A stretch of 64,000 bases of DNA from an uncultured Thermoleophilia bacterium (GTDB taxonomy: Bacteria > Actinomycetota > Thermoleophilia > UBA2241): positions 192,001 to 256,000 of the forward strand of contig CAVPCT010000002.1 of assembly GCA_963702475.1 (NCBI GenBank), given 5' to 3'. A program made the position numbers and the translations under genes. The notes under the pieces are model-generated. The model made no database searches and was not told where the DNA came from. It was given only the letters and a program-made list of their open reading frames with translations. The stretch's first letter is position 1. Every line of letters begins with the position of its first letter. Shown here piece after piece: positions 1 to 64,000 of the stretch.

Positions 1-1127
1 TCCTCGGCGTGCGCCGCGACTCAGGCCAGGACGAGATCAAGAAGGCGTTCCGGCGCGTCGCCCGTGAGTGCCACCCCGACGTCAACCCGGACGACCCGGA
101 CTGCGAAGCGCAGTTCAAGGAGGCCGCAGAAGCCTACGAGGTGCTGAGCGACGCGGACTCGCGGGCCGTCTACGACCGCTACGGCTTCGACGGTCTCAAG
201 GGCCGCAGCATGACCGACTTCGAACACGTCGGCTTCAACGACCTGTTCAACATCTTCTTCGGCGGCGGCATGTTCGACTCGGTGCTGCGCGACGCCGGGG
301 GCATGTGGGGCGCCGCCGGAGGAGGCGCGCCCCAGCCGCGCGGCGACGATGTGGAAGCGCGGCTTCAGCTCACGCTCGCCGAGTCGGTGTTCGGCGTGTC
401 CCGTGAGGTGGAGGTGACCGCAGACGTCATCTGCGCGACCTGCGGGGGCAGCGGTGCGCGGCCGGGCACGGGTCGCGACACCTGTCCTCAATGCCACGGG
501 AGTGGCCGCATGCGCGAGGTCTCGAGCCTGGGCGGCTTCGGGCAGTTCATCCGCACCAGTACCTGCAGCCTCTGCCGTGGCCAGGGCACCATCGTGCAGG
601 ACCCGTGCGAGACGTGCCTCGGCGCCGGCAGGCTGAGGGCCACGCGCACCGTGACGGTGGACGTCCCGGCCGGCATCGCCGACGGGCAGCGTCTACGCCT
701 GGGTGGCGAGGGCGGCGCCGGCTCCCTGGGCGGCCGCCCCGGTGACCTGTACGTGGCCGTCGCCGTCGAGCCGCACGAACACCTCGTGCGCGACGGCGAC
801 GACCTGGTGTACCGCCTGGACATCACCATGGTCGACGCGGCGCTCGGCATGAAGGCACTCGTGCCCGCGCTCGACGGAGAGGTGGAGGTGGACCTGAAGC
901 CCGGCACGCAGCCGGGCGAGGTCAAGAGGTTCCGCAACCGCGGCGTGCCGGCCCTTCAGGGTCGCGGCCGCGGTGATCTTCTGGTCGTCGTCAGCGTCCA
1001 GGTGCCGCACCACCTCGACGCGAAGCAGCGCGACCTGCTGGAGCAGTTCGCGGAGCTCACCGACGGCGAGAACTACGAGCCCGACCAGAGCTTCTTCGAC
1101 AAGGTCAAGGCCGTCTTCCGCCAGTGA
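1..1127 (+). CDS. dnaJ: Chaperone DnaJ (5' end lies just upstream of the window)
   Basis: J-domain HPD motif, G/F-rich region, four CxxCxGxG zinc-finger repeats. Confidence 0.95.
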   Translation, partial: LGVRRDSGQDEIKKAFRRVARECHPDVNPDDPDCEAQFKEAAEAYEVLSDADSRAVYDRYGFDGLKGRSMTDFEHVGFNDLFNIFFGGGMFDSVLRDAGGMWGAAGGGAPQPRGDDVEARLQLTLAESVFGVSREVEVTADVICATCGGSGARPGTGRDTCPQCHGSGRMREVSSLGGFGQFIRTSTCSLCRGQGTIVQDPCETCLGAGRLRATRTVTVDVPAGIADGQRLRLGGEGGAGSLGGRPGDLYVAVAVEPHEHLVRDGDDLVYRLDITMVDAALGMKALVPALDGEVEVDLKPGTQPGEVKRFRNRGVPALQGRGRGDLLVVVSVQVPHHLDAKQRDLLEQFAELTDGENYEPDQSFFDKVKAVFRQ

Positions 1128-2077
1128 CGGCGGCGGGCTACACGCGGTACACGCTGCGGCTCCCCCGGGCGGCGGCGGCGACCGCCGTGACGCCCGTCCC
1201 CGAGCCACAGCACGATGACTGGTCCGGGTCGGCGGCGTTCGTCGTGAGCGCCGACCCGGTCGACTACGCGCACCCCGACGCCGTGGCGCTGGTCGGGGGG
1301 CTGCAGCCGGCCGGGTGGCAGGAGGAGGACGGCGGCGACACGCTGGTGTTCTGGCTCGAGACCGCGACCGGTGCCGACCAGCGGACGCGCGAGATCCTGA
1401 GGCGGCTCGGCCGCCTCGGCGAGCTGACTGCCGCGCCGCAAGAGTCCGGCTGGGAGACCGCGTGGAGGGAGTTCCATCGGCCGCAGATCGTCGGGCGGCT
1501 CTTCGTGCGCCCGCCGTGGTACGAGGCGCGCGCCGGTCTGCTCGATCTGGTGATCGACGCCGGGCAGGCCTTCGGCACAGGCGGCCACACCACCACGCGC
1601 CAGTGTCTGGAGGAGGTCCAGACGCTCGTGCCGGGCTCGCTGCTCGACATCGGCTGTGGGTCCGGTGTCGTCTCGCTGGCGGCGTTGCGGCTCGGGTTCG
1701 CACCGGTGTGGGGGGTGGACGTCGATGCGGCCGCGGTCCGGGGGGCGTGGGAGAACGCCGGCCGGAACGGGCTGAGCCCGGCCCTCTGGGTGGGAGACGC
1801 CACGGAAGCGGCGTGCGAGCTGCCCCAGGCCGATGTCGTCGTGGCCAACATCGCGCTGGGGCCGATCCTGTCGCTGGCGCCGCGGTTCGCCGTCGGCGGG
1901 GCCGACGAACCCGGCGCGGGGGAGGGCGCACGGTCGTTGCGGCCGGCGCATCTGCTGCTCGCCGGGCTGCTGATGGCGCAGGTTGACGAGGCCGCAGCCG
2001 CCTTCCCGGCGTACCGTGAGGTCGCGCGCCGCGACGACGGCGAATGGGCGCTCGTGCACCTGGCGAGGGCCGGATGA
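1124..2077 (+). CDS. prmA: Ribosomal protein L11 methyltransferase
   Basis: IDAGQAFGTGGHTTT and LLDIGCGSG motifs; follows dnaJ. Confidence 0.9.
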   Translation: MTAAGYTRYTLRLPRAAAATAVTPVPEPQHDDWSGSAAFVVSADPVDYAHPDAVALVGGLQPAGWQEEDGGDTLVFWLETATGADQRTREILRRLGRLGELTAAPQESGWETAWREFHRPQIVGRLFVRPPWYEARAGLLDLVIDAGQAFGTGGHTTTRQCLEEVQTLVPGSLLDIGCGSGVVSLAALRLGFAPVWGVDVDAAAVRGAWENAGRNGLSPALWVGDATEAACELPQADVVVANIALGPILSLAPRFAVGGADEPGAGEGARSLRPAHLLLAGLLMAQVDEAAAAFPAYREVARRDDGEWALVHLARAG

Positions 2078-3381
2078 CGAGAGTGCGCGCGGCCTTCGTC
2101 GGCTGCAAGATCAGTCAGGCCGACGGCGAGGAGGCCCTGGCCGGGCTGGAGGCGGCCGGGGTGGAGACGACGATCGCTGCCGCCGGCGCCGACGTCGTCG
2201 TGGTCCACACCTGCTGCGTGACGGCCGAGGCCGAGCGCAAGTCGCGGCGCCTCGCGAGGCGCCTCGCCGCGTCCGGCAGTACGGTGCTGGTCGCCGGCTG
2301 CGCGGCCGTGCTGCATCCGGAGCAGTTCGGCGGAGACGGCATGGAGGTCGTCGGGCGGCCGGACTGGACCGAGGTCGGGCGCAGGCTGGTCGCCGGCGGC
2401 GACGAAGCGGCCGGCGGCTCCGAAACGCTTGCGGGGCGGGGGGACGGTCCGGCGCGTGAGCCCCGCGCGGCGCTTGACGAAGCCGATCCGCGCGAGGATG
2501 CGGCGCCGCGCGCAACCGCGGGCGCACGCACCCGCCACGTGCTCAAGGTGCAGGACGGGTGCGCCGGCGTGTGCAGCTACTGTGTGGTGCGCCTGGTGCG
2601 CGGGCGGCCGCGGAGCGTGCCGCTGGCGGCCGCCCTGGACGCGGCCCGAGCCGCGCTCGACGAGGGGTGCGGCGAGGTCGTGCTGAGTGGCGTTGACCTG
2701 GGCGCCTGGGCCGACGGAGGCAGGCGCCTGCCGGACCTGGTGATCGCGCTGGCCGAACTGCCCGGGCTCACGCGCCTGCGCCTCTCGTCGCTCGAGCCGC
2801 ACCACCTGGACGAGCGGCTCCTGGACGCGCTCGCGCACCCGCGCGTGGCCCGTCACCTGCACGTGCCGCTGCAGTCGGCCGACGACGGTGTGCTCCGCGC
2901 CATGCGGCGGCCGTACACGTTCGCGGCGTACGAGCACGTCGTGAGTCTTGTGCGGGCGCGAGTGGGCGCCTGTATGCTCAGCACCGACGTGATCGCGGGG
3001 TTCCCCGGCGAGGACGACGACGCGTTCGCGCGCACGCTGGCGGCGCTCGACAGCGGGCTCTTCGGACGCGTGCACGTGTTCGGCTTCTCGGCGCGGCCGG
3101 GGACGGCGGCAGCGGAGCTGCCGCCCCTGCCGGCCGCGCTGGTCAAGGAGCGCACCGGGCGCGCGCTGGCGGCCGCCGGGGCGGCCGCCCGGGCCGCGCG
3201 CCTGGCGGCCCTCGGCAGGCCCGCCGAGGTGCTCGTGGAGGAACGCCGCAGGGGCCTCTGGAGGGGGTACAGTTCGGAGTACGTCCGGTACCACCTGGAG
3301 GGCGAGGCGGCGCCCGGCGCGCTGGTCGCGGCCGTCGCCACGGGGGAGTACGAGGACGGAGTGAAAGGACGCATCACATGA
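2074..3381 (+). CDS. mtaB: MiaB/MtaB-family radical SAM methylthiotransferase
   Basis: N-terminal GCKISQAD, HTCCVT, and KVQDGCxxxCSYC; ATGA overlap with prmA. Confidence 0.85.
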   Translation: MTRVRAAFVGCKISQADGEEALAGLEAAGVETTIAAAGADVVVVHTCCVTAEAERKSRRLARRLAASGSTVLVAGCAAVLHPEQFGGDGMEVVGRPDWTEVGRRLVAGGDEAAGGSETLAGRGDGPAREPRAALDEADPREDAAPRATAGARTRHVLKVQDGCAGVCSYCVVRLVRGRPRSVPLAAALDAARAALDEGCGEVVLSGVDLGAWADGGRRLPDLVIALAELPGLTRLRLSSLEPHHLDERLLDALAHPRVARHLHVPLQSADDGVLRAMRRPYTFAAYEHVVSLVRARVGACMLSTDVIAGFPGEDDDAFARTLAALDSGLFGRVHVFGFSARPGTAAAELPPLPAALVKERTGRALAAAGAAARAARLAALGRPAEVLVEERRRGLWRGYSSEYVRYHLEGEAAPGALVAAVATGEYEDGVKGRIT

Positions 3382-4856
3382 GAGAGCTCGGCGTGATCGA
3401 GCAGCGCATCAAGGACGAGTCCACCGCGGCGCTCAAGGCCGGCGACAAGAAGCGCCGCGACGCCTTGTCGGCGATCGTCGCGGCGCTGAAGAAGGAGCGT
3501 ATCGACAGCCGCAAGGAGCCCACCGAGGCCGACGAGCTCACCGTGCTCAAGCGCGAGAAGAAGCGCCGCGCCGAGGCCCTCGAAGTCTACGAGGGCGCGG
3601 GGCGCGCCGACCTCGCCGAGCAGGAGCGCTACGAGATGCAGGTGCTCGCCGACTTCATGCCGGAGGAGCTCGGCGACGCGGAGCTCGAAGCGCTGGTGGA
3701 TGAGGGCATCGCCGCCGTGCAGGCGGTCACGCCCAAGGACATGGGCAAGGTCATGGGCTGGCTGAAGCCCAAGGTGGCCGGCCGCGCCGACGGCAAGAAG
3801 CTCAGCGACCTCGTGCGCGAGAAGCTGGGGGGTGAGGCGGTGCCCGAGCCCGTCCGCACCGTCATCGACCTCGACAGCAACAGCGTCGCGCAGGCCCTCG
3901 CCGGCGAGCACGACGCCCACCTCAAGATCCTCGAGCACCGCCTTGACTGCCGCATCACGATGCGCGGCAACGTCCTCATCCTCGAAGGGTCGGACGACGC
4001 GGTGACGCAGGCGCGGGCGGCCCTCGAGGAGCTGCTCACGGTGATCGGCTCCGGGCGTCCGGTGAACGCCGCCATGGTCGAGTCGCTCATGGACATCGCT
4101 GTGAACGCCTCCGGCAAGCCGTCGGAGGTGTACGGCGACGTGGTGTGGACCCACCGCGGACGCCAGATCGGCCCTCGGACCGTCAATCAGAAGCGTTACG
4201 TGGACGCCATCCGCCGCAGCACCATCACGTTCGGCATCGGCCCCGCGGGCACGGGCAAGACCTACCTTGCCACGGCCATGGCCGTGAGCGCCTTCTTCAC
4301 CAAGCAGGTCGGGCGCATCATCCTCACGCGCCCGGCGGTGGAGGCGGGGGAGAGCCTGGGCTTCCTGCCCGGCACCATATCGGAGAAGGTGGATCCTTAC
4401 TTCCGGCCGTTGTTCGACGCGCTGTACGACATGATCGACGTCGAGAAGCTGGCGCAGCTCATCGAGAAGGGCGAGATCGAGGTGGCGCCGCTGGCGTTCA
4501 TGCGCGGCCGCACTCTCAACGACTCGTTCATCATCCTCGACGAGGCCCAGAACACCTCGCCCGAGCAGATGAAGATGTTCCTCACGCGGCTCGGGTTCGG
4601 CTCCAAGATGGTCGTCACCGGCGATGTCACACAGATCGACCTGCCACAGGACCGGACCTCCGGGCTCGTCACCGTGCCGGAGGTCCTCACCGACATCGAG
4701 GACATCGCCATCACGCGCTTCGACGGGCACGACGTGGTGCGCCACAAGCTGGTGCAGCGCATCGTGAACGCGTACCGCGAGCACGACGACCTCGCGGCGG
4801 CGGCGCGGCCGTGGCCGCCGCGTCAGGAGCGGCCGTCGCAGGGGCAGCGCCGATGA
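3378..4856 (+). CDS. phoH: GatB/YqeY domain fused in frame to PhoH-family ATPase (PhoH part from GTG 3840)
   Basis: N-terminal YqeY signature ([14 protein letters not shown]); C-terminal [27 protein letters not shown]. Confidence 0.85.
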
Positions 4857-5380
4857 ACCTGGTCGAGGTGTACAACGCCACGCGCGTGGCGATCGACGAA
4901 GGGGCCGTGGCGGGGCTCGTCGATCGCGTGCTCGTCGCCGAGGGCGTGCGCGACGCCGAGGTCGCCGTCGAGCTCGTCGGCGAACGCCGCATCCGCGCCC
5001 TCAATCGCGAGCATCGCGGCAAGGACCAGGTCACAGACGTGCTCTCCTTCCCGCTTGAGGACTTCGACGACGGGCCGGAGGAGTGGGAGGCGGACGGTGG
5101 CGCGGACGGGCCGGACGACGACGCGGCGGGCGCGGACGGCGGCGAAGCCGCGCCTCCGCGCCTGCTCGGCGACGTGGTGATCTGCGTGCGCCAGGCGCTG
5201 CGCCAGGCGCGCGCAGACCGTCTGCCCGAGGCTCTCGAGCTCGCCGTGCTCCTCGCGCACGGCACGCTCCACCTGCTCGGGCACGACCACGAGACGGACG
5301 CCGGCCAGATGGCCCTGCGCCAGGCCGAGGTCCTGGAGCTCGTCTCCTGGGAGGGCCTGCTTGTCACGCCGTCGCGGTAA
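4853..5380 (+). CDS. ybeY: rRNA maturation endoribonuclease YbeY
   Basis: TDVLSFP and HGTLHLLGHDH motifs. Confidence 0.92.
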   Translation: MNLVEVYNATRVAIDEGAVAGLVDRVLVAEGVRDAEVAVELVGERRIRALNREHRGKDQVTDVLSFPLEDFDDGPEEWEADGGADGPDDDAAGADGGEAAPPRLLGDVVICVRQALRQARADRLPEALELAVLLAHGTLHLLGHDHETDAGQMALRQAEVLELVSWEGLLVTPSR

Positions 5381-6083
5381 CCTCCTCAGCAGCTTCAACT
5401 ACGCCTTCGACGGCGTCGTCCACGCGCTCCGCCACGAGCGCAACATGTGGGTCCACTTCGTCATCGCGGGTCTCGTGCTCGTGGCCGCGCTCTTCTTCGC
5501 GCTCACGCGGCTCGAGGTCATCGCCCTGCTCGTGGCTATCTCCTTCGTGCTCATCGCGGAGATGTTCAACACCGCCGTCGAGCACGTGGTCGATCTCATC
5601 ACCGACGAGGACGACCCGCGCGCCAAGATCGCCAAGGACGTGGCCGCCGGCGCCGTGCTCATCGCCGCCGTCAACGCCATCGCGGTCGCCTACCTCGTCT
5701 TCTACGACAAGATCACCTACGTGCCGTACACACTGATCAGCCGGCTGCGGACGTCGCCCATCGACGTGACCGTGCTGGCCCTGGTGATCGTGATCCTCGT
5801 GGCCGTGGCGGTGAAGGCGAAGACGCGCCGGGGGACGGCCTTTCACGGCGGGATGCCGTCGGTGCACTCCGCGGTGGCGTTCGCCGCGTGGGTGGCTGTG
5901 ACCATCGTCGCCACCGACACCCCGTGGGCGCTGCCCATCTCAGCCATCACGCTGCTGCTGGCCGCGCTCGTCTCGCAGAGCCGCATGCAGGCTCGCATCC
6001 ACACGCTGCCGGAGGTGGCGGTCGGTGCCGCGCTGGGCATCGCCGTCACTCTCGTCCTCTTCCGGATCTGGTACCCGCTGTGA
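5361..6083 (+). CDS. dgkA: Diacylglycerol/undecaprenol kinase (DgkA) fused to a PAP2 domain
   Basis: EMFNTAVE..VD and AKDVAAGAVL; C-terminal GMPSVHS..SR...HT. Confidence 0.85.
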   Translation: MSRRRGNLLSSFNYAFDGVVHALRHERNMWVHFVIAGLVLVAALFFALTRLEVIALLVAISFVLIAEMFNTAVEHVVDLITDEDDPRAKIAKDVAAGAVLIAAVNAIAVAYLVFYDKITYVPYTLISRLRTSPIDVTVLALVIVILVAVAVKAKTRRGTAFHGGMPSVHSAVAFAAWVAVTIVATDTPWALPISAITLLLAALVSQSRMQARIHTLPEVAVGAALGIAVTLVLFRIWYPL

Positions 6084-6565
6084 AGCCCCGGCTCGTCGGC
6101 AGGGATCCCGATGCGGAAGAGCTGCGGCTCTTCAGCGAGGCCGAGCGGGCGGCGGAGCGCGCCTACGCGCCGTACTCCGGCTACGCCGTCGGCGCGTCGC
6201 TCGTGGCCGAGTCCGGCCGCGTGCACCTGGGAGTCAACATCGAGAACGCCGCCTACCCGGCCGGGCTGTGTGCGGAGAGAGCGGCGCTGGCGGCCGCCGT
6301 CACGGCCGGGGAGCGCCGCCTGCGCACCGTCGCCGTGGCGGCCGGGTCCGGGGCCGAGTGCCTGCCGTGCGGATCGTGTCTGCAGGCGCTCGCGGAGTTC
6401 GGCGACCCCGACGTGGTGGCGCGCGCCGACGGAGCGGTGCGCGCCTTCCGGCTGAGCGACCTGCTCACGGCGCCCTTCGCCGCCGGCGGGGCTGACTGGC
6501 GGGGCGCGCGGCCGGGAACGTCTGTGCAAGGAGGGCATCAGGCGACCGAGGAGGACGGCGCATGA
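6080..6565 (+). CDS. cdd: Cytidine deaminase
   Basis: AYAPYS, NIENAAY, CAE and PCGSC zinc motif. Confidence 0.92.
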   Translation: MKPRLVGRDPDAEELRLFSEAERAAERAYAPYSGYAVGASLVAESGRVHLGVNIENAAYPAGLCAERAALAAAVTAGERRLRTVAVAAGSGAECLPCGSCLQALAEFGDPDVVARADGAVRAFRLSDLLTAPFAAGGADWRGARPGTSVQGGHQATEEDGA

Positions 6566-7449
6566 GCGAGCACCACCGGTCCGGCTTCGTGGCCGTGTTC
6601 GGCCGTCCCAATGTCGGCAAATCGACGCTGGTGAACGCGCTGGTGGGGCGCAAGGTGAGCATCGTCAGCGACCATCCGCAGACGACGCGCCGCCGCATCA
6701 CCGGCGTCGTCAATCTGGAAGATTGCCAGGTCGTGCTGCTCGATCTGCCGGGCTTCCAGAAGCCGTTCGACACGCTCACGCGTCGCATGCAGTCCGCCGT
6801 GGACGACGCGCTTTCCGAGGTCGACGCCGCCCTTGTGGTGCTGAACGCCGGCGAGACTCTCGGCCCGGGCGACCGGTACGTGGTGCGCGCCGTCGCCGGA
6901 GCCGACCTGCCGGCCTTCGTGGCCCTCAACAAGATCGACCTCGTGGACGGTCCCCGGCTGGCGGCGCGCCTCGAGGAGGCGCGTGGACTGGCCGGTGAGC
7001 GCGAGGTGCTGCCTGTGTCAGCGCTGCGCGGCGACGGGCTCGGCGAGCTCCTCGCCGAGATCGCCGCGGCCATGCCGCCCGGCCCCGAGTACTTTCCGGC
7101 CGGGCAGCACAGCGACCAGCCGCTGGAGCTGCTCGTGGCCGAGCTCGTCCGCGAGCAGGCCCTGCGGCGCACCCGCGACGAGGTGCCGCACGCCGTGGCT
7201 GTCGAGGTCGCCGACCTGGCCGAGCGCACCGACCGGCCGCTCGTGGAGATCGAGGCGTACCTCATCGTCGAGACCGAATCGCAGAAGGCGATCGTGGTGG
7301 GCAAGGGCGGCCGTGTGGTCAAGGCCGTCGGCACGGCCGCCCGCCACGAGATCGAGTCGGTGCTCGGCGTGCACGTCTTCCTCGACCTGCGCGTCAAGGT
7401 GCGCAAGCGCTGGCGCCGCGACGAGCGCTACATCGAGCGCCTGCTGTGA
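6562..7449 (+). CDS. era: GTPase Era
   Basis: GRPNVGKST, PQTTR, NKID, C-terminal KH domain. Confidence 0.95.
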   Translation: MSEHHRSGFVAVFGRPNVGKSTLVNALVGRKVSIVSDHPQTTRRRITGVVNLEDCQVVLLDLPGFQKPFDTLTRRMQSAVDDALSEVDAALVVLNAGETLGPGDRYVVRAVAGADLPAFVALNKIDLVDGPRLAARLEEARGLAGEREVLPVSALRGDGLGELLAEIAAAMPPGPEYFPAGQHSDQPLELLVAELVREQALRRTRDEVPHAVAVEVADLAERTDRPLVEIEAYLIVETESQKAIVVGKGGRVVKAVGTAARHEIESVLGVHVFLDLRVKVRKRWRRDERYIERLL

Positions 7450-7452
7450 GGT

Positions 7453-7461
7453 TGGTATACT
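7453..7461 (+). promoter_or_regulatory. Putative extended -10 element upstream of deoC
   Basis: TGGTATACT upstream of the GGGGAGG RBS and GTG 7517. Confidence 0.45.
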
Positions 7462-7516
7462 CGGGGTGGGCTGAGGGAGCCCGCTTTCGTCTTCATCCGG
7501 GGGGAGGGCCAGCGGC

Positions 7517-8203
7517 GTGCACGCCGAGGAGCTTGCCAAGACCATCGATCACACGCTGCTGAAGGCCGACACCACCAACCCCGACGTCGAACGCCTCTGC
7601 CGCGAGGCCGCCAAGTACCACTTCGCGACGGTCTGTGTCTTCCCGCACTTCGTGCCACTGGCGGCCGACCTGCTGCGGACGGCCGACGTCAAGGTGTGTT
7701 CCGTCATCTCGTTCCCCTTCGGGGCCGACTCTCTCAGGGCCAAGGTGGTGAGCGCCGAAGACGCGGTCTTCCGCGGCGCCGATGAGATCGACGTGGTCAT
7801 CAACGTCCCCGCGTTCCTCTCCGGCGACTTCGGCCACGTGCGCAACGAGCTGGCCAGCGTTGTCCGCGCGGTCCGTCTCAAGGCGATGAACTCGGGCCGC
7901 GGCCAGGTCGTGGTCAAGGCCATCATCGAGACGTGCTTCCTCACCATCAAGATGAAGCGCATGGCCTGCAAGATCTGCGAGGCGGCCGGGGTGGATTTCG
8001 TGAAGACCTCCACGGGCCTGGGGCCGGCGGGCGCAACCGTGCGCGACGTCGAGATCCTGCGCGACTCACTGGACGAGCACATCGGCGTGAAGGCCTCGGG
8101 CGGCATCCGCACGCTGCGCGACGTCGAGCTCATGGTGAACGCCGGGGCGGTGCGCATCGGCACCAGCGCCGGCGTCGCCATCATGAAGGACTTCCTGGGC
8201 TGA
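7517..8203 (+). CDS. deoC: Deoxyribose-phosphate aldolase
   Basis: [27 protein letters not shown]. Confidence 0.95.
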
Positions 8204-8235
8204 CACGGCCGCCGGCCTGCGTCACACTGCGACCC

Positions 8236-8601
8236 ATGGACGTCCAGACCTTCCTCTCACTCGTCTGCTACGACGACAAGGGCCTCGTGCCGTGCGTCGT
8301 GCAGGACTGCTCGAGCGGAGAGGTGCTGATGGTCGCGTACGCGGATGCGGAGGCGATGGCGAGGACCTTCGAGGTGGGCGAAGCGCACTTCTGGAGTCGC
8401 AGCCGGCAGGAGCTGTGGCACAAGGGCGCCACCAGCGGCAACGTGCTGCGCGTGGTGAGCGCGCGGCTCGACTGCGACCACGACGCCGTCCTGCTGGCTG
8501 TGGAGCCCGCCGGGCCGGCCTGCCATACCGGGGCCGTCAGCTGCTTTCGCCACGAGGCCTGCGACGGCGCCGCGATAGAGGTGCGGGCGGAGCGCCGATG
8601 A
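8236..8601 (+). CDS. hisI: Phosphoribosyl-AMP cyclohydrolase
   Basis: [31 protein letters not shown]. Confidence 0.95.
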
Positions 8602-10346
8602 GTCCCGCGCCGGGGGGCGCGGCTGAGTCGGTGCCGGTGCCGGCGTCCGCCGCGCCCGCGGAGCCGCCGGACAGGCGCGGGCGCACACTCACGCTCGTCC
8701 TGCTCGCGGCCGTCCTCGCCACCGCGGCCGCGCTACGCCTCAAGGGCCTCGACTGGGGTCTGCCGTACAGCCTCATCAACGTCGACGAGAGCACGGTGCT
8801 GCCCAAGGCGTTCGGCGCGGCCCGCGGAGGGCTGAACCCGCAGTTCTTCTACTACCCGTCGTTCTTCTTCTACGTGGTCGCCGCCGTGTTCCTGGCGGCC
8901 GCACCCGCGCTGTGGGTGGCGATGGGTGAGAACCCCCTCGCCGCGGCCTCGTTCGTCGTCGACCCGGCGCCGTACTTCCTGCTGGGGCGGCTGGTCTCGG
9001 CCGCCGCCGGCACGGCGTCGGTGTACCTGCTCTACCGGCTCGGCCGGGAGGCCTTCGGCCGCCCGGCCGGCCTCGTCGCGGCCCTGCTGCTGGCGGTCGC
9101 CCCGCTGCACGTCGCCTACTCGCACATGGCCGTCACCGACGTCACGGCGACGATGCTGTCGCTGCTCGCCCTGCTCCTGCTCCTGCAGGCGGCTCGGGGG
9201 GCCGGCAGCCGCAGGCTGATCGCCGGCGCCGTCGTCGCGGGCCTCGCCACGTCGACCAAGTACAACCTCGGCCTGCTCGTGCTGCCGGCGACGGTCGCGG
9301 CCGTGTACGCGTGCCGCGCCGAGGTGGCCGCGCTCCGCCCTCGGCTTCTTCGCCTGGTGACGCGCGGCCCGTCGGCGTCCCGCTCCGCCCCCGGCTCCTT
9401 CGCCTTCGGCCGCGCCGCCCTCGCCTGGGCGCGGCTGCTCGTGCGGCGCGTGTACGCGCCGATGCTCGTCGCCTTCGTCCTGGGGTCACCCTTCATCGTG
9501 CTCGACCCGGGCCACTTCCTGCACGACTTCCTGCGCCAGAACCGCATCATGGCGCGCGGCTGGCTAGGCTGGGAGAACGCCGGCAACGGGCTCTGGTACA
9601 ACCTGAACGTCAACTTCACGGGCGCTCTCGGGGTCGTCCTCCTCGGGCTGTGCCTCGCCGGGGTCGCGTGGGCTTTGTGGCGACACACCCTCCTGGACGT
9701 GCTGCTCGCCCCGTACGCCGTCGTCTACGTGTTGTACGTGAGCACCTGGAAGGAGCTGGCCGACCGCTACCTGCTCCCGGTGCTCCCCCTGCTCATCCTG
9801 CTGGGCGTGCGCCTGTGTCTCGACGCCGCCGTAGCACGGCCGGCCTGGCGACGCGTCACCGTGCCGGCCGTCGCCGTGCTGCTGGCGGTCGCCGCTGTCG
9901 CACCGCTGAGCGGCTCGCTCGCCTTTGACGCCGCCCTCTCCGGCCACGACACCCGCGCCGTCGCGACCGCCTGGATCGAGGAGAACCTGCCCGCGGGCAG
10001 CACCATCGCCACCGAGACCAGCGGGCCGCAACTGACGCGGCTCCGCGACCTGAAGCACTATGCGTCTGCGGGCGAGGAGGCGCCGGCGGCGTTCTCCGTG
10101 GTCCGCCTGCGACTGCCGGCGCCCGGGTCGGCGAACCGGACGCACGACCTGGACCGGGTGCGGGAGCGCGGCGCCGACTACGTCGTCGTCAGCTCCCTGG
10201 TGTACGACCGTGTGCTCGCCGCGGCGGAGCGGTACCCGTCGGTCGTGCGGTTCTACGAGGACCTGGACGAGCAGGCGACGCTCGTCAAGACGTTCGCGCC
10301 CGGGCCGGGAGAGCGCGGGCCCACCATCAAGGTGTACGAGCTCTGA
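8598..10346 (+). CDS. GT-C fold (ArnT/PMT-like) membrane glycosyltransferase
   Basis: N-terminal DE motif (NVDE), multiple TM helices, TKY motif, RYLLP. Confidence 0.75.
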
Positions 10347-10445
10347 GCGCCGGCCCGTCCCCGCCTGCGCCGGCGAAACCTGAGCGTGGCATCGGCCCAG
10401 TATCCTCCCGCCCGGTCGCCGGCGCCGCTCGACCAGCCGCCCCGG

Positions 10446-11522
10446 TCACCCCCGCGGCCTGACGCGTGTGCGCTCCATCTCGCAGGCCTCCTCGGCCGCC
10501 TCCTCGATCTCGCCCTCCTGGATCGGCGCCCGCCCGGGGCGCACCAGGAAGTAGGCGATGAAGCCGGGCGGGATGGGCAGCCAGAAGTTGATCAGACGGT
10601 AGGTGAGGACCACGGCCACGGCGGTCGCCGACGGCACGCCAAAGCTCACGTACAGGGCGATCATGATGCCTTCGACCGCGCCCAGGCCACCCGGCGTGGG
10701 CGCCAGTGTGCCGATGGCGTAGGCGACCACGTAGCCGACGGCGAGGTAGCCGAACCCCATCCTGTAACCGAAGGCGAAGAACGTGGCCCACAGACACAGC
10801 AGGTCCAGCGCCCAGAACACGCAGGCCAGGCCGGTCGTCGTCCTGAGCGCGCCGCGGTGTGACGTCATGCGGCGCATGCCGGCGAAGAGATTGTCCAGCC
10901 AGCCGTCGATGTGGTCCTCCTGGATGGTCTCCCGGCGGGTGACGCGGTTGATGAGGTGCGCCACCTGCTGGGCCCGGCGCCGCATGCGCGAGCGGTGGTG
11001 GTACAGGTACACGCCGTAGCTGGTGAGCCAGAGGATCAGGCCGATGAGGATGATGCCCACCACGTACCCCGCGATCGACTCGCCGCGCACGATCACCAGC
11101 CACAGCAGGGCGAGGGCGAACACGAACCACAGGACCACGTAGTTGAAGAATTGCTGCGCGGCGATGGCCACGAAGATGAGGCCGTGCGGCGCCCGGCGCT
11201 TACGCAGGGCGTTGTACGTCACCACCCAGCCACCCACGCCGCCGGCCGACAGGATGTGGCTCACCGCCAGGCTGCTGAGCGTGATGGCGGCGACCTCCCG
11301 CAGGCGCAGCTCGATGTCGAGCACCTTGAGGATGAAGCGCGTCAGGTTCGCGTAGCCGAGCAGTGCGCCCACCTGGAGGGCGATGGCGAGTGCCAGCAGC
11401 GCCCAGCTCGCGTTGGTGAGCATCGCGATCGTGCTCTCGGTGTCCACCAGCCTCGGGAGCAGCAGGTAGAGCGCGAGGACGATGACGGCGAAGACGAGGA
11501 TGTGGCGGAGCGTCTTCTTGAT
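10446..11522 (-). CDS. Lysylphosphatidylglycerol synthase TM / flippase-like (UPF0104) protein; start uncertain (possible ATC)
   Basis: TPGGLGAVEG and YRLINFW; the frame extends upstream of GTG 11447 through a TM helix. Confidence 0.8.
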   Translation of the reverse strand: MKKTLRHILVFAVIVLALYLLLPRLVDTESTIAMLTNASWALLALAIALQVGALLGYANLTRFILKVLDIELRLREVAAITLSSLAVSHILSAGGVGGWVVTYNALRKRRAPHGLIFVAIAAQQFFNYVVLWFVFALALLWLVIVRGESIAGYVVGIILIGLILWLTSYGVYLYHHRSRMRRRAQQVAHLINRVTRRETIQEDHIDGWLDNLFAGMRRMTSHRGALRTTTGLACVFWALDLLCLWATFFAFGYRMGFGYLAVGYVVAYAIGTLAPTPGGLGAVEGIMIALYVSFGVPSATAVAVVLTYRLINFWLPIPPGFIAYFLVRPGRAPIQEGEIEEAAEEACEMERTRVRPRG

Positions 11523-11700
11523 CGGCGGCCTCCCCCAGCCGCGGGCCTGCGGACGATGGCTGACAGTACCACACCGGCTGCGGCGCCCCTGCGGTGGCGG
11601 TCCGCATCAGGAAGCGCCGGTGCGCCGCTGACGCCGCGCCTCCGCCGCTCAGTAGCCGGTGCCGCTTCGCCGCACCGCCAGCTGAGTCCTCTTCCGCCGC

Positions 11701-12762
11701 TCAGTGCCAGGCGCGCCGCAGGTGCGCGTACGAGAGCATGCCGAACGGGATGGGGAGCCAGAAGTTGATGAGGCGGTACACCAGCACGACGGCCACCGCG
11801 GCTGCCGACTGCATGCCGAAGCTCACGAGCATGGCCATCATCACGCCCTCCACGGCTCCGAGGCCGCCGGGGGTGGGGGAGACGGTGCCCACCACGAAGG
11901 CGATGCCGTAGGCGATGAGGACGTAGTAGATGGGCACCCACTGGTGGAAGGCGAGCATCACCATGAGCAGGCACAGGATGTCGAAGCCCCAGTAGCCGAC
12001 CGAGAGGCCGATGGTGCGCCAGTGGCGGCGGCCGTCGAGGCGGAGCCGCCGCCACCCGTCCACCACGCCGTCGAGCCAACCTTCGAGCCGCTCGTCGGGG
12101 ATGCTGAGGCGCTCCCAGCGACGCCCCAGCCAGCCGACGACCCGATGTGCGGTGCGCCGCAGGCTGCTGGGGTGGGCGAGCAGCCAGAAGCCGTAGAAGC
12201 TGAGCCCCGAGAGCAGGACGACGAACACGGCCGCGAACGCCATGGCCACGTCGTCGGCCTCGCCGCGCAGGATCAGTGTGAGCAGGCCCACGCCGAACAG
12301 TGCGTACAGCACGTAGTAGGCGAACGCGTTCTGGAAGATGACGGCGATGAGTACCAGGGAGTGGGGCATGCCGCGTTTTTGCAGGACGCGGTACTGGACG
12401 GCCGCGCCGCCGACGCCGCCGGCGGAGAAGAGGTGGGCGGCGGCCAGCCCGGCGACGTTGATGCGCAGGGAGAGTGAGAGCTTGACGGGGAACTGCAGCA
12501 GGCGAAGCAGGCGCCGGAAGAGCAGGGAGTAGAACAGCAGCGCGCCGACCTCGAGGACGACGGCGATCACCAGGAGCGCCGGGTTCGCGTTGCGCACGAG
12601 GTCGACCGCGTGCGCCTGGCCGGCCAGGCGCGGCAGGAGCAGGAACAGGGCGGCGACGATGACCAGGAAGACGATCGCAGCCCGCAGCCTGTGACGGCCG
12701 CGCCGTTCCGCCGGTGCCTGACCGTCGTCGTGAAGCGGCTCAGCGGCGGGGTCCACGTCCAC
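11701..12762 (-). CDS. Lysylphosphatidylglycerol synthase TM / flippase-like protein (paralog)
   Basis: SAGGVGG, TPGGLGAVEG, YRLINFW. Confidence 0.82.
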   Translation of the reverse strand: MDVDPAAEPLHDDGQAPAERRGRHRLRAAIVFLVIVAALFLLLPRLAGQAHAVDLVRNANPALLVIAVVLEVGALLFYSLLFRRLLRLLQFPVKLSLSLRINVAGLAAAHLFSAGGVGGAAVQYRVLQKRGMPHSLVLIAVIFQNAFAYYVLYALFGVGLLTLILRGEADDVAMAFAAVFVVLLSGLSFYGFWLLAHPSSLRRTAHRVVGWLGRRWERLSIPDERLEGWLDGVVDGWRRLRLDGRRHWRTIGLSVGYWGFDILCLLMVMLAFHQWVPIYYVLIAYGIAFVVGTVSPTPGGLGAVEGVMMAMLVSFGMQSAAAVAVVLVYRLINFWLPIPFGMLSYAHLRRAWH

Positions 12763-13129
12763 TCCCGGACCGCGCGTCGCCGAGCACATCGTCCTCGATC
12801 TCGCGGCGGCGGATCCACGCGTAGGCCACGCTCGCAGGCACGCACGTGAAGGGGATCGCACAGAGGACGACCCAGCCCCAGCGGCGCGCGCGTATCGTCG
12901 TCCAGACGCCGAGGACCCAGGATGCGGCCCAGCCCGCGAGCAGCGCGACGCCCCATGCCACAGCCAGGGGGCGCGAAAGGAACGTGACGGCGAGCACCTC
13001 GGCAGCCATGCGCAGCAGGAACAGGGCAAGCGTCAGCGATGAGACGAGGAAGAGGTTGGCGAGGCGCCGCAGTTCGGCGGTGATCTCGGAGCCGGCCTGG
13101 ATGCCGGGTGCGTGCGTGTGGTGCTTCAT
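12740..13129 (-). CDS. Hypothetical membrane protein
   Basis: About three hydrophobic helices; overlaps the start of the next gene. Confidence 0.55.
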   Translation of the reverse strand: MKHHTHAPGIQAGSEITAELRRLANLFLVSSLTLALFLLRMAAEVLAVTFLSRPLAVAWGVALLAGWAASWVLGVWTTIRARRWGWVVLCAIPFTCVPASVAYAWIRRREIEDDVLGDARSGSGRGPRR

Positions 13130-13624
13130 CGGCTGATGCGGGCTGGCCCCGCTGGCGCCCGTCAGTCTCCGGGATGAGGCGGCGGAACACAACCACCCGG
13201 GCTCGCCGGCGCCGCCCTCGAGGCCGGCTCGAGGGTGTGCTCGACCCTGGCTTGAGGGCGCCCTCTACCGGGCCGTGAAGCTCGTCTGGGGCACGACCTG
13301 ACACAACCCTCGAGCAGAAGTCGACCCTTGTCGACGCTCGAGCCTGACGCGCGTGAAAGCGGAGCCTGCGTCACGGCGTCCCGCCGGCCCTGCACGACCG
13401 TTGTGAACCGCTCGAGCACTTGCACTGTCGCGGTGTCTTTGATTGACTCTCGACCCACTTCGCACAACAGAGGCGTGCCCCCGCCGCCCTCCACGCGTTC
13501 GTGCATCTCGCTTCATCCATCATGCGCACTCGTGCGCGTGGAGCAGGCACGAGGCCCCCTCGACAGCCCCCCGATGCCCCTCCGCGGAGGCGCCTCCCCG
13601 GGGAAACCGCGTCGAAAGGACACT

Positions 13625-14326
13625 GTGTCTGTATCGCTCAAACGGACCGCGATCGCCGCTTCACTGCTGCTCGCCGTCACCCTCACCGCCGGCCTCGTCG
13701 TCACCGACGCTCAGGCGGCCACCTCGCTCCGCGACAGGCTCGACAACGCCCAGCGCGAGTTGAAGAAGGCCAACCAGCGTCTCGACGCCGCTCAGGAGGC
13801 CTTGGATGCCGCGCTCGCGGCCGAGCCCGGCGCCACCGAGACCACCATCACGCCCCTCCCGGCCCCCGTCCCCGTCGCGCTCACCTCCGGCTCCGCCGCC
13901 GGCGAGTCCGAGGAGGTCGAGGACCTCAAGGCCAAGGTGGCCACGGCCCGCAAACAGGTGAGCGTGTGGAAGAAGAAGGTGCGCGAGCTCGCCGCCCTGG
14001 TGAAGCAGGAGGAGCAGATCGACGCCTGGGAGCGTGAGCGCGACTGGATGTCGATCATCAAGATCGCCGCGGCCAAGTACGACGTCAAGGCCGACGGCAT
14101 GTACCGCATGATGATGCGTGAGTCGGGCGGCGACCCGCGCGCCGGCGCCTCCGGGCAGTTCCGCGGCCTGTTCCAGTACTGGACGGGCACCTGGAAGAAC
14201 TCCTGGAACCCGTGGCGCAACGAGAGCATCTTCGACGGCAGCTCGCAGATCTTCGCTACGGCCTACGCCATCCACAAGGGCATGGGGCCGATGATGTGGA
14301 CCACCACGTTCGCGTCGCAGTACTGA
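13625..14326 (+). CDS. Secreted coiled-coil protein with C-terminal lytic transglycosylase/Rpf-like domain
   Basis: GAAAGGA RBS, signal peptide ending AQA, RESGG..GLFQY motif. Confidence 0.75.
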   Translation: MSVSLKRTAIAASLLLAVTLTAGLVVTDAQAATSLRDRLDNAQRELKKANQRLDAAQEALDAALAAEPGATETTITPLPAPVPVALTSGSAAGESEEVEDLKAKVATARKQVSVWKKKVRELAALVKQEEQIDAWERERDWMSIIKIAAAKYDVKADGMYRMMMRESGGDPRAGASGQFRGLFQYWTGTWKNSWNPWRNESIFDGSSQIFATAYAIHKGMGPMMWTTTFASQY

Positions 14327-14345
14327 GCTGAGACACGTTCGACCG

Positions 14346-14385
14346 GCGAGGGCCGGGGACCCGCGAGGCGGGTCCCCGGCCCTCG
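14346..14385. terminator. GC-rich hairpin between convergent genes
   Basis: cgagggccggggacccgc-gag-gcgggtccccggccctcg inverted repeat. Confidence 0.75.
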
Positions 14386-14420
14386 TTGCGTATCTGTCCG
14401 GAGCCGCGTCGGGCGCGCCG

Positions 14421-14871
14421 TCAGGTCTCTGGCACGCGCCTGCCGAGCAGGCGGGCGACCCCCTCGTACAGGTTCACGCCGATCATGAGCCACATGGCGA
14501 TGGCGACGATGACGAACATCGCCGTGGGGAGGTCGGCGAAGGCCACGGCGTGCTCGGGGCCGAAGATCTGCGTGAGCCTGGTCAGCGCCAGCGCCCCCGG
14601 GATCAGCAGGATGAAGCTCGGCGAGAAGGTCACAAGGCGCGACGGCCCCGCGCCGTGCGCCGCCGACCACACGGCGACCACGGCCATGAAGATGGCACCG
14701 ATCATCGCCGCGAGGTAGGAGCTGCCGAGGGCGTCGCCGAGCACGAGGCCCACCCGCGCCGAGAAAGCGCAGCAGCCCGGCCAACAGGCCGAGCGCCACG
14801 GCCACGGCCGCGACGTCCCACGGCAGCTGGAGGATGAGCGCGAAGCCGAGCGGCTGCATCGCGCGGATCAC
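14421..14871 (-). pseudogene. C-terminal fragment of a ThrE-type threonine/serine exporter, frameshifted
   Basis: PSFILLIPG motif; hydrophobic reading frame switches near 14760; N-terminus missing. Confidence 0.55.
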
Positions 14872-15258
14872 CTGCGCCCGGTGGGAGTGTCGCTACCACC
14901 TGTGCTGCGTGGGTACCCCTACTCCCATCGCCCTCCACTTCGTCGTGCCCCGTGACGCGCTGGGGTCACCATCGGCCGGAACCTCCCACCCTTTGCATGG
15001 GACCATGAGTCGGACCCGACTCGTCCCCGCGAACCTCGCCGCCGCCTCCGTGCTCAAGGCCGGCCGGGCGACGACCGATACCGTCACCTGAAGGTGACTC
15101 GCCGCGAGGCGGCGGTCCGGGACGCACCGGGGAGGCGATGTGAGCCTCGTACTCCGGCACATCGACCTGTTCTGGCAGTGGCTGGGCGGCTTCAGCGGCT
15201 GGTTGCTGCGGTGACGTGCGCGACGCAGGTGGGTCCGGCCTCCTGCGGCCTCGTGCAC

Positions 15259-15295
15259 CGACGGCCCCCGTGGAGCTTCGCCACGGGGGCCGTCG
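15259..15295 (+). terminator. Hairpin
   Basis: cgacggcccccgtgg-agcttcg-ccacgggggccgtcg. Confidence 0.65.
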
Positions 15296-15368
15296 TCGTG
15301 ACCGGCCTTCGTTGGCGGCGGGAGGGCGACGGCTGGGCGTGAGGTAGAATCAACGCACCTCACTTCGT

Positions 15369-15455
15369 GCCGGAGTGGCGGAACTGGTAGACGCGCTGGA
15401 CTCAAAACCCGGTGCCAGAGATGGCGTGTGGGTTCAAATCCCACCTTCGGCACCA
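15369..15455 (+). tRNA. tRNA-Leu(CAA)
   Basis: Acceptor stem GCCGGAG/CTTCGGC, D-loop TGGTAGA, loop CT-CAA-AA, long variable arm, GGTTCAAATCC, encoded CCA. Confidence 0.92.
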
Positions 15456-15579
15456 CATGATCGCGCATCCCCGGCGGTCCGAGCCGGGGCCATCTGGTAG
15501 AATCACCCCGTCGAATCGACGGCCCCGGCGGGCACACGTGGCGCCTTTGGCGGTCGCCGCGCGGAGAGGAGTCTGGCGC

Positions 15580-16263
15580 ATGACGGTGCGTCTCCTGGGG
15601 CTCGACTGCAGCCCCCGCGACAACAGCAACAGCGGCATCATGCTGGACACGGGCTTCAAGGGCCTCGACGAGAAGTACCCTGGCGAGGCCGAGTGGGAGA
15701 TCGTCCACCTCCGGGACATCGCCATCGAGCCGTGCAAGGCCTGCAACGTCTGCGGCAAGACCAAGGACGGGCGCTTCATCCCCTGCGTACGCGAGGACGA
15801 CGACGACGTGCAGGAGGTCCTCGACAAGATGGTCGCGGCCGACGGCATCCTCGTGGCGACGCCGGTGTACTTCGGCCTGCCGACCGACCTGTTCTCCAAG
15901 TTCATCATGCGCACGCGCCCGCTGCGCCACCAGGACTTCAAGCTGGCCAACCGGCCGGTGGGCGTGATGGCCGTCGCCGGGCGCCGCTCGGGCGGCGCCG
16001 AGACGGCCATCATCGCCACCTGGCTGCCCTTCGTGCGCAACGGCTGCCTTGTGGTGGGCAACGGCGACGGCACCTGCCAGTTCGGCGCCTACGGCTGGGC
16101 AGGCGCCCGCGGTCACGTGCTCAGCGACGAGTGGGGCCTCGAGCAGTCCTTTCAGACGGCCGAACGGGTGTTCACGCTGGCGCGTCTGCTGAAGGCGGGC
16201 GTCCAGGCCACCGGCTTCGTCAATCCCATGAAGTTCTCGTACAGCGCCGGGACGAGGTCCTGA
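15580..16263 (+). CDS. Iron-sulfur flavoprotein / flavodoxin family (NADPH-dependent FMN reductase fold)
   Basis: SPR..SNS, CxxCxxC..C, TPVYFG, RSGGAET. Confidence 0.85.
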   Translation: MTVRLLGLDCSPRDNSNSGIMLDTGFKGLDEKYPGEAEWEIVHLRDIAIEPCKACNVCGKTKDGRFIPCVREDDDDVQEVLDKMVAADGILVATPVYFGLPTDLFSKFIMRTRPLRHQDFKLANRPVGVMAVAGRRSGGAETAIIATWLPFVRNGCLVVGNGDGTCQFGAYGWAGARGHVLSDEWGLEQSFQTAERVFTLARLLKAGVQATGFVNPMKFSYSAGTRS

Positions 16264-16300
16264 CACCCCCATCCCGCCGGCCCCGAGGAGCGACGCCACC

Positions 16301-16549
16301 ATGTCCGACGCCGACACGATCCTGGAGTTCATCCGCGAAGAGGCCGACCTCGACGAGGACGAGGTGACCGCCGACACGTCCCTGTTCCGCGACCAGCTGC
16401 TCGATTCCATGAACCTGACGGCGCTCATCGCGTTCCTCGAGGAGACGTTCGCCATCAAGATCAAGCCCATGGACATCGTGTTCGAGAACCTCGATACCGT
16501 GAACCACCAGCTCGCCTTCATCGCGCGCAAGAAGGCGGGCGATGCCTGA
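16301..16549 (+). CDS. Acyl/aminoacyl carrier protein (DltC-like)
   Basis: Acidic 82 aa protein with LDSM phosphopantetheine site. Confidence 0.9.
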   Translation: MSDADTILEFIREEADLDEDEVTADTSLFRDQLLDSMNLTALIAFLEETFAIKIKPMDIVFENLDTVNHQLAFIARKKAGDA

Positions 16550-16727
16550 GCCTCCGCCGCCCGGCGCCGAGCCGCACGGGGACGACCCTCCGCCGCGCAC
16601 GCGCTGGTTCTATTACGGCCTCGGTCTGAGCCTGCAGACCTTGCTGTGGTTCCTGCTCTTCCTCGCCATCATCGTGGCCGTCCTGGTGGGCGGTCAGTTG
16701 ACCGAGTTCCGTTACGTCGGGTTCTGA
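16542..16727 (+). CDS. Small single-TM protein, DltX-like
   Basis: One TM helix followed by FRYVGF C-terminus resembling DltX FxYxxF. Confidence 0.65.
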   Translation: MPEPPPPGAEPHGDDPPPRTRWFYYGLGLSLQTLLWFLLFLAIIVAVLVGGQLTEFRYVGF

Positions 16728-16749
16728 CGTCCCGGCACTCCGCCGCATC

Positions 16750-18321
16750 GTGCCCCCAGACCTCATGACCGATGCCGTCGCGCGCCTGCGTCGCTGGGCG
16801 CGCGAGCGCCCCGACGCCGTGCTGCTGCTCACGCGCGGCCACGAGTACACCTACGCCGACGTGTTCGCGCGGGCGTCGGCGGTGGCGGCCGCGCTGGGCG
16901 CCGCAGGCGCCGGCCGCGGCCGCCGGGTCGCGCTGCTGCTCGAGGAGTACGACGAGTTCTTCGTGGCCATGCTCGGCGTGTGGCTGGCAGGCTCCGTGGT
17001 CGTGCCCCTGAACGTCAGCTTGCCGGCCGCCGATCTCGCGTGGCTGGTCGAGAAGTCGCGGCCGGACGTGCTCGTGCTGGGCACCGACGCGGCCCGAGAG
17101 GGCGGCCCGGACGATGGCGCAGAGAGTGGCGCCGCGGCCGGCGCCGGGCCGGCGCGCGTGCACGTGCGCCGCGGCGAGGACGGCCGCGTCGAGGGGCTCG
17201 GGGCGGCCGGCGAAGCGCCGCCGCCCTCCGCGCAGACCACAGGCGACACTCTTGAGCCGGTGCGCGAGGAAGACATGGCCATGATCATGTACACCTCGGG
17301 CACCACCGGCCTGCCCAAGGGCGTCTGCCAGACGCTGCGGGCCGTCTCCTCCAACGCCGGACTGGTCGCGGAGACGCTCGCCCTCACCGGTGACGACCGC
17401 ATCTTCATCAACACGCCGCCGTACTTCACCAGCGGCATCTGTCACTTCCTCACGCTCATGGCGCGGGGCGGCGGGGTGGCCGGTCGGCTCGGCTTCTTCT
17501 TCGGCGCCGAGTTGTTGGGAGAGATGGAGCAGCTCGGCTGCACCGGCTTCGGCGGCGCGCCGGCGCACCTGGTGCGCGTCGTGGAGCCGCTCGAGGAGCC
17601 TCGTCCGCACCCGTTCCGCTTCTGGGTGAGCAGCGGCGACCACCTGCCGCTCTCCGTGATCCGCAGATTCCGCGCCGTGCTGCCCGGCATCGACCTGTTC
17701 AACATGTACGGGCTCACCGAGGTGAGCGGCCGGCTCTGCATCCTGCCGCCGCCCGAGCTCGACGCCCTCGAGGGCTCCGTCGGCCGGCCGATCGGCGACA
17801 TGAGGGTGGTGGCGCGGCGCGGCGACGGCAGCGAGGCCGCGCCGGGCGAGAACGGCGAGCTGTTCGTCACCGGCTCGCTGCTCATGCAGTGCTATCTGGA
17901 CGAGCCGAGGATCACCGCGAAGACGCTCACCGGCCATGGCCTGAAGACCGGCGACTTCGGCCGCGTCGACGAGAGCGGCGCCGTGTGGATCGCCGGGCGC
18001 AAGGACGACATCATCAAGCGCGGCGGCGAGAAGGTGAGCATCGTGCACGTGCAGCAGGCCCTGCAGGGCCTCGGCCGCTTCGCGGACGTCGCCGTGCTCG
18101 CCGCCCCCGACGACATCCTCGGCCACGTGCCCGTCGCTTTCGTCGTGCCGCACGATCGCGATAGCTTCAAGGCCTCCAAGCTGCTGCGCGAGCTGCGCGG
18201 GGTGCTGCCGTCCACCTCCATGCCCAGCCGGCTGATCGCCGTGGACGAGATCCCGCGCACGGGCTCGGGCAAAGCCATCCGCAAGCAGCTCGAGCGCCTG
18301 CTGGCGGAGGACGCCCGGTGA
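16750..18321 (+). CDS. AMP-dependent acyl/aminoacyl ligase (ANL superfamily)
   Basis: YTSGTTGLPKG, YGLTE, TGD, GRKDD, PRTGSGK. Confidence 0.9.
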   Translation: MPPDLMTDAVARLRRWARERPDAVLLLTRGHEYTYADVFARASAVAAALGAAGAGRGRRVALLLEEYDEFFVAMLGVWLAGSVVVPLNVSLPAADLAWLVEKSRPDVLVLGTDAAREGGPDDGAESGAAAGAGPARVHVRRGEDGRVEGLGAAGEAPPPSAQTTGDTLEPVREEDMAMIMYTSGTTGLPKGVCQTLRAVSSNAGLVAETLALTGDDRIFINTPPYFTSGICHFLTLMARGGGVAGRLGFFFGAELLGEMEQLGCTGFGGAPAHLVRVVEPLEEPRPHPFRFWVSSGDHLPLSVIRRFRAVLPGIDLFNMYGLTEVSGRLCILPPPELDALEGSVGRPIGDMRVVARRGDGSEAAPGENGELFVTGSLLMQCYLDEPRITAKTLTGHGLKTGDFGRVDESGAVWIAGRKDDIIKRGGEKVSIVHVQQALQGLGRFADVAVLAAPDDILGHVPVAFVVPHDRDSFKASKLLRELRGVLPSTSMPSRLIAVDEIPRTGSGKAIRKQLERLLAEDAR

Positions 18322-19415
18322 AGGGCTTCAGGGCCGGCTTAACCAATCGCAACCCCCTCGTCCTCGTCGTCGCCGGGCTGCTGCTGGTCCCGGCGCTGCT
18401 CGGCTTCGAGTACTACTTCACCAGCGGCGCCTGGAGTGAGGTGCCGCTCACGTACTGGCTGCGCAAGCCCACCGATTCGTTCACGTACGTCTCCTGGACG
18501 GTGGGTCGTACCAAGCTGCAGCGGCCGCCCGGCGCCGGCGTGTACCTCACCGGCGGCTCCTCGGCCCGCGAGGCTCTCGTCAGCGGCCCGGCGCTGGCCG
18601 CCGACGTGGAGGGCCTCGGCGGCCCCCGTGTCACAGTCATGGACCTGGGCTTCATCAACCAGAACTTCGCAGAGACCCTGGCCATAGCCGACAACGTGCC
18701 GGCCAGGGGCTCGTGGCTGCTGATCGGCGTGAACCTCGGCCGCTTCACGGCGTCGCCTGGGGTCAACGAGCGCCAGGTGGTCGGTCGCGACCTGCTCCTC
18801 AAGAGCGCGTTCCTGCAGCGGTACGTGGCCGACACCTACGGCCGTTACAGGTACTCCTTCACGATCCTGCCGGGGATCTTCTCGTACCTCACCGACAAGC
18901 TGAAGGGCGACGGGCGGCGCGCGCTGCGCGGGGACCTGGCTGCGCGCACCTACCGCCAGCACCACTACACTGCCGCGAAGAACCACAGCGTCAAGCAGAA
19001 GCGGCGCATGGTCGACGTGTGGCTCGACTCTCGGTACCCGGTGTTCGAGCGCAACCTGCCGTACAACCTCGACATGCTCGAACAGATCCTGGTGCGCTGC
19101 CGCCAGCGCGGCGTGCACGCCGCGCTCGTGGAGCTGCCGCTGAACCGGGACATCGTCGGCACGCGCTTCCAGAAGGCCATCGTGCAGTACAGGCTGCCGG
19201 TCATGGCCCTCGCCGACGAGTACGACGTCGCCTACGTGGACGTGAACGAGGCCGCGTCCGTGCCCAACGAGGACTTCCACGACCTGTCCCACCTCGTGGA
19301 GCCCGGCCGCGTGCGCTGGCAGCGGCAGCTCGCCAAGGCGCTCGTGCCGCTGCTCCGGGAGTCCGGGGCGGCGAGTCACGGCGTCGCGGCAGCAGCGGAG
19401 GTGGCCGTCCGGTGA
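18318..19415 (+). CDS. Membrane-anchored SGNH-like (DltD/AlgJ-type) acyltransferase
   Basis: N-terminal TM helix, GGSS motif, C-terminal DLSH (DxxH). Confidence 0.65.
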   Translation: MKGFRAGLTNRNPLVLVVAGLLLVPALLGFEYYFTSGAWSEVPLTYWLRKPTDSFTYVSWTVGRTKLQRPPGAGVYLTGGSSAREALVSGPALAADVEGLGGPRVTVMDLGFINQNFAETLAIADNVPARGSWLLIGVNLGRFTASPGVNERQVVGRDLLLKSAFLQRYVADTYGRYRYSFTILPGIFSYLTDKLKGDGRRALRGDLAARTYRQHHYTAAKNHSVKQKRRMVDVWLDSRYPVFERNLPYNLDMLEQILVRCRQRGVHAALVELPLNRDIVGTRFQKAIVQYRLPVMALADEYDVAYVDVNEAASVPNEDFHDLSHLVEPGRVRWQRQLAKALVPLLRESGAASHGVAAAAEVAVR

Positions 19416-20659
19416 AGATCTACTTCACCATCTACCTGCTGCCGGTCGTCGTCCTCTCGCTGCTGGTGTTCTGGCTGGCGCTGCGGCGGCACGAGCGTGC
19501 CAGGCTCTGGTTCCTCATCGTGGTCTCGGTGGGCGCGCTGGCCGCGCTCAACCCTATCTTCGCAGCCATCGCCGTCGGCCTCGTAGCGCTCGCGCACCAG
19601 GTCGTGGAGCTCAAGCGGCGCGGTCGCTGGAGCGGGGGCCGCGTCGTCCTCGTCGCCGTGCTCGGCGCCGTCGTCACGCTGGCCATCGGCAAGTACGGCC
19701 AGTCTGGGGCCGAAGCCATCTGGGGCGGCGACGACTGGATCGTGAGCCGCCTCATCATGCCGCTCGGCATCAGCTACTTCGTGTTCCGCCTGCTGCAGTA
19801 CATGTTCGACTGCATGCGCGGGGTGATCCGGGAGAACTCGCTCCTGCGCCTGCTGGCGTTCGTCATGTTCATCCCCACGTTCCCGGCCGGCCCCCTGGAG
19901 ACCTATCAGGGGTTCTACGAGAAGCGCAGCTACAGCTTCGACCGCCAGCTCTTCTACTTCGGCCTGCGCCGCATCGCCCTCGGCTACTTCAAGAAGGTCT
20001 TCGTGGTGGACTTCCTGTTCACCATCTTCTTCAAGGGTGTCTTCGACGCGGTCAAGGCGGCACACCCGGACTGGGGCGGCATGGACGACCTGGTGCCGCT
20101 CGCCTACGTCATCCTGGTGTTCGTACGCGCCTACTTCGATCTCTCCGCCTACACCGACCTGGCTATCGGGTTCTCGGCGCTGTTCGGCTTCCGCATCATG
20201 GAGAACTTCCACCTGCCCTTCCTGCAGAAGAACCTCAGCGACTTCTGGCGGAGCTGGCACATCTCGCTCTCCACCTGGTGCCGCAACAACGTGTACTTCC
20301 CCGTGTTCGGGCTCACGCGCAAGGTGTGGCTGGGTCTGTACGCCAGCATGCTGACCATGGGTCTGTGGCACTGGGTGGACCTGCAGTGGTTCACCTGGGG
20401 CCTCTACCACGGCACCGGGCTCGTGGTGTTCTCGCGCTGGGAGCGCTGGAAGAAGGCCCGCAGAAAGGCGCGCAAGAAGGCGGGCCTGCCGCCGGCCGCC
20501 GGGTACGAGAGGTTCCTGGGCTGGATCGGCTACCCGGCCACGTTCCTGTACGTGGCGCTGGGCTACTCCTTCGTGGCGTCCCAGTCGTACCCCAAGGCCC
20601 TGGCGCTCTTCTGGCACGCGCTCATCGGCCCCATACTGTGGCTGGTGGGGTTGTTCTGA
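19412..20659 (+). CDS. MBOAT family O-acyltransferase (DltB/AlgI-like)
   Basis: PLGISYFVF, AGP, YTDLAIG, ENF..P, FWRSWHISLS, GLWH. Confidence 0.92.
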   Translation: MKIYFTIYLLPVVVLSLLVFWLALRRHERARLWFLIVVSVGALAALNPIFAAIAVGLVALAHQVVELKRRGRWSGGRVVLVAVLGAVVTLAIGKYGQSGAEAIWGGDDWIVSRLIMPLGISYFVFRLLQYMFDCMRGVIRENSLLRLLAFVMFIPTFPAGPLETYQGFYEKRSYSFDRQLFYFGLRRIALGYFKKVFVVDFLFTIFFKGVFDAVKAAHPDWGGMDDLVPLAYVILVFVRAYFDLSAYTDLAIGFSALFGFRIMENFHLPFLQKNLSDFWRSWHISLSTWCRNNVYFPVFGLTRKVWLGLYASMLTMGLWHWVDLQWFTWGLYHGTGLVVFSRWERWKKARRKARKKAGLPPAAGYERFLGWIGYPATFLYVALGYSFVASQSYPKALALFWHALIGPILWLVGLF

Positions 20660-20673
20660 GCTCGGTAGGTGCC

Positions 20674-21867
20674 GTGGATGTGAAGACTGCCTCAGGTGAG
20701 GAACGCGGGCCGGCGCGCTCGCGTCGCGACTCCTTTGCCGGCGGGTTCCGCCAGCGGAACCCGCTCGTGCTCGTCGTCGCGGTCGCGCTCGCCGGCCTGC
20801 TCGTCCTGGTGGCGCAGCAGGCGTTCGTGCTGGGCGCCTTCACGGCCGTCTCCGAGGGTCGTTTGTTGCGCATCGAGAACGACGACTACTTCCACCTCGC
20901 CTACAAGCTGGCCGAGCTGAAGCAGGACCCGCCGCAGGGGCCGACCCTGTACCTGTTCGGCGGGTCCGGCGCCATGGAGAGTATCGTGAGCCAGCGCTCG
21001 CTGGCGAAGCAGCTCGAGCGCGACGGGGCCGGCGATGTCAACGTCATCAGCCTGGCGGCGCACCGCGAGAGCCTCGCCGCCACGCTGGCGCTGATCGACA
21101 ACCTGCCCGCCGGCCAAGTCGCCCTCGCCGTCGGGCTTACGCCCATGCGGTTCACCATGGCGCCGGCGGAGGACGCCGGGCTGCTGGAGGGCAAGCCGAT
21201 CCTGGTCCACAGCCCGCGCCTCCAGGCCCTGGGTCCGGAGCTCTACGGCAGGAGCTCCCGGGTCTGGGGCCTGCTGCCCGGCATGTTCGACTACGCCGGG
21301 GCGTACATCCGCGAGCGCGCCGACGCGCCCTTCTGGGGCGTGCGCATCCCGTACGCGCACCACTACTGGCAGAAGGGCGAGACCGGCGCGCTCCCGCTCG
21401 CCAAGCGCCGCAACGTGCTCGCCGTGCTGGCGCGCGACCAGCGACTCTACGAGCAGAACGCCGACTACAACTTCCGGCTGCTCCGCGAGATCCTGCGGCT
21501 GGCGGAGGAGCGCGGCTTCGCCGTGGTGCTCTGGGATCAGCCGCTGAACGGCTCGGCCGCCGGCCCGGACTGGGCGGGCGTGGTGCCTGCCTATCGGGAG
21601 CGCGCGCAGGCGCTGGCCGACGAGGCGGGGGTGCCGTACATCCACCCCGGCGACATCGCCGGTCTGCAGGATGCCGACTTCGCCGACCTCTTCCACCTGC
21701 TCGACCACGGCCGCCTGAAGTGGCAGCCCTCGTTCTCGCAGCAGGTGACCGAGGCCATCCGGTTGCTCGGCGGCAGCGCCGTGGCCGTGCCGCAGGGTAT
21801 GGATCTGCCGGCACCGGCACCGGCGCCGTCACCCTCGCTCAGCCCGATCCTGCAGACCGGTCCCTGA
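20674..21867 (+). CDS. Second SGNH-like (DltD-type) membrane-anchored protein, paralog of 18318
   Basis: Shared RNPLVLVV, YLFGGS and FADLFHL..GR.KWQ motifs. Confidence 0.65.
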   Translation: MDVKTASGEERGPARSRRDSFAGGFRQRNPLVLVVAVALAGLLVLVAQQAFVLGAFTAVSEGRLLRIENDDYFHLAYKLAELKQDPPQGPTLYLFGGSGAMESIVSQRSLAKQLERDGAGDVNVISLAAHRESLAATLALIDNLPAGQVALAVGLTPMRFTMAPAEDAGLLEGKPILVHSPRLQALGPELYGRSSRVWGLLPGMFDYAGAYIRERADAPFWGVRIPYAHHYWQKGETGALPLAKRRNVLAVLARDQRLYEQNADYNFRLLREILRLAEERGFAVVLWDQPLNGSAAGPDWAGVVPAYRERAQALADEAGVPYIHPGDIAGLQDADFADLFHLLDHGRLKWQPSFSQQVTEAIRLLGGSAVAVPQGMDLPAPAPAPSPSLSPILQTGP

Positions 21868-21902
21868 GCGTCGGGGGTGGCCCGGGCCGGCCGGCGCGCC
21901 CG

Positions 21903-22970
21903 TCAGGCTCTCGGCACGAAGCGCCCCGGCTCCCAGTCCTCAGCCAGGCGGCGAGTGACGGCGGCCGCCAGCAGGGCGCCGGCCTCGGCGTCGTCCGGCT
22001 GGATGACCTCGAGCGTGGAGTGCATGTTGCGCAGCGGGATGCTGTACGAGAGCGTCGCCGCAGTGCCGGAGGCCATGAACTCTTCGGCGTCGGTGGACGT
22101 GCGGCCGGGCATGGCCTTCACCTGGACCGGGATCCCCTCCTCTTCCGCCACCTCCTGCGCCACGCGCAGGAGGGCGTGGTTGCCGGCGGCGCCGCGGTGC
22201 AGCACCGGTCCGGCGCCGAGCTTGACCTCGCCGCCGATCTTCTTGGCATCGTTACCGGGGTCGTCGCTGGCGAAGTCAACGTCCACGACGATGATCACGT
22301 CGGGCCGCAGGCGCCGCGACGCGGCCTTGGCGCCCATGAATGTGGTCTCCTCGTGCACCGTGGCCAGCGCCGTCATGCGGGCCGCCGCTGGGGCGGCGGC
22401 GTAGTGCTCCAGGGCGCGCGCCGCGACGTAGACCCCGGCGCGGTCGTCGAAGCCCGGCGAGGCGTAGCGGCCGTTGCCGAGCTCCACGAACTTGGCCTCG
22501 AAGGTGATGGGGTCGCCGACGCGCACCTGCTCGAGCGCTTCTTCGTGCGTGGCCGCGCCGATGTCGATCCACTGGTCGTGCATCTCCGGGGCCTTGCCAC
22601 GCTCCTCGGGGGTCATCTTGTGGGAAGGTCGGCGACCGACGACGCCGTCCACCGGCCCTCCGGCTCCGTGCATCACCACGTGGCGGCCGGGCAGCAGACC
22701 CGGGTCCACGCCGCCGATCTTCTCGAACGAGATGAATCCGTGCTCGTCGATGTAGGTGACGATGAGCCCGATCTGGTCGCTGTGCGCGGTGACGACCACG
22801 TGCGGCGAGCCCTCGGGCTGCACCTCGGCCCACACATTGCCGAGCGGGTCGCCGTCGACTTCGGCGATGGGGGAGAGGCGCCGGCGTACGACCTCCTGGG
22901 CCGGCGCCTCGAAGCCGGTGGGGGCCGGCGCGGCGCACAGCTCGCGCAAGAAGTCGATGTCGGTCGGCAT
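21903..22970 (-). CDS. M42 family metallopeptidase
   Basis: APTGFE, AHSDQIG, DDRAG, HEET, MHS..E. Confidence 0.88.
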   Translation of the reverse strand: MPTDIDFLRELCAAPAPTGFEAPAQEVVRRRLSPIAEVDGDPLGNVWAEVQPEGSPHVVVTAHSDQIGLIVTYIDEHGFISFEKIGGVDPGLLPGRHVVMHGAGGPVDGVVGRRPSHKMTPEERGKAPEMHDQWIDIGAATHEEALEQVRVGDPITFEAKFVELGNGRYASPGFDDRAGVYVAARALEHYAAAPAAARMTALATVHEETTFMGAKAASRRLRPDVIIVVDVDFASDDPGNDAKKIGGEVKLGAGPVLHRGAAGNHALLRVAQEVAEEEGIPVQVKAMPGRTSTDAEEFMASGTAATLSYSIPLRNMHSTLEVIQPDDAEAGALLAAAVTRRLAEDWEPGRFVPRA

Positions 22971-23299
22971 GACGTCCTCCGTGGTCGCAGCGAATGGGCG
23001 GGCGAGCCTCACGGCGGCCCGCCCGCATCCTATCGCACCGCGTCCGGGCGCTCCCCCGACGCGCTGGGAGCGGCTGGGGCGCCGCGGACGCAGGGCGCGC
23101 GGCGCACAGGACCCTTCCGCCGGCGGGCCCCTCATGGATGGTTGTATTCTGCAACGATCCATGAGGCGAGGCGAGGGTGACGTGGCCTGCCTGACGGTGA
23201 CATCTCGCCGTCTTCGGCAGGGGGCTGGGCACGCCTGCGCGCGTCGCGCGAACGCAGAGGCGGGCGGGGCGCTCCCCGGGCGGGCGCCCGCGTAGTAAG

Positions 23300-24982
23300 G
23301 TGTGCGGCATCGATCCGTCGCCCGGCACCCCCGCGCACCTCGCGCACCGCCGCCGCTCAGCGGCCCGCCGGCGCCAGCTCGCGCGGCGCCGCGGCGTGGC
23401 GCTGGCCGCGGCGCTCGTCGTCCTCGCCCTCATCGTCTGGCGCGCATCCGCCTGCGCCTGCGGCGGCGAGGACGGCGCCGGGCAGGCTGTGACCTACGGG
23501 CCGGTCCCGCCGGCGCCTGTGCCCTCGCTGACCGGCGACGGCGTCAAGGTCGGCACCTTTCTCGGCAATTACTCGCGCCGCTTCTACGGCCTCGGGCCGG
23601 TCCCCGAGCGCCTGGACGTGCTCTGGAAGGTCAAGCTGGGCGAGGGTTGGACGAGCGGCAAAGACGTCGAGGATCCGCCCAACCGATGGGCCGGCAGCGG
23701 CTGGACGGGCATGCCCAGCATCGTCGTCGACCAGGGCGGGACGTACGTGCTGGTCGGCGGGTACGACCATCGCCTTCGCCGCATCGACGCCGAGACCGGC
23801 GAGGAGGTGTGGCGGTACAAGTTCGACGACATCATCAAGAGCAGCCCGTCGGTGTTCAAGAACCCGGAGCCGGCTGGCGAGGATGACGCGTACATCGTCT
23901 GCGCCGGCTCGCGGCGCGGCTACCCTCTTGAGATCGACGACCCGACCGTGGCCCCGTATCGCGCCGTCACCTTCGGCAGCGGCAAGGAGCTGTGGCGCCT
24001 GCCGGTCGTGAAGACGGCCTCGTACAGCCGCGACGCCGACGGCAGCGGCTTCTTTCTCGACGGTCGCCAGTACATCGGCGTGGAGAGCGGCTGGTTCTAC
24101 GCGCTCGACCCGCTCGAGACCGAGGACTGGAACGGCCACAGGAAGCCCGTGGTCGAGGCGAAGCGCCTGCTGCTCGGCGACGACCGCGCCGCCGCGCACG
24201 ACGGCAATCTCGTGCTGGAGTCGTCGCCCTCGGTGCTCGGCAGCCGCATCTACATCGCCTCAGGCGCCGGTCACGTGTACGGTATGCGGCGCGGCGACCT
24301 GGCCGTACGGTGGGACTACTACGTCGGCTCCGACATCGACGGTACTGTCGTGCCGACGCGGCGGGGCAAGCTGCTCGTGCCGGTCGAGAAGCAGTACATC
24401 AAGGGCCACGGCGGCGTGTTGTGTCTCGACCCGGGCAAACCGCCGGAGCAGGCGACCGAGTGGTTCTTCCCGACGGACGAGCGCAGGGTCGGGGAGTGGC
24501 GCGGCGGCGTCGTCGGCTCGTGTGCTGTCAACGACGAGTACAACGCCGACGGGAGCCTGCCGGCGCTCGTCGCCTTCAACGCCATCGACGGCTTCACCCA
24601 CATCGTCTCGCAGGACCTCATGAGCACGCAGACGGTCAAGGGTCCCAACCTGGAGCCCGGCCTGCAGACGCCGGTCGAGGTCGCCAAGCTGTGGAACACC
24701 GGGGCCGTCTCCACGCCGCTGCTGTTCGACGACACCCTGATCACCGCCGCCTACGATCAGCGTGTACACCTGTACAAGCTCACCTTCACGCCGTCGGAGG
24801 AGGGCCTGGAGGGAGCGCTGCCGAGCGCCAACGGCGACGGGAGCTGGTGGCGCGTGAGCGTCACCGAGCAGGACCAGTTCTTCACCTCGGCCGGCTTCGA
24901 AAGCACGCCGACCCTGTGGGACGGCCGTGTGTACGTGGGGTGCCGAGACGGCTGGTTCTACTGCCTCGGCGACAAGCCATGA
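23300..24982 (+). CDS. Membrane-anchored PQQ-like beta-propeller protein
   Basis: N-terminal TM helix, repeated SSP/STP..YVG..DG..Y blades. Confidence 0.75.
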   Translation: MCGIDPSPGTPAHLAHRRRSAARRRQLARRRGVALAAALVVLALIVWRASACACGGEDGAGQAVTYGPVPPAPVPSLTGDGVKVGTFLGNYSRRFYGLGPVPERLDVLWKVKLGEGWTSGKDVEDPPNRWAGSGWTGMPSIVVDQGGTYVLVGGYDHRLRRIDAETGEEVWRYKFDDIIKSSPSVFKNPEPAGEDDAYIVCAGSRRGYPLEIDDPTVAPYRAVTFGSGKELWRLPVVKTASYSRDADGSGFFLDGRQYIGVESGWFYALDPLETEDWNGHRKPVVEAKRLLLGDDRAAAHDGNLVLESSPSVLGSRIYIASGAGHVYGMRRGDLAVRWDYYVGSDIDGTVVPTRRGKLLVPVEKQYIKGHGGVLCLDPGKPPEQATEWFFPTDERRVGEWRGGVVGSCAVNDEYNADGSLPALVAFNAIDGFTHIVSQDLMSTQTVKGPNLEPGLQTPVEVAKLWNTGAVSTPLLFDDTLITAAYDQRVHLYKLTFTPSEEGLEGALPSANGDGSWWRVSVTEQDQFFTSAGFESTPTLWDGRVYVGCRDGWFYCLGDKP

Positions 24983-25018
24983 GCGTGTGGGCCGGCCCCG
25001 CTGCCGCCGGCCGGTCCC

Positions 25019-26836
25019 TCAGGGCAGCAGTTTCTGCGCCGCGGCGACCGTACGCAGCGCCTCCTGCAGGGTGACGCGCGCCAAGGGCCGCAGCTTCTCG
25101 GTGTCGATGACGTTGTGCGGCGCGATGCCGCGACGGATGAGCTCCGCGTGGTGTTGCAGCCGCAACCTCGACATGCTCGCGTAGGCTTCGCTCAAGGCCC
25201 GTGCCGCGTCGGTATCGCCGGTCATGTGCTGCACCGACGCCAGGCGCTCCACAGTGCTGCCCGCTGAGATGCCCCTGGCGAACGCGTAGAAGCGCGCCAG
25301 GTTCTCCACGGGCAGCAGCCCGCTCTTCTTGATGTCGATGGGCCCCGTGAGGCGGCCACGGAACCCGAGCGGAGAGGGGATCTGCGAGGCCAGGTGCCCG
25401 AGGCCGCTGAGAAAGCCGCCGCGGCGCGGGGCCTGCCGCAGTATCCCGCTGAGCGGCGTGACGATGTCCAGTTCGCCGGCGACCCTGCGGAAGTCGAAGG
25501 CGATGCTGGCGCGCAGCAGGTGGTTCCAGTCCCACACCTCCAGGCAGCGCAAGAACACGCTCATCCAGTTCGTGCGGGTGAGGCGCCAGTGCGGGTCGCG
25601 GGCCAGCACGCCGGACTCGTCGTAGCTGAAGCCGCAGCGTGCGAGGCCCTCGTTGACGTCGCCGGCCATGGCTGCGAAGTAGGCGTCCGCCGCGGGGTCG
25701 TCGGTGTCCTCGTAGGCGAGGCCGTTGTCCTGGTCCGAAGCCAGTGTGAGCTCGTTACGGGCGCAGCTGCCGAGCGCCAGCCAGGCGAAGGCTGCGGGAG
25801 GCGGGCCGTGGCGGACGACGGCCAGGTCGATGAGGCGTGCGGTCATCGCGTCCATGAGCAAGGTGACGACGCGGGTGATCGCCGGTCCGTCGAGGCCTGC
25901 ATCCACGAGGCTCACGAAGAGGCCGGGAAGCTGCGTCGCGGCCTGCACCACGGCGTCTTCGTCGTGGGCCGTGGCGATCGTCCAGCGCAGGGCAAAGGGG
26001 CTCAGCGCGTCCAGGTTCATCAGGCTGCCGGCCGACACCACGCCGAGCACGCGCCCGTCGGGGCCCAGGACGGCGAGGTGGTTGACGTTCGCCGCCATCA
26101 TCTCGATGCTGGCCTGCGGCGCCAGGGTCTCGGCGCTCACGGTGCGCGCCGGGACCGTCGCGATCGAACTGACCGGCATGTCGCGCGGCAGGTCGCCGGC
26201 GACGACCTTGGAGCGCAGGTCGGCGTCGGTGACGATCCCCAGTCCCTGTGGCATCTCCACGAGCACGGCCGTGACGATCTCATCGTTCATCAGCTGTGCC
26301 ACCTTGCGCACCGTCATGTCCGGCGGGCAGAACACCGGCTCCCGCCTGATCAGCCTGGTGACCGGCACGGTGCGCACGTCGGGCAAGGCGTGCGCCGTCG
26401 CCGACGTGCGCAGCACGCGGTCGCGGAAGGTCTGCGCTATGAAGGCGGCTCCCTCCGGCCGGCCGAGGACCGCGACAGCCTCGTCGCGCGGCAGCACGTA
26501 GAGCGCGGAGTCCTCGCGGGCGCGCACGGTGAACTCGGGCGGCTGGCCGGAAAGGAGCGTGGGGTGGCCGAAGAGCTGGCCCTTGGTCACGAGGTCGACG
26601 ACCCTGTTCTTGTGGTCCAGTTCCATGGTGCCGTCGCGGACCACGTACAGATGCTCGCCCGGAGGGCCGTTCTCCACCAGCACCGCCTCGCCTCGCCCGA
26701 CGCGGGTCTCCCGTACCGCCGCCGCCACGCGTTCGAGGTCAGGGCGCGAGAGCGTGTCGAACGGGGGATAGCGGCCCAGGAACCGGGCGATCTCGCGGAC
26801 GTGGTCGTCCACCGCGCTTGTGCTGCTCGTCGTCAT
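25019..26836 (-). CDS. cNMP-binding/CBS/DUF294 putative nucleotidyltransferase
   Basis: cNMP domain, CBS pair, GS.AR.E...SDQDNGL, DIKKSGLLP. Confidence 0.88.
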   Translation of the reverse strand: MTTSSTSAVDDHVREIARFLGRYPPFDTLSRPDLERVAAAVRETRVGRGEAVLVENGPPGEHLYVVRDGTMELDHKNRVVDLVTKGQLFGHPTLLSGQPPEFTVRAREDSALYVLPRDEAVAVLGRPEGAAFIAQTFRDRVLRTSATAHALPDVRTVPVTRLIRREPVFCPPDMTVRKVAQLMNDEIVTAVLVEMPQGLGIVTDADLRSKVVAGDLPRDMPVSSIATVPARTVSAETLAPQASIEMMAANVNHLAVLGPDGRVLGVVSAGSLMNLDALSPFALRWTIATAHDEDAVVQAATQLPGLFVSLVDAGLDGPAITRVVTLLMDAMTARLIDLAVVRHGPPPAAFAWLALGSCARNELTLASDQDNGLAYEDTDDPAADAYFAAMAGDVNEGLARCGFSYDESGVLARDPHWRLTRTNWMSVFLRCLEVWDWNHLLRASIAFDFRRVAGELDIVTPLSGILRQAPRRGGFLSGLGHLASQIPSPLGFRGRLTGPIDIKKSGLLPVENLARFYAFARGISAGSTVERLASVQHMTGDTDAARALSEAYASMSRLRLQHHAELIRRGIAPHNVIDTEKLRPLARVTLQEALRTVAAAQKLLP

Positions 26837-26895
26837 GAGTCATCGCCTCAGCGGAGCGAAGGATACCAGCCCTGCGCCGGCGTGCATACGTCCGT

Positions 26896-27660
26896 TCACG
26901 GGAGGAGTCCCCGGGCGTTGAGGTAGGCGATGCTGGCCTCCACGTCCAGCGGGGTCGTGTGTTCGATCACGACGCGAGCGCCGCAGGCGCGCACCACGGC
27001 CATGACGGCCTCGACGTCCACGTCGCCGGCACCCAGAGGCAGGTGTTCGTCGCCTCCCGCCGCGCCGTGGTTGTCGTGGAGGTGCACGTGGCGCAGCGGC
27101 GCCTGCGGGTCCGCGAGCCAGGCGTCCAGCGTGCCCGAGACGGAAGCGTGGCCGACGTCGAGCCCCACACCCAGCCCGCACAGGTCCACGTCGCCCGGGG
27201 CCACGAAGTGCGAGAGCCCGGGCACGGGCATGTTCTCCACCACGACGAGCACGCCGGACTCCTCCTGCAGCTCGCGCAGCTCGCAGAGCGAGCGCTGGAG
27301 GGCCGCGACCACCTCCGGCCGTCGCGGCCCCGGCCGCCGCTGCCTGTCGGGGTGGACGAGGTACGTGGTGGCCCCGAGTGCGGCCGCGACTTTGAGGTGA
27401 CGGCGGTGCAGTTCCACGCCGGCCCGCCGCCTCTGCTCGTCGAGGCTCCCCAGGTCGACGCGGAAGAACGGGCCGTGGACGCTGAAGGGCAGGCCGGCCG
27501 CGGCCACAGCGCGCACGTTGTCCAGGTCGAGGAGCGAGTGCTCGCGGTACGAGGTGACCTCGGCGGCGCGCGCCAGCTCCCTGATGGCGAGCAACGCCGC
27601 GGCGAGCGGAAGGTGCGCGTAGGCGCCGGTGGAGATCGCGATGTCGGGCAGTCGCATCAC
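26896..27660 (-). CDS. Xylose isomerase-like / AP endonuclease 2 TIM-barrel protein
   Basis: SVHGPF, VENMP, DVGHA, HLHDN, EH metal ligands. Confidence 0.82.
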   Translation of the reverse strand: MMRLPDIAISTGAYAHLPLAAALLAIRELARAAEVTSYREHSLLDLDNVRAVAAAGLPFSVHGPFFRVDLGSLDEQRRRAGVELHRRHLKVAAALGATTYLVHPDRQRRPGPRRPEVVAALQRSLCELRELQEESGVLVVVENMPVPGLSHFVAPGDVDLCGLGVGLDVGHASVSGTLDAWLADPQAPLRHVHLHDNHGAAGGDEHLPLGAGDVDVEAVMAVVRACGARVVIEHTTPLDVEASIAYLNARGLLP

Positions 27661-27756
27661 CGTCGCTCCAGTATGGCACCGGTGCGCCGGCCGTGGGTGT
27701 GCCGGCCGGTGCGGCCTGGGCCGGCCCGGCCCCCCTGGCCGCGACTGCTGCGTCGC

Positions 27757-28205
27757 TCAGGAGCGAGCGTAGACGGCGACGCGGTCCTCGCCGTGCTGCC
27801 TGGCCTCGTAGAGGGCCGTGTCGGCCTTGAGCACGAGGTCTTCGGCCGTGCCGGCGTGGCGCTGCAGGGTGGCCACCCCGATGCTTGTGGTGAGGCCGGA
27901 CCACGCACTGCCGCCGAGCCTCGCGCCCGTCGATGACCTGCTGGAAGTCGGGGATCTCCTGCAGCGCGGGCCGTGAGCAGTCGCGAACAGAGGGCGAGGG
28001 CGCGCAGGGCTTCGCGCTCGGGCAGGTAGTCGTAGACACAGCACTCGTGACAGTCGAGCGCCTGCGCGAGCTGCTCGGCCACCACCGCGAGGGTGTCGGC
28101 GAGGATGTCGTCCCCGAACTCACTCGCCGCAATGGCGAACGCGTTGGTCTCGGCGCGGATGTCACCGGCGGGTCTCATCGTCACTCGCTGTCCTGCATCG
28201 GCATG
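27757..28205 (-). pseudogene. Collapsed GAF-GGDEF diguanylate cyclase remnant
   Basis: GAF-like N-terminal piece joined to GGDEF tail (SIGVA..ADTALYEARQHGEDRV); active-site core absent. Confidence 0.6.
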
Positions 28206-28274
28206 CTGAGCGCCTCGATGCATGGAGCGGTTGCTTTGGGGCAAACGTTTACGCGCACTTTGAGAACGACGATG

Positions 28275-29483
28275 TCAGTAACGCACCATCAGCTTCTTCG
28301 TTGCGGACGTCAGCCCGTCCACCGTGAGCTCGAACATGGGGAAGACCCCGCGTACCTTGCGGATCGTCACGCTGCCGTAGGCGCGCTCCCAGTCCGGTTC
28401 GGGGATGGTGTTGAGCCACACGGAGTGGTCGAAGTGGCGGCGCAGGCGCTTGAGCCACTCGATGCCGGGCTCGTCGTTGCCGTAGCCCCACCAGATGATG
28501 CCGTCGCGGGCCATGAGCTCGCTGGGGGCCATGGCCGCGTCGCCGACGATGATGAGCTTGTAGTCGCTGGGCAACTCCTGAAGTACGCGCCGAGTGGAGA
28601 TGGCCTCCGACGACGTCATGCGCGTGCTCGTGTACAGCCAGTCGTATACGCAGTTGTGGAAGTAGTAGGACCGCAGGTCCTTGAAGTGGCTGCTGCGGTT
28701 CACGGCGCTGAAGAGCTGGCTGCAGAGGCGGATGTAGGGGTGCATGGAGCCGCCGACGTCCATGAGCAGCAGCACTTTGACGGCGTTCTTGCGGCTCTTG
28801 CGCCACACGAGACTCAGGCGGCCGGCGTTGCCCGCCGTCTCCTCGATGGTCTCGTCGAGGTCGAGCTCGTCGGGTACGCCCTCGTTGCGCGAGCTGAGCT
28901 GGCGCAGGCGCCGCAGGGCGAGCTCGAACTGCCGCACGCCGACCTCCTGGTCGGTGCGGTAGCCGCGGTAGCGGCGCTCGCCGGCCACCTTGACGGCTGA
29001 CCTGTTGCGGCTCTCGCCGCCGACGCGGATCCCGCCGGGGTGGAAGCCGGAGTGGCCGAAGGGGCTGGTGCCACCGGTGCCCACCCAGTGGTTGCCGCCG
29101 TGGTGCGCCTCCGTCTGCTCCTTGAGGCGTTCCTCGAACAGGCGTTGCAGCTCGTCGAGGTCGAGGTCTTCGAACAGGGCGGCCAGTGCGCGGCGGTCCT
29201 CCTCGCTGAGACCCGGCATGTTGAGCGGGTCCGAGAGCCAGTCCCAGACCTCGTCCTGGATCGCGAGCGGCGTCTCGATGCCCTGGAACATCGCCGCGAA
29301 GGCCTGGTCGTACTGGTCGAAGTACGCCTCCGACTTGACCAGCACGCTGCGGGCGACGGCGTAGAACTCGTCCAGGCCGGCCGGAGCGAGCCCCATGGCG
29401 AGCGCCCGCATGAGGGCGAGCCACTCCGTCACGGTGACGGGCACGCCGTAGGCGCGCAGGAGGTAGAAGAAGTCCGTGAACAC
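28275..29483 (-). CDS. vWA domain protein (CoxE-like)
   Basis: HHGGNHWVGTGGTSPFG, DVGGSM, GDAAM. Confidence 0.88.
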   Translation of the reverse strand: MFTDFFYLLRAYGVPVTVTEWLALMRALAMGLAPAGLDEFYAVARSVLVKSEAYFDQYDQAFAAMFQGIETPLAIQDEVWDWLSDPLNMPGLSEEDRRALAALFEDLDLDELQRLFEERLKEQTEAHHGGNHWVGTGGTSPFGHSGFHPGGIRVGGESRNRSAVKVAGERRYRGYRTDQEVGVRQFELALRRLRQLSSRNEGVPDELDLDETIEETAGNAGRLSLVWRKSRKNAVKVLLLMDVGGSMHPYIRLCSQLFSAVNRSSHFKDLRSYYFHNCVYDWLYTSTRMTSSEAISTRRVLQELPSDYKLIIVGDAAMAPSELMARDGIIWWGYGNDEPGIEWLKRLRRHFDHSVWLNTIPEPDWERAYGSVTIRKVRGVFPMFELTVDGLTSATKKLMVRY

Positions 29484-29490
29484 GGCGCGC

Positions 29491-29604
29491 TCACCCGCCC
29501 CGGTGCTGCCTGAGCACGCGTAGTGCGATGACGACGAGCAGCACGGCGAGGACCGCGACGATGATCGCCGCCGCGATGACCTCGAACGAGCCGATGACGG
29601 GCAC
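29491..29604 (-). CDS. 37-aa single-TM small protein
   Basis: GGAGG RBS, GTG start, strongly hydrophobic helix; lies inside the moxR-vWA operon. Confidence 0.5.
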   Translation of the reverse strand: MPVIGSFEVIAAAIIVAVLAVLLVVIALRVLRQHRGG

Positions 29605-29635
29605 GGGTGCCTCCGCGGCGTCGCGGCCGGACTCG

Positions 29636-30469
29636 CTACCGCCGCCGGCCGCCGGCCAGGGCGCGTTGCGCGACGTCCACATCGTGGTCCTTCTTGAGAA
29701 GCACGCCCATGAAGGGCAGGCGCGCGGCGATCTCCCGCTGGTCGACGCCGCCGCGCGCCAGCGCCTGTACCCAGTCGATGAGTTCGCTGGTGCTGGGCTT
29801 CTTCTGCAGGCCCGGCACGTCGCGCAGCCAGAAGAATGCCTGGATGGCGAGCTCGAGCAGCGAGCGGTCGAGGTCGGGCACGTGCACGCGCACGATGCGC
29901 TCCATCATCTCCGCGTCGGGGAACGCGATGTAGTGGAACACGCAGCGCCGCAGGAAGGCGTCGGGCAGCTCCTTCTCCGCGTTGGAGGTGATCAGCACGA
30001 TGGGCCGGTGCACGGCGTGCACGTCCTCGTGCGTCTCGGGGATGTGGAACTCCATGCGGTCGAGCTCCCACAGCAGGTCGTTGGGGAACTCCAGGTCGGC
30101 CTTGTCGATCTCGTCGATGAGCAGCACCACGCGTTCCCCGCTGCGGAACGCCTCACCCAGCTTGCCGGGCTTGATGTACTGCGCGATGTCGCTGACGTCG
30201 CGGTCGCCGAACTGGCCGTCGTACAGGCGCTGGACCGTGTCGTATACGTAGAGGCCGTCCTGCGCCTTGGTCGTCGACTTGATGTTCCAGACGATCAGCG
30301 GCATCTCCAGTCCGGCGGCGATGCTCTGCGCGAGCATCGTCTTGCCGGTGCCCGGTTCGCCCTTGATGAGCAGCGGGCGGCCCAGCTGCACGGCGACGTT
30401 GACGGTCTGCATGAGGTCGGGCGCGGCGATGTAGTCGCTCGTGCCGGTGTAGGAGAAGGACTGGCCCAT
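29636..30469 (-). CDS. MoxR-family AAA+ ATPase
   Basis: GEPGTGKT, LIDEIDKAD, LPDAFLRRC. Confidence 0.92.
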   Translation of the reverse strand: MGQSFSYTGTSDYIAAPDLMQTVNVAVQLGRPLLIKGEPGTGKTMLAQSIAAGLEMPLIVWNIKSTTKAQDGLYVYDTVQRLYDGQFGDRDVSDIAQYIKPGKLGEAFRSGERVVLLIDEIDKADLEFPNDLLWELDRMEFHIPETHEDVHAVHRPIVLITSNAEKELPDAFLRRCVFHYIAFPDAEMMERIVRVHVPDLDRSLLELAIQAFFWLRDVPGLQKKPSTSELIDWVQALARGGVDQREIAARLPFMGVLLKKDHDVDVAQRALAGGRRR

Positions 30470-30590
30470 GGCGTGCGCTTTCGCTCGGCTGTGTACTGGC
30501 GGGGGCGCCGGAGCGGCACCCGGCGGAGTGTATCAGAGGCTCGCCGCCGGCTGAGCCGCCGTTCGGCCGTGCCCGGCGGCCGCGACCGCG

Positions 30591-32444
30591 TCAGTCGGTC
30601 GCGATGGGGCGCCGGTCCTCTGCGCGCGGGAACCTCTTGCGCGCGGAGGCCAGCTCGCGGAGCGTCTCCTGCAGGCCGGCGCGCGCGAGCGGCCGCAGGG
30701 TGGACGTGTCCAGGATGTTGTCCGGAGTGCGACCTTCGCGCGATGCCTGCGCGTGGTGCTCGAGCTGGATCCTCGTGACGTTCACGAACGCCTCGCGCAA
30801 GGTGGCCTCGCAGTCCTGCGCCTGGGAGTCGATGCCACAGACCGCCGAGAGGCGTTCCAGCGTGCCCTGCAGCACGATCCCTCGCGCGAACGCCTGGTAC
30901 CGCGCCAGGTTCTGGATGGGCACCAGGCAGTTCTTCTTGATGTCCAGCCAGCCCTCCAGGCGCTGCATGAACCCGAGCGGGAGGCGGATGGTGAGGCCCA
31001 GGCGCTCGAGACCGCGCAGAAAGCGGGGATGGTCGGGGACGGTGCGCATGATGTCCGTCAAGGCCTGGTCCACGAAGAGCTCCCCGGCCACCTGGCGGTA
31101 GTCGAAACACACGCTGGCGCGCGCGAGCCTGTCGAGGTCGCGCCCCTCCAGGCTGTACACGAAGATCTCCTTCCAGCCGCTCAGGGTCGTCCGCCACTGG
31201 CGGTTGCGGGCCAGAACGCCGTGCGGGTCGGCGGGGAACCCGCAGCGCGCGAGGCCCCGGTTCACATCTTCTGCCATGAGGCGGAAGTATTCGTCCACGG
31301 CGGGGTCGTCGGTGTCGGCGTAGGCCAGGCCGTTGTCCTGGTCGGACGCCAGGGTGAGCTCGCTGCGGGCTGCGCTGCCGAAGGCGAGCCACGCGTAGGG
31401 CACGGGGGGCTCGCCGAGGCGGTCGGTGGCGAGCTCGAGCAGGCGTGCCGTGATGGAGTCGGCCAGTACCGTGAGCACGTGCGTGAGGGAGGGGCCGTCG
31501 AGGTGGGCGTCCAGCAGGTCGAGGAAGAGCTTGGGGACGTCGGCCGCCGCCCTGACCAGCTCATCCTCGTCGGCCGACCACTGGATCGACCGTCGCAGCG
31601 CGAACGGGCTGCGGCCCTCGAGGGACATGAGGTTGCTGGCGGAGACGACGCCGACCACGGCGCCGTCGGGGTCCAGCACGGGCAGGTGGTTCACACCAGC
31701 GGTCATCATGGCGATGCTGGCCTCCGGGGCGAGCGTCTCGCTGCCGACGGTGTGGACGGGCGTGCTCATGATGGCCGTGACCGGCGCGTCGCGGGATACC
31801 TCACCCATGACCACCTTGTCGCGCATGTCCACGTCCGTGACGATGCCGAGCCCCTCGGGTGTGCGCACGAGGATGCACGATCGCCCGCCCTCCGCCATGA
31901 TCCGCGCGGCCTCCCGGATGGTGGTGTCGGGCTCGCAGAAGAGGGGCGTGCTGCGCACCACGGCCGTGACGGGCAGGGTGCGCACTTCGGGCAGCGCGCT
32001 CATGGACCGCGCGGCCTGGATCAGGCGCTCGCGGTGGTTGGCCGCGAGCCAGCGCACTCCGGCGGGGTGCGACAGAAGGCCGAGGGCGATGCTCTGGGGG
32101 ATGCAGTAGAGCTCGGTCTCGCTGCGGGTCCGCACGGTGAACTCCGGCGGCAGGCCGGTGAGCAGCGTGGGGTGGCCGAAGACATCGCCGCTGCCGACCA
32201 CGGCGACAAGGACATCGGAGCGCGTGAGCTCCACGATCCCTTCGCGCACCACGAAGAGGTGGGTGCCCGGCGGGCCGCCCTCCAGGAGCACCGTCTCGCC
32301 GGCCGGCACGCGACGTGACTCGACCGAGGCCGCGACGGCCTGCAGCTCGCCGGCCTCGAGCGACGCGAACGGTCCGAGTCCGCTCAGGAACCGAGCTACC
32401 TCTTCCGGTCCGGCACCGCCGTCCCGTGTGCCCACCACCGCCAC
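30591..32444 (-). CDS. Second cNMP/CBS/DUF294 putative nucleotidyltransferase
   Basis: Same architecture; FGSAARSELTLASDQDNGL. Confidence 0.88.
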   Translation of the reverse strand: MAVVGTRDGGAGPEEVARFLSGLGPFASLEAGELQAVAASVESRRVPAGETVLLEGGPPGTHLFVVREGIVELTRSDVLVAVVGSGDVFGHPTLLTGLPPEFTVRTRSETELYCIPQSIALGLLSHPAGVRWLAANHRERLIQAARSMSALPEVRTLPVTAVVRSTPLFCEPDTTIREAARIMAEGGRSCILVRTPEGLGIVTDVDMRDKVVMGEVSRDAPVTAIMSTPVHTVGSETLAPEASIAMMTAGVNHLPVLDPDGAVVGVVSASNLMSLEGRSPFALRRSIQWSADEDELVRAAADVPKLFLDLLDAHLDGPSLTHVLTVLADSITARLLELATDRLGEPPVPYAWLAFGSAARSELTLASDQDNGLAYADTDDPAVDEYFRLMAEDVNRGLARCGFPADPHGVLARNRQWRTTLSGWKEIFVYSLEGRDLDRLARASVCFDYRQVAGELFVDQALTDIMRTVPDHPRFLRGLERLGLTIRLPLGFMQRLEGWLDIKKNCLVPIQNLARYQAFARGIVLQGTLERLSAVCGIDSQAQDCEATLREAFVNVTRIQLEHHAQASREGRTPDNILDTSTLRPLARAGLQETLRELASARKRFPRAEDRRPIATD

Positions 32445-32448
32445 CGCC

Positions 32449-33225
32449 TCAGATCCCGCACTGGGTGAGCAGGCCGCGCTCCTTGAGATAGTCGAAGCTC
32501 TGCTGCACCTCTTCTTCGTTCTTGTGCTCGAGGATGATGGTGGCGCCGATCTCTCGCGCCACGGAGATGACTTCGGCGGCGTCCACGACCCCTGTGCCGC
32601 AGGGCTCGTGCACGTCGCCGCCGTGGACGCCCTTGTTGTCGTGCAGGTGCACGTGCCGCACGGGCAGGTCGCGACGTGCGAGCCAGGCGTCCAGGGTGTC
32701 GGTGATCGCCGCGTGGCCCGCGTCGAAGGCGATGTGCATGCCGGCGATGTCGAGGTCGTCCGGCGCCACGAAGTGGGAGTGGCGCGCGAACGGCAGGTTC
32801 TCCAGGGCGATGGGCATGCCGTACTCTTCCTGAAGCTCGGTGAACTGCTCGCAGGCGCGCTGCATGGTGGCGACGACGCGCTGGTTGCGCGGGCGCGGCT
32901 TGCGCTGGACGTCGGGGTGCACCACGTAGAGCCCTGCGCCCAGTTCGGCGGCCTTGGCGATGTGCCGCTTGTGCATCTCCATCGCCGCCTTGTGACGGGA
33001 GCTCCAGCGGCTGCCGAGCTCGAAGTGGGCGAAGGGACCGTGCACACTGAACGGCAGCCCGGCCACCTCGATCACACGCGCGTTGGCTGGCTCGAGGATG
33101 GTGTGCCGTCCGAGGTCGAGGATCTCGGCGAAGGACGTGAGCTCCGAGATGCGCAGCAGGGCTGAGGCGAGCGAGAGGTTCAAGTACGCCCCGGTCGACA
33201 CGCCCACATGCGAGATGCACTCCAT
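32449..33225 (-). CDS. Xylose isomerase-like TIM-barrel protein (paralog 2)
   Basis: SVHGPF, LENLP, DAGHA, HLHDN, EH. Confidence 0.82.
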   Translation of the reverse strand: MECISHVGVSTGAYLNLSLASALLRISELTSFAEILDLGRHTILEPANARVIEVAGLPFSVHGPFAHFELGSRWSSRHKAAMEMHKRHIAKAAELGAGLYVVHPDVQRKPRPRNQRVVATMQRACEQFTELQEEYGMPIALENLPFARHSHFVAPDDLDIAGMHIAFDAGHAAITDTLDAWLARRDLPVRHVHLHDNKGVHGGDVHEPCGTGVVDAAEVISVAREIGATIILEHKNEEEVQQSFDYLKERGLLTQCGI

Positions 33226-33350
33226 GTCGCGAGTATCGCACACGCGTCGAGACCCAAACGCGCCGGCGGCTCCGCGACGGGCGCGGAAGGGGGACCGGCG
33301 GGAGGGCACGGCAACGACCGGCGCGACGGCGCCGGGCCGGTTCGCGCCCC

Positions 33351-34121
33351 TCAGGCCAGCAGCCCGCTCCGCTGCAGGTGGTGCACGCTGGCGACCACGT
33401 CCGTGTCGCGGGAGTGCTCCAGGACGACGGAGGCGCCGGCGGCGCGCGCGGCGGCCAGGACGGCCGCCGCGTCCACCACGCCGGCGCCGACCGGCAGGTG
33501 TGGGTCTGCGTCGTCGCCCGCGCCCGCGTTGGAGTGCAGGTGTACGTGGCGCAGCGGCGCCTGCGGGTCCTCGAGCCAGTCGTCCAGGCAGCCGCTGATG
33601 CTGGCGTGACCCACGTCCAGGAGCAATCCGAGGCCCCGCAGGTCCAGGTCGCCCGGGTGCGTGAAGTGCGAGTGCCCGGCGCCCGGCATGTTCTCCACGA
33701 CGATCTCCACGCCGTACTCGTCCCGCAACTCGAGCAACTCGCCGAACGCTTCGGCGAGGGCGGCGATGACGCGCGGGTCGCGCGGGGCGTCGGCGTCGGG
33801 CCGCCAGTCGGGGTGCACGACGTAGAGGCGGGCGCCGATGTCGGCGCTCGCCTCCAGGTGACGGCGGTGCTCGTCCAGCGCTTCACGCCGGTCCGATGCG
33901 TCGGTGGCGGCGATGCCGATGTAGCCGAAGGGACCGTGGACCGTGTAATCGAGGCCGGCCTCACTGCAGGCGCGCCGGTTGCGGTCGCTGAGCAGCGTGT
34001 GCAGGCCGAACGAACGGATCTCCGCCGACAGGGCGAGCTCGGCGATGCGCGCGAGAGTGGGCGCGAGCATGTCGCCGGCGTACGCACTGGTGGAGATGCC
34101 GATGTCGGGGAGGCGAGGCAC
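33351..34121 (-). CDS. Xylose isomerase-like TIM-barrel protein (paralog 3)
   Basis: TVHGPF, VENMP, DVGHA, HLHSN, EH. Confidence 0.82.
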   Translation of the reverse strand: MPRLPDIGISTSAYAGDMLAPTLARIAELALSAEIRSFGLHTLLSDRNRRACSEAGLDYTVHGPFGYIGIAATDASDRREALDEHRRHLEASADIGARLYVVHPDWRPDADAPRDPRVIAALAEAFGELLELRDEYGVEIVVENMPGAGHSHFTHPGDLDLRGLGLLLDVGHASISGCLDDWLEDPQAPLRHVHLHSNAGAGDDADPHLPVGAGVVDAAAVLAAARAAGASVVLEHSRDTDVVASVHHLQRSGLLA

Positions 34122-34207
34122 GGGGCATCAGTATGGCAGAGCGGGGGTGTCGGCGTCGCCCGGGCGCGGGGCGCATGAGCCCGCGCGCGCCCGGGTAGGC
34201 TGCCGCT

Positions 34208-35374
34208 ATGGACGCCTCGTCACTCACGCCTCGGCCGTCCGGAACGGCCGCCTACGACCTGCTGGCCGGCCTGTCGTTCGCGGTCGAGTCGTACAGGGTC
34301 GAACGGCACGAGCTGGACGTCTCCAGCGGCTTTCGCCGCGTGACCACCGTGATCATCCTGCGCGGCGACGGCGTGGAGGGCCGCGGCGAAGACGTGACCT
34401 ACGCGGCTGAGGATCACGACGACTACCCGGAGTCCCTCCCGTTGTCCGGGGAGTGGACGCTCGATGCCTTCTCCGAGCGTGTGGGCGGCCTGGACCTGTT
34501 TCCAGGCAGGCCGCCTCAAGAGGCGTTCTTCCGCCTCTACCGGCGCTGGGCCTTCGAGAGCGCCGCGCTCGATCTGGCCCTGCGCGCGAACGGCGTCTCC
34601 CTCGGCGCGGCGTTCGGGCGCACGTATCATCCCGTGCGTTTCGCCGTCTCGACGCGGCTCGACATCATGCCCTGGCTGCAGGTGGACCCCGGGCTTGAGT
34701 TCAAGCTCGACCCGACGCCGGAGTGGGACCTTGACCAGATGCGTCGCATCGCTGCCACGGGCCGTGTGCGGGTGCTGGATTTCAAGTCGTTCTACACGGG
34801 GTCGCCGGTGGACAACCCGCCAGACCCGGTGCAGTACCGCGATGTGGCCGGCGCCTTCCCCGGAGCCGTCCTCGAGGACCCGGCGCTCGAGGGGCCGGCG
34901 CGCGACGCGCTGCGCGGGCAGGAGACGCGCTTCAGCTTCGACGCGCCGGTGCACTCGTGGCGGGATGTCGAGGAGCTGTCGGCGCGGGTCTGGGAGACGG
35001 CGCCGCCGCCGGCGGGCGCAGCCGGCCCGGCATCCGGCGGCCGGGGTGCCGCAGCGGTACGCGGGCAAGCCGCGCCGGTGCTGCGGCACCTCAACATCAA
35101 GCCGTCGCGCTTCGGCTCGCTGCGCGCGCTGCTCGACTGCATCGCGTGCGCGCAGGCCGCCGGCACCGAGCTCTACGGCGGCGGCCAGTTCGAGCTGGCC
35201 GTGGGCCGCGACCACATCCAGGCCCTGGCCAGCCTCTTCTACCCCGGCGGGCCCAACGACGTGGCGCCGCGCGAGTACCACGGCGCGGCGCACGGGGACG
35301 TGCCGCGCAGCCCTCTCGTGCCGGTCGCCGGGCTCGAGGCGGCGCCGGGCTTCGGCTTCGCCTTTCGGCGCTGA
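34208..35374 (+). CDS. Enolase-superfamily-like hypothetical protein
   Basis: GRGED, ESAALDLAL, NIKPSRFGSL. Confidence 0.6.
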   Translation: MDASSLTPRPSGTAAYDLLAGLSFAVESYRVERHELDVSSGFRRVTTVIILRGDGVEGRGEDVTYAAEDHDDYPESLPLSGEWTLDAFSERVGGLDLFPGRPPQEAFFRLYRRWAFESAALDLALRANGVSLGAAFGRTYHPVRFAVSTRLDIMPWLQVDPGLEFKLDPTPEWDLDQMRRIAATGRVRVLDFKSFYTGSPVDNPPDPVQYRDVAGAFPGAVLEDPALEGPARDALRGQETRFSFDAPVHSWRDVEELSARVWETAPPPAGAAGPASGGRGAAAVRGQAAPVLRHLNIKPSRFGSLRALLDCIACAQAAGTELYGGGQFELAVGRDHIQALASLFYPGGPNDVAPREYHGAAHGDVPRSPLVPVAGLEAAPGFGFAFRR

Positions 35375-35508
35375 GCTTGGGCGGAAGCCCGCGGCAGGCC
35401 GACCACGCCGACCGCCGCCGGGTCCTGTTACACTGGCGCATCCCGCGCGGCCGGTCGCGGCACGCGGGTCTCAAGTCCCCTCGACGCTCGGACCACGAGA
35501 GGAGACCA

Positions 35509-36099
35509 GTGACCGACATGACGACTCACGGCCGGGACGGCACTTCCGGCGGCGACCAGGCCGCCGGCGCCGCCGGCGCCGACCTCATCTCCCGCGCGCT
35601 CGCGGCCGGCGCCTCCGCCGCCGCCGTCGTCGGTCCGTCCGCGGTCGTCACGGCGGAGTGGGTGCGCATGAAGTGCCTCTGGGGCTGCACGCCCGGTGAC
35701 TGCCTCAACTGCCCGCCGTACTCGCCGGCGCCGGCGGACACGCGCCGTCTGCTCGACGAATACGACACCATCCTTCTGCTCCGCTTCGACGTCGACTCCA
35801 CGCGCATGGCGTGGCTCGAGTCCAGTCGCTGGGTCCACGACACGGCCCTGGCTCTGGAGCGCGAGCTCTTCCTGCAGGGCTACCACAAGGTCTTCGCCAT
35901 CGCCGGGGGGCGCTCGTGCGACCTCGAGCAGGATTGCGGCAAGCCGGAGACCTGCTCCTCGCGCGAAGGCCTGCGCCCCGGCCCCGTGGCCTGCGGCATC
36001 GACGTGTTCACCACCAGCGCCAACGCCGGGTGGCCCCTCGGAGTGGTGCAGGCGCCCGGTGAGCCGTATCATCGCTATGCGCTCGTTCTCGTGAAGTGA
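35509..36099 (+). CDS. DUF2284-like Cys-rich metal-binding protein
   Basis: KCLWGC..CPP, LERELFLQGY, GIDVFTT. Confidence 0.75.
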   Translation: MTDMTTHGRDGTSGGDQAAGAAGADLISRALAAGASAAAVVGPSAVVTAEWVRMKCLWGCTPGDCLNCPPYSPAPADTRRLLDEYDTILLLRFDVDSTRMAWLESSRWVHDTALALERELFLQGYHKVFAIAGGRSCDLEQDCGKPETCSSREGLRPGPVACGIDVFTTSANAGWPLGVVQAPGEPYHRYALVLVK

Positions 36100-36159
36100 C
36101 CGGCGGAGCGGGCGCCCGAGATCATCACTCCGATACTTGCCGACCCCGAGGTTGACCAC

Positions 36160-37071
36160 ATGACCCCTGTTGAGACCATCCAGCGCGAGCACGGCATCGT
36201 CGGCCGCGACAAGGAACTCGCCATGGCCCTGGCCGTGCTCGGCGCCGGCCGCCATCTCCTCCTCGAGGGGCCGGTGGGCGTGGGCAAGACCACCGTCGCC
36301 CTCGCCGTCTGTGCCCACCTCGGGCGCGACACCGTGCGTGTGGACGGCGACGACCGCTACTCCGAGAGCAAGCTCACCGGCTGGTTCGACCCGCCGCTCG
36401 TGCTGAAGCAGGGCTACAAAGAGGAGTCGTTCTTCCCCGGCCCCCTGGTCGAGGCCATGCGCGGCGGCCGCGTGCTGTTCATCAACGAGCTGAACCGCAT
36501 GCCGGAGTCGGTGCAGAACGTGCTGCTGCCGGCGCTCGACGAACGCATCCTGCAGGTACCGCACATCGGCGAGGTCCGCGCCGCCGACGGCTTCCAGGTC
36601 GTGGCGACGCAGAACCCCGTGGAGTACATCGCCACGGGCCACCTCTCGGAGGCCCTGCGTGACCGCTTCGAGCACCTGGCGCTGGTGTACCAGTCGGCCG
36701 GTGAGGAGCGGGACATCGTCGTGGCCGAGACCGGCAGCGACGACGGGCAGCTCGTCAGCACGGCGGTGCGCCTCACGCGCGGCACGCGCCTGCACGCCCG
36801 CTTCCGCAAGGGGTCGTCGGTGCGCGGCGCCATCGCCACCGTGGCCATCGCCGAGCGCCTGTGGGCCGAAGAGCGGGAGGCCTGCGGCGCGGTGAGCCGC
36901 GAGGTCATCAAACGCGCTGCCGAGGCCGCTCTCACCACGCGCGTGGATCTGCGAGACGACCTCGACGCCGACTTCGGCTCGGCGCTCGAGGACCTCCTCG
37001 AACTGGTCGTCGACAAGGGCCTCGACCCCGACGAGGTGCTCGGCACCGCGGAGCCGGCCCCAAAAGCCTGA
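36160..37071 (+). CDS. MoxR-family AAA+ ATPase
   Basis: EGPVGVGKT, FINELNR, ATQNP, DRF. Confidence 0.9.
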   Translation: MTPVETIQREHGIVGRDKELAMALAVLGAGRHLLLEGPVGVGKTTVALAVCAHLGRDTVRVDGDDRYSESKLTGWFDPPLVLKQGYKEESFFPGPLVEAMRGGRVLFINELNRMPESVQNVLLPALDERILQVPHIGEVRAADGFQVVATQNPVEYIATGHLSEALRDRFEHLALVYQSAGEERDIVVAETGSDDGQLVSTAVRLTRGTRLHARFRKGSSVRGAIATVAIAERLWAEEREACGAVSREVIKRAAEAALTTRVDLRDDLDADFGSALEDLLELVVDKGLDPDEVLGTAEPAPKA

Positions 37072-37997
37072 GCGCCCCTGGCCGGGGGCTCGACTCGATC
37101 CGCAAGAGGCCCCGAGTCAAGCCCGTGGAGCGGCGCGAGCCCCCGCCGCCCCAGCACGAAGCGGCCATGGAGGCGCTCTCCAAGCGCTACCGCATCGAGA
37201 GCGACGACCTCGACGGCTGGGCCGTCGCGGTCAACCTCACCAAGAGCGGCTGCCGCATCGTCGACCCGGGCCTGCGGCACTACGCCGAGAAGCTGGCGGC
37301 GCGGGCCGTGCTGGCGCGGGCCCACCGGCTCGTCGGCCCGCTGCGCGGCGTCACGCACACCGTGCGCGAGACGCTGCGCGAGCCGTTCGCCGGCGAGATC
37401 GACCTGGAGGCCACCCTGGACAACGTGCTCGGCAAGGAGTTCCCCGAGCGTCACGACTGGGTGGTCAAGCACCGCGAGGAGAGGCGCCATCAGGTCGTGC
37501 TCATGGTCGACACGTCGCTCTCCATGTCGGGCGAGAACATGGCCATCGCCGCCGTGGCCGCGGCGGTCCTCGCGCTCAAGCTGCACCCCGAGGACCTCTC
37601 CGTGGTCGTCTTCGAGAACACGGCGAAGGCGGTGACGCACCTCGAGGTGGCCGACGCGCCCGAGACGGTCGTGGAGCGCATGCTGGACCAGCCGGTCAAC
37701 GGTTACACCAACATCTCCGCGGCGCTCGAGCTGGGGGCGCGGGAGCTGGAGCGGGGCCGCAATCCGCGGCGCAGCGGCCTGCTCATCACCGACGGGGTGG
37801 TGACGGCGGGAGGGGATCCCACGGAGCTGGCGTACCGCTTTCCCAAGTTGTTCGTCCTGCTCACCGAGGACTACAAGACCAACCCCAAGCTGTGCCGCCA
37901 GCTGGCCGACGCCGCCCACGGCGACGTGTTCCCCGTGAACACGTTCCGGGATCTGCCCTCGCGCCTGCTCACGGTCGCGAACAGGGTGCTGCGCTAG
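37059..37997 (+). CDS. vWA domain protein, possibly entered by -1 frameshift from MoxR (alternative ATG 37167)
   Basis: DTSLSMS MIDAS motif, TNI..AL, ITDG; -1 frame is open across the MoxR stop. Confidence 0.85.
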   Translation, partial: PKSLSAPGRGLDSIRKRPRVKPVERREPPPPQHEAAMEALSKRYRIESDDLDGWAVAVNLTKSGCRIVDPGLRHYAEKLAARAVLARAHRLVGPLRGVTHTVRETLREPFAGEIDLEATLDNVLGKEFPERHDWVVKHREERRHQVVLMVDTSLSMSGENMAIAAVAAAVLALKLHPEDLSVVVFENTAKAVTHLEVADAPETVVERMLDQPVNGYTNISAALELGARELERGRNPRRSGLLITDGVVTAGGDPTELAYRFPKLFVLLTEDYKTNPKLCRQLADAAHGDVFPVNTFRDLPSRLLTVANRVLR

Positions 37998-38064
37998 ACG
38001 GTAGACTGAGACCGCAGACCACCGGCCGGATGCGCCCTGTGCCCCGGCCGCCCGAGGAGACGCC

Positions 38065-38571
38065 GTGGCAGTGTTCGGTCCCCCCAACGTCGCCAAGCTC
38101 GAGGCCGTCGGCAACATCGACGGGCTTGTCAAGGCCGCCAAGTACAAGAAGGACCCGCAGGTGGCCGCCGACGCGCGCCGCGCTCTCACCACCTTCCTGG
38201 ACAAGATCATCCAGCGGCTGCAGTCCAAGAACCTGGTGCAGCTGAACACGGCGCGTGAGGCGCTCGTCATCATCGGCGAGCCGGCCCGCGACCGCCTCGT
38301 CTATGTCCTCGGGGAGGGTCACACGCACCGGCGCCAGGACGCCGCGTTCGTGCTCGGCATGATGGGCGACCCTGCCGCGGTCAAGCCCCTTTGCATGGCC
38401 ATGCATCACCCGGATCCCCTGCTGCGCATGATCGCCGTCGAGGCGCTGGGCAAGATCGGCGACCCCGCGGCCACCGACACGCTGCGCCGGGCTATCGGCG
38501 ACCCCGAGCCGCGTGTGGCCGCCGCCGCCACCAAGGCCTTCAAGAGGGTCAAAGCCGACCAGGGCGGTTGA
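38065..38571 (+). CDS. HEAT-repeat protein
   Basis: Repeated A..ALG.IGDP.A motifs. Confidence 0.8.
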   Translation: MAVFGPPNVAKLEAVGNIDGLVKAAKYKKDPQVAADARRALTTFLDKIIQRLQSKNLVQLNTAREALVIIGEPARDRLVYVLGEGHTHRRQDAAFVLGMMGDPAAVKPLCMAMHHPDPLLRMIAVEALGKIGDPAATDTLRRAIGDPEPRVAAAATKAFKRVKADQGG

Positions 38572-38831
38572 CGGTCTGCGCCGCGGGTGCCAGACGCGCC
38601 GCGGCGCGGGGCCGCCGCCGAGGCCGTGGCCGCCGGACGCACCGTCACGCGTGCGGACGCACCAGTCGTCTGGGTTTTCGCGCCTTACGGGTTGTCGTGC
38701 TGTTTCGTGCATGGGTAGAGTCTGACGCGGACCGTGACGTTTGGAGGATCGGTCCCGGTACTGCTCGAGGAGGATGGGGTGTGCAAGGGTGCGATGGCGA
38801 CTGTTGGTGACGGCCGCTGATGGAGGGCGCC

Positions 38832-40613
38832 ATGGCCGTTCGCACGCTCGACGGGTCCAGCTTCTCACGGGTCCTACGGGCCGGTGCCCTCAGCGTGATG
38901 CGCGAGCAGGAGACGCTGAACCGCATCAACGTGTTCCCGGTGCGCGACGCGGACACCGGGGCCAACCTGGCGGCGACCCTGCAGGCGGCAGCCGTGCGTG
39001 TCGGCACCGCCTCTGCTGAAGGCATCGGCGATGCGGCGCGCGCGGCCGCCGACGGCGCGCTCGAGGGCGCGCGCGGCAACTCCGGGGCGATCTTCGCCCA
39101 GTTCTTGCACGGCCTCGCCGCCGCCGTCGCCGCGCGCCATCGCGTGGATCGCGCCGAGTTCGCGGCCGCCGCGGCGCAGGGCTCCGAAGCGGCCTGGCTG
39201 GCGCTGCAGGAGCCGCGCGAGGGGACCATCCTGTCGGTGCTTCGGGCCTGGGCGCGCGAGCTTGGGCGGCGCGCCCACGAGGAGGAGTTCACGGCGATGA
39301 TGCATGCCGGTCTCGTGGCGGCTCGCGGTGCGCTCGCCGAGACCGAGCACCAGCTCAAGGTCCTGGCCGCCAACCACGTCGTCGACGCGGGCGGCCAGGG
39401 GTTCGTGTACTTCCTCGAAGGCCTCGGCGAGGCGCTTCACGGCCGGACCGTCCAGTGGCGACCGGCTGAGGCGCCGGCGCACGGGCTGCCACCCTTCGCC
39501 TCGACCCACGAGGAGATCGACGAGCGGTACAGGTTCTGCAGCGAGGCTCTGCTGGTCGCCGATGGGGGGATGCTCTCGAGAGAAGGGGTCGCGGCGGCCG
39601 TCGGCGGCCTCGGGGAGTCTCTCGTGGTGGCCGGCGGCGAGCGGCGCGTGCGCGTGCACCTGCACACCAACGAGCCGCAGCGCTTTCTCGCCGCGCTCGC
39701 GGATCTCGGCACGATCGAGCGGAGCAAGGTGGACGATATGGTCCTGCAGCAGCTCCAGGGGCGTGCCGCCGCGATCGCCCTGGTGACCGACTCGACCAGC
39801 GACCTTCCCGAGGACGAGGCGTTCGGACTGGGGGTCGTCCGCGTACCGCTCACCTTGGCGCTGGGCGATGACGAGTTCCTGGACGGCGTCGACATCACGC
39901 CCGACTGGTTCGTGGACCGGCTGCGGGAGACAGTGGCCGTGCCGCGCTCCTCGCAGCCGGCGGTGCCCGACTTCGTCGCCACCTATCGCCGCCTGCTCGA
40001 GTACCGGGAGGGCGTCGTGTCGGTGCACATCGCCGGGGCGATGTCCGGCACCGTGCAGGCCGCGCGCACCGCGGCGCGCGAGGTCGACCCGGCGCGCGTG
40101 CGGGTGGTCGACTCCTGCTCGGTCTCCGTCGGCAGCGGCCTGGTGCTCCAGGCGGCCGGCGAAGCGATCGCGGCCGGCGCCGGCCTCGACGAGGTCGCGG
40201 CTGCCGCCGAGCGTGCCGCGGCAGAGGTCCGCGTGTTCGGGACGACCTCGTCGCTCGAGTTCGCCGTGCGCGGCGGGCGCGTCAGCCCGCGCCTGGCGGG
40301 CACCCTCGAGCGCCTGCACCTCGCCCCGATCATCGTGTTCGACGAGACCGGCAAGGCGGGCAAGGGGGGCGCGGCGCTCGGCTTCGGCCGCGCGCTGGGC
40401 GGCATCGTCAAGCGCGCCGTCCGCTACGCCGACGGCGCCCCGGCGCGCGCCATGGTGGTGCACAGCGGCGCGCCGGCCGAGGCGCAACGCGTGGCGGCCC
40501 GTCTGCAGGCCGCGTTCGGTGTGGAGGTCCCGGTGGTGCGTGCCGGGACGGTCCTCACCATGCACGTCGGCCCCGGCTCCGTCTCGGTCGCCGTCCGGCG
40601 TCTGCCGTCCTGA
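38832..40613 (+). CDS. DAK2 (FakA-like) - DegV (FakB-like) fusion, fatty acid kinase
   Basis: NVFPV.DADTG.N, ARGNSG, DAGG; C-terminal VTDSTSDL, MSGT, HVGPG. Confidence 0.88.
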   Translation: MAVRTLDGSSFSRVLRAGALSVMREQETLNRINVFPVRDADTGANLAATLQAAAVRVGTASAEGIGDAARAAADGALEGARGNSGAIFAQFLHGLAAAVAARHRVDRAEFAAAAAQGSEAAWLALQEPREGTILSVLRAWARELGRRAHEEEFTAMMHAGLVAARGALAETEHQLKVLAANHVVDAGGQGFVYFLEGLGEALHGRTVQWRPAEAPAHGLPPFASTHEEIDERYRFCSEALLVADGGMLSREGVAAAVGGLGESLVVAGGERRVRVHLHTNEPQRFLAALADLGTIERSKVDDMVLQQLQGRAAAIALVTDSTSDLPEDEAFGLGVVRVPLTLALGDDEFLDGVDITPDWFVDRLRETVAVPRSSQPAVPDFVATYRRLLEYREGVVSVHIAGAMSGTVQAARTAAREVDPARVRVVDSCSVSVGSGLVLQAAGEAIAAGAGLDEVAAAAERAAAEVRVFGTTSSLEFAVRGGRVSPRLAGTLERLHLAPIIVFDETGKAGKGGAALGFGRALGGIVKRAVRYADGAPARAMVVHSGAPAEAQRVAARLQAAFGVEVPVVRAGTVLTMHVGPGSVSVAVRRLPS

Positions 40614-40623
40614 TGCGCTGACG

Positions 40624-40685
40624 TCCGGGTGCGCCTGCGGCGGCCCGGCTCATCCTCCCGGGCGCGCCTGCGGCGGCCCGGCTCA
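40624..40685. repeat. Two-copy direct repeat, 33-bp period
   Basis: ccgggYgcgcctgcggcggcccggctca present twice. Confidence 0.8.
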
Positions 40686-40784
40686 CTCCGCCGCGTGCCT
40701 GCGCGAGGTTTTGCACGCCTGTCGCAGTGGGAAGTGACGGGTCGGGTCCACGCAGGCCCGGGTACCACGACCCTGGAGGAACCG

Positions 40785-41918
40785 ATGCCCGTTCGCATAG
40801 GCATACCGTGTGAGACGACGCTGGGGGAGACCCGCGTTGCGCTCGTGCCGGCGGTGGCCGAGAAGTACGCGGGTCTCGGTGCCGAGGTCGTCCTTCAGAG
40901 GGGAGCCGGCCACGCGAGCTATCTGGCCGATGCTGCGTACGTGGGCGTCACGCTCGTGGACTCAGCAGCGGAGGCGCTCGGCGCGGACGTCGTCCTCAAG
41001 GTCGATCCACCGAACGTGGATGAGGTGGCTCAGCTGCGCGAGGGCGCCGTGCTCGCCGGGTTGTTGCAGCCCTACAAGGCGCTCGACGAGACCAGGGCTC
41101 TCCGCGACCGAAAGGTCACCAGCTTCTCCCTCGAGCTGTTGCCGCGCATCACCAGGGCGCAGTCGATGGACGCGCTCACGTCGCAGGCGTCCATCGCCGG
41201 CTACAAGGCCGTGCTCATGGCCGCCGACCTGGCGCCGCGCTACTTCCCGATGCTCACCACCCCGGCCGGGACGTTGCGGCCGGCCAGAGTCGTCGTGCTG
41301 GGCGTGGGCGTGGCCGGCCTGCAGGCCATCGCCACAGCGCGCCGGCTCGGCGCCGTCGTCGAGGCCTACGACGTGCGCTCGGCCACCCGCGAGCAGGTGC
41401 AGTCGCTGGGCGGGCGCTTCATCGACACCGGCATCGACGCCGAGGCCGAGGGCGGCTACGCGCGCGAGCTCACCGACGAGGAGAAGGCCAAGGCGCAGGA
41501 GATCGTGGACAAGCACCTCGTGGACGCCGACGCGATCGTCACCACCGCCGCCATCCCCGGCAAGCCGTCGCCGAAGCTCATCAGCGCCGACGTGGTGGCG
41601 CGCATGAAGCCCGGCGCCGTCATCATCGACATGGCGGCCGAAGGCGGGGGCAACTGCGAGCTCACGCGCCCCGGCGAGACGCTCACCACCGACGCGGGCG
41701 TCACTGTCTGGGGCCCGCTCAACATCCCGGCCATGCTCCCTGTCCACGCCAGCGACCAGTACTCCCGCAACCTCATGCACTTCCTCACGCCCTTCATCAA
41801 GGAGGGGGAGCTCGCGCTCGATTGGGAGGACGAGGTGCTGGCCGGCAGCGTGCTCACGCGCGACGGAGCGATAGTCAATGAGCGCGTCCGCGCCCTGGTG
41901 GAAGGAGGCGCGTCATGA
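40785..41918 (+). CDS. pntA: NAD(P) transhydrogenase alpha subunit part 1
   Basis: PRITRAQSMD, GVGVAGLQAI, GGNCE. Confidence 0.95.
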   Translation: MPVRIGIPCETTLGETRVALVPAVAEKYAGLGAEVVLQRGAGHASYLADAAYVGVTLVDSAAEALGADVVLKVDPPNVDEVAQLREGAVLAGLLQPYKALDETRALRDRKVTSFSLELLPRITRAQSMDALTSQASIAGYKAVLMAADLAPRYFPMLTTPAGTLRPARVVVLGVGVAGLQAIATARRLGAVVEAYDVRSATREQVQSLGGRFIDTGIDAEAEGGYARELTDEEKAKAQEIVDKHLVDADAIVTTAAIPGKPSPKLISADVVARMKPGAVIIDMAAEGGGNCELTRPGETLTTDAGVTVWGPLNIPAMLPVHASDQYSRNLMHFLTPFIKEGELALDWEDEVLAGSVLTRDGAIVNERVRALVEGGAS

Positions 41919-42256
41919 TCAGCGGCTGGGCCGCCCTCTACATCTTCATCCTCGCCGGCTTCGTCGGCTACGAGGTCATTTCCCGTGTGCCGGTGATCCT
42001 GCACACGCCGCTCATGAGCGGGTCCAACTTCGTGCACGGCATCGTCGTGGTCGGCGCAATGGTCGCGCTCGGCAGCGCGACGACAACGCCCGAGCGCATC
42101 CTCGGCTTCGTCGCCGTGCTGCTCGGCACCGCCAACGCCGTCGGCGGCTACGCCGTCACCGAGCGCATGCTCGAGATGTTCACGAGCAGCAAGGACAAGG
42201 CGAAGAAGAAGGCCGCCGAGGGCGACGCCGCCGGCGGCGAGTCGAAGGCGGGCTGA
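41915..42256 (+). CDS. pntA: NAD(P) transhydrogenase alpha subunit part 2
   Basis: LHTPLMSGSN, GGYAVTERML. Confidence 0.93.
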   Translation: MISGWAALYIFILAGFVGYEVISRVPVILHTPLMSGSNFVHGIVVVGAMVALGSATTTPERILGFVAVLLGTANAVGGYAVTERMLEMFTSSKDKAKKKAAEGDAAGGESKAG

Positions 42257-42257
42257 C

Positions 42258-43642
<1,385 letters not shown>

Positions 43643-43643
<1 letters not shown>

Positions 43644-44062
43644 TGCCGGCGCCGGACGAGGCGGCCCCGAGGCCGTTCGACCCGATCCGGTACAAGGCGG
43701 CGAGCGCCGTCTTCAAGCTCGCCCTCACGACGCAGAAGGCGGGCGTACACCGCACCCTCAACCGCGAGCCCAAAGGCAAGGGGTGGGTGCAGTGCGTCGA
43801 CTCGCCCGAGGGCCTGCTGTGCCGGCCGCAGAAGGTGCGCGAGGCGATCGAGTACTTCAGGATCGCCTACGAGGTCTGGCCGGATATCGTCGCCCTCAAC
43901 CAGATCGCCTTGAGCTACGAGATGATCGGCGAGGCCGGGGAGGCCCGAGGGCACTTCGTCCGCATGCTGGCCCAGGCCGAGGCGGAGCAGAACGACGCGT
44001 ACGCCGGCGCCGCCCGGCTGGGCCTCGCGCGTCTCGGGCAGAGCGCGGAACCTGGGCGATGA
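43643..44062 (+). CDS. Hypothetical TPR-like protein
   Basis: TGATG coupling to pntB; helical TPR-like pattern. Confidence 0.55.
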
Positions 44063-44560
44063 CGCCGGCGCCGGGCATCGCGAGGCCGGCGCCGGCAGAG
44101 ATGTCGCCGGGCGCGCCGCCGGCCGGCAGCTCCGGGACCACGGGGGAGAGGCGGCCGCCGGCCTTGACGGCGTTCCCGCTCGCCGGCGCGATCCTCGAGC
44201 GGTTCGCCGGCGCTCTCGGCCCCGACTACGCGGGGTACGCCGGGCACGTAGCGCGCGTACTGGCGTTCTACCGGGCTCTCGCGCCGGACCGGCAAGCGCC
44301 GGAGCAGGTGCAGGTCGCCGGCGCCTTCCACGACCTGGGCATCTGGACGGCGCGCACGTTCGACTACCTCGCGCCGTCTGTGTCCCTCGCGCGCGAGTAC
44401 CTGTCGGCCGAGGGCCGCGAAGCATGGACGCCGGAGGTCGAGACGATCATCCTGCAGCATCACAAGCTGACTCCGTACACCGGACCGTTGCGGATGACCG
44501 TCGAGACGTTCCGGCGGGCCGACCTCACGGACCTCTCACTGGGTCTCTTCCGCTCGCGCC
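44059..44560 (+). pseudogene. HD-domain phosphohydrolase-like protein, 3'-truncated
   Basis: Y..H..RV, FHDLGIWT, HHK, AD; runs into unrelated TA-derived sequence. Confidence 0.55.
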
Positions 44561-44583
44561 TGGCAGAGAGGAGATCGAGCCGT

Positions 44584-44855
44584 ATGGATGCTGAGGAGTT
44601 CGACAGGAAGTCCGATGACGGGCTCGAAGACGTCATGCAGTAGTGGACCTCTCCGGTGAGCGTCGACCCGATCGCGACACGAAGCGCGTGAGCGTCGATC
44701 TTCCCCCGTGGTTGGTCGATGCCCTCGATAACGAGGCTGCGCGCTTGGCGGTGACCCGGCAGTCTGTGATCGAAGTCCGGCTCTCGGAGAGGGTCGACCA
44801 GAACCGGCGCGCGCTGGAGGCCGAGGGCGCGCGCCGCAAGTCGCAGACTGGATAA
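44584..44855 (+). pseudogene. BrnA/CopG-type antitoxin, broken by stop and frameshift
   Basis: MDAEEFDRKSDDG then (other frame) KRVSVDLPPWLVDALDNEAARLAVTRQSVI; TAG at 44641. Confidence 0.65.
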
Positions 44856-44887
44856 CAGCGCTTCCTAGCTTCGTGGTACCTTCCTAC

Positions 44888-44944
44888 GCAGAAGCCGGAA
44901 GCTGCAGCAGAGGTCTTCTCTCTACTGCACAAATGCAGTCGGGC
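44888..44944 (+). repeat. 57-bp dispersed repeat, copy 1 (candidate attI-like site)
   Basis: 50/57 identical to 52698-52754; internal inverted repeat; ends GTCGGGC. Confidence 0.8.
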
Positions 44945-45037
44945 ATCCGCTCGTCGACCCGTGGCGGAGTGCGGAGCGCGGGGTGGACGTTGCCCTCTGG
45001 CCGTTGCGGTTCCGCAGCTTCTGGTTATACTCACGGT

Positions 45038-45271
45038 ATGAAGACAGCGATCTCCATACCCGACGACCTGTTCGCCGACGCCGAGGAGCTGGCGCGGGAG
45101 CTGAAGAAGTCGCGCAGCCGCCTCTACGGTGACGCGGTGCGCGAGTACGTCGCCCGCCACTCCGCCGAAAGCGTCACCGAGGCCCTCGATCGCCTCTGCG
45201 ATGAGGTCGACTGCCGCAGCGATTTCGCCGGTGCCGCTGCGCACCGCACCCTGGAGCGCTCCGACTGGTGA
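45038..45271 (+). CDS. RHH antitoxin (MazE-type partner), probably leaderless
   Basis: MKTAISIPDDLF..SRSRLY; TATACT 6 nt before ATG. Confidence 0.85.
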   Translation: MKTAISIPDDLFADAEELARELKKSRSRLYGDAVREYVARHSAESVTEALDRLCDEVDCRSDFAGAAAHRTLERSDW

Positions 45272-45609
45272 CCGCCCAGGGCGAGGTCTGGTGGGCCGAC
45301 CTGGCCGAGCCCTCCGGCTCCGAGCCCGGCTTCCGCCGCCCCGTCGTGGTCGTCCAGGGCGACGCCTTCAACCGCAGCCGTATCGGCACCGTCGTCTGCG
45401 TCGCGCTGACCAGCAACCTGCGCTGGGCCGACGCTCCCGGCAACGTCCTTCTCACCGCGCGCGCCACGGGCCTGCCCAAGGACTCGGTCGCCAACGTCTT
45501 GCAGCTCGTCACCCTCGACCGCGAGGCGCTGACCGAGCGCGTCGGCGCCCTGCCCGCGAAGAAGCTCGAGCTGGTGCTGCTCGGCATCGACATCGTCCTC
45601 GGGCGTTGA
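45268..45609 (+). CDS. mazF: PemK/MazF toxin
   Basis: GEVWWADL..GSEPGFRRPVVVVQ, SVANVLQ. Confidence 0.9.
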   Translation: MTAQGEVWWADLAEPSGSEPGFRRPVVVVQGDAFNRSRIGTVVCVALTSNLRWADAPGNVLLTARATGLPKDSVANVLQLVTLDREALTERVGALPAKKLELVLLGIDIVLGR

Positions 45610-45616
45610 CGCGATT

Positions 45617-45703
45617 GCCCAACAAGCGGAGCAAGCTGGCTCGCCGAACCTCCGCGGCGCAGCGGAGCCGCGGCGCTCGCAGCTTCTCCGCGGCGCGTCA
45701 GCC
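45617..45703 (+). mobile_element. attC-like site 1
   Basis: GCCCAAC-aagcggagCaagctg...cagcttctccgc-GTCAGCC. Confidence 0.75.
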
Positions 45704-45745
45704 CGAACCGATCCTGTTCACACACCCGTAAGGAGATCTTCCACA

Positions 45746-46492
45746 GTGGACATCCCGCGGATCTTCACCATCACTGAGAGTGCTCACCGCATCCACAACC
45801 CGATCACACCCGAGAAGCTCGCCACTCTCGGCGCGGCGCTGCGTCTGGAATCGGGGGCGCGAGTGCTCGACCTCGGCAGCGGTTCGGGGGAGATGCTGTG
45901 CACCTGGGCGCGCGATCACGGCGTCAGCGGCACCGGCATCGACATGAGCCGGTCGTTCACCGAGCAGGCGAGACGCCGTGCTGAAGAGCTCGGCGTCGCC
46001 GATCGAGTCAAGTTCATCCACGGCGATGCCGCCGGCTATGTCTCTGACGAGAAGGCCGGCGTGGCGGCCTGTCTCGGTGCCACCTGGATCGGCGGGGGAG
46101 TCGCCGGCACCATCGAGCTCCTGGCGCGCAGCCTGCGCCCCGGAGGGATCGTCCTCATCGGCGAGCCCTACTGGCGGCAGGTGCCGCCGACGGAAGACGT
46201 CGCCAAGGGGTGTCTTGCCGGCGCGATCTCCGACTTCCTCCTGCTTCCGGAGCTTCTCGCGTCGTTCGGCCACCTCGGCTACGACGTCGTCGAGATGGTC
46301 CTGGCCGACCAGGACGGCTGGGACAGATACGAGGCGGCCAAATGGCTCACCATGCGCCGCTGGCTTGAAGCCAATCCCGATGACGAGCTCGCGAAGGATG
46401 TTCGAGCCCAACTGACCGCGGAACCCGAGCGCTACGCCGCGTACACGCGTGACTACCTGGGCTGGGGTGTGTTCGCACTGATGCCGCGGTGA
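45746..46492 (+). CDS. Class I SAM-dependent methyltransferase (YjhP-like)
   Basis: VLDLGSGSG, GEPYW, YLGWGVF. Confidence 0.88.
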   Translation: MDIPRIFTITESAHRIHNPITPEKLATLGAALRLESGARVLDLGSGSGEMLCTWARDHGVSGTGIDMSRSFTEQARRRAEELGVADRVKFIHGDAAGYVSDEKAGVAACLGATWIGGGVAGTIELLARSLRPGGIVLIGEPYWRQVPPTEDVAKGCLAGAISDFLLLPELLASFGHLGYDVVEMVLADQDGWDRYEAAKWLTMRRWLEANPDDELAKDVRAQLTAEPERYAAYTRDYLGWGVFALMPR

Positions 46493-46572
46493 TGCGTTGG
46501 CGCATGAGGCGGATCGTCAACGCCGAAGGTCATTGGCGGTTGGTCTGGGCCCAGATTGGCTACACGCGGTCG

Positions 46573-46657
46573 GGCTGATGAAGGCATCAACCTGACGGCC
46601 AGAAGGTGGACTGACCCGAGGGCGCCTGCGCCGCAGGTCATGCCTACGACGTTAGGC
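46573..46657 (+). mobile_element. attC-like site 2
   Basis: aggcatCaacctgAcg / cgcaggtcatgcct with the two extrahelical bases; ends GTTAGGC. Confidence 0.8.
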
Positions 46658-46681
46658 CGACGAGACGCGGGGATGGAGTCG

Positions 46682-47182
46682 ATGGGTGACATTGATCGTG
46701 ACGTTCGCGAGCTTCGCGCAGCGCTCGCGATGGGCAGGATCCAGAACGCTTACGTCGCACTCGTCAAGTACATGTCTCGACTTCGCGCAAGGTACGCGGG
46801 CGAGCGAGGGGACCGCACAGTCTCCGGCCTCTATCAAGGCTACTTTGACATGACGTACTTCGCGCTCTTTCCGGATTGGTTCAGGGAGCGCGACTTGAAG
46901 GTGGCGGTGGTCTTCGACTACGCGAGCTTCTCTTTCCAGGCATGGTTGGCGGCCCGCAATCGCAGGGTGCAGAGGTCCTACTGGGAGCAACTGCGTGACG
47001 CTGGATACACCGAACACACGTTGGTCGAGCCGGGTGCCGGGATCGATGCCATCGTGATCTCGGTTCTTGCCGACGACTTCTCCCTTGCTGATGAGTCTGC
47101 TCTGACCAGGCGAATCGAGGCTGGTGTGGAGTCCTTCGAAGACGACATGCTTGCCGTGCTCAGTGAACTGAGCGGTGTGTGA
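46682..47182 (+). CDS. DUF7000-like hypothetical cassette protein
   Basis: YQGYFDMTYFA, WLAARNR; atypical lower-GC codon usage. Confidence 0.65.
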   Translation: MGDIDRDVRELRAALAMGRIQNAYVALVKYMSRLRARYAGERGDRTVSGLYQGYFDMTYFALFPDWFRERDLKVAVVFDYASFSFQAWLAARNRRVQRSYWEQLRDAGYTEHTLVEPGAGIDAIVISVLADDFSLADESALTRRIEAGVESFEDDMLAVLSELSGV

Positions 47183-47186
47183 CGCG

Positions 47187-47273
47187 GCCGAACAAGCAGG
47201 AAGCTGATGCGGCGCAGGCCTTCTTGACTCTGTGAGGCCTGCGCGCACAGCTCATCCGCATGGGACGTTGCGC
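47187..47273 (+). mobile_element. attC-like site 3
   Basis: GCCGAAC..agctgAtgc..gcgcaggcct/aggcctgcgc..cagct..GTTGCGC. Confidence 0.7.
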
Positions 47274-47399
47274 CGGGACTCGAGGGTCGCGGCGTGCGTG
47301 GACTCGTCTACGGCGCGTATCGCGTCTTCGCCTCCACGCTCGGGAGTTGCTGAGCTTCGAGCCCCGGCCGTGGCGGCCGGGTCTCGAAGGATGCCTCGG

Positions 47400-47753
47400 T
47401 CATCCCCAAGCTCCGAGGATCGCGCCCATGATCGTGAACGCGACCGCGTGGTAGCCGGCGTCGATGAACCACAGCGCCAATGGCCGGCGCTCGAAGAGGT
47501 ACGTGATCGCCATGCCGGCCGCCACCCAGGCGACGCCGGCCGCGGCGCCGGCGGCCGCGCCGAAGGCGACGCCCACATCGGCGCCGATGAAGAACGCAAG
47601 GGTCGTGGCTGCGACCACGGCGACGACCGCCGACAGGCCGAACACCACGGGGAGCTTGCGGGCGGCGAGGTCGGCGTCGCTGAGCGCCGCGGCGCACTGC
47701 CACGCTTTCGCGAAGGGCAGGGGTGAGTACAACATCCCACCCAGAAGGAACAT
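47400..47753 (-). pseudogene. DUF1761-like membrane protein, 5'-truncated
   Basis: YSPLPF..AW, LFERRP..IDAGY. Confidence 0.6.
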
Positions 47754-47832
47754 CGACGCCGCCGCAGCGGCGATCGCGCCCCCGTCTCCACACCGCTCAT
47801 CGCGCCTTCCGGGAAAGGCTCGCGTCCGAGGA

Positions 47833-47898
47833 AGTAAAAAACTCTTGACATGATGTCCGCATCGCTTTACAGTACGTCATGTCAAACATTCCTGACAT
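47833..47898 (+). promoter_or_regulatory. Sigma70-type promoter with flanking operator-like palindromes
   Basis: TTGACA(47845)-17 bp-TACAGT(47868); ATGTCA-N8-TGACAT at 47879-47898 and a related copy over the -35. Confidence 0.75.
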
Positions 47899-47947
47899 CA
47901 TGAGCAGCCCCCACAGTGGGGCGACTCGCAGCAAGGAGGCGATCCTG

Positions 47948-48400
47948 ATGCCGTTCGAAGAGAAGATCTCATGGGTCAACGCGGTGGTCATGGCCATCGT
48001 CCCGGTGGCCTATTTCGTGATCATGCTGGGCCGGCTGGGCGACACGCCGGCGGCCGACATCTCCTACCAGTGGCCGCTCCTCATCGCCATCGGGGCGTCG
48101 ATCGTCCTGACCATCGTCGGGTCGATCCTGGCCGGCATCGGCACCGGCATCTCGGCGGAACTGCGCGGCAGGTCCGCCTCCGCCGAGATCGATCGCAAGG
48201 ACGAGCGGGACAAGCAGATCAGCCGTCACGGCGACCTGATCGGCTTCTCCGTCTCCTCCTTCGGCATGGTCGGCGTGCTCGCCCTCACGATGCTCGAGTA
48301 CGAGTATTTCTGGATCGCCAGCGTCCTCTATCTCTCGTTCGTGGTCGGCACGCTGGTCGGATCGGTGGTCAAGATCGTCTCGTACCACCGGGGCTTCTGA
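47948..48400 (+). CDS. Membrane protein (DERD motif) partnered with XRE regulator
   Basis: AAGGAGG RBS; 4 TM helices; KDERDKQI. Confidence 0.75.
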   Translation: MPFEEKISWVNAVVMAIVPVAYFVIMLGRLGDTPAADISYQWPLLIAIGASIVLTIVGSILAGIGTGISAELRGRSASAEIDRKDERDKQISRHGDLIGFSVSSFGMVGVLALTMLEYEYFWIASVLYLSFVVGTLVGSVVKIVSYHRGF

Positions 48401-48402
48401 CC

Positions 48403-48624
48403 ATGGGCAAGCCGACCAGAGTGACCAACCGCATCCGGGCGCTCCGCTTCGCCGCCGGCGAGATGACGCAGGCCGATCTCGCCGACAGGGTGGGCGTCAC
48501 GCGCCAGACCGTCATCGCCATCGAGCAGGGCCGGTACTCGCCGTCGCTCGAGATGGCCTTTCAGATCGCGCGGGTGTTCGACCTCCCGCTCGACGACGTG
48601 TTCCAGTATCCGAAGGAGAAGTGA
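48403..48624 (+). CDS. XRE-family HTH regulator
   Basis: MTQADLADRVGVTRQTVIAIEQGRYSPSL. Confidence 0.92.
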   Translation: MGKPTRVTNRIRALRFAAGEMTQADLADRVGVTRQTVIAIEQGRYSPSLEMAFQIARVFDLPLDDVFQYPKEK

Positions 48625-49376
48625 TGGACACCTCCACAATCCGCGCCGAGCCCACGGTGCTGCTCCTCGGCGGCACCGGGCGCACCGGCGGGCGCGTCCT
48701 GACGCAGCTTCTGGGCCGCGGCATCCGTTTGCGCGCCCTGGTCCGGTCGGCCGAGCGGCTCCCGGCGGGCGTCGCGGGCGACCCGCTGCTGACGATCGTC
48801 GAGGCGGACCTGCTCTCCCTGAGCGCCGAACAGGTCAAGGAGCAGGTCGACGGCTGCGACGTCGTGATCTCCTGTCTCGGCCACACCATCAGCGCGAAGG
48901 GGGTCTTCGGGCGGCCGCGCGACCTCGTCACGCGGTCGGTGGAGCGGGTGTACCGGGCGACTTGGGAGCTGCGGCCTGCGCGGCCCGTGAAGCTCATCCT
49001 CATGAGCAGCGTCTCCGTGAACCGCCCGGGAGGCCTGGACACGCGGCGCGGGTGGTTCCAGCGCGCCGCCCTCTGGCTGCTGCGCGGCCTCGTGCCTCCG
49101 GCGCGGGACAACCAGCGCGCCGCCGACTTCCTCCACGACGTCGTCGAGGCGGCCGATCCCTCTGCGGAGTGGGTGGTCGTCCGGCCCGACACGCTGAAGG
49201 ACGGCGACGTGACCGAGTACGCGCTGCACGAGGGTCTCGTGGACGGCATGTTCCGCCCCGGCGAGACCAACAGGGCCAACGTCGCCCATTTCATGTGCGA
49301 GCTGGCGAGCGACGTCGGGGCGTGGGCGGCCTGGCAGGGCAAGCTCCCCGTGATCGTGAACGCATCGCCTGAGTGA
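48624..49376 (+). CDS. NAD(P)H-binding atypical SDR
   Basis: GGTGRTG, WVVVRP, RANVAHFM. Confidence 0.85.
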   Translation: MDTSTIRAEPTVLLLGGTGRTGGRVLTQLLGRGIRLRALVRSAERLPAGVAGDPLLTIVEADLLSLSAEQVKEQVDGCDVVISCLGHTISAKGVFGRPRDLVTRSVERVYRATWELRPARPVKLILMSSVSVNRPGGLDTRRGWFQRAALWLLRGLVPPARDNQRAADFLHDVVEAADPSAEWVVVRPDTLKDGDVTEYALHEGLVDGMFRPGETNRANVAHFMCELASDVGAWAAWQGKLPVIVNASPE

Positions 49377-49563
49377 CCCCGCCGCGGCGGTGACGGCCGC
49401 CGCGCGCAGCCCCATGGGCATGGCCGACGCCTGACGTCGCCGTGCTCGCCTCGAGGTCGTGTGTGGTGCACGACCGACCCATCCAACGACGAGCCTGGGC
49501 TTGCCATGCGCTGCTTCGGCCCGTCACGGCCGCCGGCGCGAGACCAGCCGGCAGCGGGAGAAG

Positions 49564-51894
49564 ATGACAGTGACGCAGAGCGAGAACAAGCAGAACAGGC
49601 GGGGCGCCGGAGCGGGCTCCAGCCTCACGGAACGCCTGGCGCGCACCAGCGCCCTCCACCCGTGGCGCACCATCGGCATCTGGACGGTGCTCATCGTCCT
49701 CGCCGTGGTCGCGGTCGGTACGCTGCTCGGCAGCGGCCTGACCTCGGACATCAAGTTCCGTGCCGACAAGCCGGACAGCCTGGTCGGCCAGGAGCTCCTC
49801 GAGCAGCGTCTCACCGGGCCGCGGCAGATCACCGACTTCGTCATCGTGCGCTCGGCCTCGGCCACAGTCGACGACCCCGCATTCAAAGCCTACGTCGACG
49901 ACCTCACCCGCCGGATCACCGGCCTGGGCCCGGCGGTCGTCAGGAGCGTGTCCACCTACTACCAGACCGGTGACCCCACCGTCGTCTCGAGAGACGAGCA
50001 CGCGACCCTTATCCCCGTGGTCATGGCCGGCACCATCGACGACGCCGTGAAGAACGCGGGCAAGCTGCACACGCTCGTCGTGGCGGCCCAGGGCCGGGGC
50101 TTCACCGTCGCGCTGACCGGCGACGCGAGCATCATGGAGATGTTCATGACGCTCGCCGAGAAGGACCTGGCGCGCGGCGAGATCCTCGGCGTCCCCGCCG
50201 CGCTGATCGTGCTCCTGATCGTCTTCGGCGCGGTGCTCGCGGCGTGCATGCCGCTGCTGATGAGCATAATCAGCATCGTCCTCGCGCTGGCCCTGACCGC
50301 GCTCATCGGCCAGGTCTACCCGATGACCGCCTTCGCGCTGAACATCCTCACCATGATGGGCCTGGCGGTGGGCATCGACTACACACTCTTCGTGATCAGC
50401 CGCTACCGCGAGGAGCGCGCCCGAGGCCTCGCGAAGATCGACGCCATCGCCGCGACCGGCGCCACCGCCAATCGCGCCATCTTCTTCAGCGGCATGACCG
50501 TGGTGCTCGCCATGGCCGGCATGGTCATCATCCCGCTCGACGTCATGATCAGCATGGGCATCGGCGTGATGCTGGTGGTGTTCACCACGCTGGTGACGGC
50601 GCTCATCGCCCTGCCGGCGCTGCTGAGCCTGCTCGGGGACCGCGTCGACGCCCTCCGCGTGCCCTTCATCCGCCGCCGCGCCACCCGCCGTCTGAGCGGC
50701 GGCTCCGGCATCTGGGAGCGCCTGGCGCACAGCATCATGCGCCGCCCGGTCGTCTGGCTCACTATCGCCGTCGTGGCGCTGCTCGTGGCGGCCGCCCCCG
50801 TGATGATGATGAAGAGCGGCGACAGCACCGCGAGCGCAGCCCATCTTCCCGACAGTGAGTACGCGAAGCAGGGCTGGGACATCCTGGACCGGGACTTCAC
50901 CCTGGGCAAGGCCAATCCGCTGCTGATCGTGATCGACGGGCAGGCGGCCTTTCCGCAGGTGAAGCGGGCCGTGGAGGACCTGCAGGCGGCCATGAAGAGC
51001 GATGGCGACTTCGGCCCGGCCCGGGTCACAACGAACGAGGCCGGGGACCTCACCCTCATCACCACGACGCTCGCCGGCGATCCTGCGGGCGAGGCCACCC
51101 AGTCCGTCGTGAAGCGCCTGCGCGAGGACATCGTGCCGCGGGCCGCGGGCGGACTGGCCGCGAAGGTGTACGTCGCCGGCACCACCGCGGGCGTCGTCGA
51201 CTACCTCGGCTTCTTCGGCGCCTGGATGCCGGTGGCGATGGCGGTGATCCTGAGCCTGAGCTTCGTGCTCCTGCTGGTCGCCTTCCGCTCCGTCGTCATC
51301 CCGGCGCAGGCGATCCTCATGAACCTGCTGTCGGTCGGAGCCGCCTACGGCCTCATGGTGCTGGTCTTCCAGAAGGGTGTCGGCGCCGGCCTCCTTGGCC
51401 TCACCCAGGTCGACACCATCGAGGCCTGGGTGCCGCTCTTCCTCTTCAGCCTGCTGTTCGGCCTCTCCATGGACTACCAGGTGTTCCTGCTCAGCCGCAT
51501 CAAGGAGCGCTACGACGAGACCGGCGACACCCGCGAGGCGGTCGCCCACGGCCTCGGCCGCACCGCCGGCATCATCACCGGCGCGGCCGCCATCATGGTG
51601 TGCGTGTTCGGCGGCATGGCCACCGGCGAGCTGGTGATGTTCCAGCAGATGGGCTTCGGCCTCGCCGTGGCGGTCTTCCTCGACGCCACGGTGGTGCGCA
51701 CCATCATCGTGCCCGCCGCCATGGAGCTGCTCGGAGACTGGAACTGGTACCTGCCGCGCCGGCTGCAGTGGATCCCCGATGTCAGTGTGGAGGGGCGCAG
51801 CCACGAGCCGGCGGCGCCGAAGGAGCCCCGTCACCCCCGGCACGAGCCCGGCATCACCGTCCCGCGGCCTTCTCTCGGAGGCGCGGAGCACTAG
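49564..51894 (+). CDS. MMPL family RND transporter
   Basis: GIDY..SRYREE, GLSMDY, DAT.VR...VPA. Confidence 0.92.
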   Translation: MTVTQSENKQNRRGAGAGSSLTERLARTSALHPWRTIGIWTVLIVLAVVAVGTLLGSGLTSDIKFRADKPDSLVGQELLEQRLTGPRQITDFVIVRSASATVDDPAFKAYVDDLTRRITGLGPAVVRSVSTYYQTGDPTVVSRDEHATLIPVVMAGTIDDAVKNAGKLHTLVVAAQGRGFTVALTGDASIMEMFMTLAEKDLARGEILGVPAALIVLLIVFGAVLAACMPLLMSIISIVLALALTALIGQVYPMTAFALNILTMMGLAVGIDYTLFVISRYREERARGLAKIDAIAATGATANRAIFFSGMTVVLAMAGMVIIPLDVMISMGIGVMLVVFTTLVTALIALPALLSLLGDRVDALRVPFIRRRATRRLSGGSGIWERLAHSIMRRPVVWLTIAVVALLVAAAPVMMMKSGDSTASAAHLPDSEYAKQGWDILDRDFTLGKANPLLIVIDGQAAFPQVKRAVEDLQAAMKSDGDFGPARVTTNEAGDLTLITTTLAGDPAGEATQSVVKRLREDIVPRAAGGLAAKVYVAGTTAGVVDYLGFFGAWMPVAMAVILSLSFVLLLVAFRSVVIPAQAILMNLLSVGAAYGLMVLVFQKGVGAGLLGLTQVDTIEAWVPLFLFSLLFGLSMDYQVFLLSRIKERYDETGDTREAVAHGLGRTAGIITGAAAIMVCVFGGMATGELVMFQQMGFGLAVAVFLDATVVRTIIVPAAMELLGDWNWYLPRRLQWIPDVSVEGRSHEPAAPKEPRHPRHEPGITVPRPSLGGAEH

Positions 51895-51908
51895 CTCGGA
51901 CGAGGGCA

Positions 51909-51944
51909 GAAGGGGCGGGGCGCCCGCGGGCGCCCCGCCCCTTC
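51909..51944. terminator. Hairpin between convergent genes
   Basis: gaaggggcggggcgccc-gc-gggcgccccgccccttc. Confidence 0.75.
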
Positions 51945-51991
51945 CGTCGTTCTCTGAGGCGGCCACCCGGCCGGCGTGACCGCGGCGAGGC

Positions 51992-52436
51992 TCAGGCCAG
52001 CGTCGCCTCCACGCTGAGCTCCACGTTGCCCTTGAGTGCGCCGCTGATGGGGCAGCCGTCCCTGGCGTCCTCGGCGGCTTGATTGAACGCCGCCTGGTCG
52101 ATGCCCGGTACCCGGCCCTTGACCGTGATCCGCGATGAGCCGGTCTTCCAGCCGCCCTCGATCTCCTTGAACGTCACCGTGACGCTGGTCTCGAGCTTCT
52201 CGGGCGGGGTGCCGGCCTCACCGAGGATGTGCGAGAGCGCCATGCTGTAGCAGCTCGCGTGCGCGTCGGCCACGAGCTCCTGGGGGCTGGTCTTGCCGTT
52301 CGAGCGCTCGGTGCGCGATGCCCAGGTCACGGGCAGCGGGCCGGCGGCGCCGCTGGTCACCAGCGAGACTTCTCCGGAACCCTGACCCAGTGAACCCTGC
52401 CAGACTGCGTCGGCGACGGCGTGGTGCGTCGGCCAT
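51992..52436 (-). pseudogene. osmC: OsmC peroxiredoxin with +1 nt directly after the start codon
   Basis: AVWQGSL..GSG, HASCYSMAL, CPISGAL; RBS-preceded ATG is out of frame. Confidence 0.75.
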
Positions 52437-52697
52437 GACGGAACCTCCTTCAGGGTGGATGCTGGCGGCGGACGCCGCGCGGCGGCGCGGCGCCCACCTT
52501 CGCCACTGACGTCCCCAGCAGGTGCGGAACTCGAACCGGCGCGTCATGCGAGCCGCACTCCGACGACAGGTGACAGCCTAAGAACCGCAGAGTACGGTGA
52601 TGCATGACGCACTCGACAGGGGCGGCCGGCTGGGCCGTCGGGCCGGCATTCTCCCGTCTGCGTAAGTCCCTTCGTCGAGCGGGGAGCACTGTCTTAT

Positions 52698-52754
52698 GCA
52701 GAAGTCGACAGCTGCAGCAGAGGTCTCCTCTCTACTGCAGAAATGCAGTCAGCC
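52698..52754 (+). repeat. 57-bp dispersed repeat, copy 2 (candidate attI-like site)
   Basis: Matches 44888-44944; ends GTCAGCC 12 nt before the GNAT ATG. Confidence 0.8.
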
Positions 52755-52766
52755 GGAGGCCGCTCG

Positions 52767-53306
52767 ATGAGCACCGAGTGTGTCGTCCGGTTGGCCGACC
52801 CCGAGCACGTCGCCGCACTGCCCGCCATCGAGCGCGCGGCGGCCACCAGGTTCGGCGATTCGCTGCCTCAATCCGTGCTTTCGCATGTCACTTCGGTGGA
52901 CACCCTCGCGGCAGCACAACGTTCGGGTGTACTCTGGGTGGCTCTCGAATCAGCCTGCGACCCGATTGGATTCGCCGTTGCCAGCGTCTGCGGACGGCGC
53001 GTGCATCTCGACGAACTCGATGTGCTTCCTGAGCATGGTCGCAAGGGTGTGGGATCGGCGCTTGTCGAGGCAGTCGAGAACTGGGCGCTGCACAGCGACT
53101 ACATCGAAATCACCCTCACCACCTTCCGCGACGTCCCATGGAATGCGCCGTTCTATGCTCATATCGGTTTCGTGGTGATACCGGAGGGCGAACTCGATGC
53201 GGATCTCCTTCGAAGACTCTCAGATGAGTCTGCCATGGGTCTGGAACGTGTCAGACGGGTGGCGATGCGCAAGTCGCTTAGCCGTCTGACAGGCGCTTCA
53301 ACCTGA
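52767..53306 (+). CDS. GNAT acetyltransferase
   Basis: V.PEHGRKGVGSAL, TTFRDVPWNAPFY. Confidence 0.88.
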   Translation: MSTECVVRLADPEHVAALPAIERAAATRFGDSLPQSVLSHVTSVDTLAAAQRSGVLWVALESACDPIGFAVASVCGRRVHLDELDVLPEHGRKGVGSALVEAVENWALHSDYIEITLTTFRDVPWNAPFYAHIGFVVIPEGELDADLLRRLSDESAMGLERVRRVAMRKSLSRLTGAST

Positions 53307-53481
53307 CGCGACAGCTCCTCGGCTATCCTGAAAGCGCTCGGCGCGCAGGTTTGCCGCTCTTGAGGCGGAGCTGTCGATAGCCGAGATCGCGTCTATCGAA
53401 GAAGTCATGCCTCCTGACGTTGCCGCTGGGACGCGCTACTCTGAAGCCTCGATGCGGGGACTGGATCTGTGATCGTGCGCC

Positions 53482-53541
53482 GCCGAACAAAGGGTTGCAG
53501 CCGACGTTGCTCCGCAACGCGGCTGACTCCTAACGCTACCG
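53482..53541 (+). mobile_element. attC-like site 4 (classic ~60-bp form)
   Basis: GCCGAAC..cagccgAcgttgc-tcc-gcaacgcggctg..; degenerate right core GCTACCG. Confidence 0.75.
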
Positions 53542-53616
53542 GTACAGCAGGGACGTGGGGCCAGTGTCCACCACTCGGGTGTTGCGTCCGTCCGCATCGC
53601 GGGGGAGACTGAAGCC

Positions 53617-53847
53617 ATGCGCAACACCGACCTCGATATCTCCAAGCTCTCAGTCGCCGAGCGCATCCAGCTCGCGGAGGACCTCTGGGACAGCGTCGCC
53701 GCCGAGACCGGTGACCTGCCGCTCACCGAGGCGCAGGCCGCCGAGCTCGACCGCCGCCTCGCCGAGCTCGAGCGCGACCCCGAGGCCGGCGAGAGCTGGC
53801 CGGTCGTGCGCGCGCGCATCGAGCAGCGCCTCGACAGGGCCGGCTGA
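53617..53847 (+). CDS. Addiction module antitoxin component
   Basis: LSVAERIQLAEDLWDS..ELDRR..SW. Confidence 0.88.
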   Translation: MRNTDLDISKLSVAERIQLAEDLWDSVAAETGDLPLTEAQAAELDRRLAELERDPEAGESWPVVRARIEQRLDRAG

Positions 53848-53850
53848 GGC

Positions 53851-54153
53851 GTGCGCCTCGTCGTCCGCGAGGCGGCCGAGGCGGACATCGCCGAAGCCGC
53901 CCGTTGGTACGAGCAGCGCTCACCTGGCCTCGGATCGGAGTTCCTGCGCGCCGTCGACGTCACCCTCGCCGAGACCACGCGCATGCCCGAGCGTTACCCG
54001 GTCGTCCGCGGCAGAGCTCGCCGTGCTCTGCTCCGCCGTTTCCCCTAAGCGGTCTACTTTGTCGCCACCCCGGACCTCATCAGCGTCTTCGCTCGCCTGC
54101 ACGCGCGACGCGACCCGAGGCATTGGCGGGAGCGCAGCGAAGCTGACCGCTAA
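53851..54153 (+). pseudogene. RelE/ParE toxin with internal TAA (54046)
   Basis: WYEQRSPGLG.EF..RRFP*AVYF..HARRDP..W. Confidence 0.8.
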
Positions 54154-54180
54154 TCCGAACGTGCGTCGGGCGGGGTAGAG

Positions 54181-54576
54181 GTGGTCACGTCACTGCGACC
54201 CGTCGTGGAGGGCGACCAGGCGAGCATCCAGCGCTGGGCAGGCCTCGCCGCCGGCCACATGTCGCGCACGCATCGTCTCGATGACGCTGCCGATCGCCAC
54301 GCTCCCGCTGAGGGGCTCTGCTGGTACATCCTCGACGCTGACGGCCGCGACGTCGGCACCGTCTGGGTCGAACTGCCCCCCGGCTCAGGCGAAGCGGTCC
54401 TCGGCATCTTCCTCTGCGATGCCTCGCATCTCGGTCGCGGCATCGGCGCCGCCGCCGTCGAGCGCGCCATCGCCTGCTACCGCCGGGTCGGCTTCACGGT
54501 CACCGGCAGCGGCACCAGGTCGCTGCCCTCCGGCGAGACCGTCCCCTACTACAGCATGGTCCTCCCGCCGTGCTGA
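54181..54576 (+). CDS. GNAT acetyltransferase, probably internally deleted
   Basis: GRGIG directly followed by RAIACYRRVGF. Confidence 0.6.
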   Translation: MVTSLRPVVEGDQASIQRWAGLAAGHMSRTHRLDDAADRHAPAEGLCWYILDADGRDVGTVWVELPPGSGEAVLGIFLCDASHLGRGIGAAAVERAIACYRRVGFTVTGSGTRSLPSGETVPYYSMVLPPC

Positions 54577-54797
54577 CCCCCATCTCGCCGACGTTCCCCG
54601 ACCTGCCTCACAAGCGCGAGGTCGAGCACGCGCTCACGCAGGTCGAGACGTTTCCCGAGGCGGCGGAGCCGCTCCGCGACCGGGTGAGCCGGCGCCACTT
54701 GCACACGTTCCCCTGCGCGCTGCGCACCGATGAGGTCCGCGTCCTCGCGGTGGCGTATCAGAGGCGCCGGCCGTTCTACTGGGAGGATCGCCGGTGA
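54570..54797 (+). pseudogene. RelE/ParE toxin remnant
   Basis: FP..VLAVAYQRRRPFYW. Confidence 0.55.
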
Positions 54798-54801
54798 GTG
54801 C

Positions 54802-54891
54802 GGCTGACAAGCGGATCAAGCCGGCTCGCCGCAGCGCCGGCGGCCTCACGGGAGGCCGGCGCGCTCGCAGCTTATGCGCGGTGCGCTAGCC
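54802..54891 (+). mobile_element. attC-like site 5
   Basis: GGCTGAC-aagcggatCaagccg...cagcttatgcgc-GCTAGCC. Confidence 0.78.
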
Positions 54892-54896
54892 AGACG

Positions 54897-55340
54897 ATGG
54901 CGGTGCGCTTGCAGACCCGGGCGGCAACCCATGACGACACACCGTTTCTGGTGCAGCTTGCGTGCGAGGCGTACCGCGACGTGGTCACCCTCCAGTTCGG
55001 CAGCTGGAACGAGCGCGAGCAGGCCACTCGCTTCGCGGCCAAGGTCGCGCGGCTGCCGTTCGAGGTCGGTGTGCTCGCGGACCGGCCGATCGCTACGGTC
55101 TCGTCGTCGGTCCACGCCGATCGCGTCGTCCTGAACGAACTGCTCGTACTGCCGGAGTTCCAGAACCGCGGGTTCGGCAGCGAACTGCTCGGGCGCGAGA
55201 TCCAGCGCGCTCTGCAGCTGGGCCTCCCACTGCGGCTGCACACGCTCCGGCGAAACCGGGCGTTGCGCCTCTTCGAGCGTCATGGTCTCATCGTCACGGC
55301 ACAGGGAGAGGTCTTCATCGACATGGAACGTGCTGGCTGA
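54897..55340 (+). CDS. GNAT acetyltransferase
   Basis: PEFQNRGFGS, NRALRLFER. Confidence 0.85.
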   Translation: MAVRLQTRAATHDDTPFLVQLACEAYRDVVTLQFGSWNEREQATRFAAKVARLPFEVGVLADRPIATVSSSVHADRVVLNELLVLPEFQNRGFGSELLGREIQRALQLGLPLRLHTLRRNRALRLFERHGLIVTAQGEVFIDMERAG

Positions 55341-55424
55341 CATGCGGAGAGAGCTGGCTCGCCGCAGCGCCGACGCTGTCATCAGAAGTCGGCGCGCTCG
55401 CAGCTTGTCCGCGGTGCGTTTGAT
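55335..55424 (+). mobile_element. attC-like site 6
   Basis: GGCTGAC overlaps the stop codon; gagctggctcgccgcagcgccg...cggcgcgctcgcagcttgtccgc-GTTTGAT. Confidence 0.75.
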
Positions 55425-55470
55425 CTGGCGACGCTGACGAATCCCCAGACGCCTGGCCCGGAGGTAGCTG

Positions 55471-56067
55471 GTGCACCTTGTCCTTGATAACCAGCGAGAG
55501 GCAGCGGCCGAGACGCTCGCGGAGGCGTTCAGAAATGATCCGCTGCTCCAGGTTCTCGCGCCCGACCCACGACGGCGGGTGGCAGTCGGTCGTTGGTTCT
55601 TTCGGGTCAGCATCGATTACGGGATGCGATGGGGCCGCGTCTGGGGCGCTGACGACGCCGCGGCGGTCTCCATCTGGCTGCCGCCGGGCAGTCGCTGGAG
55701 CGCCCTGCGCTCGTTGCGCGTCGGGATGGCCGCCTTCCCGTTCCGGGTGGGGCCAGGACCGATGCTGGACGTCATACGAGTCGCCCCTGCTCTCGAACGA
55801 CTCCACCGTTCGGTTCGTGGGCCGCACTGGTATCTCATGGCGATCGGTACGAGACCGTCGAGGCAGGGCGAAGGTTTGGGCAGCGCGCTCGTCGCGGCTG
55901 GTACGTCGCAAGCGGACCTCGCAGGGCTGCCCTGCTACCTTGAGACGTCTACGCAGAGCGCTGTCGACTTCTATGTCAAGCGGGGGTTCGAGGTCGTTGG
56001 CCAGGAGGATCTCAACGGGCACATCCTGTTCGGAATGGTGCGCCCTACGGCATCGTTGCTCATCTGA
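55471..56067 (+). CDS. GNAT acetyltransferase (puromycin N-acetyltransferase-like fold)
   Basis: HWYL..IGTRP..QGEGLGSAL, YLET..FY..RGF. Confidence 0.85.
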   Translation: MHLVLDNQREAAAETLAEAFRNDPLLQVLAPDPRRRVAVGRWFFRVSIDYGMRWGRVWGADDAAAVSIWLPPGSRWSALRSLRVGMAAFPFRVGPGPMLDVIRVAPALERLHRSVRGPHWYLMAIGTRPSRQGEGLGSALVAAGTSQADLAGLPCYLETSTQSAVDFYVKRGFEVVGQEDLNGHILFGMVRPTASLLI

Positions 56068-56145
56068 CCGGCGCCTCAAGCTGACGTCCAGAAGGTCGTA
56101 GCGACGTGAAGGCGCACGGGGCAGCTCATCGGTCACGTGTTGGTC
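56062..56145 (+). mobile_element. attC-like site 7 (degenerate)
   Basis: ATCTGAC overlaps the stop; Caagctg...cagctc; ends GTTGGTC. Confidence 0.6.
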
Positions 56146-56214
56146 ACAGCCTTCTCCACTGGTTGCGAGGGTACGTTAGTGGTACCGTTGTCAGTAGCAC
56201 AGGAGGTAGCGTCA

Positions 56215-56490
56215 ATGGTATCAGTACCTGACATCGTCCCCATCACCGACCTCCGCCAGGACGCCTCGGGCGTGATCAAGCGCGCGTCCGACACGCAGCA
56301 GCCGGTGTTCATCACGCAGCGCGGCCGCGCCACCGCCGTCGTCGTCAGCGCCAGGGCCTACGAGCGCACGCAGCACGAGCTCGAGGTCCTGCGCCTGCTC
56401 GCACGCGGCGAAGCCGAGATCGAGGCCGGCTCAGGCCACACGCTCGCCGACGTGCTGGCCGAGGCCGACGGGCTGCTCGGCAGGCCGTGA
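56215..56490 (+). CDS. Phd/YefM antitoxin
   Basis: AGGAGG RBS; PITDLRQ..PVFITQRGRATAVVVS. Confidence 0.9.
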   Translation: MVSVPDIVPITDLRQDASGVIKRASDTQQPVFITQRGRATAVVVSARAYERTQHELEVLRLLARGEAEIEAGSGHTLADVLAEADGLLGRP

Positions 56491-56846
56491 GCCGCAGGGT
56501 CCTCTTCACCCCCGCCGCCCGTGAGCAGTTCCTTGCGGCGCTCGCCTACACCGCTGCCGCAGACCCGGCGGCAGCGCGGAGTCTGCGCGATCGCGCCGCG
56601 GCCTCGCTCTCCCGCCTCGCCGACTACCCGGGGTCGGGGCGCGCGCTGCCCGAGTTCCCCGACCTGTCGTTCCGTGCGGTCATCGTGCCACCGTACCGCT
56701 TCTTCTACCGCGTCATGGACGACGCGGTCTGGGTGGTCGCGGCGTGGCACTCGGCCAGCTCCCTGGCGAGCCGACGGACGTTGGGCGTGACTGACAAGCG
56801 GAGAAGCTGGCTCGCAGGCAGCTCTACGGTACACTTCGTAGCGTGA
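56487..56846 (+). CDS. RelE/ParE toxin
   Basis: L..YPGSGR.LPEFPD..PYRFFYRV..VAAWH. Confidence 0.85.
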   Translation: MSRRVLFTPAAREQFLAALAYTAAADPAAARSLRDRAAASLSRLADYPGSGRALPEFPDLSFRAVIVPPYRFFYRVMDDAVWVVAAWHSASSLASRRTLGVTDKRRSWLAGSSTVHFVA

Positions 56847-56877
56847 GCGCTGGCAGCTTGTCCGCGAGGCGTTAGGC
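56789..56877 (+). mobile_element. attC-like site 8
   Basis: GACTGAC-aagcggagaagctg...cagcttgtccgc-GTTAGGC. Confidence 0.78.
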
Positions 56878-56908
56878 GAACGAGCAGCGCTCAACAGGGG
56901 GCGAGTGC

Positions 56909-57379
56909 ATGCTGCCGCAAGCGGGACAGGGTCCATGGTGGGCGGCGTTGACGGTGTGGGGTGTCGTCAACTCCGTCAACGTGCTTCAGGCCCTCGGGTT
57001 CCTCTCCAGGGTTCGTTCCGGGGCCATGACGCTCAATCACCGTCTGGGCTACGTGATGATCGCACTCGCCGCGCCGACTCTGATCGCGCTGGTCGGTTAC
57101 GTGAAGTCCCGGGCGGGAGTCCTGACCTATCTCGGTCCGCTCGCGTACCTCGGTTTCGTGGCGTTGATGCTGGCGGTCGACTACATCGCTCCGGTGGAGT
57201 TCCGCTCACCGCCTCGCTACGTCATCCTTGTGCCCTATCTCGCGCTCTTCTTCGGCGCGATCCTCTTGATGGGCCTCCCGATGTACGAGCTGAACCGCTC
57301 GTACTGGCTGGTGACCGTCGTGACCAGCGCGTTGCTCCTTGCCTCCATGGTCGCGGCCATGCGTAAGGGAGTGGGCTGA
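56909..57379 (+). CDS. Hypothetical membrane protein (cassette)
   Basis: About 5 TM helices; bounded by attC-like sites. Confidence 0.7.
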   Translation: MLPQAGQGPWWAALTVWGVVNSVNVLQALGFLSRVRSGAMTLNHRLGYVMIALAAPTLIALVGYVKSRAGVLTYLGPLAYLGFVALMLAVDYIAPVEFRSPPRYVILVPYLALFFGAILLMGLPMYELNRSYWLVTVVTSALLLASMVAAMRKGVG

Positions 57380-57401
57380 CGAGACGCGCGGGTGGATCGT
57401 C

Positions 57402-57491
57402 GCCTGACAAGCGCATCGAGTTGGCTCGCAGTAAGCTCACCGCTGGACTGCATCGCGTGAGCGCTCGCAGCGTGTCCGCGGCGCGTTCGAC
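57402..57491 (+). mobile_element. attC-like site 9
   Basis: GCCTGAC-aagcgcatCgagttggctcgc...gcgctcgcagcgtgtccgc-GTTCGAC. Confidence 0.72.
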
Positions 57492-57542
57492 GCACGCCGT
57501 TTCTTTGCGGGCGGAGATGCAGCGAGAGGCGGGGAGGCCTGG

Positions 57543-57881
57543 ATGGCATCGGAATTGAGCTTCGTCGAGTTCGTCTGCGACCAGCTTCGTGACGCCGGCG
57601 AGCCGTCGTTTCGCAAGATGTTCGGCGAGTATGTGATCCACCTTGACGGCAAAGTCGTCGCGCTCGTGTGCGACGACCGCCTCTTCGTCAAGCAGACCGC
57701 CGGCGGGCGAGCCTTCCTCGGCGATCCGGTCGAAGCCCCTCCGTATCCCGGGGCCAAGCCGTACTTCCTGATCGGTGACGGACTCGATGATCATGCGTGG
57801 TTGAGCGCGCTGGTTCGCGTGACCACAGAGGAGCTTCCGCCGCCCAAGCCCAAGCGCGCGAGGCGTCCGCGCTCGGAGTAG
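57543..57881 (+). CDS. TfoX/Sxy N-terminal domain protein
   Basis: RKMFGEY, LVCDDRLFVK, PPYPGAK. Confidence 0.9.
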   Translation: MASELSFVEFVCDQLRDAGEPSFRKMFGEYVIHLDGKVVALVCDDRLFVKQTAGGRAFLGDPVEAPPYPGAKPYFLIGDGLDDHAWLSALVRVTTEELPPPKPKRARRPRSE

Positions 57882-58195
57882 CCGGCCTCGGACTGTCGCC
57901 ACGTCACGGGCAATCGCATCGAGCATCCGTCGCCCGACATGCCGGCGTCGAACAAGGGCGTCAACCTGACAACCACGCCGTAGACTGCGGAAGAGAAGTG
58001 CGTCGAACCCCGCCGCCCCGGGCGGCGCGCGCCCAACCAGGTGGTCGCACTTCCCTGCCCGATGCTCTGATGCGGCAGCGCTCCGCGCATCGGCGCGGAT
58101 CCCCGCGAACCTCCGTCTGCACGCGAGCGTCCCACGGGCAAGGGCACAGCCGGCGCAGCCGTTTCCGGCGTGCTCACTCCAGAAGGGGGACCGTG

Positions 58196-58936
58196 ATGGC
58201 ACTCAGGAACAGGTACGCTACCGCCGGACTCGTCGCGGCTCTCGCCCTGGCGCTCGGCGCGCTTGCGGGATGCGGCACTACCGCCACCACTGCCACGTCC
58301 ACCCAGGCAGGCGCCGCCGCCGGCACCGTGACCGCCTCCGGCATGGGCACCGCGCAGGCCGCGCCGGACACGGCCGAGATGTCCTTCGGCGTGACCACGA
58401 TGGCGTCCGACGCAAAGTCGGCACTCGACGACGCCTCCGCGGTCGCCGAGCAGATCGCCTCCGCGGTCAAGAAGCAGGGCGTCGCCGCCGAGGACATCCA
58501 GACGCGCGACGTCAGCGTCTACCCGCAGACGCTAGACCAGGACGGCAAGCAGGTCATCAGCGGCTACCAGGCCTCGCTCAGCGTGCAGGTCAAGGTGCGC
58601 GACATCGCCAAGCTCGGCGAGGTCATCTCGGCGGCGAACGCCGCCGGCGCCAACAGCATCAGTGGACCCGCGTTCACCATCGCCGATCCGGCGCCCGTCC
58701 GCGCGAAGGCGATCGACGAGGCCGTGGCCGACGCCCGCAAGAGCGCCGAGGCGATGGCGAAGGCGGCCGGCAAGAGCGTCGGAGAGGTGCTGAGCATGAG
58801 CTCAGGCGACGTGGGCCTGGTCTCCGTCCCGATGTACGGAGGGGGCGGCGACATGGCCGAGGCGGCCAAAGTGCCCATCGAGCCGGGCCAGCTCGACGTC
58901 ACGGCGAACGTGGTCGTGGTCTTCGAGCTCAAGTAG
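58196..58936 (+). CDS. SIMPL (DUF541) domain lipoprotein
   Basis: Lipobox LAGC; APD.A, GAN.ISGP.F, PIEPGQ. Confidence 0.88.
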   Translation: MALRNRYATAGLVAALALALGALAGCGTTATTATSTQAGAAAGTVTASGMGTAQAAPDTAEMSFGVTTMASDAKSALDDASAVAEQIASAVKKQGVAAEDIQTRDVSVYPQTLDQDGKQVISGYQASLSVQVKVRDIAKLGEVISAANAAGANSISGPAFTIADPAPVRAKAIDEAVADARKSAEAMAKAAGKSVGEVLSMSSGDVGLVSVPMYGGGGDMAEAAKVPIEPGQLDVTANVVVVFELK

Positions 58937-59204
58937 CCTTGCAGGGCTGAAGCGGGGCAAGCGCTCCGGTTCCTCACGACCCGTCGACACGAGGGCGGCC
59001 ACGGTGCCGCCCTCCTTGGCTGTTGGGCCACGGGCAACGGCGAGCGACTGTGCCTGCTCGCCGCCGTGGGACGGGCCGGCGGTGTCTCCTCACCTGCCCG
59101 ACGCTAAGCGAACGCAGGAGCAGGGAACGAGTCTGTCGACATCATCTGGATGCGCGACCCTCGGACTTCTCACCTGCGGCGCGCCTGACCTGAAGGCGGC
59201 CCTC

Positions 59205-59574
59205 GTGGAGCTCGGTGCGTTCCCGGTGAGTCTCAACGTGCGGGACATCGCAGCGTCCGCGCGTTCTACGAGAGGCTCGGTTTCACTCCCGTCATGGGTG
59301 ATGCGGATCAGGGGTGGCTCATCATGCGCAACGCCCGGACCACCCTCGGGTTGTTCCGGGCGATGCTCGAGAGCACCACCCTCACCTGTGACCCCGGCTG
59401 GGACGCAGAGGCGAACGAACTCAGCTCGTTCGCCGACGTCCGCGAGATCCAGCGCGACCTGAAGGCTGCCGGAGTCCAACTCGACAGCGAGGTGGATGAG
59501 TCGGGGCAGGGCCGGGAAGCCTCGTGCTCCACGACCCCGACAGCACCCCGATCCTTGTCGACCAGCACGTGTAG
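59205..59574 (+). pseudogene. VOC/glyoxalase family protein, frameshifted
   Basis: ELGAF.VSLNVRDI / FYERLGF / LGLF..PGW..DVREIQ / ILVDQHV across different frames. Confidence 0.7.
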
Positions 59575-59775
59575 CGCGCGGGTCGGGTGGACTTCGCGGT
59601 CGTGCCGCGCGTCGCCCAACAGGCGCGTCGACCTGATGCCGGCGCTGAGGAGGCGCTGGCCGAGCAGCTGGTGCGCACCAGGCCATGGAGGGAGTCGCAG
59701 CAGAGGGGTGGCCGGTCCGTCCGACAAGCGGATGCGTAGCGTCCATGCACCTCTGCGATGTCGAGAGGAGCGCTG

Positions 59776-60174
59776 ATGGCTCATACCTGCCGAACCGGTG
59801 GATGCCTCTGCGGGGCGGTCCGGCTTGAGATCTCGGGCGAGCCGTATCGAGTGGGCATTTGCCACTGTCTGGATTGCCGCAAGTATCACGGCGCGGTCTT
59901 CAGCACCTTCGCCGTCTTTCCAGCCGATGCAGTCGCGGTCACAGGCGAAACGAGGAGCTATCGCGACCGGCATTTCTGTCCTGTCTGCGGAGCCTCGGTG
60001 TTCAGCTACTCCGCGGACGAGATCGAGGTCCCTCTGGGCGTCTTCGACGTGCCAGATCAGATGAGGCCGACCTACGAGATCTGGACCAGGCGTCGCGAGG
60101 GCTGGCTGCCTCCCTTCGCTGTCGCCCGCCGCTTCGACGGCGATCGGGAGGGCACCGGAAGGGCGGAGCCCTGA
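59776..60174 (+). CDS. GFA (Mss4-like) family protein
   Basis: GGCLCG, CHCLDCRK, RHFCPVCG. Confidence 0.9.
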   Translation: MAHTCRTGGCLCGAVRLEISGEPYRVGICHCLDCRKYHGAVFSTFAVFPADAVAVTGETRSYRDRHFCPVCGASVFSYSADEIEVPLGVFDVPDQMRPTYEIWTRRREGWLPPFAVARRFDGDREGTGRAEP

Positions 60175-60435
60175 CAAGACCACTGCGTCGATGGAGAGGG
60201 TGGAACGGGGCTTCGTCTGGGCGACGTTGCAGGGGAGAGGCTCGGTGGCCACGGCCGCATGGAGTCGGTCGTCGACGCCCGCGCCAGCCCCATGGCTCCG
60301 ATCACCGCCACGAACAAGACGTCTTCGGGAGCCGTCAGGGAGCGATCTCATCCGCCGTCCGCGACGGCGGCTGCCTTCGCCGCGACGAGGCGCTGGGTGG
60401 TTCCAGTTCGGTGCTCGCGCGGCGTGAGCGGTCGA

Positions 60436-63400
60436 TCAGGGGCGCGAGGGACACGTGGGCAGAGTGAATCTGACGTACACCGTGTGCGTCGTGCCGTCCT
60501 TGAGCGTCATGACGAACGCGCGACACGTGCCCGCCCAGGATGGGTTGGTCACCCACAGGTAGTTGTAGGTCTTGGTGACGGGCGAGTAGAAGTACAGTGG
60601 GCTGAGCGCGCACGTGGGGAGCGGCTTCAATGGTCCGATCGGCGCCAGCGTCGAGCATGAGATCTGCTGCGAAGCCGGCATGCCGCTCGCGAAGATGTCC
60701 GGTCCGTGATAGCCGCCGAGGCTGAAGACCATCTTGAGGATGGTGCCGGCTTGCGCGTTGACCGCTTGGGGCTTGTCCCATGTCCCTGGGCAGAGGCCGG
60801 TGAACTGGTACCGCACCGCGAGCTCATAGCTTCGGCTGGTCGACCGGCCGTTCGCGTCTCTGACGGCGATGGTGAAGGCGAAGACGCCCACCCTCGTCGG
60901 AGCGCCTGAGAGGACTCCGGTACTCGACAAGCTCATGCCTGGCGGTAGGGCGCCCGCCGCAACCATGAAGGTGTAAGGGCGCGCGCCGTTCCTGACGAGA
61001 AGGCTCTGCCGATACAGCACACCGAGCTGGGCGTCGGGCAGCTCCGGGGGCAGCAGCGCCATCTGGCGCACCGTCAGCGTCGCCGCCCTCGACCTCGTGC
61101 TGGCACAGGTGTTGCTGAACACCGCTTGGTAACGGTTGCCGCTCTGGGAGGCGGCCGCCGTGAAGCTCAGCGTCGCGCTCGTGGCGCCGGGGAGGTCGCT
61201 CCAGGTGAGGCCGCCGTCGCTGCTCACCTGCCACTGCACGGTAGGCGCCGGTGAGCCGGAGGCGGCGGCCGTGAAGCCGGCCGTCTGCCCGTCGTCCACC
61301 GTGAGGTCGGCCGGCTGGGAGGTGATCTGCGGCGGCGTGTTCACGGTGAGGGTGGCCGCGTCCGTTGTGGCTGTCCCGGATCCATTGCTGAACACCGCCC
61401 GGTAACGGTTGCCGCTCTGGGAGGCGGCCGCCGTGAAGCTCAGGGTCGCGCTCGTGGCGCCGGGGAGGTCGCTCCAGGTGAGGCCGCCGTCGCTGCTCAC
61501 CTGCCACTGCAGGGTAGGCGCCGGTGAGCCGGAGGCGGCGGCCGTGAAGCCGGCCGTCTGGCCGGCGCAGACGGTCGTGTCGGCGGGCTGGGTGGTGATC
61601 TGCGGCGGGGTGTCCACGGTGAGGGTGGCGGACGCGGAGGTCGCCTGGCCGAGGTCGTTGCTGAACACCGCCCGGTAACGGTTGCCGCTCTGGGAGGCGG
61701 CCGCCGTGAAGCTCAGCGTCGCGCTCGTGGCGCCGGGGAGGTCGCTCCAGGTGAGGCCGCCGTCGCTGCTCACCTGCCACTGCACGGTGATCTCGGGTGT
61801 CCCGGTCGCTGCCGCGGTGAATGTCGCGTCAGAACCCGCGCTGACGGTCTGGTCGACCGGGTCCGTCGACACGGTGGGCGGAGCGCACGGGTTCACGGGA
61901 GACGACGTGTTGCGCGGGTCAGGCGTTGCGACCCGGAAGTCGGACGCGTTGTCGTCGGTGTCGACGCACCCGGCGCCGCGACGCAGCGCGGCCGTCGTGT
62001 TCGAGATGCTGCCCGTCGGCCCGGTTCCCTCGAAGCAGTTCGTCCCGGTTCCGTAACCCACCTTGTCGGCAACGCCGGGGCCGGCGGGACACGACGTGCC
62101 GGTCGGGATGAGCGTCTGGCTCGCGACGAGGACGACCTTGCCGACCGACTGGTGGATGGTGATCGTGCCGACAGCGTCGGGGGTGGGAAGATCAACGGTG
62201 CCGCCCGCCCCTTGGGCCTCTTGCACAAGGTAGTAGCCGTGTGGCGGGATGGTGCCGGAGAGGTCGGTCTTGAACCACGTGACACCGACCGTCGACGCGT
62301 ACTGGACCGACCACCCGGACAACGAGACTGTGCTGGAGCTCCGGTTGAAGAGCTCGATGAAGTCGTTCTTCAGAGTTGCGCCGACGTTGCCGCCACCGCC
62401 GTAGACCTGGCTGATGACCACCGCCGGCAGACGCACCATCAGAGTCGCAGCGTTCGACGTGGTGCTGGCACAGGTGTTGCTGAACACCGCTTGGTAACGG
62501 TTGCCGCTCTGGGAGGCGGCCGCCGTGAAGCTCAGCGTCGCGCTCGTGGCGCCGGGGAGGTCGCTCCAGGTGAGGCCGCCGTCGCTGCTCACCTGCCACT
62601 GCACGGTAGGCGCCGGTGAGCCGGAGGCGGCGGCCGTGAAGCCGGCCGTCTGCCCGTCGTCCACCGTGAGGTCGGCCGGCTGGGAGGTGATCTGCGGCGG
62701 CGTGTTCACGGTGAGGGTGGCCGCGTCCGTTGTGGCTGTCCCGGATCCATTGCTGAACACCGCCCGGTAACGGTTGCCGCTCTGGGAGGCGGCCGCCGTG
62801 AAGCTCAGGGTCGCGCTCGTGGCGCCGGGGAGGTCGCTCCAGGTGAGGCCGCCGTCGCTGCTCACCTGCCACTGCACGGTAGGCGCCGGTGAGCCGGAGG
62901 CGGCGGCCGTGAAGCCGGCCGTCTGGCCGGCGCAGACGGTCGTGTCAGTGGGCTGGGTGGTGACGGAGGGAGCGACGGCGCACGGGTTCAGCGGCGAGGC
63001 GGTGTTGCGCGGCGCCGGCGCTCCTGCCGCGAAGTCCGCCACGTTGCTGTCGGTCTCCATGCATCCCCCGCCGTTGCGCAGCACCGCGGTCGAGTTCGTG
63101 GTCGCTGGCGCGGCGCCCGGGCCCTCGTAGAAGTTGGCGGCCCCCCACCCGACGAGATCGACGATCAACGCCAGCTGCGCGGGCGTGCAGGGGGTGGAAC
63201 CCCCGTTGCAGGCGAGGCCCGTCGTGGTGCTCGCGAGGATGACCTTGCCGCCCGTCGCGCTCATCGCGGTCGTGCCGATCGCGTCAGGAGTCGGCAGTGC
63301 CGATCCAGCCGCTCCTCCTGAAGACAGCTGCACGAGGTAGTACTGGCCCGGAGCCAGGGAACCCGAGAGCGGCGTGACGTTCGCCGAGAACAGGCCCGTT

Positions 63401-63660
63401 CCGGTCGCCGACGCGTACTGTATGGACCAGCCGGTTAGAGAGGCGGTCGTCGCACCCCGGTTGAAGAGCTCCACGTAGTCATTGCGATAGGGGGCGCCGA
63501 CGTTGCCGCCGCCGCCATAGACCTGGCTGATGACGACCGTGGTAGACAACGCTGCAGCCGACGGCGTGTGTGTGACGGCGACCGTCGCAGCGACGCACAG
63601 CGCGACGAGGAAGACCCCGATCCGGGTCATGGAACGGCGGACGCCACGTGAATCGGTCAT
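60436..63660 (-). CDS. Secreted protein: 2 lamin-tail domains, 5 Ig-like repeats, putative Ig domain and PxKF-like C-terminus
   Basis: Signal peptide; VVISQVYGGGGN twice; SGSPAPTVQWQ..YRAVFSN-type repeats; YNYLW.T..W.GTCR. Confidence 0.85.
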   Translation of the reverse strand: MTDSRGVRRSMTRIGVFLVALCVAATVAVTHTPSAAALSTTVVISQVYGGGGNVGAPYRNDYVELFNRGATTASLTGWSIQYASATGTGLFSANVTPLSGSLAPGQYYLVQLSSGGAAGSALPTPDAIGTTAMSATGGKVILASTTTGLACNGGSTPCTPAQLALIVDLVGWGAANFYEGPGAAPATTNSTAVLRNGGGCMETDSNVADFAAGAPAPRNTASPLNPCAVAPSVTTQPTDTTVCAGQTAGFTAAASGSPAPTVQWQVSSDGGLTWSDLPGATSATLSFTAAASQSGNRYRAVFSNGSGTATTDAATLTVNTPPQITSQPADLTVDDGQTAGFTAAASGSPAPTVQWQVSSDGGLTWSDLPGATSATLSFTAAASQSGNRYQAVFSNTCASTTSNAATLMVRLPAVVISQVYGGGGNVGATLKNDFIELFNRSSSTVSLSGWSVQYASTVGVTWFKTDLSGTIPPHGYYLVQEAQGAGGTVDLPTPDAVGTITIHQSVGKVVLVASQTLIPTGTSCPAGPGVADKVGYGTGTNCFEGTGPTGSISNTTAALRRGAGCVDTDDNASDFRVATPDPRNTSSPVNPCAPPTVSTDPVDQTVSAGSDATFTAAATGTPEITVQWQVSSDGGLTWSDLPGATSATLSFTAAASQSGNRYRAVFSNDLGQATSASATLTVDTPPQITTQPADTTVCAGQTAGFTAAASGSPAPTLQWQVSSDGGLTWSDLPGATSATLSFTAAASQSGNRYRAVFSNGSGTATTDAATLTVNTPPQITSQPADLTVDDGQTAGFTAAASGSPAPTVQWQVSSDGGLTWSDLPGATSATLSFTAAASQSGNRYQAVFSNTCASTRSRAATLTVRQMALLPPELPDAQLGVLYRQSLLVRNGARPYTFMVAAGALPPGMSLSSTGVLSGAPTRVGVFAFTIAVRDANGRSTSRSYELAVRYQFTGLCPGTWDKPQAVNAQAGTILKMVFSLGGYHGPDIFASGMPASQQISCSTLAPIGPLKPLPTCALSPLYFYSPVTKTYNYLWVTNPSWAGTCRAFVMTLKDGTTHTVYVRFTLPTCPSRP
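61097..62963. repeat. Near-identical intragenic duplications (~500 bp at 61097-61598 and 62462-62963; 273-bp unit)
   Basis: Same ~110-nt core at about 61128, 61401, 61674, 62493 and 62766. Confidence 0.9.
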
Positions 63661-64000
63661 GATCCAAGCTCCCCTCTGTCTCCCACACGGCTCTCGACCG
63701 CACGCGGACTTGCCACCGAGCTCGCGTCGATGCGAGGACGCGTGTCGCATAGTTCGTCAGGAGGTGTCGTTTCCCCTAGGGCGGACTCAGGGCTGGCAGC
63801 GAAACGCCCGCTGCGTCGTGCTCGCCCCGGATCCGTCGATTCCTCTTCGTCGTCAGGCCACTATAGTCGGCAGCGCAGGCCAGGACCTTACCTTTCCTGG
63901 GTCCCAGGAAGTGGCAGCCGCGTCTGCCCCTCCGCGGTGCGTTCGGCGGTACCCAAGGCGTAGTCTGGCAGCGGACAGGGATTGGTAGGCGATCTGATGT

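Follow-up and report, generated by a model that had tools for sequence, protein, structure and literature searches.

Results

The window, that is, the whole 64-kb stretch of DNA analyzed here, comes from an uncultured actinobacterium of the class Thermoleophilia, whose genome is a metagenome bin of 4.3 Mb in 9 contigs (93.8% complete, 6.5% contamination). On its + strand lies pntB (NAD(P) transhydrogenase beta, 42258-43643; Pfam PNTB, E 6e-177), the conserved chromosomal anchor that adjoins the integron in relatives. It is followed on the same strand by an ORF with a weak HD domain (43783-44643; Pfam HD, E 6e-5), which stands at the position of the relatives' intI, and by a 70-aa ORF without a Pfam family (44643-44855). 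Positions 44172-44526 share 79% identity with locus L019, directly after pntB. Relatives have conserved counterparts, downstream of intI, of the 3' part of the 70-aa ORF and of the DNA up to an attI-like element, with 85% identity of 44708-44939 to L022 (13095-13326) and 78% identity of 44754-44945 to L105. The array beyond consists of two sub-arrays, each with its own attI-like head, and 5.4 kb of non-cassette DNA between them.

Sites were detected with a covariance model, R1, built from 73 sites, five of them from the window and most from integrase-linked arrays of relatives; detection therefore rests on the lineage's own sites, and the sites at 46571, 47185 and 53282 were left out of the training set. 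Rfam gave no match. With filters off, R1 detected eight attC sites at E<1e-3 in the 64 kb, every one of them on the + strand, at or just past the end of a + strand ORF. The sequence-only reading had listed nine attC-like sites (s1 to s9), seven of which are supported at this threshold, whereas s4 at 53482 (15.3 bits, E 0.12) and s7 at 56062 (14.2 bits, E 0.22) score at noise level, like unrelated places in the window. It had missed the attC at 53282-53367. A repeat search recovered families D1-D5 at the places given there; the left half-sites near 57946 and 59613 are members of family D4, and the one near 59717 reaches just 11.5 bits with R1.

Sub-array 1 holds three + strand cassettes. The first (44939-45697) encodes an RHH antitoxin (45038-45271) and a MazF/PemK toxin (45268-45609) and has copies of 87-91% identity at other array positions in L107, L109 and L104; its site is s1 (45617-45703; R1 match 45615-45704, 79.7 bits; left core R'' GCCCAAC, right core R' GTCAGCC). 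The second (45698-46651), with homologues in L108, L109 and L104, encodes a SAM-dependent methyltransferase (45746-46492) and carries s2 (46573-46657; R1 match 46571-46658, 34.9 bits; R'' GGCTGAT, R' GTTAGGC). The third (46652-47267) encodes a DUF7000 protein (46685-47182; Pfam, E 4e-37), contains a stretch 73% identical to part of the L017 array and carries the final site of the sub-array, s3 (47187-47273; R1 match 47185-47274, 24.0 bits; R'' GCCGAAC, R' GTTGCGC).

The intervening block (47274-52691) encodes, by Pfam, a DUF1761 protein (- strand), an ORF, an NAD(P)-binding protein, an MMPL transporter and OsmC (- strand), and R1 found no attC in it at E<0.4. Orthologues of the MMPL gene (67-77% identity) occur in G053, G060 and G036 on contigs other than that of the integron.

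Sub-array 2, also on the + strand, opens with a GNAT cassette (52749-53366; ORF 52743/52767-53306), which is 82-85% identical to segments of the L017 and L102 arrays and carries the previously missed attC (53284-53366; R1 match 53282-53367, 23.5 bits; R'' GTCTGAC). Next come a gene fragment and the short, marginal s4 (53482-53543; bottom-strand fold z-score -2.85), and a toxin-antitoxin cassette (53533-54153) with an Unstab_antitox gene (53617-53847) and a truncated ParE-like ORF (53851-54048). This cassette is 89-90% identical to L106 (9482-8862) and L019 (10046-10634); its downstream attC is missing, R1 giving no match at 54100-54200. The following unit (54161-54891) consists of two fused cassette segments, a GNAT (54181-54576) and an ORF (54570-54797), which match separate places in relatives (54161-54616 in L109; 54617-54902 in L104 and L106); it ends in s5 (54802-54891; R1 match 54800-54892, 85.4 bits; R'' GGCTGAC, R' GCTAGCC). 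Two further GNAT cassettes follow: one at 54897-55424 (ORF 54897-55340) with s6 (55335-55424; R1 match 55333-55425, 83.1 bits), and one at 55471-56145 (ORF 55471-56067) with the marginal s7 (56062-56145). The cassette at 56215-56877 encodes a Phd/YefM antitoxin (56215-56490) and a ParE toxin (56487-56846), carries s8 (56789-56877; R1 match 56787-56878, 71.7 bits) and has 76-90% identical copies in six relatives' arrays. A 156-aa ORF (56909-57379), membrane-like by eye and without a Pfam family, forms a cassette (56909-57491) with s9 (57402-57491; R1 match 57400-57492, 67.2 bits). The TfoX_N cassette (57543-57970; ORF 57543-57881) ends in a left half-site of family D4 (57946-57970) that has lost its right half.

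The distal + strand part (58047-60174) is degenerate, and R1 found no full attC in it. It comprises a SIMPL lipoprotein gene (58196-58936), a broken ORF region (59193-59580), the half-sites at 59613 and 59717, and a GFA gene (59758-60174). Segment 58047-58937 shares 85% identity with the L102 array, and 59193-59580 shares 68-70% with L109 and L020. By Pfam, the cargo thus comprises RHH and MazF, a methyltransferase, DUF7000, four GNATs, Unstab_antitox with truncated ParE, Phd with ParE, TfoX_N, SIMPL and GFA. The toxin-antitoxin pairs, GNATs, TfoX and GFA read from the sequence were thereby recovered; the proposed VOC was not, as both ORFs at 59004-59776 have no family at E<=0.01.

The 73 aligned sites share a covarying stem structure. 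Paired cells amount to 84.0% of the alignment, versus 21-41% after a shift of the 3' partners by 1 to 3 columns; double changes occur in 18 of 24 pairs, and none of 500 shuffles reached any of five structure measures. The expectation that a covariance model would recognize these sites was thus borne out with R1, which detects sites whose stems covary. Unpaired bases on the left arm fall in alignment columns 22 and 30, six pairs apart, and the major sub-family has a small internal loop in place of the second extrahelical base. Site s2 reads aggcat-C-aacctg-A-cg ... cg-caggtc-atgcct as described, and the extra C and A of its left arm correspond to G and T in the bottom strand. Single-sequence bottom-strand folds, a weak type of evidence, gave z-scores from -2.99 to +1.04, below -2 in three of ten sites.

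Such GC-rich imperfect palindromes directly after ORFs, most of which folding energy alone fails to part from shuffles, could also be read as REP-like or terminator-like intergenic repeats unrelated to integrons, acting as transcription terminators or mRNA stabilisers. However, a terminator scan found none at the sites, and the repeats possess attC cores: of 150 sites in relatives, 126 have an R'' with terminal AAC and 128 an R' with initial GTT, and the consensus fits RYYYAAC / GTTRRRY. Moreover, the cores carry a signature for which a terminator offers no reason. After cassette recombination at G|TT, a left core is expected to fit the right core of the site before it. In relatives' arrays, R'' is complementary to the upstream R' at each of its four variable positions in 86 of 130 cases, versus 14 of 150 for the site's own R', 3 of 130 for the downstream R' and 8% of random pairs; none of 5000 permutations reached the observed mean complementarity. 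In the window, three of nine upstream pairs are complementary at 4/4 positions and four at 3/4. Full complementarity links s2 to s1, s6 to s5 and s9 to s8, and R'' of the half-site at 57946-57970 (GTCGAAC) is the exact complement of the s9 R' (GTTCGAC).

The repeats are also confined to one locus in 4.3 Mb. At E<=1, R1 found the window sites and one degenerate copy (C3:877835), so the genome-wide scatter typical of REP-like repeats is not seen. In addition, the relatives' sites always lie on the strand of the neighbouring integron integrase: all 158 R1 matches in 15 relatives' loci are on the intI/pntB strand, every match lies downstream of intI in the nine loci with full-length intI, and eight upstream flanks contain no profile match. 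Single-locus confinement, integrase linkage, cores and the upstream-core signature together contradict a REP-like or terminator-like identity, to which we assign next to no probability.

In relatives, an integron integrase accompanies these arrays. TIGR02249 scores above the NCBIfam cut-off in 47 of 89 same-family genomes, some with two intI copies. One of the relatives' IntI proteins can be aligned over its entire length with the structure of the Vibrio integron integrase, 2A3V (E 1.7e-86), and the alignment takes in the segment that separates the catalytic boxes. Among the loci examined, intI directly adjoins pntB in L022, L097 and L098; arrays of the same attC family lie downstream of the relatives' intI and share its strand, and one genome has at least 32 sites. 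The suggestion that the window attCs are endogenous is supported by these relatives, in which an integrase adjoins arrays of this attC family at the corresponding chromosomal locus. At E<=1e-6, R1 matches occur in 77 of 89 family genomes (46 of 47 with IntI and 31 of 42 without), and 21 of the 42 without IntI have at least three.

In eight relatives' loci, a conserved 59-nt attI-like element lies shortly after intI or ahead of the first attC, and both + strand copies in the window (repeat D9) match its profile. Copy a (44882-44940) has four TGCAG boxes and ends in ...ATGCAG|TC, with the crossover after G at 44938; copy b (52692-52750) is 88% identical, and its crossover follows G at 52748. The match between cassette 1 and L107 begins at 44938, the G of R' of an attC (L107:1281-1370), and homology of the first GNAT cassette to L017 begins at 52748, corresponding to L017 16181, the G of R' of an attC (L017:16101-16188). 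The element heading each sub-array is therefore a candidate attI. Outside the array, the genome has two D9-like elements on C5 that lack the GTT end; therefore, the bulk of the element may not be recombination site but a promoter or leader module.

Cassettes have been shuffled between genomes. Of the 15 cassette segments in the window, 12 recur at 68-91% identity in relatives' arrays, with differing position or order. In L109, for example, the methyltransferase cassette comes before the MazEF cassette; gene order in relatives is accordingly not fixed. In public contigs, comparison with the array yielded only short, ambiguous pieces.

The window itself contains no integrase, as first read from its ORFs: tblastn with a relative's IntI gave nothing better than E 0.79 and no IntI remnant. 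The genome-wide search that this called for likewise revealed no integron integrase (TIGR02249 best 80.9 bits versus a cut-off of 265), and tblastn matches in the genome were Xer-like only, on other contigs. Signs of decay accompany this absence. Besides two marginal sites, the array contains three half-sites, and cassettes are fused at places that lack an attC; one ParE is truncated and one ORF is broken. At both attI-like crossovers GTT has become GTC, and in seven of ten left cores AAC has become GAC or GAT. AAC is kept in 3 of 10 window left cores versus 126 of 150 in relatives (Fisher p 4e-4).

The array could nevertheless belong to a working integron with cassettes still mobile, if intI lay on unassembled DNA or acted in trans from another replicon or from co-resident relatives. 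The bin is 93.8% complete, R' GTT is kept in 6 of 10 window sites, GAC variants occur also in some relatives with IntI (9 of 150), and some family genomes have a second intI. Against this, no IntI scores above 80.9 bits on the 9 contigs, the ancestral intI place beside pntB is taken by other DNA without a remnant, and the half-sites, fused cassettes, GTC ends and loss of left-core AAC point to decay. We therefore regard a working integron as quite improbable.

Discussion

Taken together, the covariance-model matches with covarying stems, the single-locus confinement and the unfixed gene order in relatives support the original sedentary integron or CALIN reading. Positions 44882-60174 are, with high confidence, the cassette array of a sedentary chromosomal integron whose integrase gene was lost. 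The array is a decaying, integrase-less CALIN derived from a lineage-wide sedentary chromosomal integron, which relatives retain in complete form.

We propose that in relatives pntB is followed by intI, a short conserved region ending in attI, and then tens of cassettes, all on one strand, an order suggested by the anatomy of these loci. IntI would join the folded bottom strand of attC to attI or to another attC at G|TT; therefore, each promoterless cassette would move as a gene with its own attC. Relatives' integrons are probably active in recombination. Since the window genome carries no integrase, its array is probably frozen.

The kind of element is already known and the host lineage is unexpected; to our knowledge, Actinomycetota have been reported as almost devoid of integrons. 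Mobile class 1 integrons on Corynebacterium plasmids were acquired recently, on mobile elements, and carry resistance cassettes. They likewise place integron components in an actinobacterial host, whereas the system described here is chromosomal and lineage-wide, with its own attC family and no resistance genes seen.

Going by the passages of Cury et al. (2016; PMC4889954) that define it with IntegronFinder, a CALIN is a cluster of attC sites lacking an integron integrase. The window agrees in its several co-oriented attC sites with cassettes, the absence of intI nearby and genome-wide, and the signs of degradation. It differs from the CALINs of those passages in its Actinomycetota host, its derivation from a lineage-wide integron at a fixed pntB locus, its two retained attI-like elements and the 5.4 kb of non-cassette genes that split the array. 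The co-orientation of the relatives' intI with the cassettes constitutes an inverted-integrase arrangement, as in Treponema and others (PMC4889954, PMC13323075, in the parts that treat it). The likeness lies in the shared strand of intI and attC and in the downstream array; the group is paraphyletic according to Cury et al. (PMC4889954).

The relatives' integrons resemble the Vibrio cholerae superintegron in their conserved chromosomal place, tens of cassettes, one dominant homogeneous attC family and toxin-antitoxin cassettes, and their IntI aligns over its full length with the Vibrio integrase 2A3V. They differ in belonging to Thermoleophilia rather than Gammaproteobacteria, in the co-oriented intI and in the internal loop at the expected second extrahelical base of the major attC sub-family; the window differs further in lacking the integrase. 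Cassettes would be expressed from a promoter near attI, and the toxin-antitoxin cassettes may have a stabilising role.

CALIN state of the array and confinement of its attC family

Almost certainly, the locus is a CALIN-state array of integron cassettes; Cury et al. 2016 reportedly define CALIN as two or more attC sites with no integron integrase nearby. Our searches returned eight attC sites, and an integrase gene (intI) was found neither in the window nor elsewhere in the genome. A sedentary integron or CALIN in a member of the Actinomycetota, as proposed from the sequence alone, is thus supported by the sites themselves (E<1e-3), by the lack of intI and by IntI-linked arrays in relatives. 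The host assignment is borne out as well, since the nearest pntB loci all come from Thermoleophilia or Actinomycetota.

The bin hosting the locus comprises 4.3 Mb at 70% GC (93.8% complete, 6.5% contamination), and the contig measures 414 kb. A repeat search of the window revealed a family with a unit of 84-90 nt at the places where the sequence-only reading had located nine attC-like sites. A covariance model of attC sites (R1), trained on 73 sites of which 68 came from relatives, detected eight window sites at E<1e-3, every one on the + strand. Sites 46571, 47185 and 53282 are absent from the R1 training set, yet the model recovered them. Two of the nine proposed sites, 53482 (15.3 bits) and 56062 (14.2 bits), score the same as unrelated places in the window and are therefore only marginal, while R1 supports the remainder.

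The repeats could instead have been of the REP type, scattered genome-wide. R1 and nhmmer revealed no REP- or BIME-like dispersal through intergenic regions; the family occupies one locus, and the whole genome beyond the window holds a single further R1 match, the degenerate copy C3:877835. A profile of the five most alike sites matched, genome-wide, those five, the third of the nine sites weakly and one weak place on contig C3. With only one degenerate copy outside the locus, the family is not REP-like, and we retain the reading as attC sites. The lone copy at C3:877835-877908 (R1 23.7 bits) has the inner arms of the family, lacks the RYYYAAC and GTT cores and may be what is left of a cassette that lay outside the array.

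Generic searches were also performed. Rfam at its gathering threshold returned a tRNA alone across the whole window, and at E<=10 over 44000-61000 it gave four chance-level matches, none of them on the sites. Terminator-like matches over 44600-60400 numbered three versus 4.3 expected. Single-sequence DNA folding of the bottom strands of the sites yielded z values from -2.99 to +1.04, folding energy being uninformative in a 70% GC genome.

Conserved architecture of the sites

Alignment of the 73 sites demonstrated a common layout, consisting of a 7-bp R box, a 6-bp L box, an unpaired base, 6 bp, another unpaired base and a further stem. Paired cells amount to 84.0%, versus 21-41% when the partners are slid; double changes occur in 18/24 pairs, and none of 500 shuffles attained the observed values. 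In the L stem, double changes affect 15/17 pairs and paired cells reach 85.7%. Among the sites, for example, pair 19-85 switches between GC (47) and CG (19), and pair 25-80 likewise (60 and 11, respectively). The unpaired bases are a C at column 22 and, six pairs on, an A or G at column 30. Both lie on the left (R''-L'') arm, so that top-strand C and then A/G equal bottom-strand G and then T/C. Paired L''/L' boxes and extrahelical bases on the R''-L'' arm, both features of attC, are accordingly present in this alignment. The major sub-family has two mismatched pairs after the second unpaired base (columns 32-75 and 33-74 are unpaired in 64/73 and 61/73 sites), and the sub-family that includes the second window site has the canonical attC layout.

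The left (R'') and right (R') 7-bp cores agree with the attC cores RYYYAAC and GTTRRRY, their consensus in 150 sites of relatives being G-Y-C-Y-A-A-C and G-T-T-R-G-R-Y. AAC is found in 126/150 and GTT in 128/150 of these sites; in the window the corresponding counts are 3/10 and 6/10, the other cores reading GAC, GAT, GTC or GCT (two marginal sites besides).

Cassette signature, shuffling and cargo

After integrase-mediated exchange at G/TT, a cassette starts, within the upstream site, with the final six bases of its own R'. In the arrays of relatives, the four variable positions of R'' are all complementary to the upstream R' in 86/130 cases, compared with 14/150 for the site's own R', 3/130 for the downstream R' and 8% for random pairs, and the observed mean of the upstream match was attained in 0 of 5000 permutations. 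The R'' of site n hence matches the R' of site n-1, as is characteristic of cassettes. A match to the upstream core together with a mismatch to the site's own core is a pattern that no terminator or REP model predicts. In the window, three of the nine upstream pairs are perfect and four agree at 3 of 4 positions. Moreover, the sequence of half-site 57946, GTCGAAC, exactly complements that of the preceding site's R', GTTCGAC.

The cassettes have also changed places. Copies of 12 of the 15 window segments, 68-91% identical, lie within relatives' arrays at other positions; no copy of the GNAT gene at 55471, the ORF at 56909 or the GFA gene was found in the relatives' loci examined. The MazEF cassette is the first after the attI-like element here, and in one relative (G036) it lies ~17.5 kb from intI. 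MazEF precedes the methyltransferase in G036 as it does here, follows it in locus L109 and is apart from it in L104. The same cassettes therefore occur independently at different positions and in different orders, and the comparison of relatives that had been suggested as a check found an order that is not fixed.

The genes between the repeats are short and lie on the + strand. Pfam identified an RHH antitoxin with MazF, a methyltransferase, a DUF7000 protein, four GNAT acetyltransferases, Unstab_antitox with a truncated ParE, Phd with ParE, TfoX_N, SIMPL and GFA, all on the + strand; a 156-aa ORF, also on this strand, has no Pfam family and appears membrane-like by eye. A gene previously listed as VOC could not be upheld, as it obtained no Pfam family, and no resistance gene was noticed among the cassettes seen here.

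In public sequencing runs, the share of words sampled from 52692-57500 never exceeded 0.17. At 90% likeness, the contigs of four runs covered the array with short pieces only, from related organisms, and the few contig joints near attC ends (such as 46655 to 53625) are too weak as evidence. In four sediment or freshwater metagenome runs, the methyltransferase cassette at 45648-46695 attained a summed contig depth of hundreds to >1000, the rest of the array remaining mostly at 0-200, and in each of the four runs the contigs diverge immediately downstream of the methyltransferase stop codon at 46494. In those metagenomes, this gene seems frequent in contexts other than the array.

A putative attI in two copies

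A 59-nt element at 44882-44940 recurs at 52692-52750 with 88% identity. Homologues are located just downstream of intI or ahead of the first attC in eight relatives' loci, and the resulting profile also matches both window copies. The relatives' element has four TGCAG boxes and ends in AGTT/RGGC in 6/8 loci (AGCTAG in L014, TTGTTG in L017), which constitutes a GTTRRRY core; both window copies end in GTC where relatives have GTT. Homology of the first cassette begins exactly at the last G of the element, at 44938 in sub-array 1 and at 52748 in sub-array 2. These positions correspond to L107 1288 and L017 16181, respectively, each of which is the G of the R' core in an attC site. Since homology starts at that G, the crossover is placed there, and the element is read as a putative attI at which cassettes would be inserted at G/TT.

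A role of the element as a structured RNA was considered and rejected, because the consensus fold reaches only -1.9 kcal/mol with covariation in 1/7 pairs. Two further sequences, C5:952240-952321 (-) and C5:918064-918156 (-), resemble the 5' two-thirds of the element without the GTT end (nhmmer E 7e-9 and 2e-6), and one of them is located just upstream of a 122-aa hydrophobic ORF that looks membrane-like by eye. Both may indicate a promoter or leader module common to these loci and the integron. Since they lack the GTT end, and since the attI-like element shows no conserved RNA fold, the 5' two-thirds of the element may be such a module. A sigma-70 consensus scan of 44600-60400 found nothing at the attI-like elements, although this consensus may not suit the phylum; the one promoter-like match in that range is at 47845. 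A TAnnnT-like hexamer upstream of the element is visible by eye in the alignment only. Additionally, both copies contain an ATG (44933 and 52743; AAATGCAGTC) that is in frame with the first cassette ORF without stops, and the ORFs from these frames span 44873-45271 and 52743-53306. The in-frame ATG is not kept in all relatives and may be due to chance.

Integrase absent from this genome and linked to arrays in relatives

That the window holds no integrase was noted in the sequence-only reading, and the genome-wide search for an IntI-type recombinase was likewise negative: against the NCBIfam integron integrase profile TIGR02249, the best score was 80.9 bits versus a cut-off of 265, and the matches are Xer-like. 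Searching the genome with tblastn produced Xer-like matches only, and no IntI remnant was found in the window, where the position of intI is taken by a weak HD-domain ORF that is also present in L019. The complete integron, with IntI adjoining the array, is thus not seen in this genome and is seen in relatives.

TIGR02249 scores above the cut-off, mostly ~470 bits, were obtained in 47 of the 89 family genomes (species representatives). In an even sample of the class, 51/401 genomes had integrase matches above the cut-off; by family, IntI was found in 41/79 (f1), 11/61 (f4) and 1/24 (f6), and in none of nine other families. One relative's IntI aligns over its full length to the Vibrio integron integrase structure 2A3V (E 1.7e-86), and the alignment includes the stretch ...LPxALxxKYPxAxxEWxWQxLFP..., which we take to be the IntI-specific segment. 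The relatives' proteins carry the label 'integron integrase' from public annotation pipelines.

In three relatives' loci (L022, L097 and L098) intI directly adjoins pntB, whose window counterpart ends at 43643, and in L014 intI is reduced at this place to a C-terminal fragment. The upstream flanks of eight intI loci from two genera contain 0 matches to the attC family; the downstream flanks are filled by it, on the same strand as intI. R1 matches in 15 relatives' loci total 158, all in the orientation of intI. The arrays are long, with at least 32 attC sites across ~23 kb in G036, at least 33 in G033 and, in the family-wide scan, at least 48 matches in the richest genome. Matches occur in 77/89 family genomes, comprising 46/47 with IntI and 31/42 without, and 21 of the 42 IntI-negative genomes have at least three, which indicates that the integrase-less array state is common in the family.

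On balance, we lean towards the view that the sedentary chromosomal integron beside pntB is ancestral to a family of uncultured Thermoleophilia and has been inherited mostly vertically. It would have a co-oriented integrase and its own attI and attC family, would be present in most species of the family, with 30 to at least 48 sites per array, and would have lost its integrase repeatedly, as in this window.

Integrons in a high-GC actinobacterial lineage

This kind of element is already known, and it is the host lineage that is unexpected. A mechanism of unknown nature is suggested, in earlier work, to hinder integron establishment in Actinobacteria (PMC4889954, PMC9024848; Cury et al. 2016, Néron et al.), and a 2026 permafrost study reports a 'virtual absence' in Actinomycetota, with ~0.2 integron-type recombinases per genome. 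In the full-text literature we found no published description of integrons in Thermoleophilia, though supplementary tables may list some; papers naming both terms are, judging by their titles and abstract openings, mostly resistance-gene or microbial-community surveys, and none is, by the same measure, about Thermoleophilia integrons. The relatives' proteins being annotated as integron integrases already, the data are public, and it is the description in print that seems to be missing.

As the window and its relatives show, complete integrons of 30 or more cassettes are common, and probably old, in this high-GC actinobacterial lineage. If the family-wide view is true, the textbook statement that integrons are essentially lacking in Actinobacteria would reflect the sampling of cultured, complete genomes and not an incompatibility of the phylum. 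Such a Gram-positive, high-GC host supplies a natural set of IntI, attI and attC with which the question of integron host range becomes testable, and the many integrase-less arrays of the family offer natural material on array decay after integrase loss.

Split and decay of the window array

The window array consists of two sub-arrays (44882-47273 and from 52692 onwards) and two attI-like copies, with a 5.4-kb block of ordinary genes between them. MMPL orthologues in five relatives are located away from their integrons, indicating that the block between the sub-arrays was moved in. Directly after the MMPL gene, an inverted repeat at 51895-51958 (32-nt arms, no spacer, 81% complementary) looks like a strong hairpin at the gene end. 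In the G033 array (L116 / L106, G033:C8 ~61.7-73.0 kb), 11 kb without attC matches lie between two runs of sites, a split resembling that of the window, although the second run showed no attI-like copy.

Signs of decay include three half-sites (57946, 59613 and 59717), the lack of an attC at ~54150, fused segments and the truncated ParE. The first A of AAC is replaced by G (GAC/GAT) in 7/10 left cores of the window (46573, 53284, 54802, 55335, 56062, 56789 and 57402) versus 10/150 in relatives (Fisher p 4e-6), and the matching C (GTC) is present at the two attI-like ends. Two of the changes postdate the divergence from the homologous cassettes of relatives, and two are common to both. Because the changed A position pairs with the changed T of GTT, some pairs are compensated. 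The repeated change of one paired position is not obviously random decay.

The distal end of the array is bordered by a gene on the - strand (60436-63750); its 1104-aa product contains repeated domains of the immunoglobulin-like, lamin-tail and He_PIG types and is probably a surface protein.

Follow-up and report, generated by a model that had tools for sequence, protein, structure and literature searches.

The window analysed here, a stretch of 64,000 nucleotides from a Thermoleophilia (Actinomycetota) metagenome-assembled genome (MAG; G000, 70% G+C, completeness 93.8%, contamination 6.5%), carries gene cassettes whose attC sites frequently read GAC or GTC in place of the canonical core triplets AAC and GTT. 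The preliminary description of this DNA regarded the recurrence of the change as the sign of a GC-adapted variant site, possibly served by an integrase of relaxed specificity, and the question raised by the locus is whether it holds a new type of recognition site or altered copies of a known one. Comparison with congeners indicates that the region from 44.85 to 60.2 kb is probably a CALIN remnant of the sedentary chromosomal integron of this genus, the disused cores of which have been compositionally eroded.

Organisation of the locus and its attC sites

The gene for the transhydrogenase beta subunit, pntB (42258..43643, + strand; 81-86% identity to congener pntB by tblastn), consistently flanks the integron on its left among congeners, being located by tblastn just 5' of intI in G006, G021, G022, G011, G018, G020, G016 and G001. 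In the window, the place of the congeners' intI is occupied by an HD-domain ORF (43783..44643, + strand; Pfam HD, E 6e-5), a homologue of which was absent from every congener locus compared, and tblastn detected no IntI remnant there. It is followed by a 70-aa ORF (44643..44855, + strand), without a match in Pfam and 75-81% identical (tblastn) to an ORF lying between intI and attI in G035 and G001, and then by an attI-like element (44882..44944, + strand), the order pntB, HD ORF, small ORF and attI-like element being contiguous. This first copy is 90-94% identical to the congener element and ends in GTCGGGC; in G035, G009 and G001 its counterpart lies just 3' of intI and terminates with GTTGGGC or GTTAGCG. 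A second, left-truncated copy (52692..52754, + strand) ends in GTCAGCC and is 88% identical to the first across 59 nt, the congener attI matching it only from 52692 onward. Since intI and the first cassette of G035, G009, G001 and G022 are separated by sequence matching the 59-63 nt element, its position suggests an attI role for both window copies, which carry a GTC end and lack an accompanying intI.

The attC sites were located with a genus-specific covariance model (R2); a model built with R and L pairs recovered 217 sites in congeners plus the window. Each cassette is followed by one attC on the + strand, in the orientation of the cassette ORF, and the consensus fold of five family-A sites displays the attC architecture of imperfect R''-L'' ... 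L'-R' inverted repeats, with an unpaired central spacer and an extrahelical base in the L box; a single base bulges from the 3' arm of the long stem formed by the bottom strand of the site at 45617-45703, the spacers of which are of unequal length. The first array comprises three model-supported sites, belonging to an RHH-MazF cassette (45617..45703; R'' GCCCAAC, R' GTCAGCC; 71.4 bits), a methyltransferase cassette (46573..46657; R'' GGCTGAT, R' GTTAGGC; 32.5 bits, E 9e-7; bottom-strand fold z = -2.39 against shuffles) and, as the last of the array, a DUF7000 cassette (47187..47273; R'' GCCGAAC, R' GTTGCGC; 24.8 bits, E 9e-5; fold z = -2.99). A block with ORFs on both strands (47274..52691) separates the two arrays; by their translations these ORFs include one of 811 aa and a putative HTH-like one, and the model found no attC match below E = 0.8 in the block.

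The second array includes six model-supported sites with E <= 0.05 and a weaker one. It opens with the degenerate attC of a GNAT cassette (53284..53365; R'' GTCTGAC, R' CTTGAGG; 23.9 bits, E 1.6e-4), whose R' is reduced, with a 3-nt deletion, and whose fold is undistinguished (z = +0.14), followed by a short, weakly matched attC (53482..53541; R'' GCCGAAC, R' GCTACCG; E 0.19; fold z = -2.74). An internally deleted attC remnant of a ParDE-type cassette (54148..54171; CGCTAAT ... GTCGGGC) was recognised by alignment with G006, G009 and G020, whose counterparts read CTAAC followed by a complete attC; the ParE ORF of the window has an early stop and covers positions 3-48 of the 89 of the Pfam ParE profile. 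The remaining model-supported sites lie at 54802..54891 (R'' GGCTGAC, R' GCTAGCC; 86.3 bits), 55335..55424 (R'' GGCTGAC, R' GTTTGAT; 74.2 bits), 56062..56145 (R'' ATCTGAC, R' GTTGGTC, the latter forming the start of the Phd/ParE cassette; 14.4 bits, E 0.044), 56789..56877 (Phd/ParE cassette; R'' GACTGAC, R' GTTAGGC; 68.2 bits) and 57402..57491 (R'' GCCTGAC, R' GTTCGAC; 59.9 bits). Sequence comparison adds a site with a canonical R'' and a degenerate 3' half (57947..58046), which gave no covariance-model match; its GTCGAAC is fully complementary (7/7) to GTTCGAC, the R' before it (57485), and the 46573 site has a similar left arm. Adjacent window sites continue to agree in the outer four R-box positions.

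The left cores reported earlier (54802, 55335, 56062, 56789 and 57402) are confirmed, with two like sites to be added at 46573 and 53284. The reported right ends are equally present (GTCAGCC at 45697 and 52748, GTCGGGC at 44938, GCTAGCC at 54885, GTTAGGC at 46651 and 56871), but those at 44938 and 52748 belong to the two attI-like copies instead of to attC sites. As described, the TGA stops of the ORFs at 54798..55340, 55471..56067 and 59758..60174 (Pfam GNAT, GNAT and GFA, respectively) fall inside TGAC. The proposal of a last attC at 60169..60232 (+ strand; CCCTGAC ... GTTGCAG), read from the letters alone, fared less well, the segment having no covariance-model match and a fold no better than shuffles (z = +0.41). 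A CALIN is defined as at least two attC sites close together without an integron integrase nearby, and the window, with two attC arrays and no IntI, corresponds to that definition.

Integrase and core triplets among congeners

In G000, the best match to the integron-integrase profile TIGR02249 scored 80.9 bits against a cut-off of 265 bits, no match fell on the window's contig, and tblastn with congener IntI recovered only Xer-like genes of about 37% identity on another contig. The assembly being a MAG, an IntI may lie on unassembled DNA. The window lacks the arrangement of a complete integron, namely an intI over the TIGR02249 cut-off, with the extra domain specific to IntI, beside attI and array. 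Across 61 genomes searched for IntI, 36 of them congeners, the cut-off was exceeded in 17, all members of this genus, with scores of 435-482 bits and a full-length alignment to VchIntIA (2A3V; E 1.4e-90). In these congeners intI adjoins pntB, and attI and arrays built from the same family of attC sites accompany it, all sharing one reading direction. Congener attC sites are confined to the downstream flank of intI and share its strand: the array side gave 201 matches (14 array loci and the window), the opposite side none in 8 loci. The arrays are long, reaching 58 attC matches per genome, and their sites homogeneous.

The canonical AAC/GTT core, found in about 90% or more of the sites of this family in congeners, is not the rule in the window, where the left cores (n = 12) comprise four AAC, seven GAC and one GAT, and the right cores (n = 12) six GTT, three GTC, two GCT and one CTT. 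In 13 congeners (193 sites), about 90% of R'' boxes carry AAC and 12 carry GAC, and about 91% of R' boxes carry GTT; in five further congeners GAC was encountered in 2/56 sites, and in arrays with an intact IntI it amounts to about 6%. Left cores reading GAC or GAT account for five of the seven model-detected window sites against 12/193 in the 13 congeners, more than chance would give (Fisher p = 5e-5, a rough value, as are all p-values here, because sites that share an array cannot be treated as independent). G020, the closest relative sampled, has GAC in 11/17 R'' boxes. With the crossover at G|TT, the left core of a cassette is expected to match the right core that precedes it; R'' and the reverse-complemented upstream R' are identical in 34/34 cassettes of G016 and 15/17 of G001, compared with 0/5 in the window. 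Non-canonical triplets in congener arrays tend to lie far from attI (mean rank 0.71 vs 0.46; 33 non-canonical vs 156 canonical sites, one-sided Mann-Whitney p = 7e-6).

These distributions do not bear out an integrase of relaxed specificity, G000 having no detected IntI and the IntI-bearing congeners keeping AAC/GTT. Nor was the anticipated covariation of GAC with GTC observed within cassettes, the 2x2 table, counted by hand over the 11 cassettes with both ends known, reading 2, 5, 1 and 3.

Derivation of the altered cores and host word avoidance

Alignment of orthologous cassettes shows that the GAC, GTC and GCT cores are derived from canonical AAC/GTT sites, the orthologues reading AAC/GTT except at one GAC site common to the window and G006. 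From orthologue to window, GTTAGTC/GACTAAC became GTTGGTC/GACTGAC, GTTAGCC/GGCTAAC became GTCAGCC/GGCTGAT, GTTGGGC became GTCGGGC and GTTAGCG became GCTACCG. The cassette following the 45617 site opens with GTTAGCC in orthologues and GTCAGCC in the window, the methyltransferase site at 46573 reads GGCTAAC in 3/3 orthologues, and the cassette after 53482 opens with GTTAGCG in G006, G009 and G020. The 53284 site corresponds to GTCCAAC...GTTCGAC in G028, and the 54802 site to GGCTAAC in G035 and to GGCTGAC, with R' GTTAGCC, in G006. The Phd/ParE cassette opens with GTTAGTC in G001, G021 and G018, and its R'' at 56789 is matched by GACTAAC in four genomes, GACCAAC in one and GACTGAC in G020.

The core change is accompanied by wider decay. 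In the five family-A window sites, 21/70 cells of conserved A/T columns were altered, in 20 cases to G or C, and 5/130 cells of conserved G/C columns, whereas in congeners both classes change about equally and mostly in less than 13% of cells; further damage consists of an internal deletion in one attC, degeneration of two others and an early stop in one ParE gene. The GAC change is one of several A/T-to-G/C changes, and it is tied to a preceding T: all eight left cores preceded by T read TGA(C/T), and all four preceded by C or G read AAC. Columns forming TpA were altered in 8/10 cells and the other A/T columns in 13/60. As had been claimed, the same change recurs; its frequency, moreover, exceeds that at the average conserved A/T position (4/5 against 21/70 overall). 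The outcome named beforehand as refuting a variant site, simple decay, is nearly what was obtained, with the qualification that the decay is not uniform and follows the avoidance of short words by the host.

That avoidance is pronounced across the G000 genome, where observed/expected ratios are 0.10 for TAAC and GTTA, 0.046 for CTAA and 0.045 for TTAG, against 1.24 for TGAC, TTAG and CTAA ranking second and third among the most avoided of the 256 tetramers. TAAC and GTTA stand at 0.06-0.09 in the non-array DNA of congeners and at 0.5-1.5 in their canonical arrays; in the window array they stand at 0.22 and 0.39.

These observations suggest a mechanism in which the ancestral attC and attI cores would have been canonical (xxCTAAC / GTTAGxx) and would have been worn in this lineage by point substitutions, mostly A-to-G and T-to-C. 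The host genome avoids CTAA, TTAG, TAAC and GTTA 10- to 20-fold; use of the sites by IntI would hold these words in congener arrays against that pressure, and they would be lost first in the window because nothing maintains them there. CTAAC has accordingly given CTGAC, and GTTAG has given GTCAG, GTTGG or GCTAG, with CAAC and GAAC cores left unchanged. Relaxed selection after disuse would then be the cause of the core change, and the window sites would now be poor or inert recombination substrates. Of the GC-adapted variant site, the compositional change towards G+C is retained, but derived erosion takes the place of an adapted new site type.

Some observations run counter to this account. In G020 the hotspot is confined to the first A of AAC, the other conserved A/T positions, the TpA of TTATC included, being nearly intact, and a change at one position is not predicted by uniform relaxation. 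The skew of 20 A/T-to-G/C changes to about 3 in the window sites exceeds a neutral expectation of about 1.2:1, itself a rough hand estimate for drift to 70% G+C. Lack of IntI does not suffice by itself, since the congeners G003, G015, G017 and G075 keep canonical cores without an IntI over the cut-off or IntI fragments, several of these arrays reaching contig ends. Finally, since about 6% of sites are GAC beside an intact IntI and one GAC site is shared with G006, whose IntI is intact, GAC alone is no proof of a dead site.

Alternative explanations and related systems

The same observations could be read to mean that GAC is a tolerated, functional left-core variant that spread in the G000/G020 lineage before the integrase was lost, possibly with a shifted preference, placing C at the third GTT position on the uncleaved strand. 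We consider this unlikely, and the more specific proposal, that extreme avoidance of CTAA and TAAC drove a working G000/G020 integron to replace the last T of GTT, on the uncleaved strand, by C at most of its sites, distinctly improbable; if true, natural evolution could alter the 'invariant' integron triplet, and the integrase would have tolerated an unpaired C.A beside the cleavage site before its loss. The position-specific change in G020, the independence of the A-to-G events in two lineages, the GAC sites in intact-IntI arrays, that orthologous in G006 among them, and the matched GTC/GA(C/T) pair of two window cassettes speak for tolerance. Cytosine, like thymine, has an O2. In the experiments described for IntI1, the lysine contacting the third triplet base binds the O2 of that base, and GTC/GAC in one partner recombines at wild-type level, but recombination fell 150-fold with GTC in both partners and a GTC attC was not cleaved in vitro (PMC2811028). 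Tolerance also fits poorly with the lack of IntI in G000 and with the state of the G020 intI, which carries two frameshifts against none in some 4.3 kb of adjoining genes, and whose GKGGKDR stretch, containing the contacting lysine, is unaltered. The partner base is still T in 5/7 GAC-type window cassettes and 9/15 G020 junctions, so that the folded bottom strand carries a C.A mismatch, and the window shows changes in the remaining two positions of the triplet as well (GCT twice, GAT, AAT).

Two further explanations may be considered. Hairpins kept for a top-strand or RNA role after recombination was lost would admit only transitions leaving G.T (G.U) wobbles, a rule under which left cores would change from A to G more readily than right cores from T to C. 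A first-position G in the left core of 8 window and 11 G020 sites, against a third-position C in the right core of only about 3 and 3-4, respectively, agrees with this, as does the Phd/ParE cassette, in which two top-strand A-to-G changes yield wobbles there and mismatches in the bottom strand; but the asymmetry is modest, its events are partly shared by descent, the stems also show T-to-G transversions and G.G mismatches, and most sites fold no better than shuffles, making such a role highly improbable. Almost nothing can be expected of stop-codon usage, according to which a high-G+C host would prefer TGA over TAA where the left core overlaps the cassette stop. Three or four left-core TGAs are genuine stops (55340, 56067, 60174), and the change is limited to T-preceded cores; however, the left-core stop ends a convincing ORF (at least 60 codons, GC3 at least 0.8) in only 1/4 window, 1/11 G020 and 2/20 G016 cases, congeners of equal G+C content keep TAAC, and positions outside the stop have also changed, in right cores (GTTA to GTCA or GTTG) and in TTATC.

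A remnant with eroded cores, the reading we prefer, has parallels in known systems. CALIN elements, as presented with IntegronFinder, are clusters attributed to the disruption of integrons (Cury et al., 2016; PMC4889954), and the window resembles those described there in its one-orientation attC array, its one-gene or toxin-antitoxin cassettes and the lack of IntI in the genome. It departs from these descriptions in that its ancestral platform can be placed exactly, congener intI occupying the same locus after pntB, in the retention of two attI-like elements, and in the directional decay of its cores, from A/T to G/C in host-avoided words (PMC4889954). The IntegronFinder papers report no complete integron among complete Actinomycetota genomes.

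The co-directional intI, attI and cassettes of the congeners, with their long homogeneous arrays, recall the integrons with an 'inverted' integrase. This group, exemplified by Treponema, comprises sedentary chromosomal integrons with intI on the strand of the cassettes; unlike them, the present host belongs to Thermoleophilia (Actinomycetota), and the window itself has no intI. The base pair affected, formed by the last base of GTT (T) and the first of AAC (A), was also the one altered when GTC/GAC cleavage-site mutants of attC(aadA7), VCR and attI1 were engineered and assayed with IntI1 (Frumerie et al., 2010; PMC2811028). As described, those mutants were changed on both sides with pairing kept and were supplied with IntI1, whereas most window sites are changed on one side in a genome without an integrase (PMC2811028).

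Non-canonical cores in a cassette array need not, therefore, imply a new recognition site, and comparison of orthologous cassettes in relatives can expose such cores as derived states of decay. The congeners offer a natural contrast between pristine (G016, 34/34 matched R boxes), far-end-eroded and integrase-less arrays, showing attC positions held by integrase use against a 10- to 20-fold host word bias. The first position to be lost is the third of the triplet, in agreement with the tolerance reported there for IntI1 (PMC2811028). Tools whose attC models are weighted towards AAC/GTT will under-call such arrays in high-G+C genomes; even the genus-specific model gave weak scores for several of the window sites.

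Cassette array and attC sites of the window

The window, at about 70% G+C, carries repeats of 60-90 nt between small + strand open reading frames (ORFs) from 44.85 to 60.2 kb. By Pfam, these ORFs comprise RHH and MazF, a methyltransferase, DUF7000, four GNAT acetyltransferases, two antitoxin/ParE pairs, TfoX_N, SIMPL and GFA. Pfam searches returned no match for a putative aldo-keto-reductase-like fragment near 53374-53469 or a putative glyoxalase-like fragment at 59294-59773. In one toxin-antitoxin cassette, the ParE-like toxin gene (53851-54048) ends early, covering Pfam ParE positions 3-48 of 89, with a stop in the window where the orthologue in the nearest sampled relative (G020) continues. 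A minus-strand ORF of 1104 aa (60436-63750) converges on the array end and probably encodes a repeat-domain surface protein; it contains long DNA repeats (~270 nt) that are almost identical to one another and can be seen at 61100-61780 and 62440-62900.

Five repeats, at 45617, 54802, 55335, 56789 and 57402, form one family (alignment A1, hereafter family A) whose consensus fold contains a long L-box stem. Folded as the bottom strand, the 45617 site resembles attC in its single bulged base and in its spacers of unequal length. The left core of attC (R'') canonically ends in AAC and the right core (R') canonically starts with GTT. Each of the core motifs that the preliminary description had quoted is present at its position, and an unfiltered search of the window added the R'' cores GTCTGAC (53284) and ATCTGAC (56062), together with a weak match at GCCGAAC (53482). 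If GTCGAAC (57947) and the putative site CCCTGAC (60169) are counted as well, the window has twelve left cores: seven GAC, one GAT and four AAC; GAC and GAT are together termed GAC-type. Our own motif and stem scan for attC-like sites over 43-61 kb was dropped, given hundreds of chance matches in this G+C-rich DNA. The genome-wide collection of copies proposed earlier yielded five with nhmmer, all in the window, and elsewhere a single weak match on contig C3 of the same genome (G000, ~877836-877910; E 1.7e-4). The latter stands alone outside the array and has the central GCAGCGCCGGCGGCC...GCGCTCGCAGC part in common with the attC family, with no recognisable cores.

Integron platform and integrase in the genus

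The search of G000 for the integron integrase model TIGR02249 gave a best score of 80.9 bits against a cut-off of 265, with none on the window's contig, and tblastn with congener IntI found only Xer-like genes of ~37% identity on contig C5. The survey covered 61 genomes (G000, 36 congeners and a further 24 from the class); IntI scored over the cut-off in 17, all in the genus (17 of the 36 congeners), at 273-482 bits, and congener IntI aligns full-length to VchIntIA (PDB 2A3V; E 1.4e-90). A search of 54 genomes of the genus, G000 among them, gave attC matches in 47, the highest number in one genome being 58, and the loci L026-L040 are chromosomal integrons found throughout this genus of Thermoleophilia (Actinomycetota) MAGs. 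Public records with IntI 90-91% identical to that of the genus (loci L057, L060 and L070) are labelled Deltaproteobacteria in some cases and Thermoleophilia in others, and some mislabelling is likely.

The intI gene directly follows pntB in eight congeners (G006, G021, G022, G011, G018, G020, G016 and G001). In G022, a single strand carries, in this order, intI, a gap of ~130 nt, an element of 60 nt with GTTGGGT at its end, the first cassette and a family-A attC (ACCCAAC...GTTGGGC). A covariance model built from the five window sites (R1) gave 0 attC matches on the far side of intI at eight loci, which indicates that intI points towards the array; on the near side and the intI strand it found 201 sites (14 array loci plus the window). 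The 'inverted' integrase group shows this orientation. At the window locus, the order is pntB, an HD-domain ORF, a 70-aa ORF also present in G035 and G001, an attI-like element and the array, which implies that the platform is orthologous and without intI. The locus is what remains of a sedentary chromosomal integron with its integrase reading towards the array, and fits the category of attC clusters lacking an integron integrase (CALIN), as passages of Cury et al. (2016; PMC4889954) describe it. According to passages of the IntegronFinder papers (among them PMC4889954), complete actinobacterial genomes contain no complete integron. Our literature search for integrons in Actinobacteriota MAGs returned resistome studies alone; the IntegronFinder supplements may list actinobacterial CALINs.

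A second array lies downstream of a 5.4-kb stretch that contains no attC sites. It is headed by another attI-like copy (52692), truncated at its left, and either the loss of a further integron or a rearrangement could account for this arrangement. The two copies (44882-44944 and 52692-52754) are 88% identical, each heading a cassette array.

Core triplets across the genus and their derived state

R1 proved too narrow, the remaining window sites scoring within noise. A second covariance model (R2), based on 150 sites, detected 217 sites at E <= 1e-3 in 14 congener arrays and the window. The resulting triplet tallies retain a few register slips as non-canonical. Across 193 sites of 13 congeners (excluding G020), R'' was AAC in ~90% and GAC in 12, and R' was GTT in ~91%, GTC in 4 and GCT in 6. 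The seven window sites had R'' GAC 4, GAT 1 and AAC 2, and R' GTT 5 (one a raw-tally slip, TTG, resolved as GTTGCGC), GTC 1 and GCT 1, while the 17 sites of G020 had R'' GAC 11, AAC 5 and AGC 1, and R' GTT 11, GTC 3 and three others. G020 is the nearest sampled relative by nucleotide identity over pntA-pntB (87.8% vs 83.6-85.2% for others). Its intI requires two frame changes, and ~4.3 kb of neighbouring genes require none. As pntB of G011 and G018 (loci L018 and L022, respectively) appears in two reading frames in the assemblies, frameshifts in some MAGs may be assembly errors, which limits the weight of a 'broken' intI, for example in G001, G009 and G013. A general rule linking absence of IntI to GAC-rich arrays was ruled out, since GAC occurred in only 2 of 56 R'' cores in five additional congeners that lacked an IntI match above the cut-off, several of whose arrays run to contig ends.

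Cassettes common across the genus at ~85-91% identity allowed the altered cores to be compared with their orthologues. The Phd/ParE cassette reads GTTAGTC...GACTAAC in G001, G021 and G018 and GTTGGTC...GACTGAC in the window and in G020; the methyltransferase cassette reads GTTAGCC...GGCTAAC in G020, G011 and G013 and GTCAGCC...GGCTGAT in the window. Similarly, the GNAT cassette at 52768 is GTTAGAC...GTCCAAC in G028 and GTCAGCC...GTCTGAC in the window, the MazF cassette starts with GTTGGGC in congeners and GTCGGGC in the window, and the ParDE-type cassette, whose own attC is internally deleted in the window, starts with GTTAGCG and GCTACCG, respectively. An automated look-up covered the four GAC-type cores of the window that had a usable orthologue; each had an AAC counterpart in one or more other genomes (the 54802 core being GAC in G006 too), and so did all five such cores of G020. 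By this comparison of orthologues, the GAC, GTC and GCT cores are derived, and since G000 and G020 have few of the events in common, the changes are parallel. A CA-to-TG double change in the Phd/ParE left core was discarded, the orthologues showing one A-to-G per R-box half.

In an integron, the six bases after the cut that follows G travel with the downstream cassette, and the left core should therefore complement the upstream right core. This held for 34/34 cassettes in G016, 15/17 in G001 and 10/13 in G018, but for only 3/15 in G020, where position 3 was mismatched in nine, and 0/5 in the window. The G016 array (L034, contig C7), with 34 consecutive cassettes showing an exact 7-nt complement, is unusually pristine and a good reference for the attC family. 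In congeners, sites with non-canonical triplets lay farther from attI (mean normalised rank 0.71 vs 0.46; 33 vs 156 sites; one-sided Mann-Whitney p = 7e-6, the sites not being independent). This position effect would fit decay with disuse in the congener arrays too. The test used 12 arrays with at least five sites, excluding G000 and G020; loci were cut at 20 kb and a few calls were register slips.

Direction of change and competing explanations

Columns with A or T at a conservation of at least 85% in congeners were taken as conserved A/T columns. These columns account for 70 cells in the five family-A sites, of which 21 were changed (20 to G or C), against 5 of the 130 cells in conserved G/C columns; the corresponding congener rates were similar to each other and mostly below 13%. 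The first A of AAC and the A of TTATC were each changed in 4/5 sites, and the T of GATC and a spacer T in 3/5 each. TpA columns were changed in 8/10 cells vs 13/60 for other A/T columns (p = 6e-4), and all eight left cores preceded by T read TGA(C/T), with all four preceded by C or G still AAC (Fisher p = 0.002).

TAAC, GTTA, CTAA and TTAG are rare in the host. Over 4.3 Mb, G000 contains only 510 TAAC and 510 GTTA (observed/expected 0.10), and among its 256 tetramers TTAG (0.045) and CTAA (0.046) are the second and third most avoided; the corresponding ratios are 1.24 for TGAC and 0.92 for CAAC. TTAA, TTAG, CTAA, TAAA and CTAG are all extremely avoided (0.04-0.06), the TpA dinucleotide standing at 0.48. 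TAAC and GTTA are likewise avoided in 212 kb of congener non-array DNA (0.06 and 0.09). Within arrays, their ratios are 0.5-1.5 in congeners, 0.22 and 0.39 in G000, and 0.17 and 0.22 in G020; the TAAC/GTTA content of the latter two is falling towards background. A difference in host G+C was ruled out as the cause (G000 70.2% vs 69-73% in congener flanks).

The best reading, and in our view a probable one, is that disused core sites have eroded directionally under the word bias of the host, in which case their TAAC/CTAA-type words would be lost towards the host background. The unusual GAC/GTC cores noted in the preliminary description are real, but their interpretation as adapted sites served by a relaxed integrase is not supported, as no integrase was found in G000, the cores are derived, and no GAC/GTC association emerged within cassettes: a hand count of the 11 window cassettes for which the two ends are known gave left G with right C in 2, left G with right T in 5, left A with right C in 1 and left A with right T in 3. 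That GAC in the left core is a functional variant seems unlikely, although in G020 change is restricted to one position, the first A of AAC, and GAC is present at ~6% alongside intact IntI. IntI1 also recombines GTC/GAC at wild-type level if one partner is changed, according to parts of a published study (PMC2811028); the same parts report a 150-fold decrease with GTC/GAC in both partners, a GTC attC left uncleaved in vitro, and GTT in all integrons known at that time. Against a functional variant, G000 has no detected integrase, the G020 intI looks broken, most R boxes carry an unpaired C.A, and the window is also altered at the other two triplet positions. Our literature search for natural GTC cores of attC sites found no report.

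Stop-codon preference as the driver of left-core change was rejected, since a convincing ORF is ended by the left-core stop in a minority of cases (1/4 in the window, 1/11 in G020 and 2/20 in G016) and non-stop positions are changed too. Retention of the hairpins for a top-strand or RNA role would explain why A-to-G changes in left cores outnumber T-to-C changes in right cores, and we consider it very improbable.
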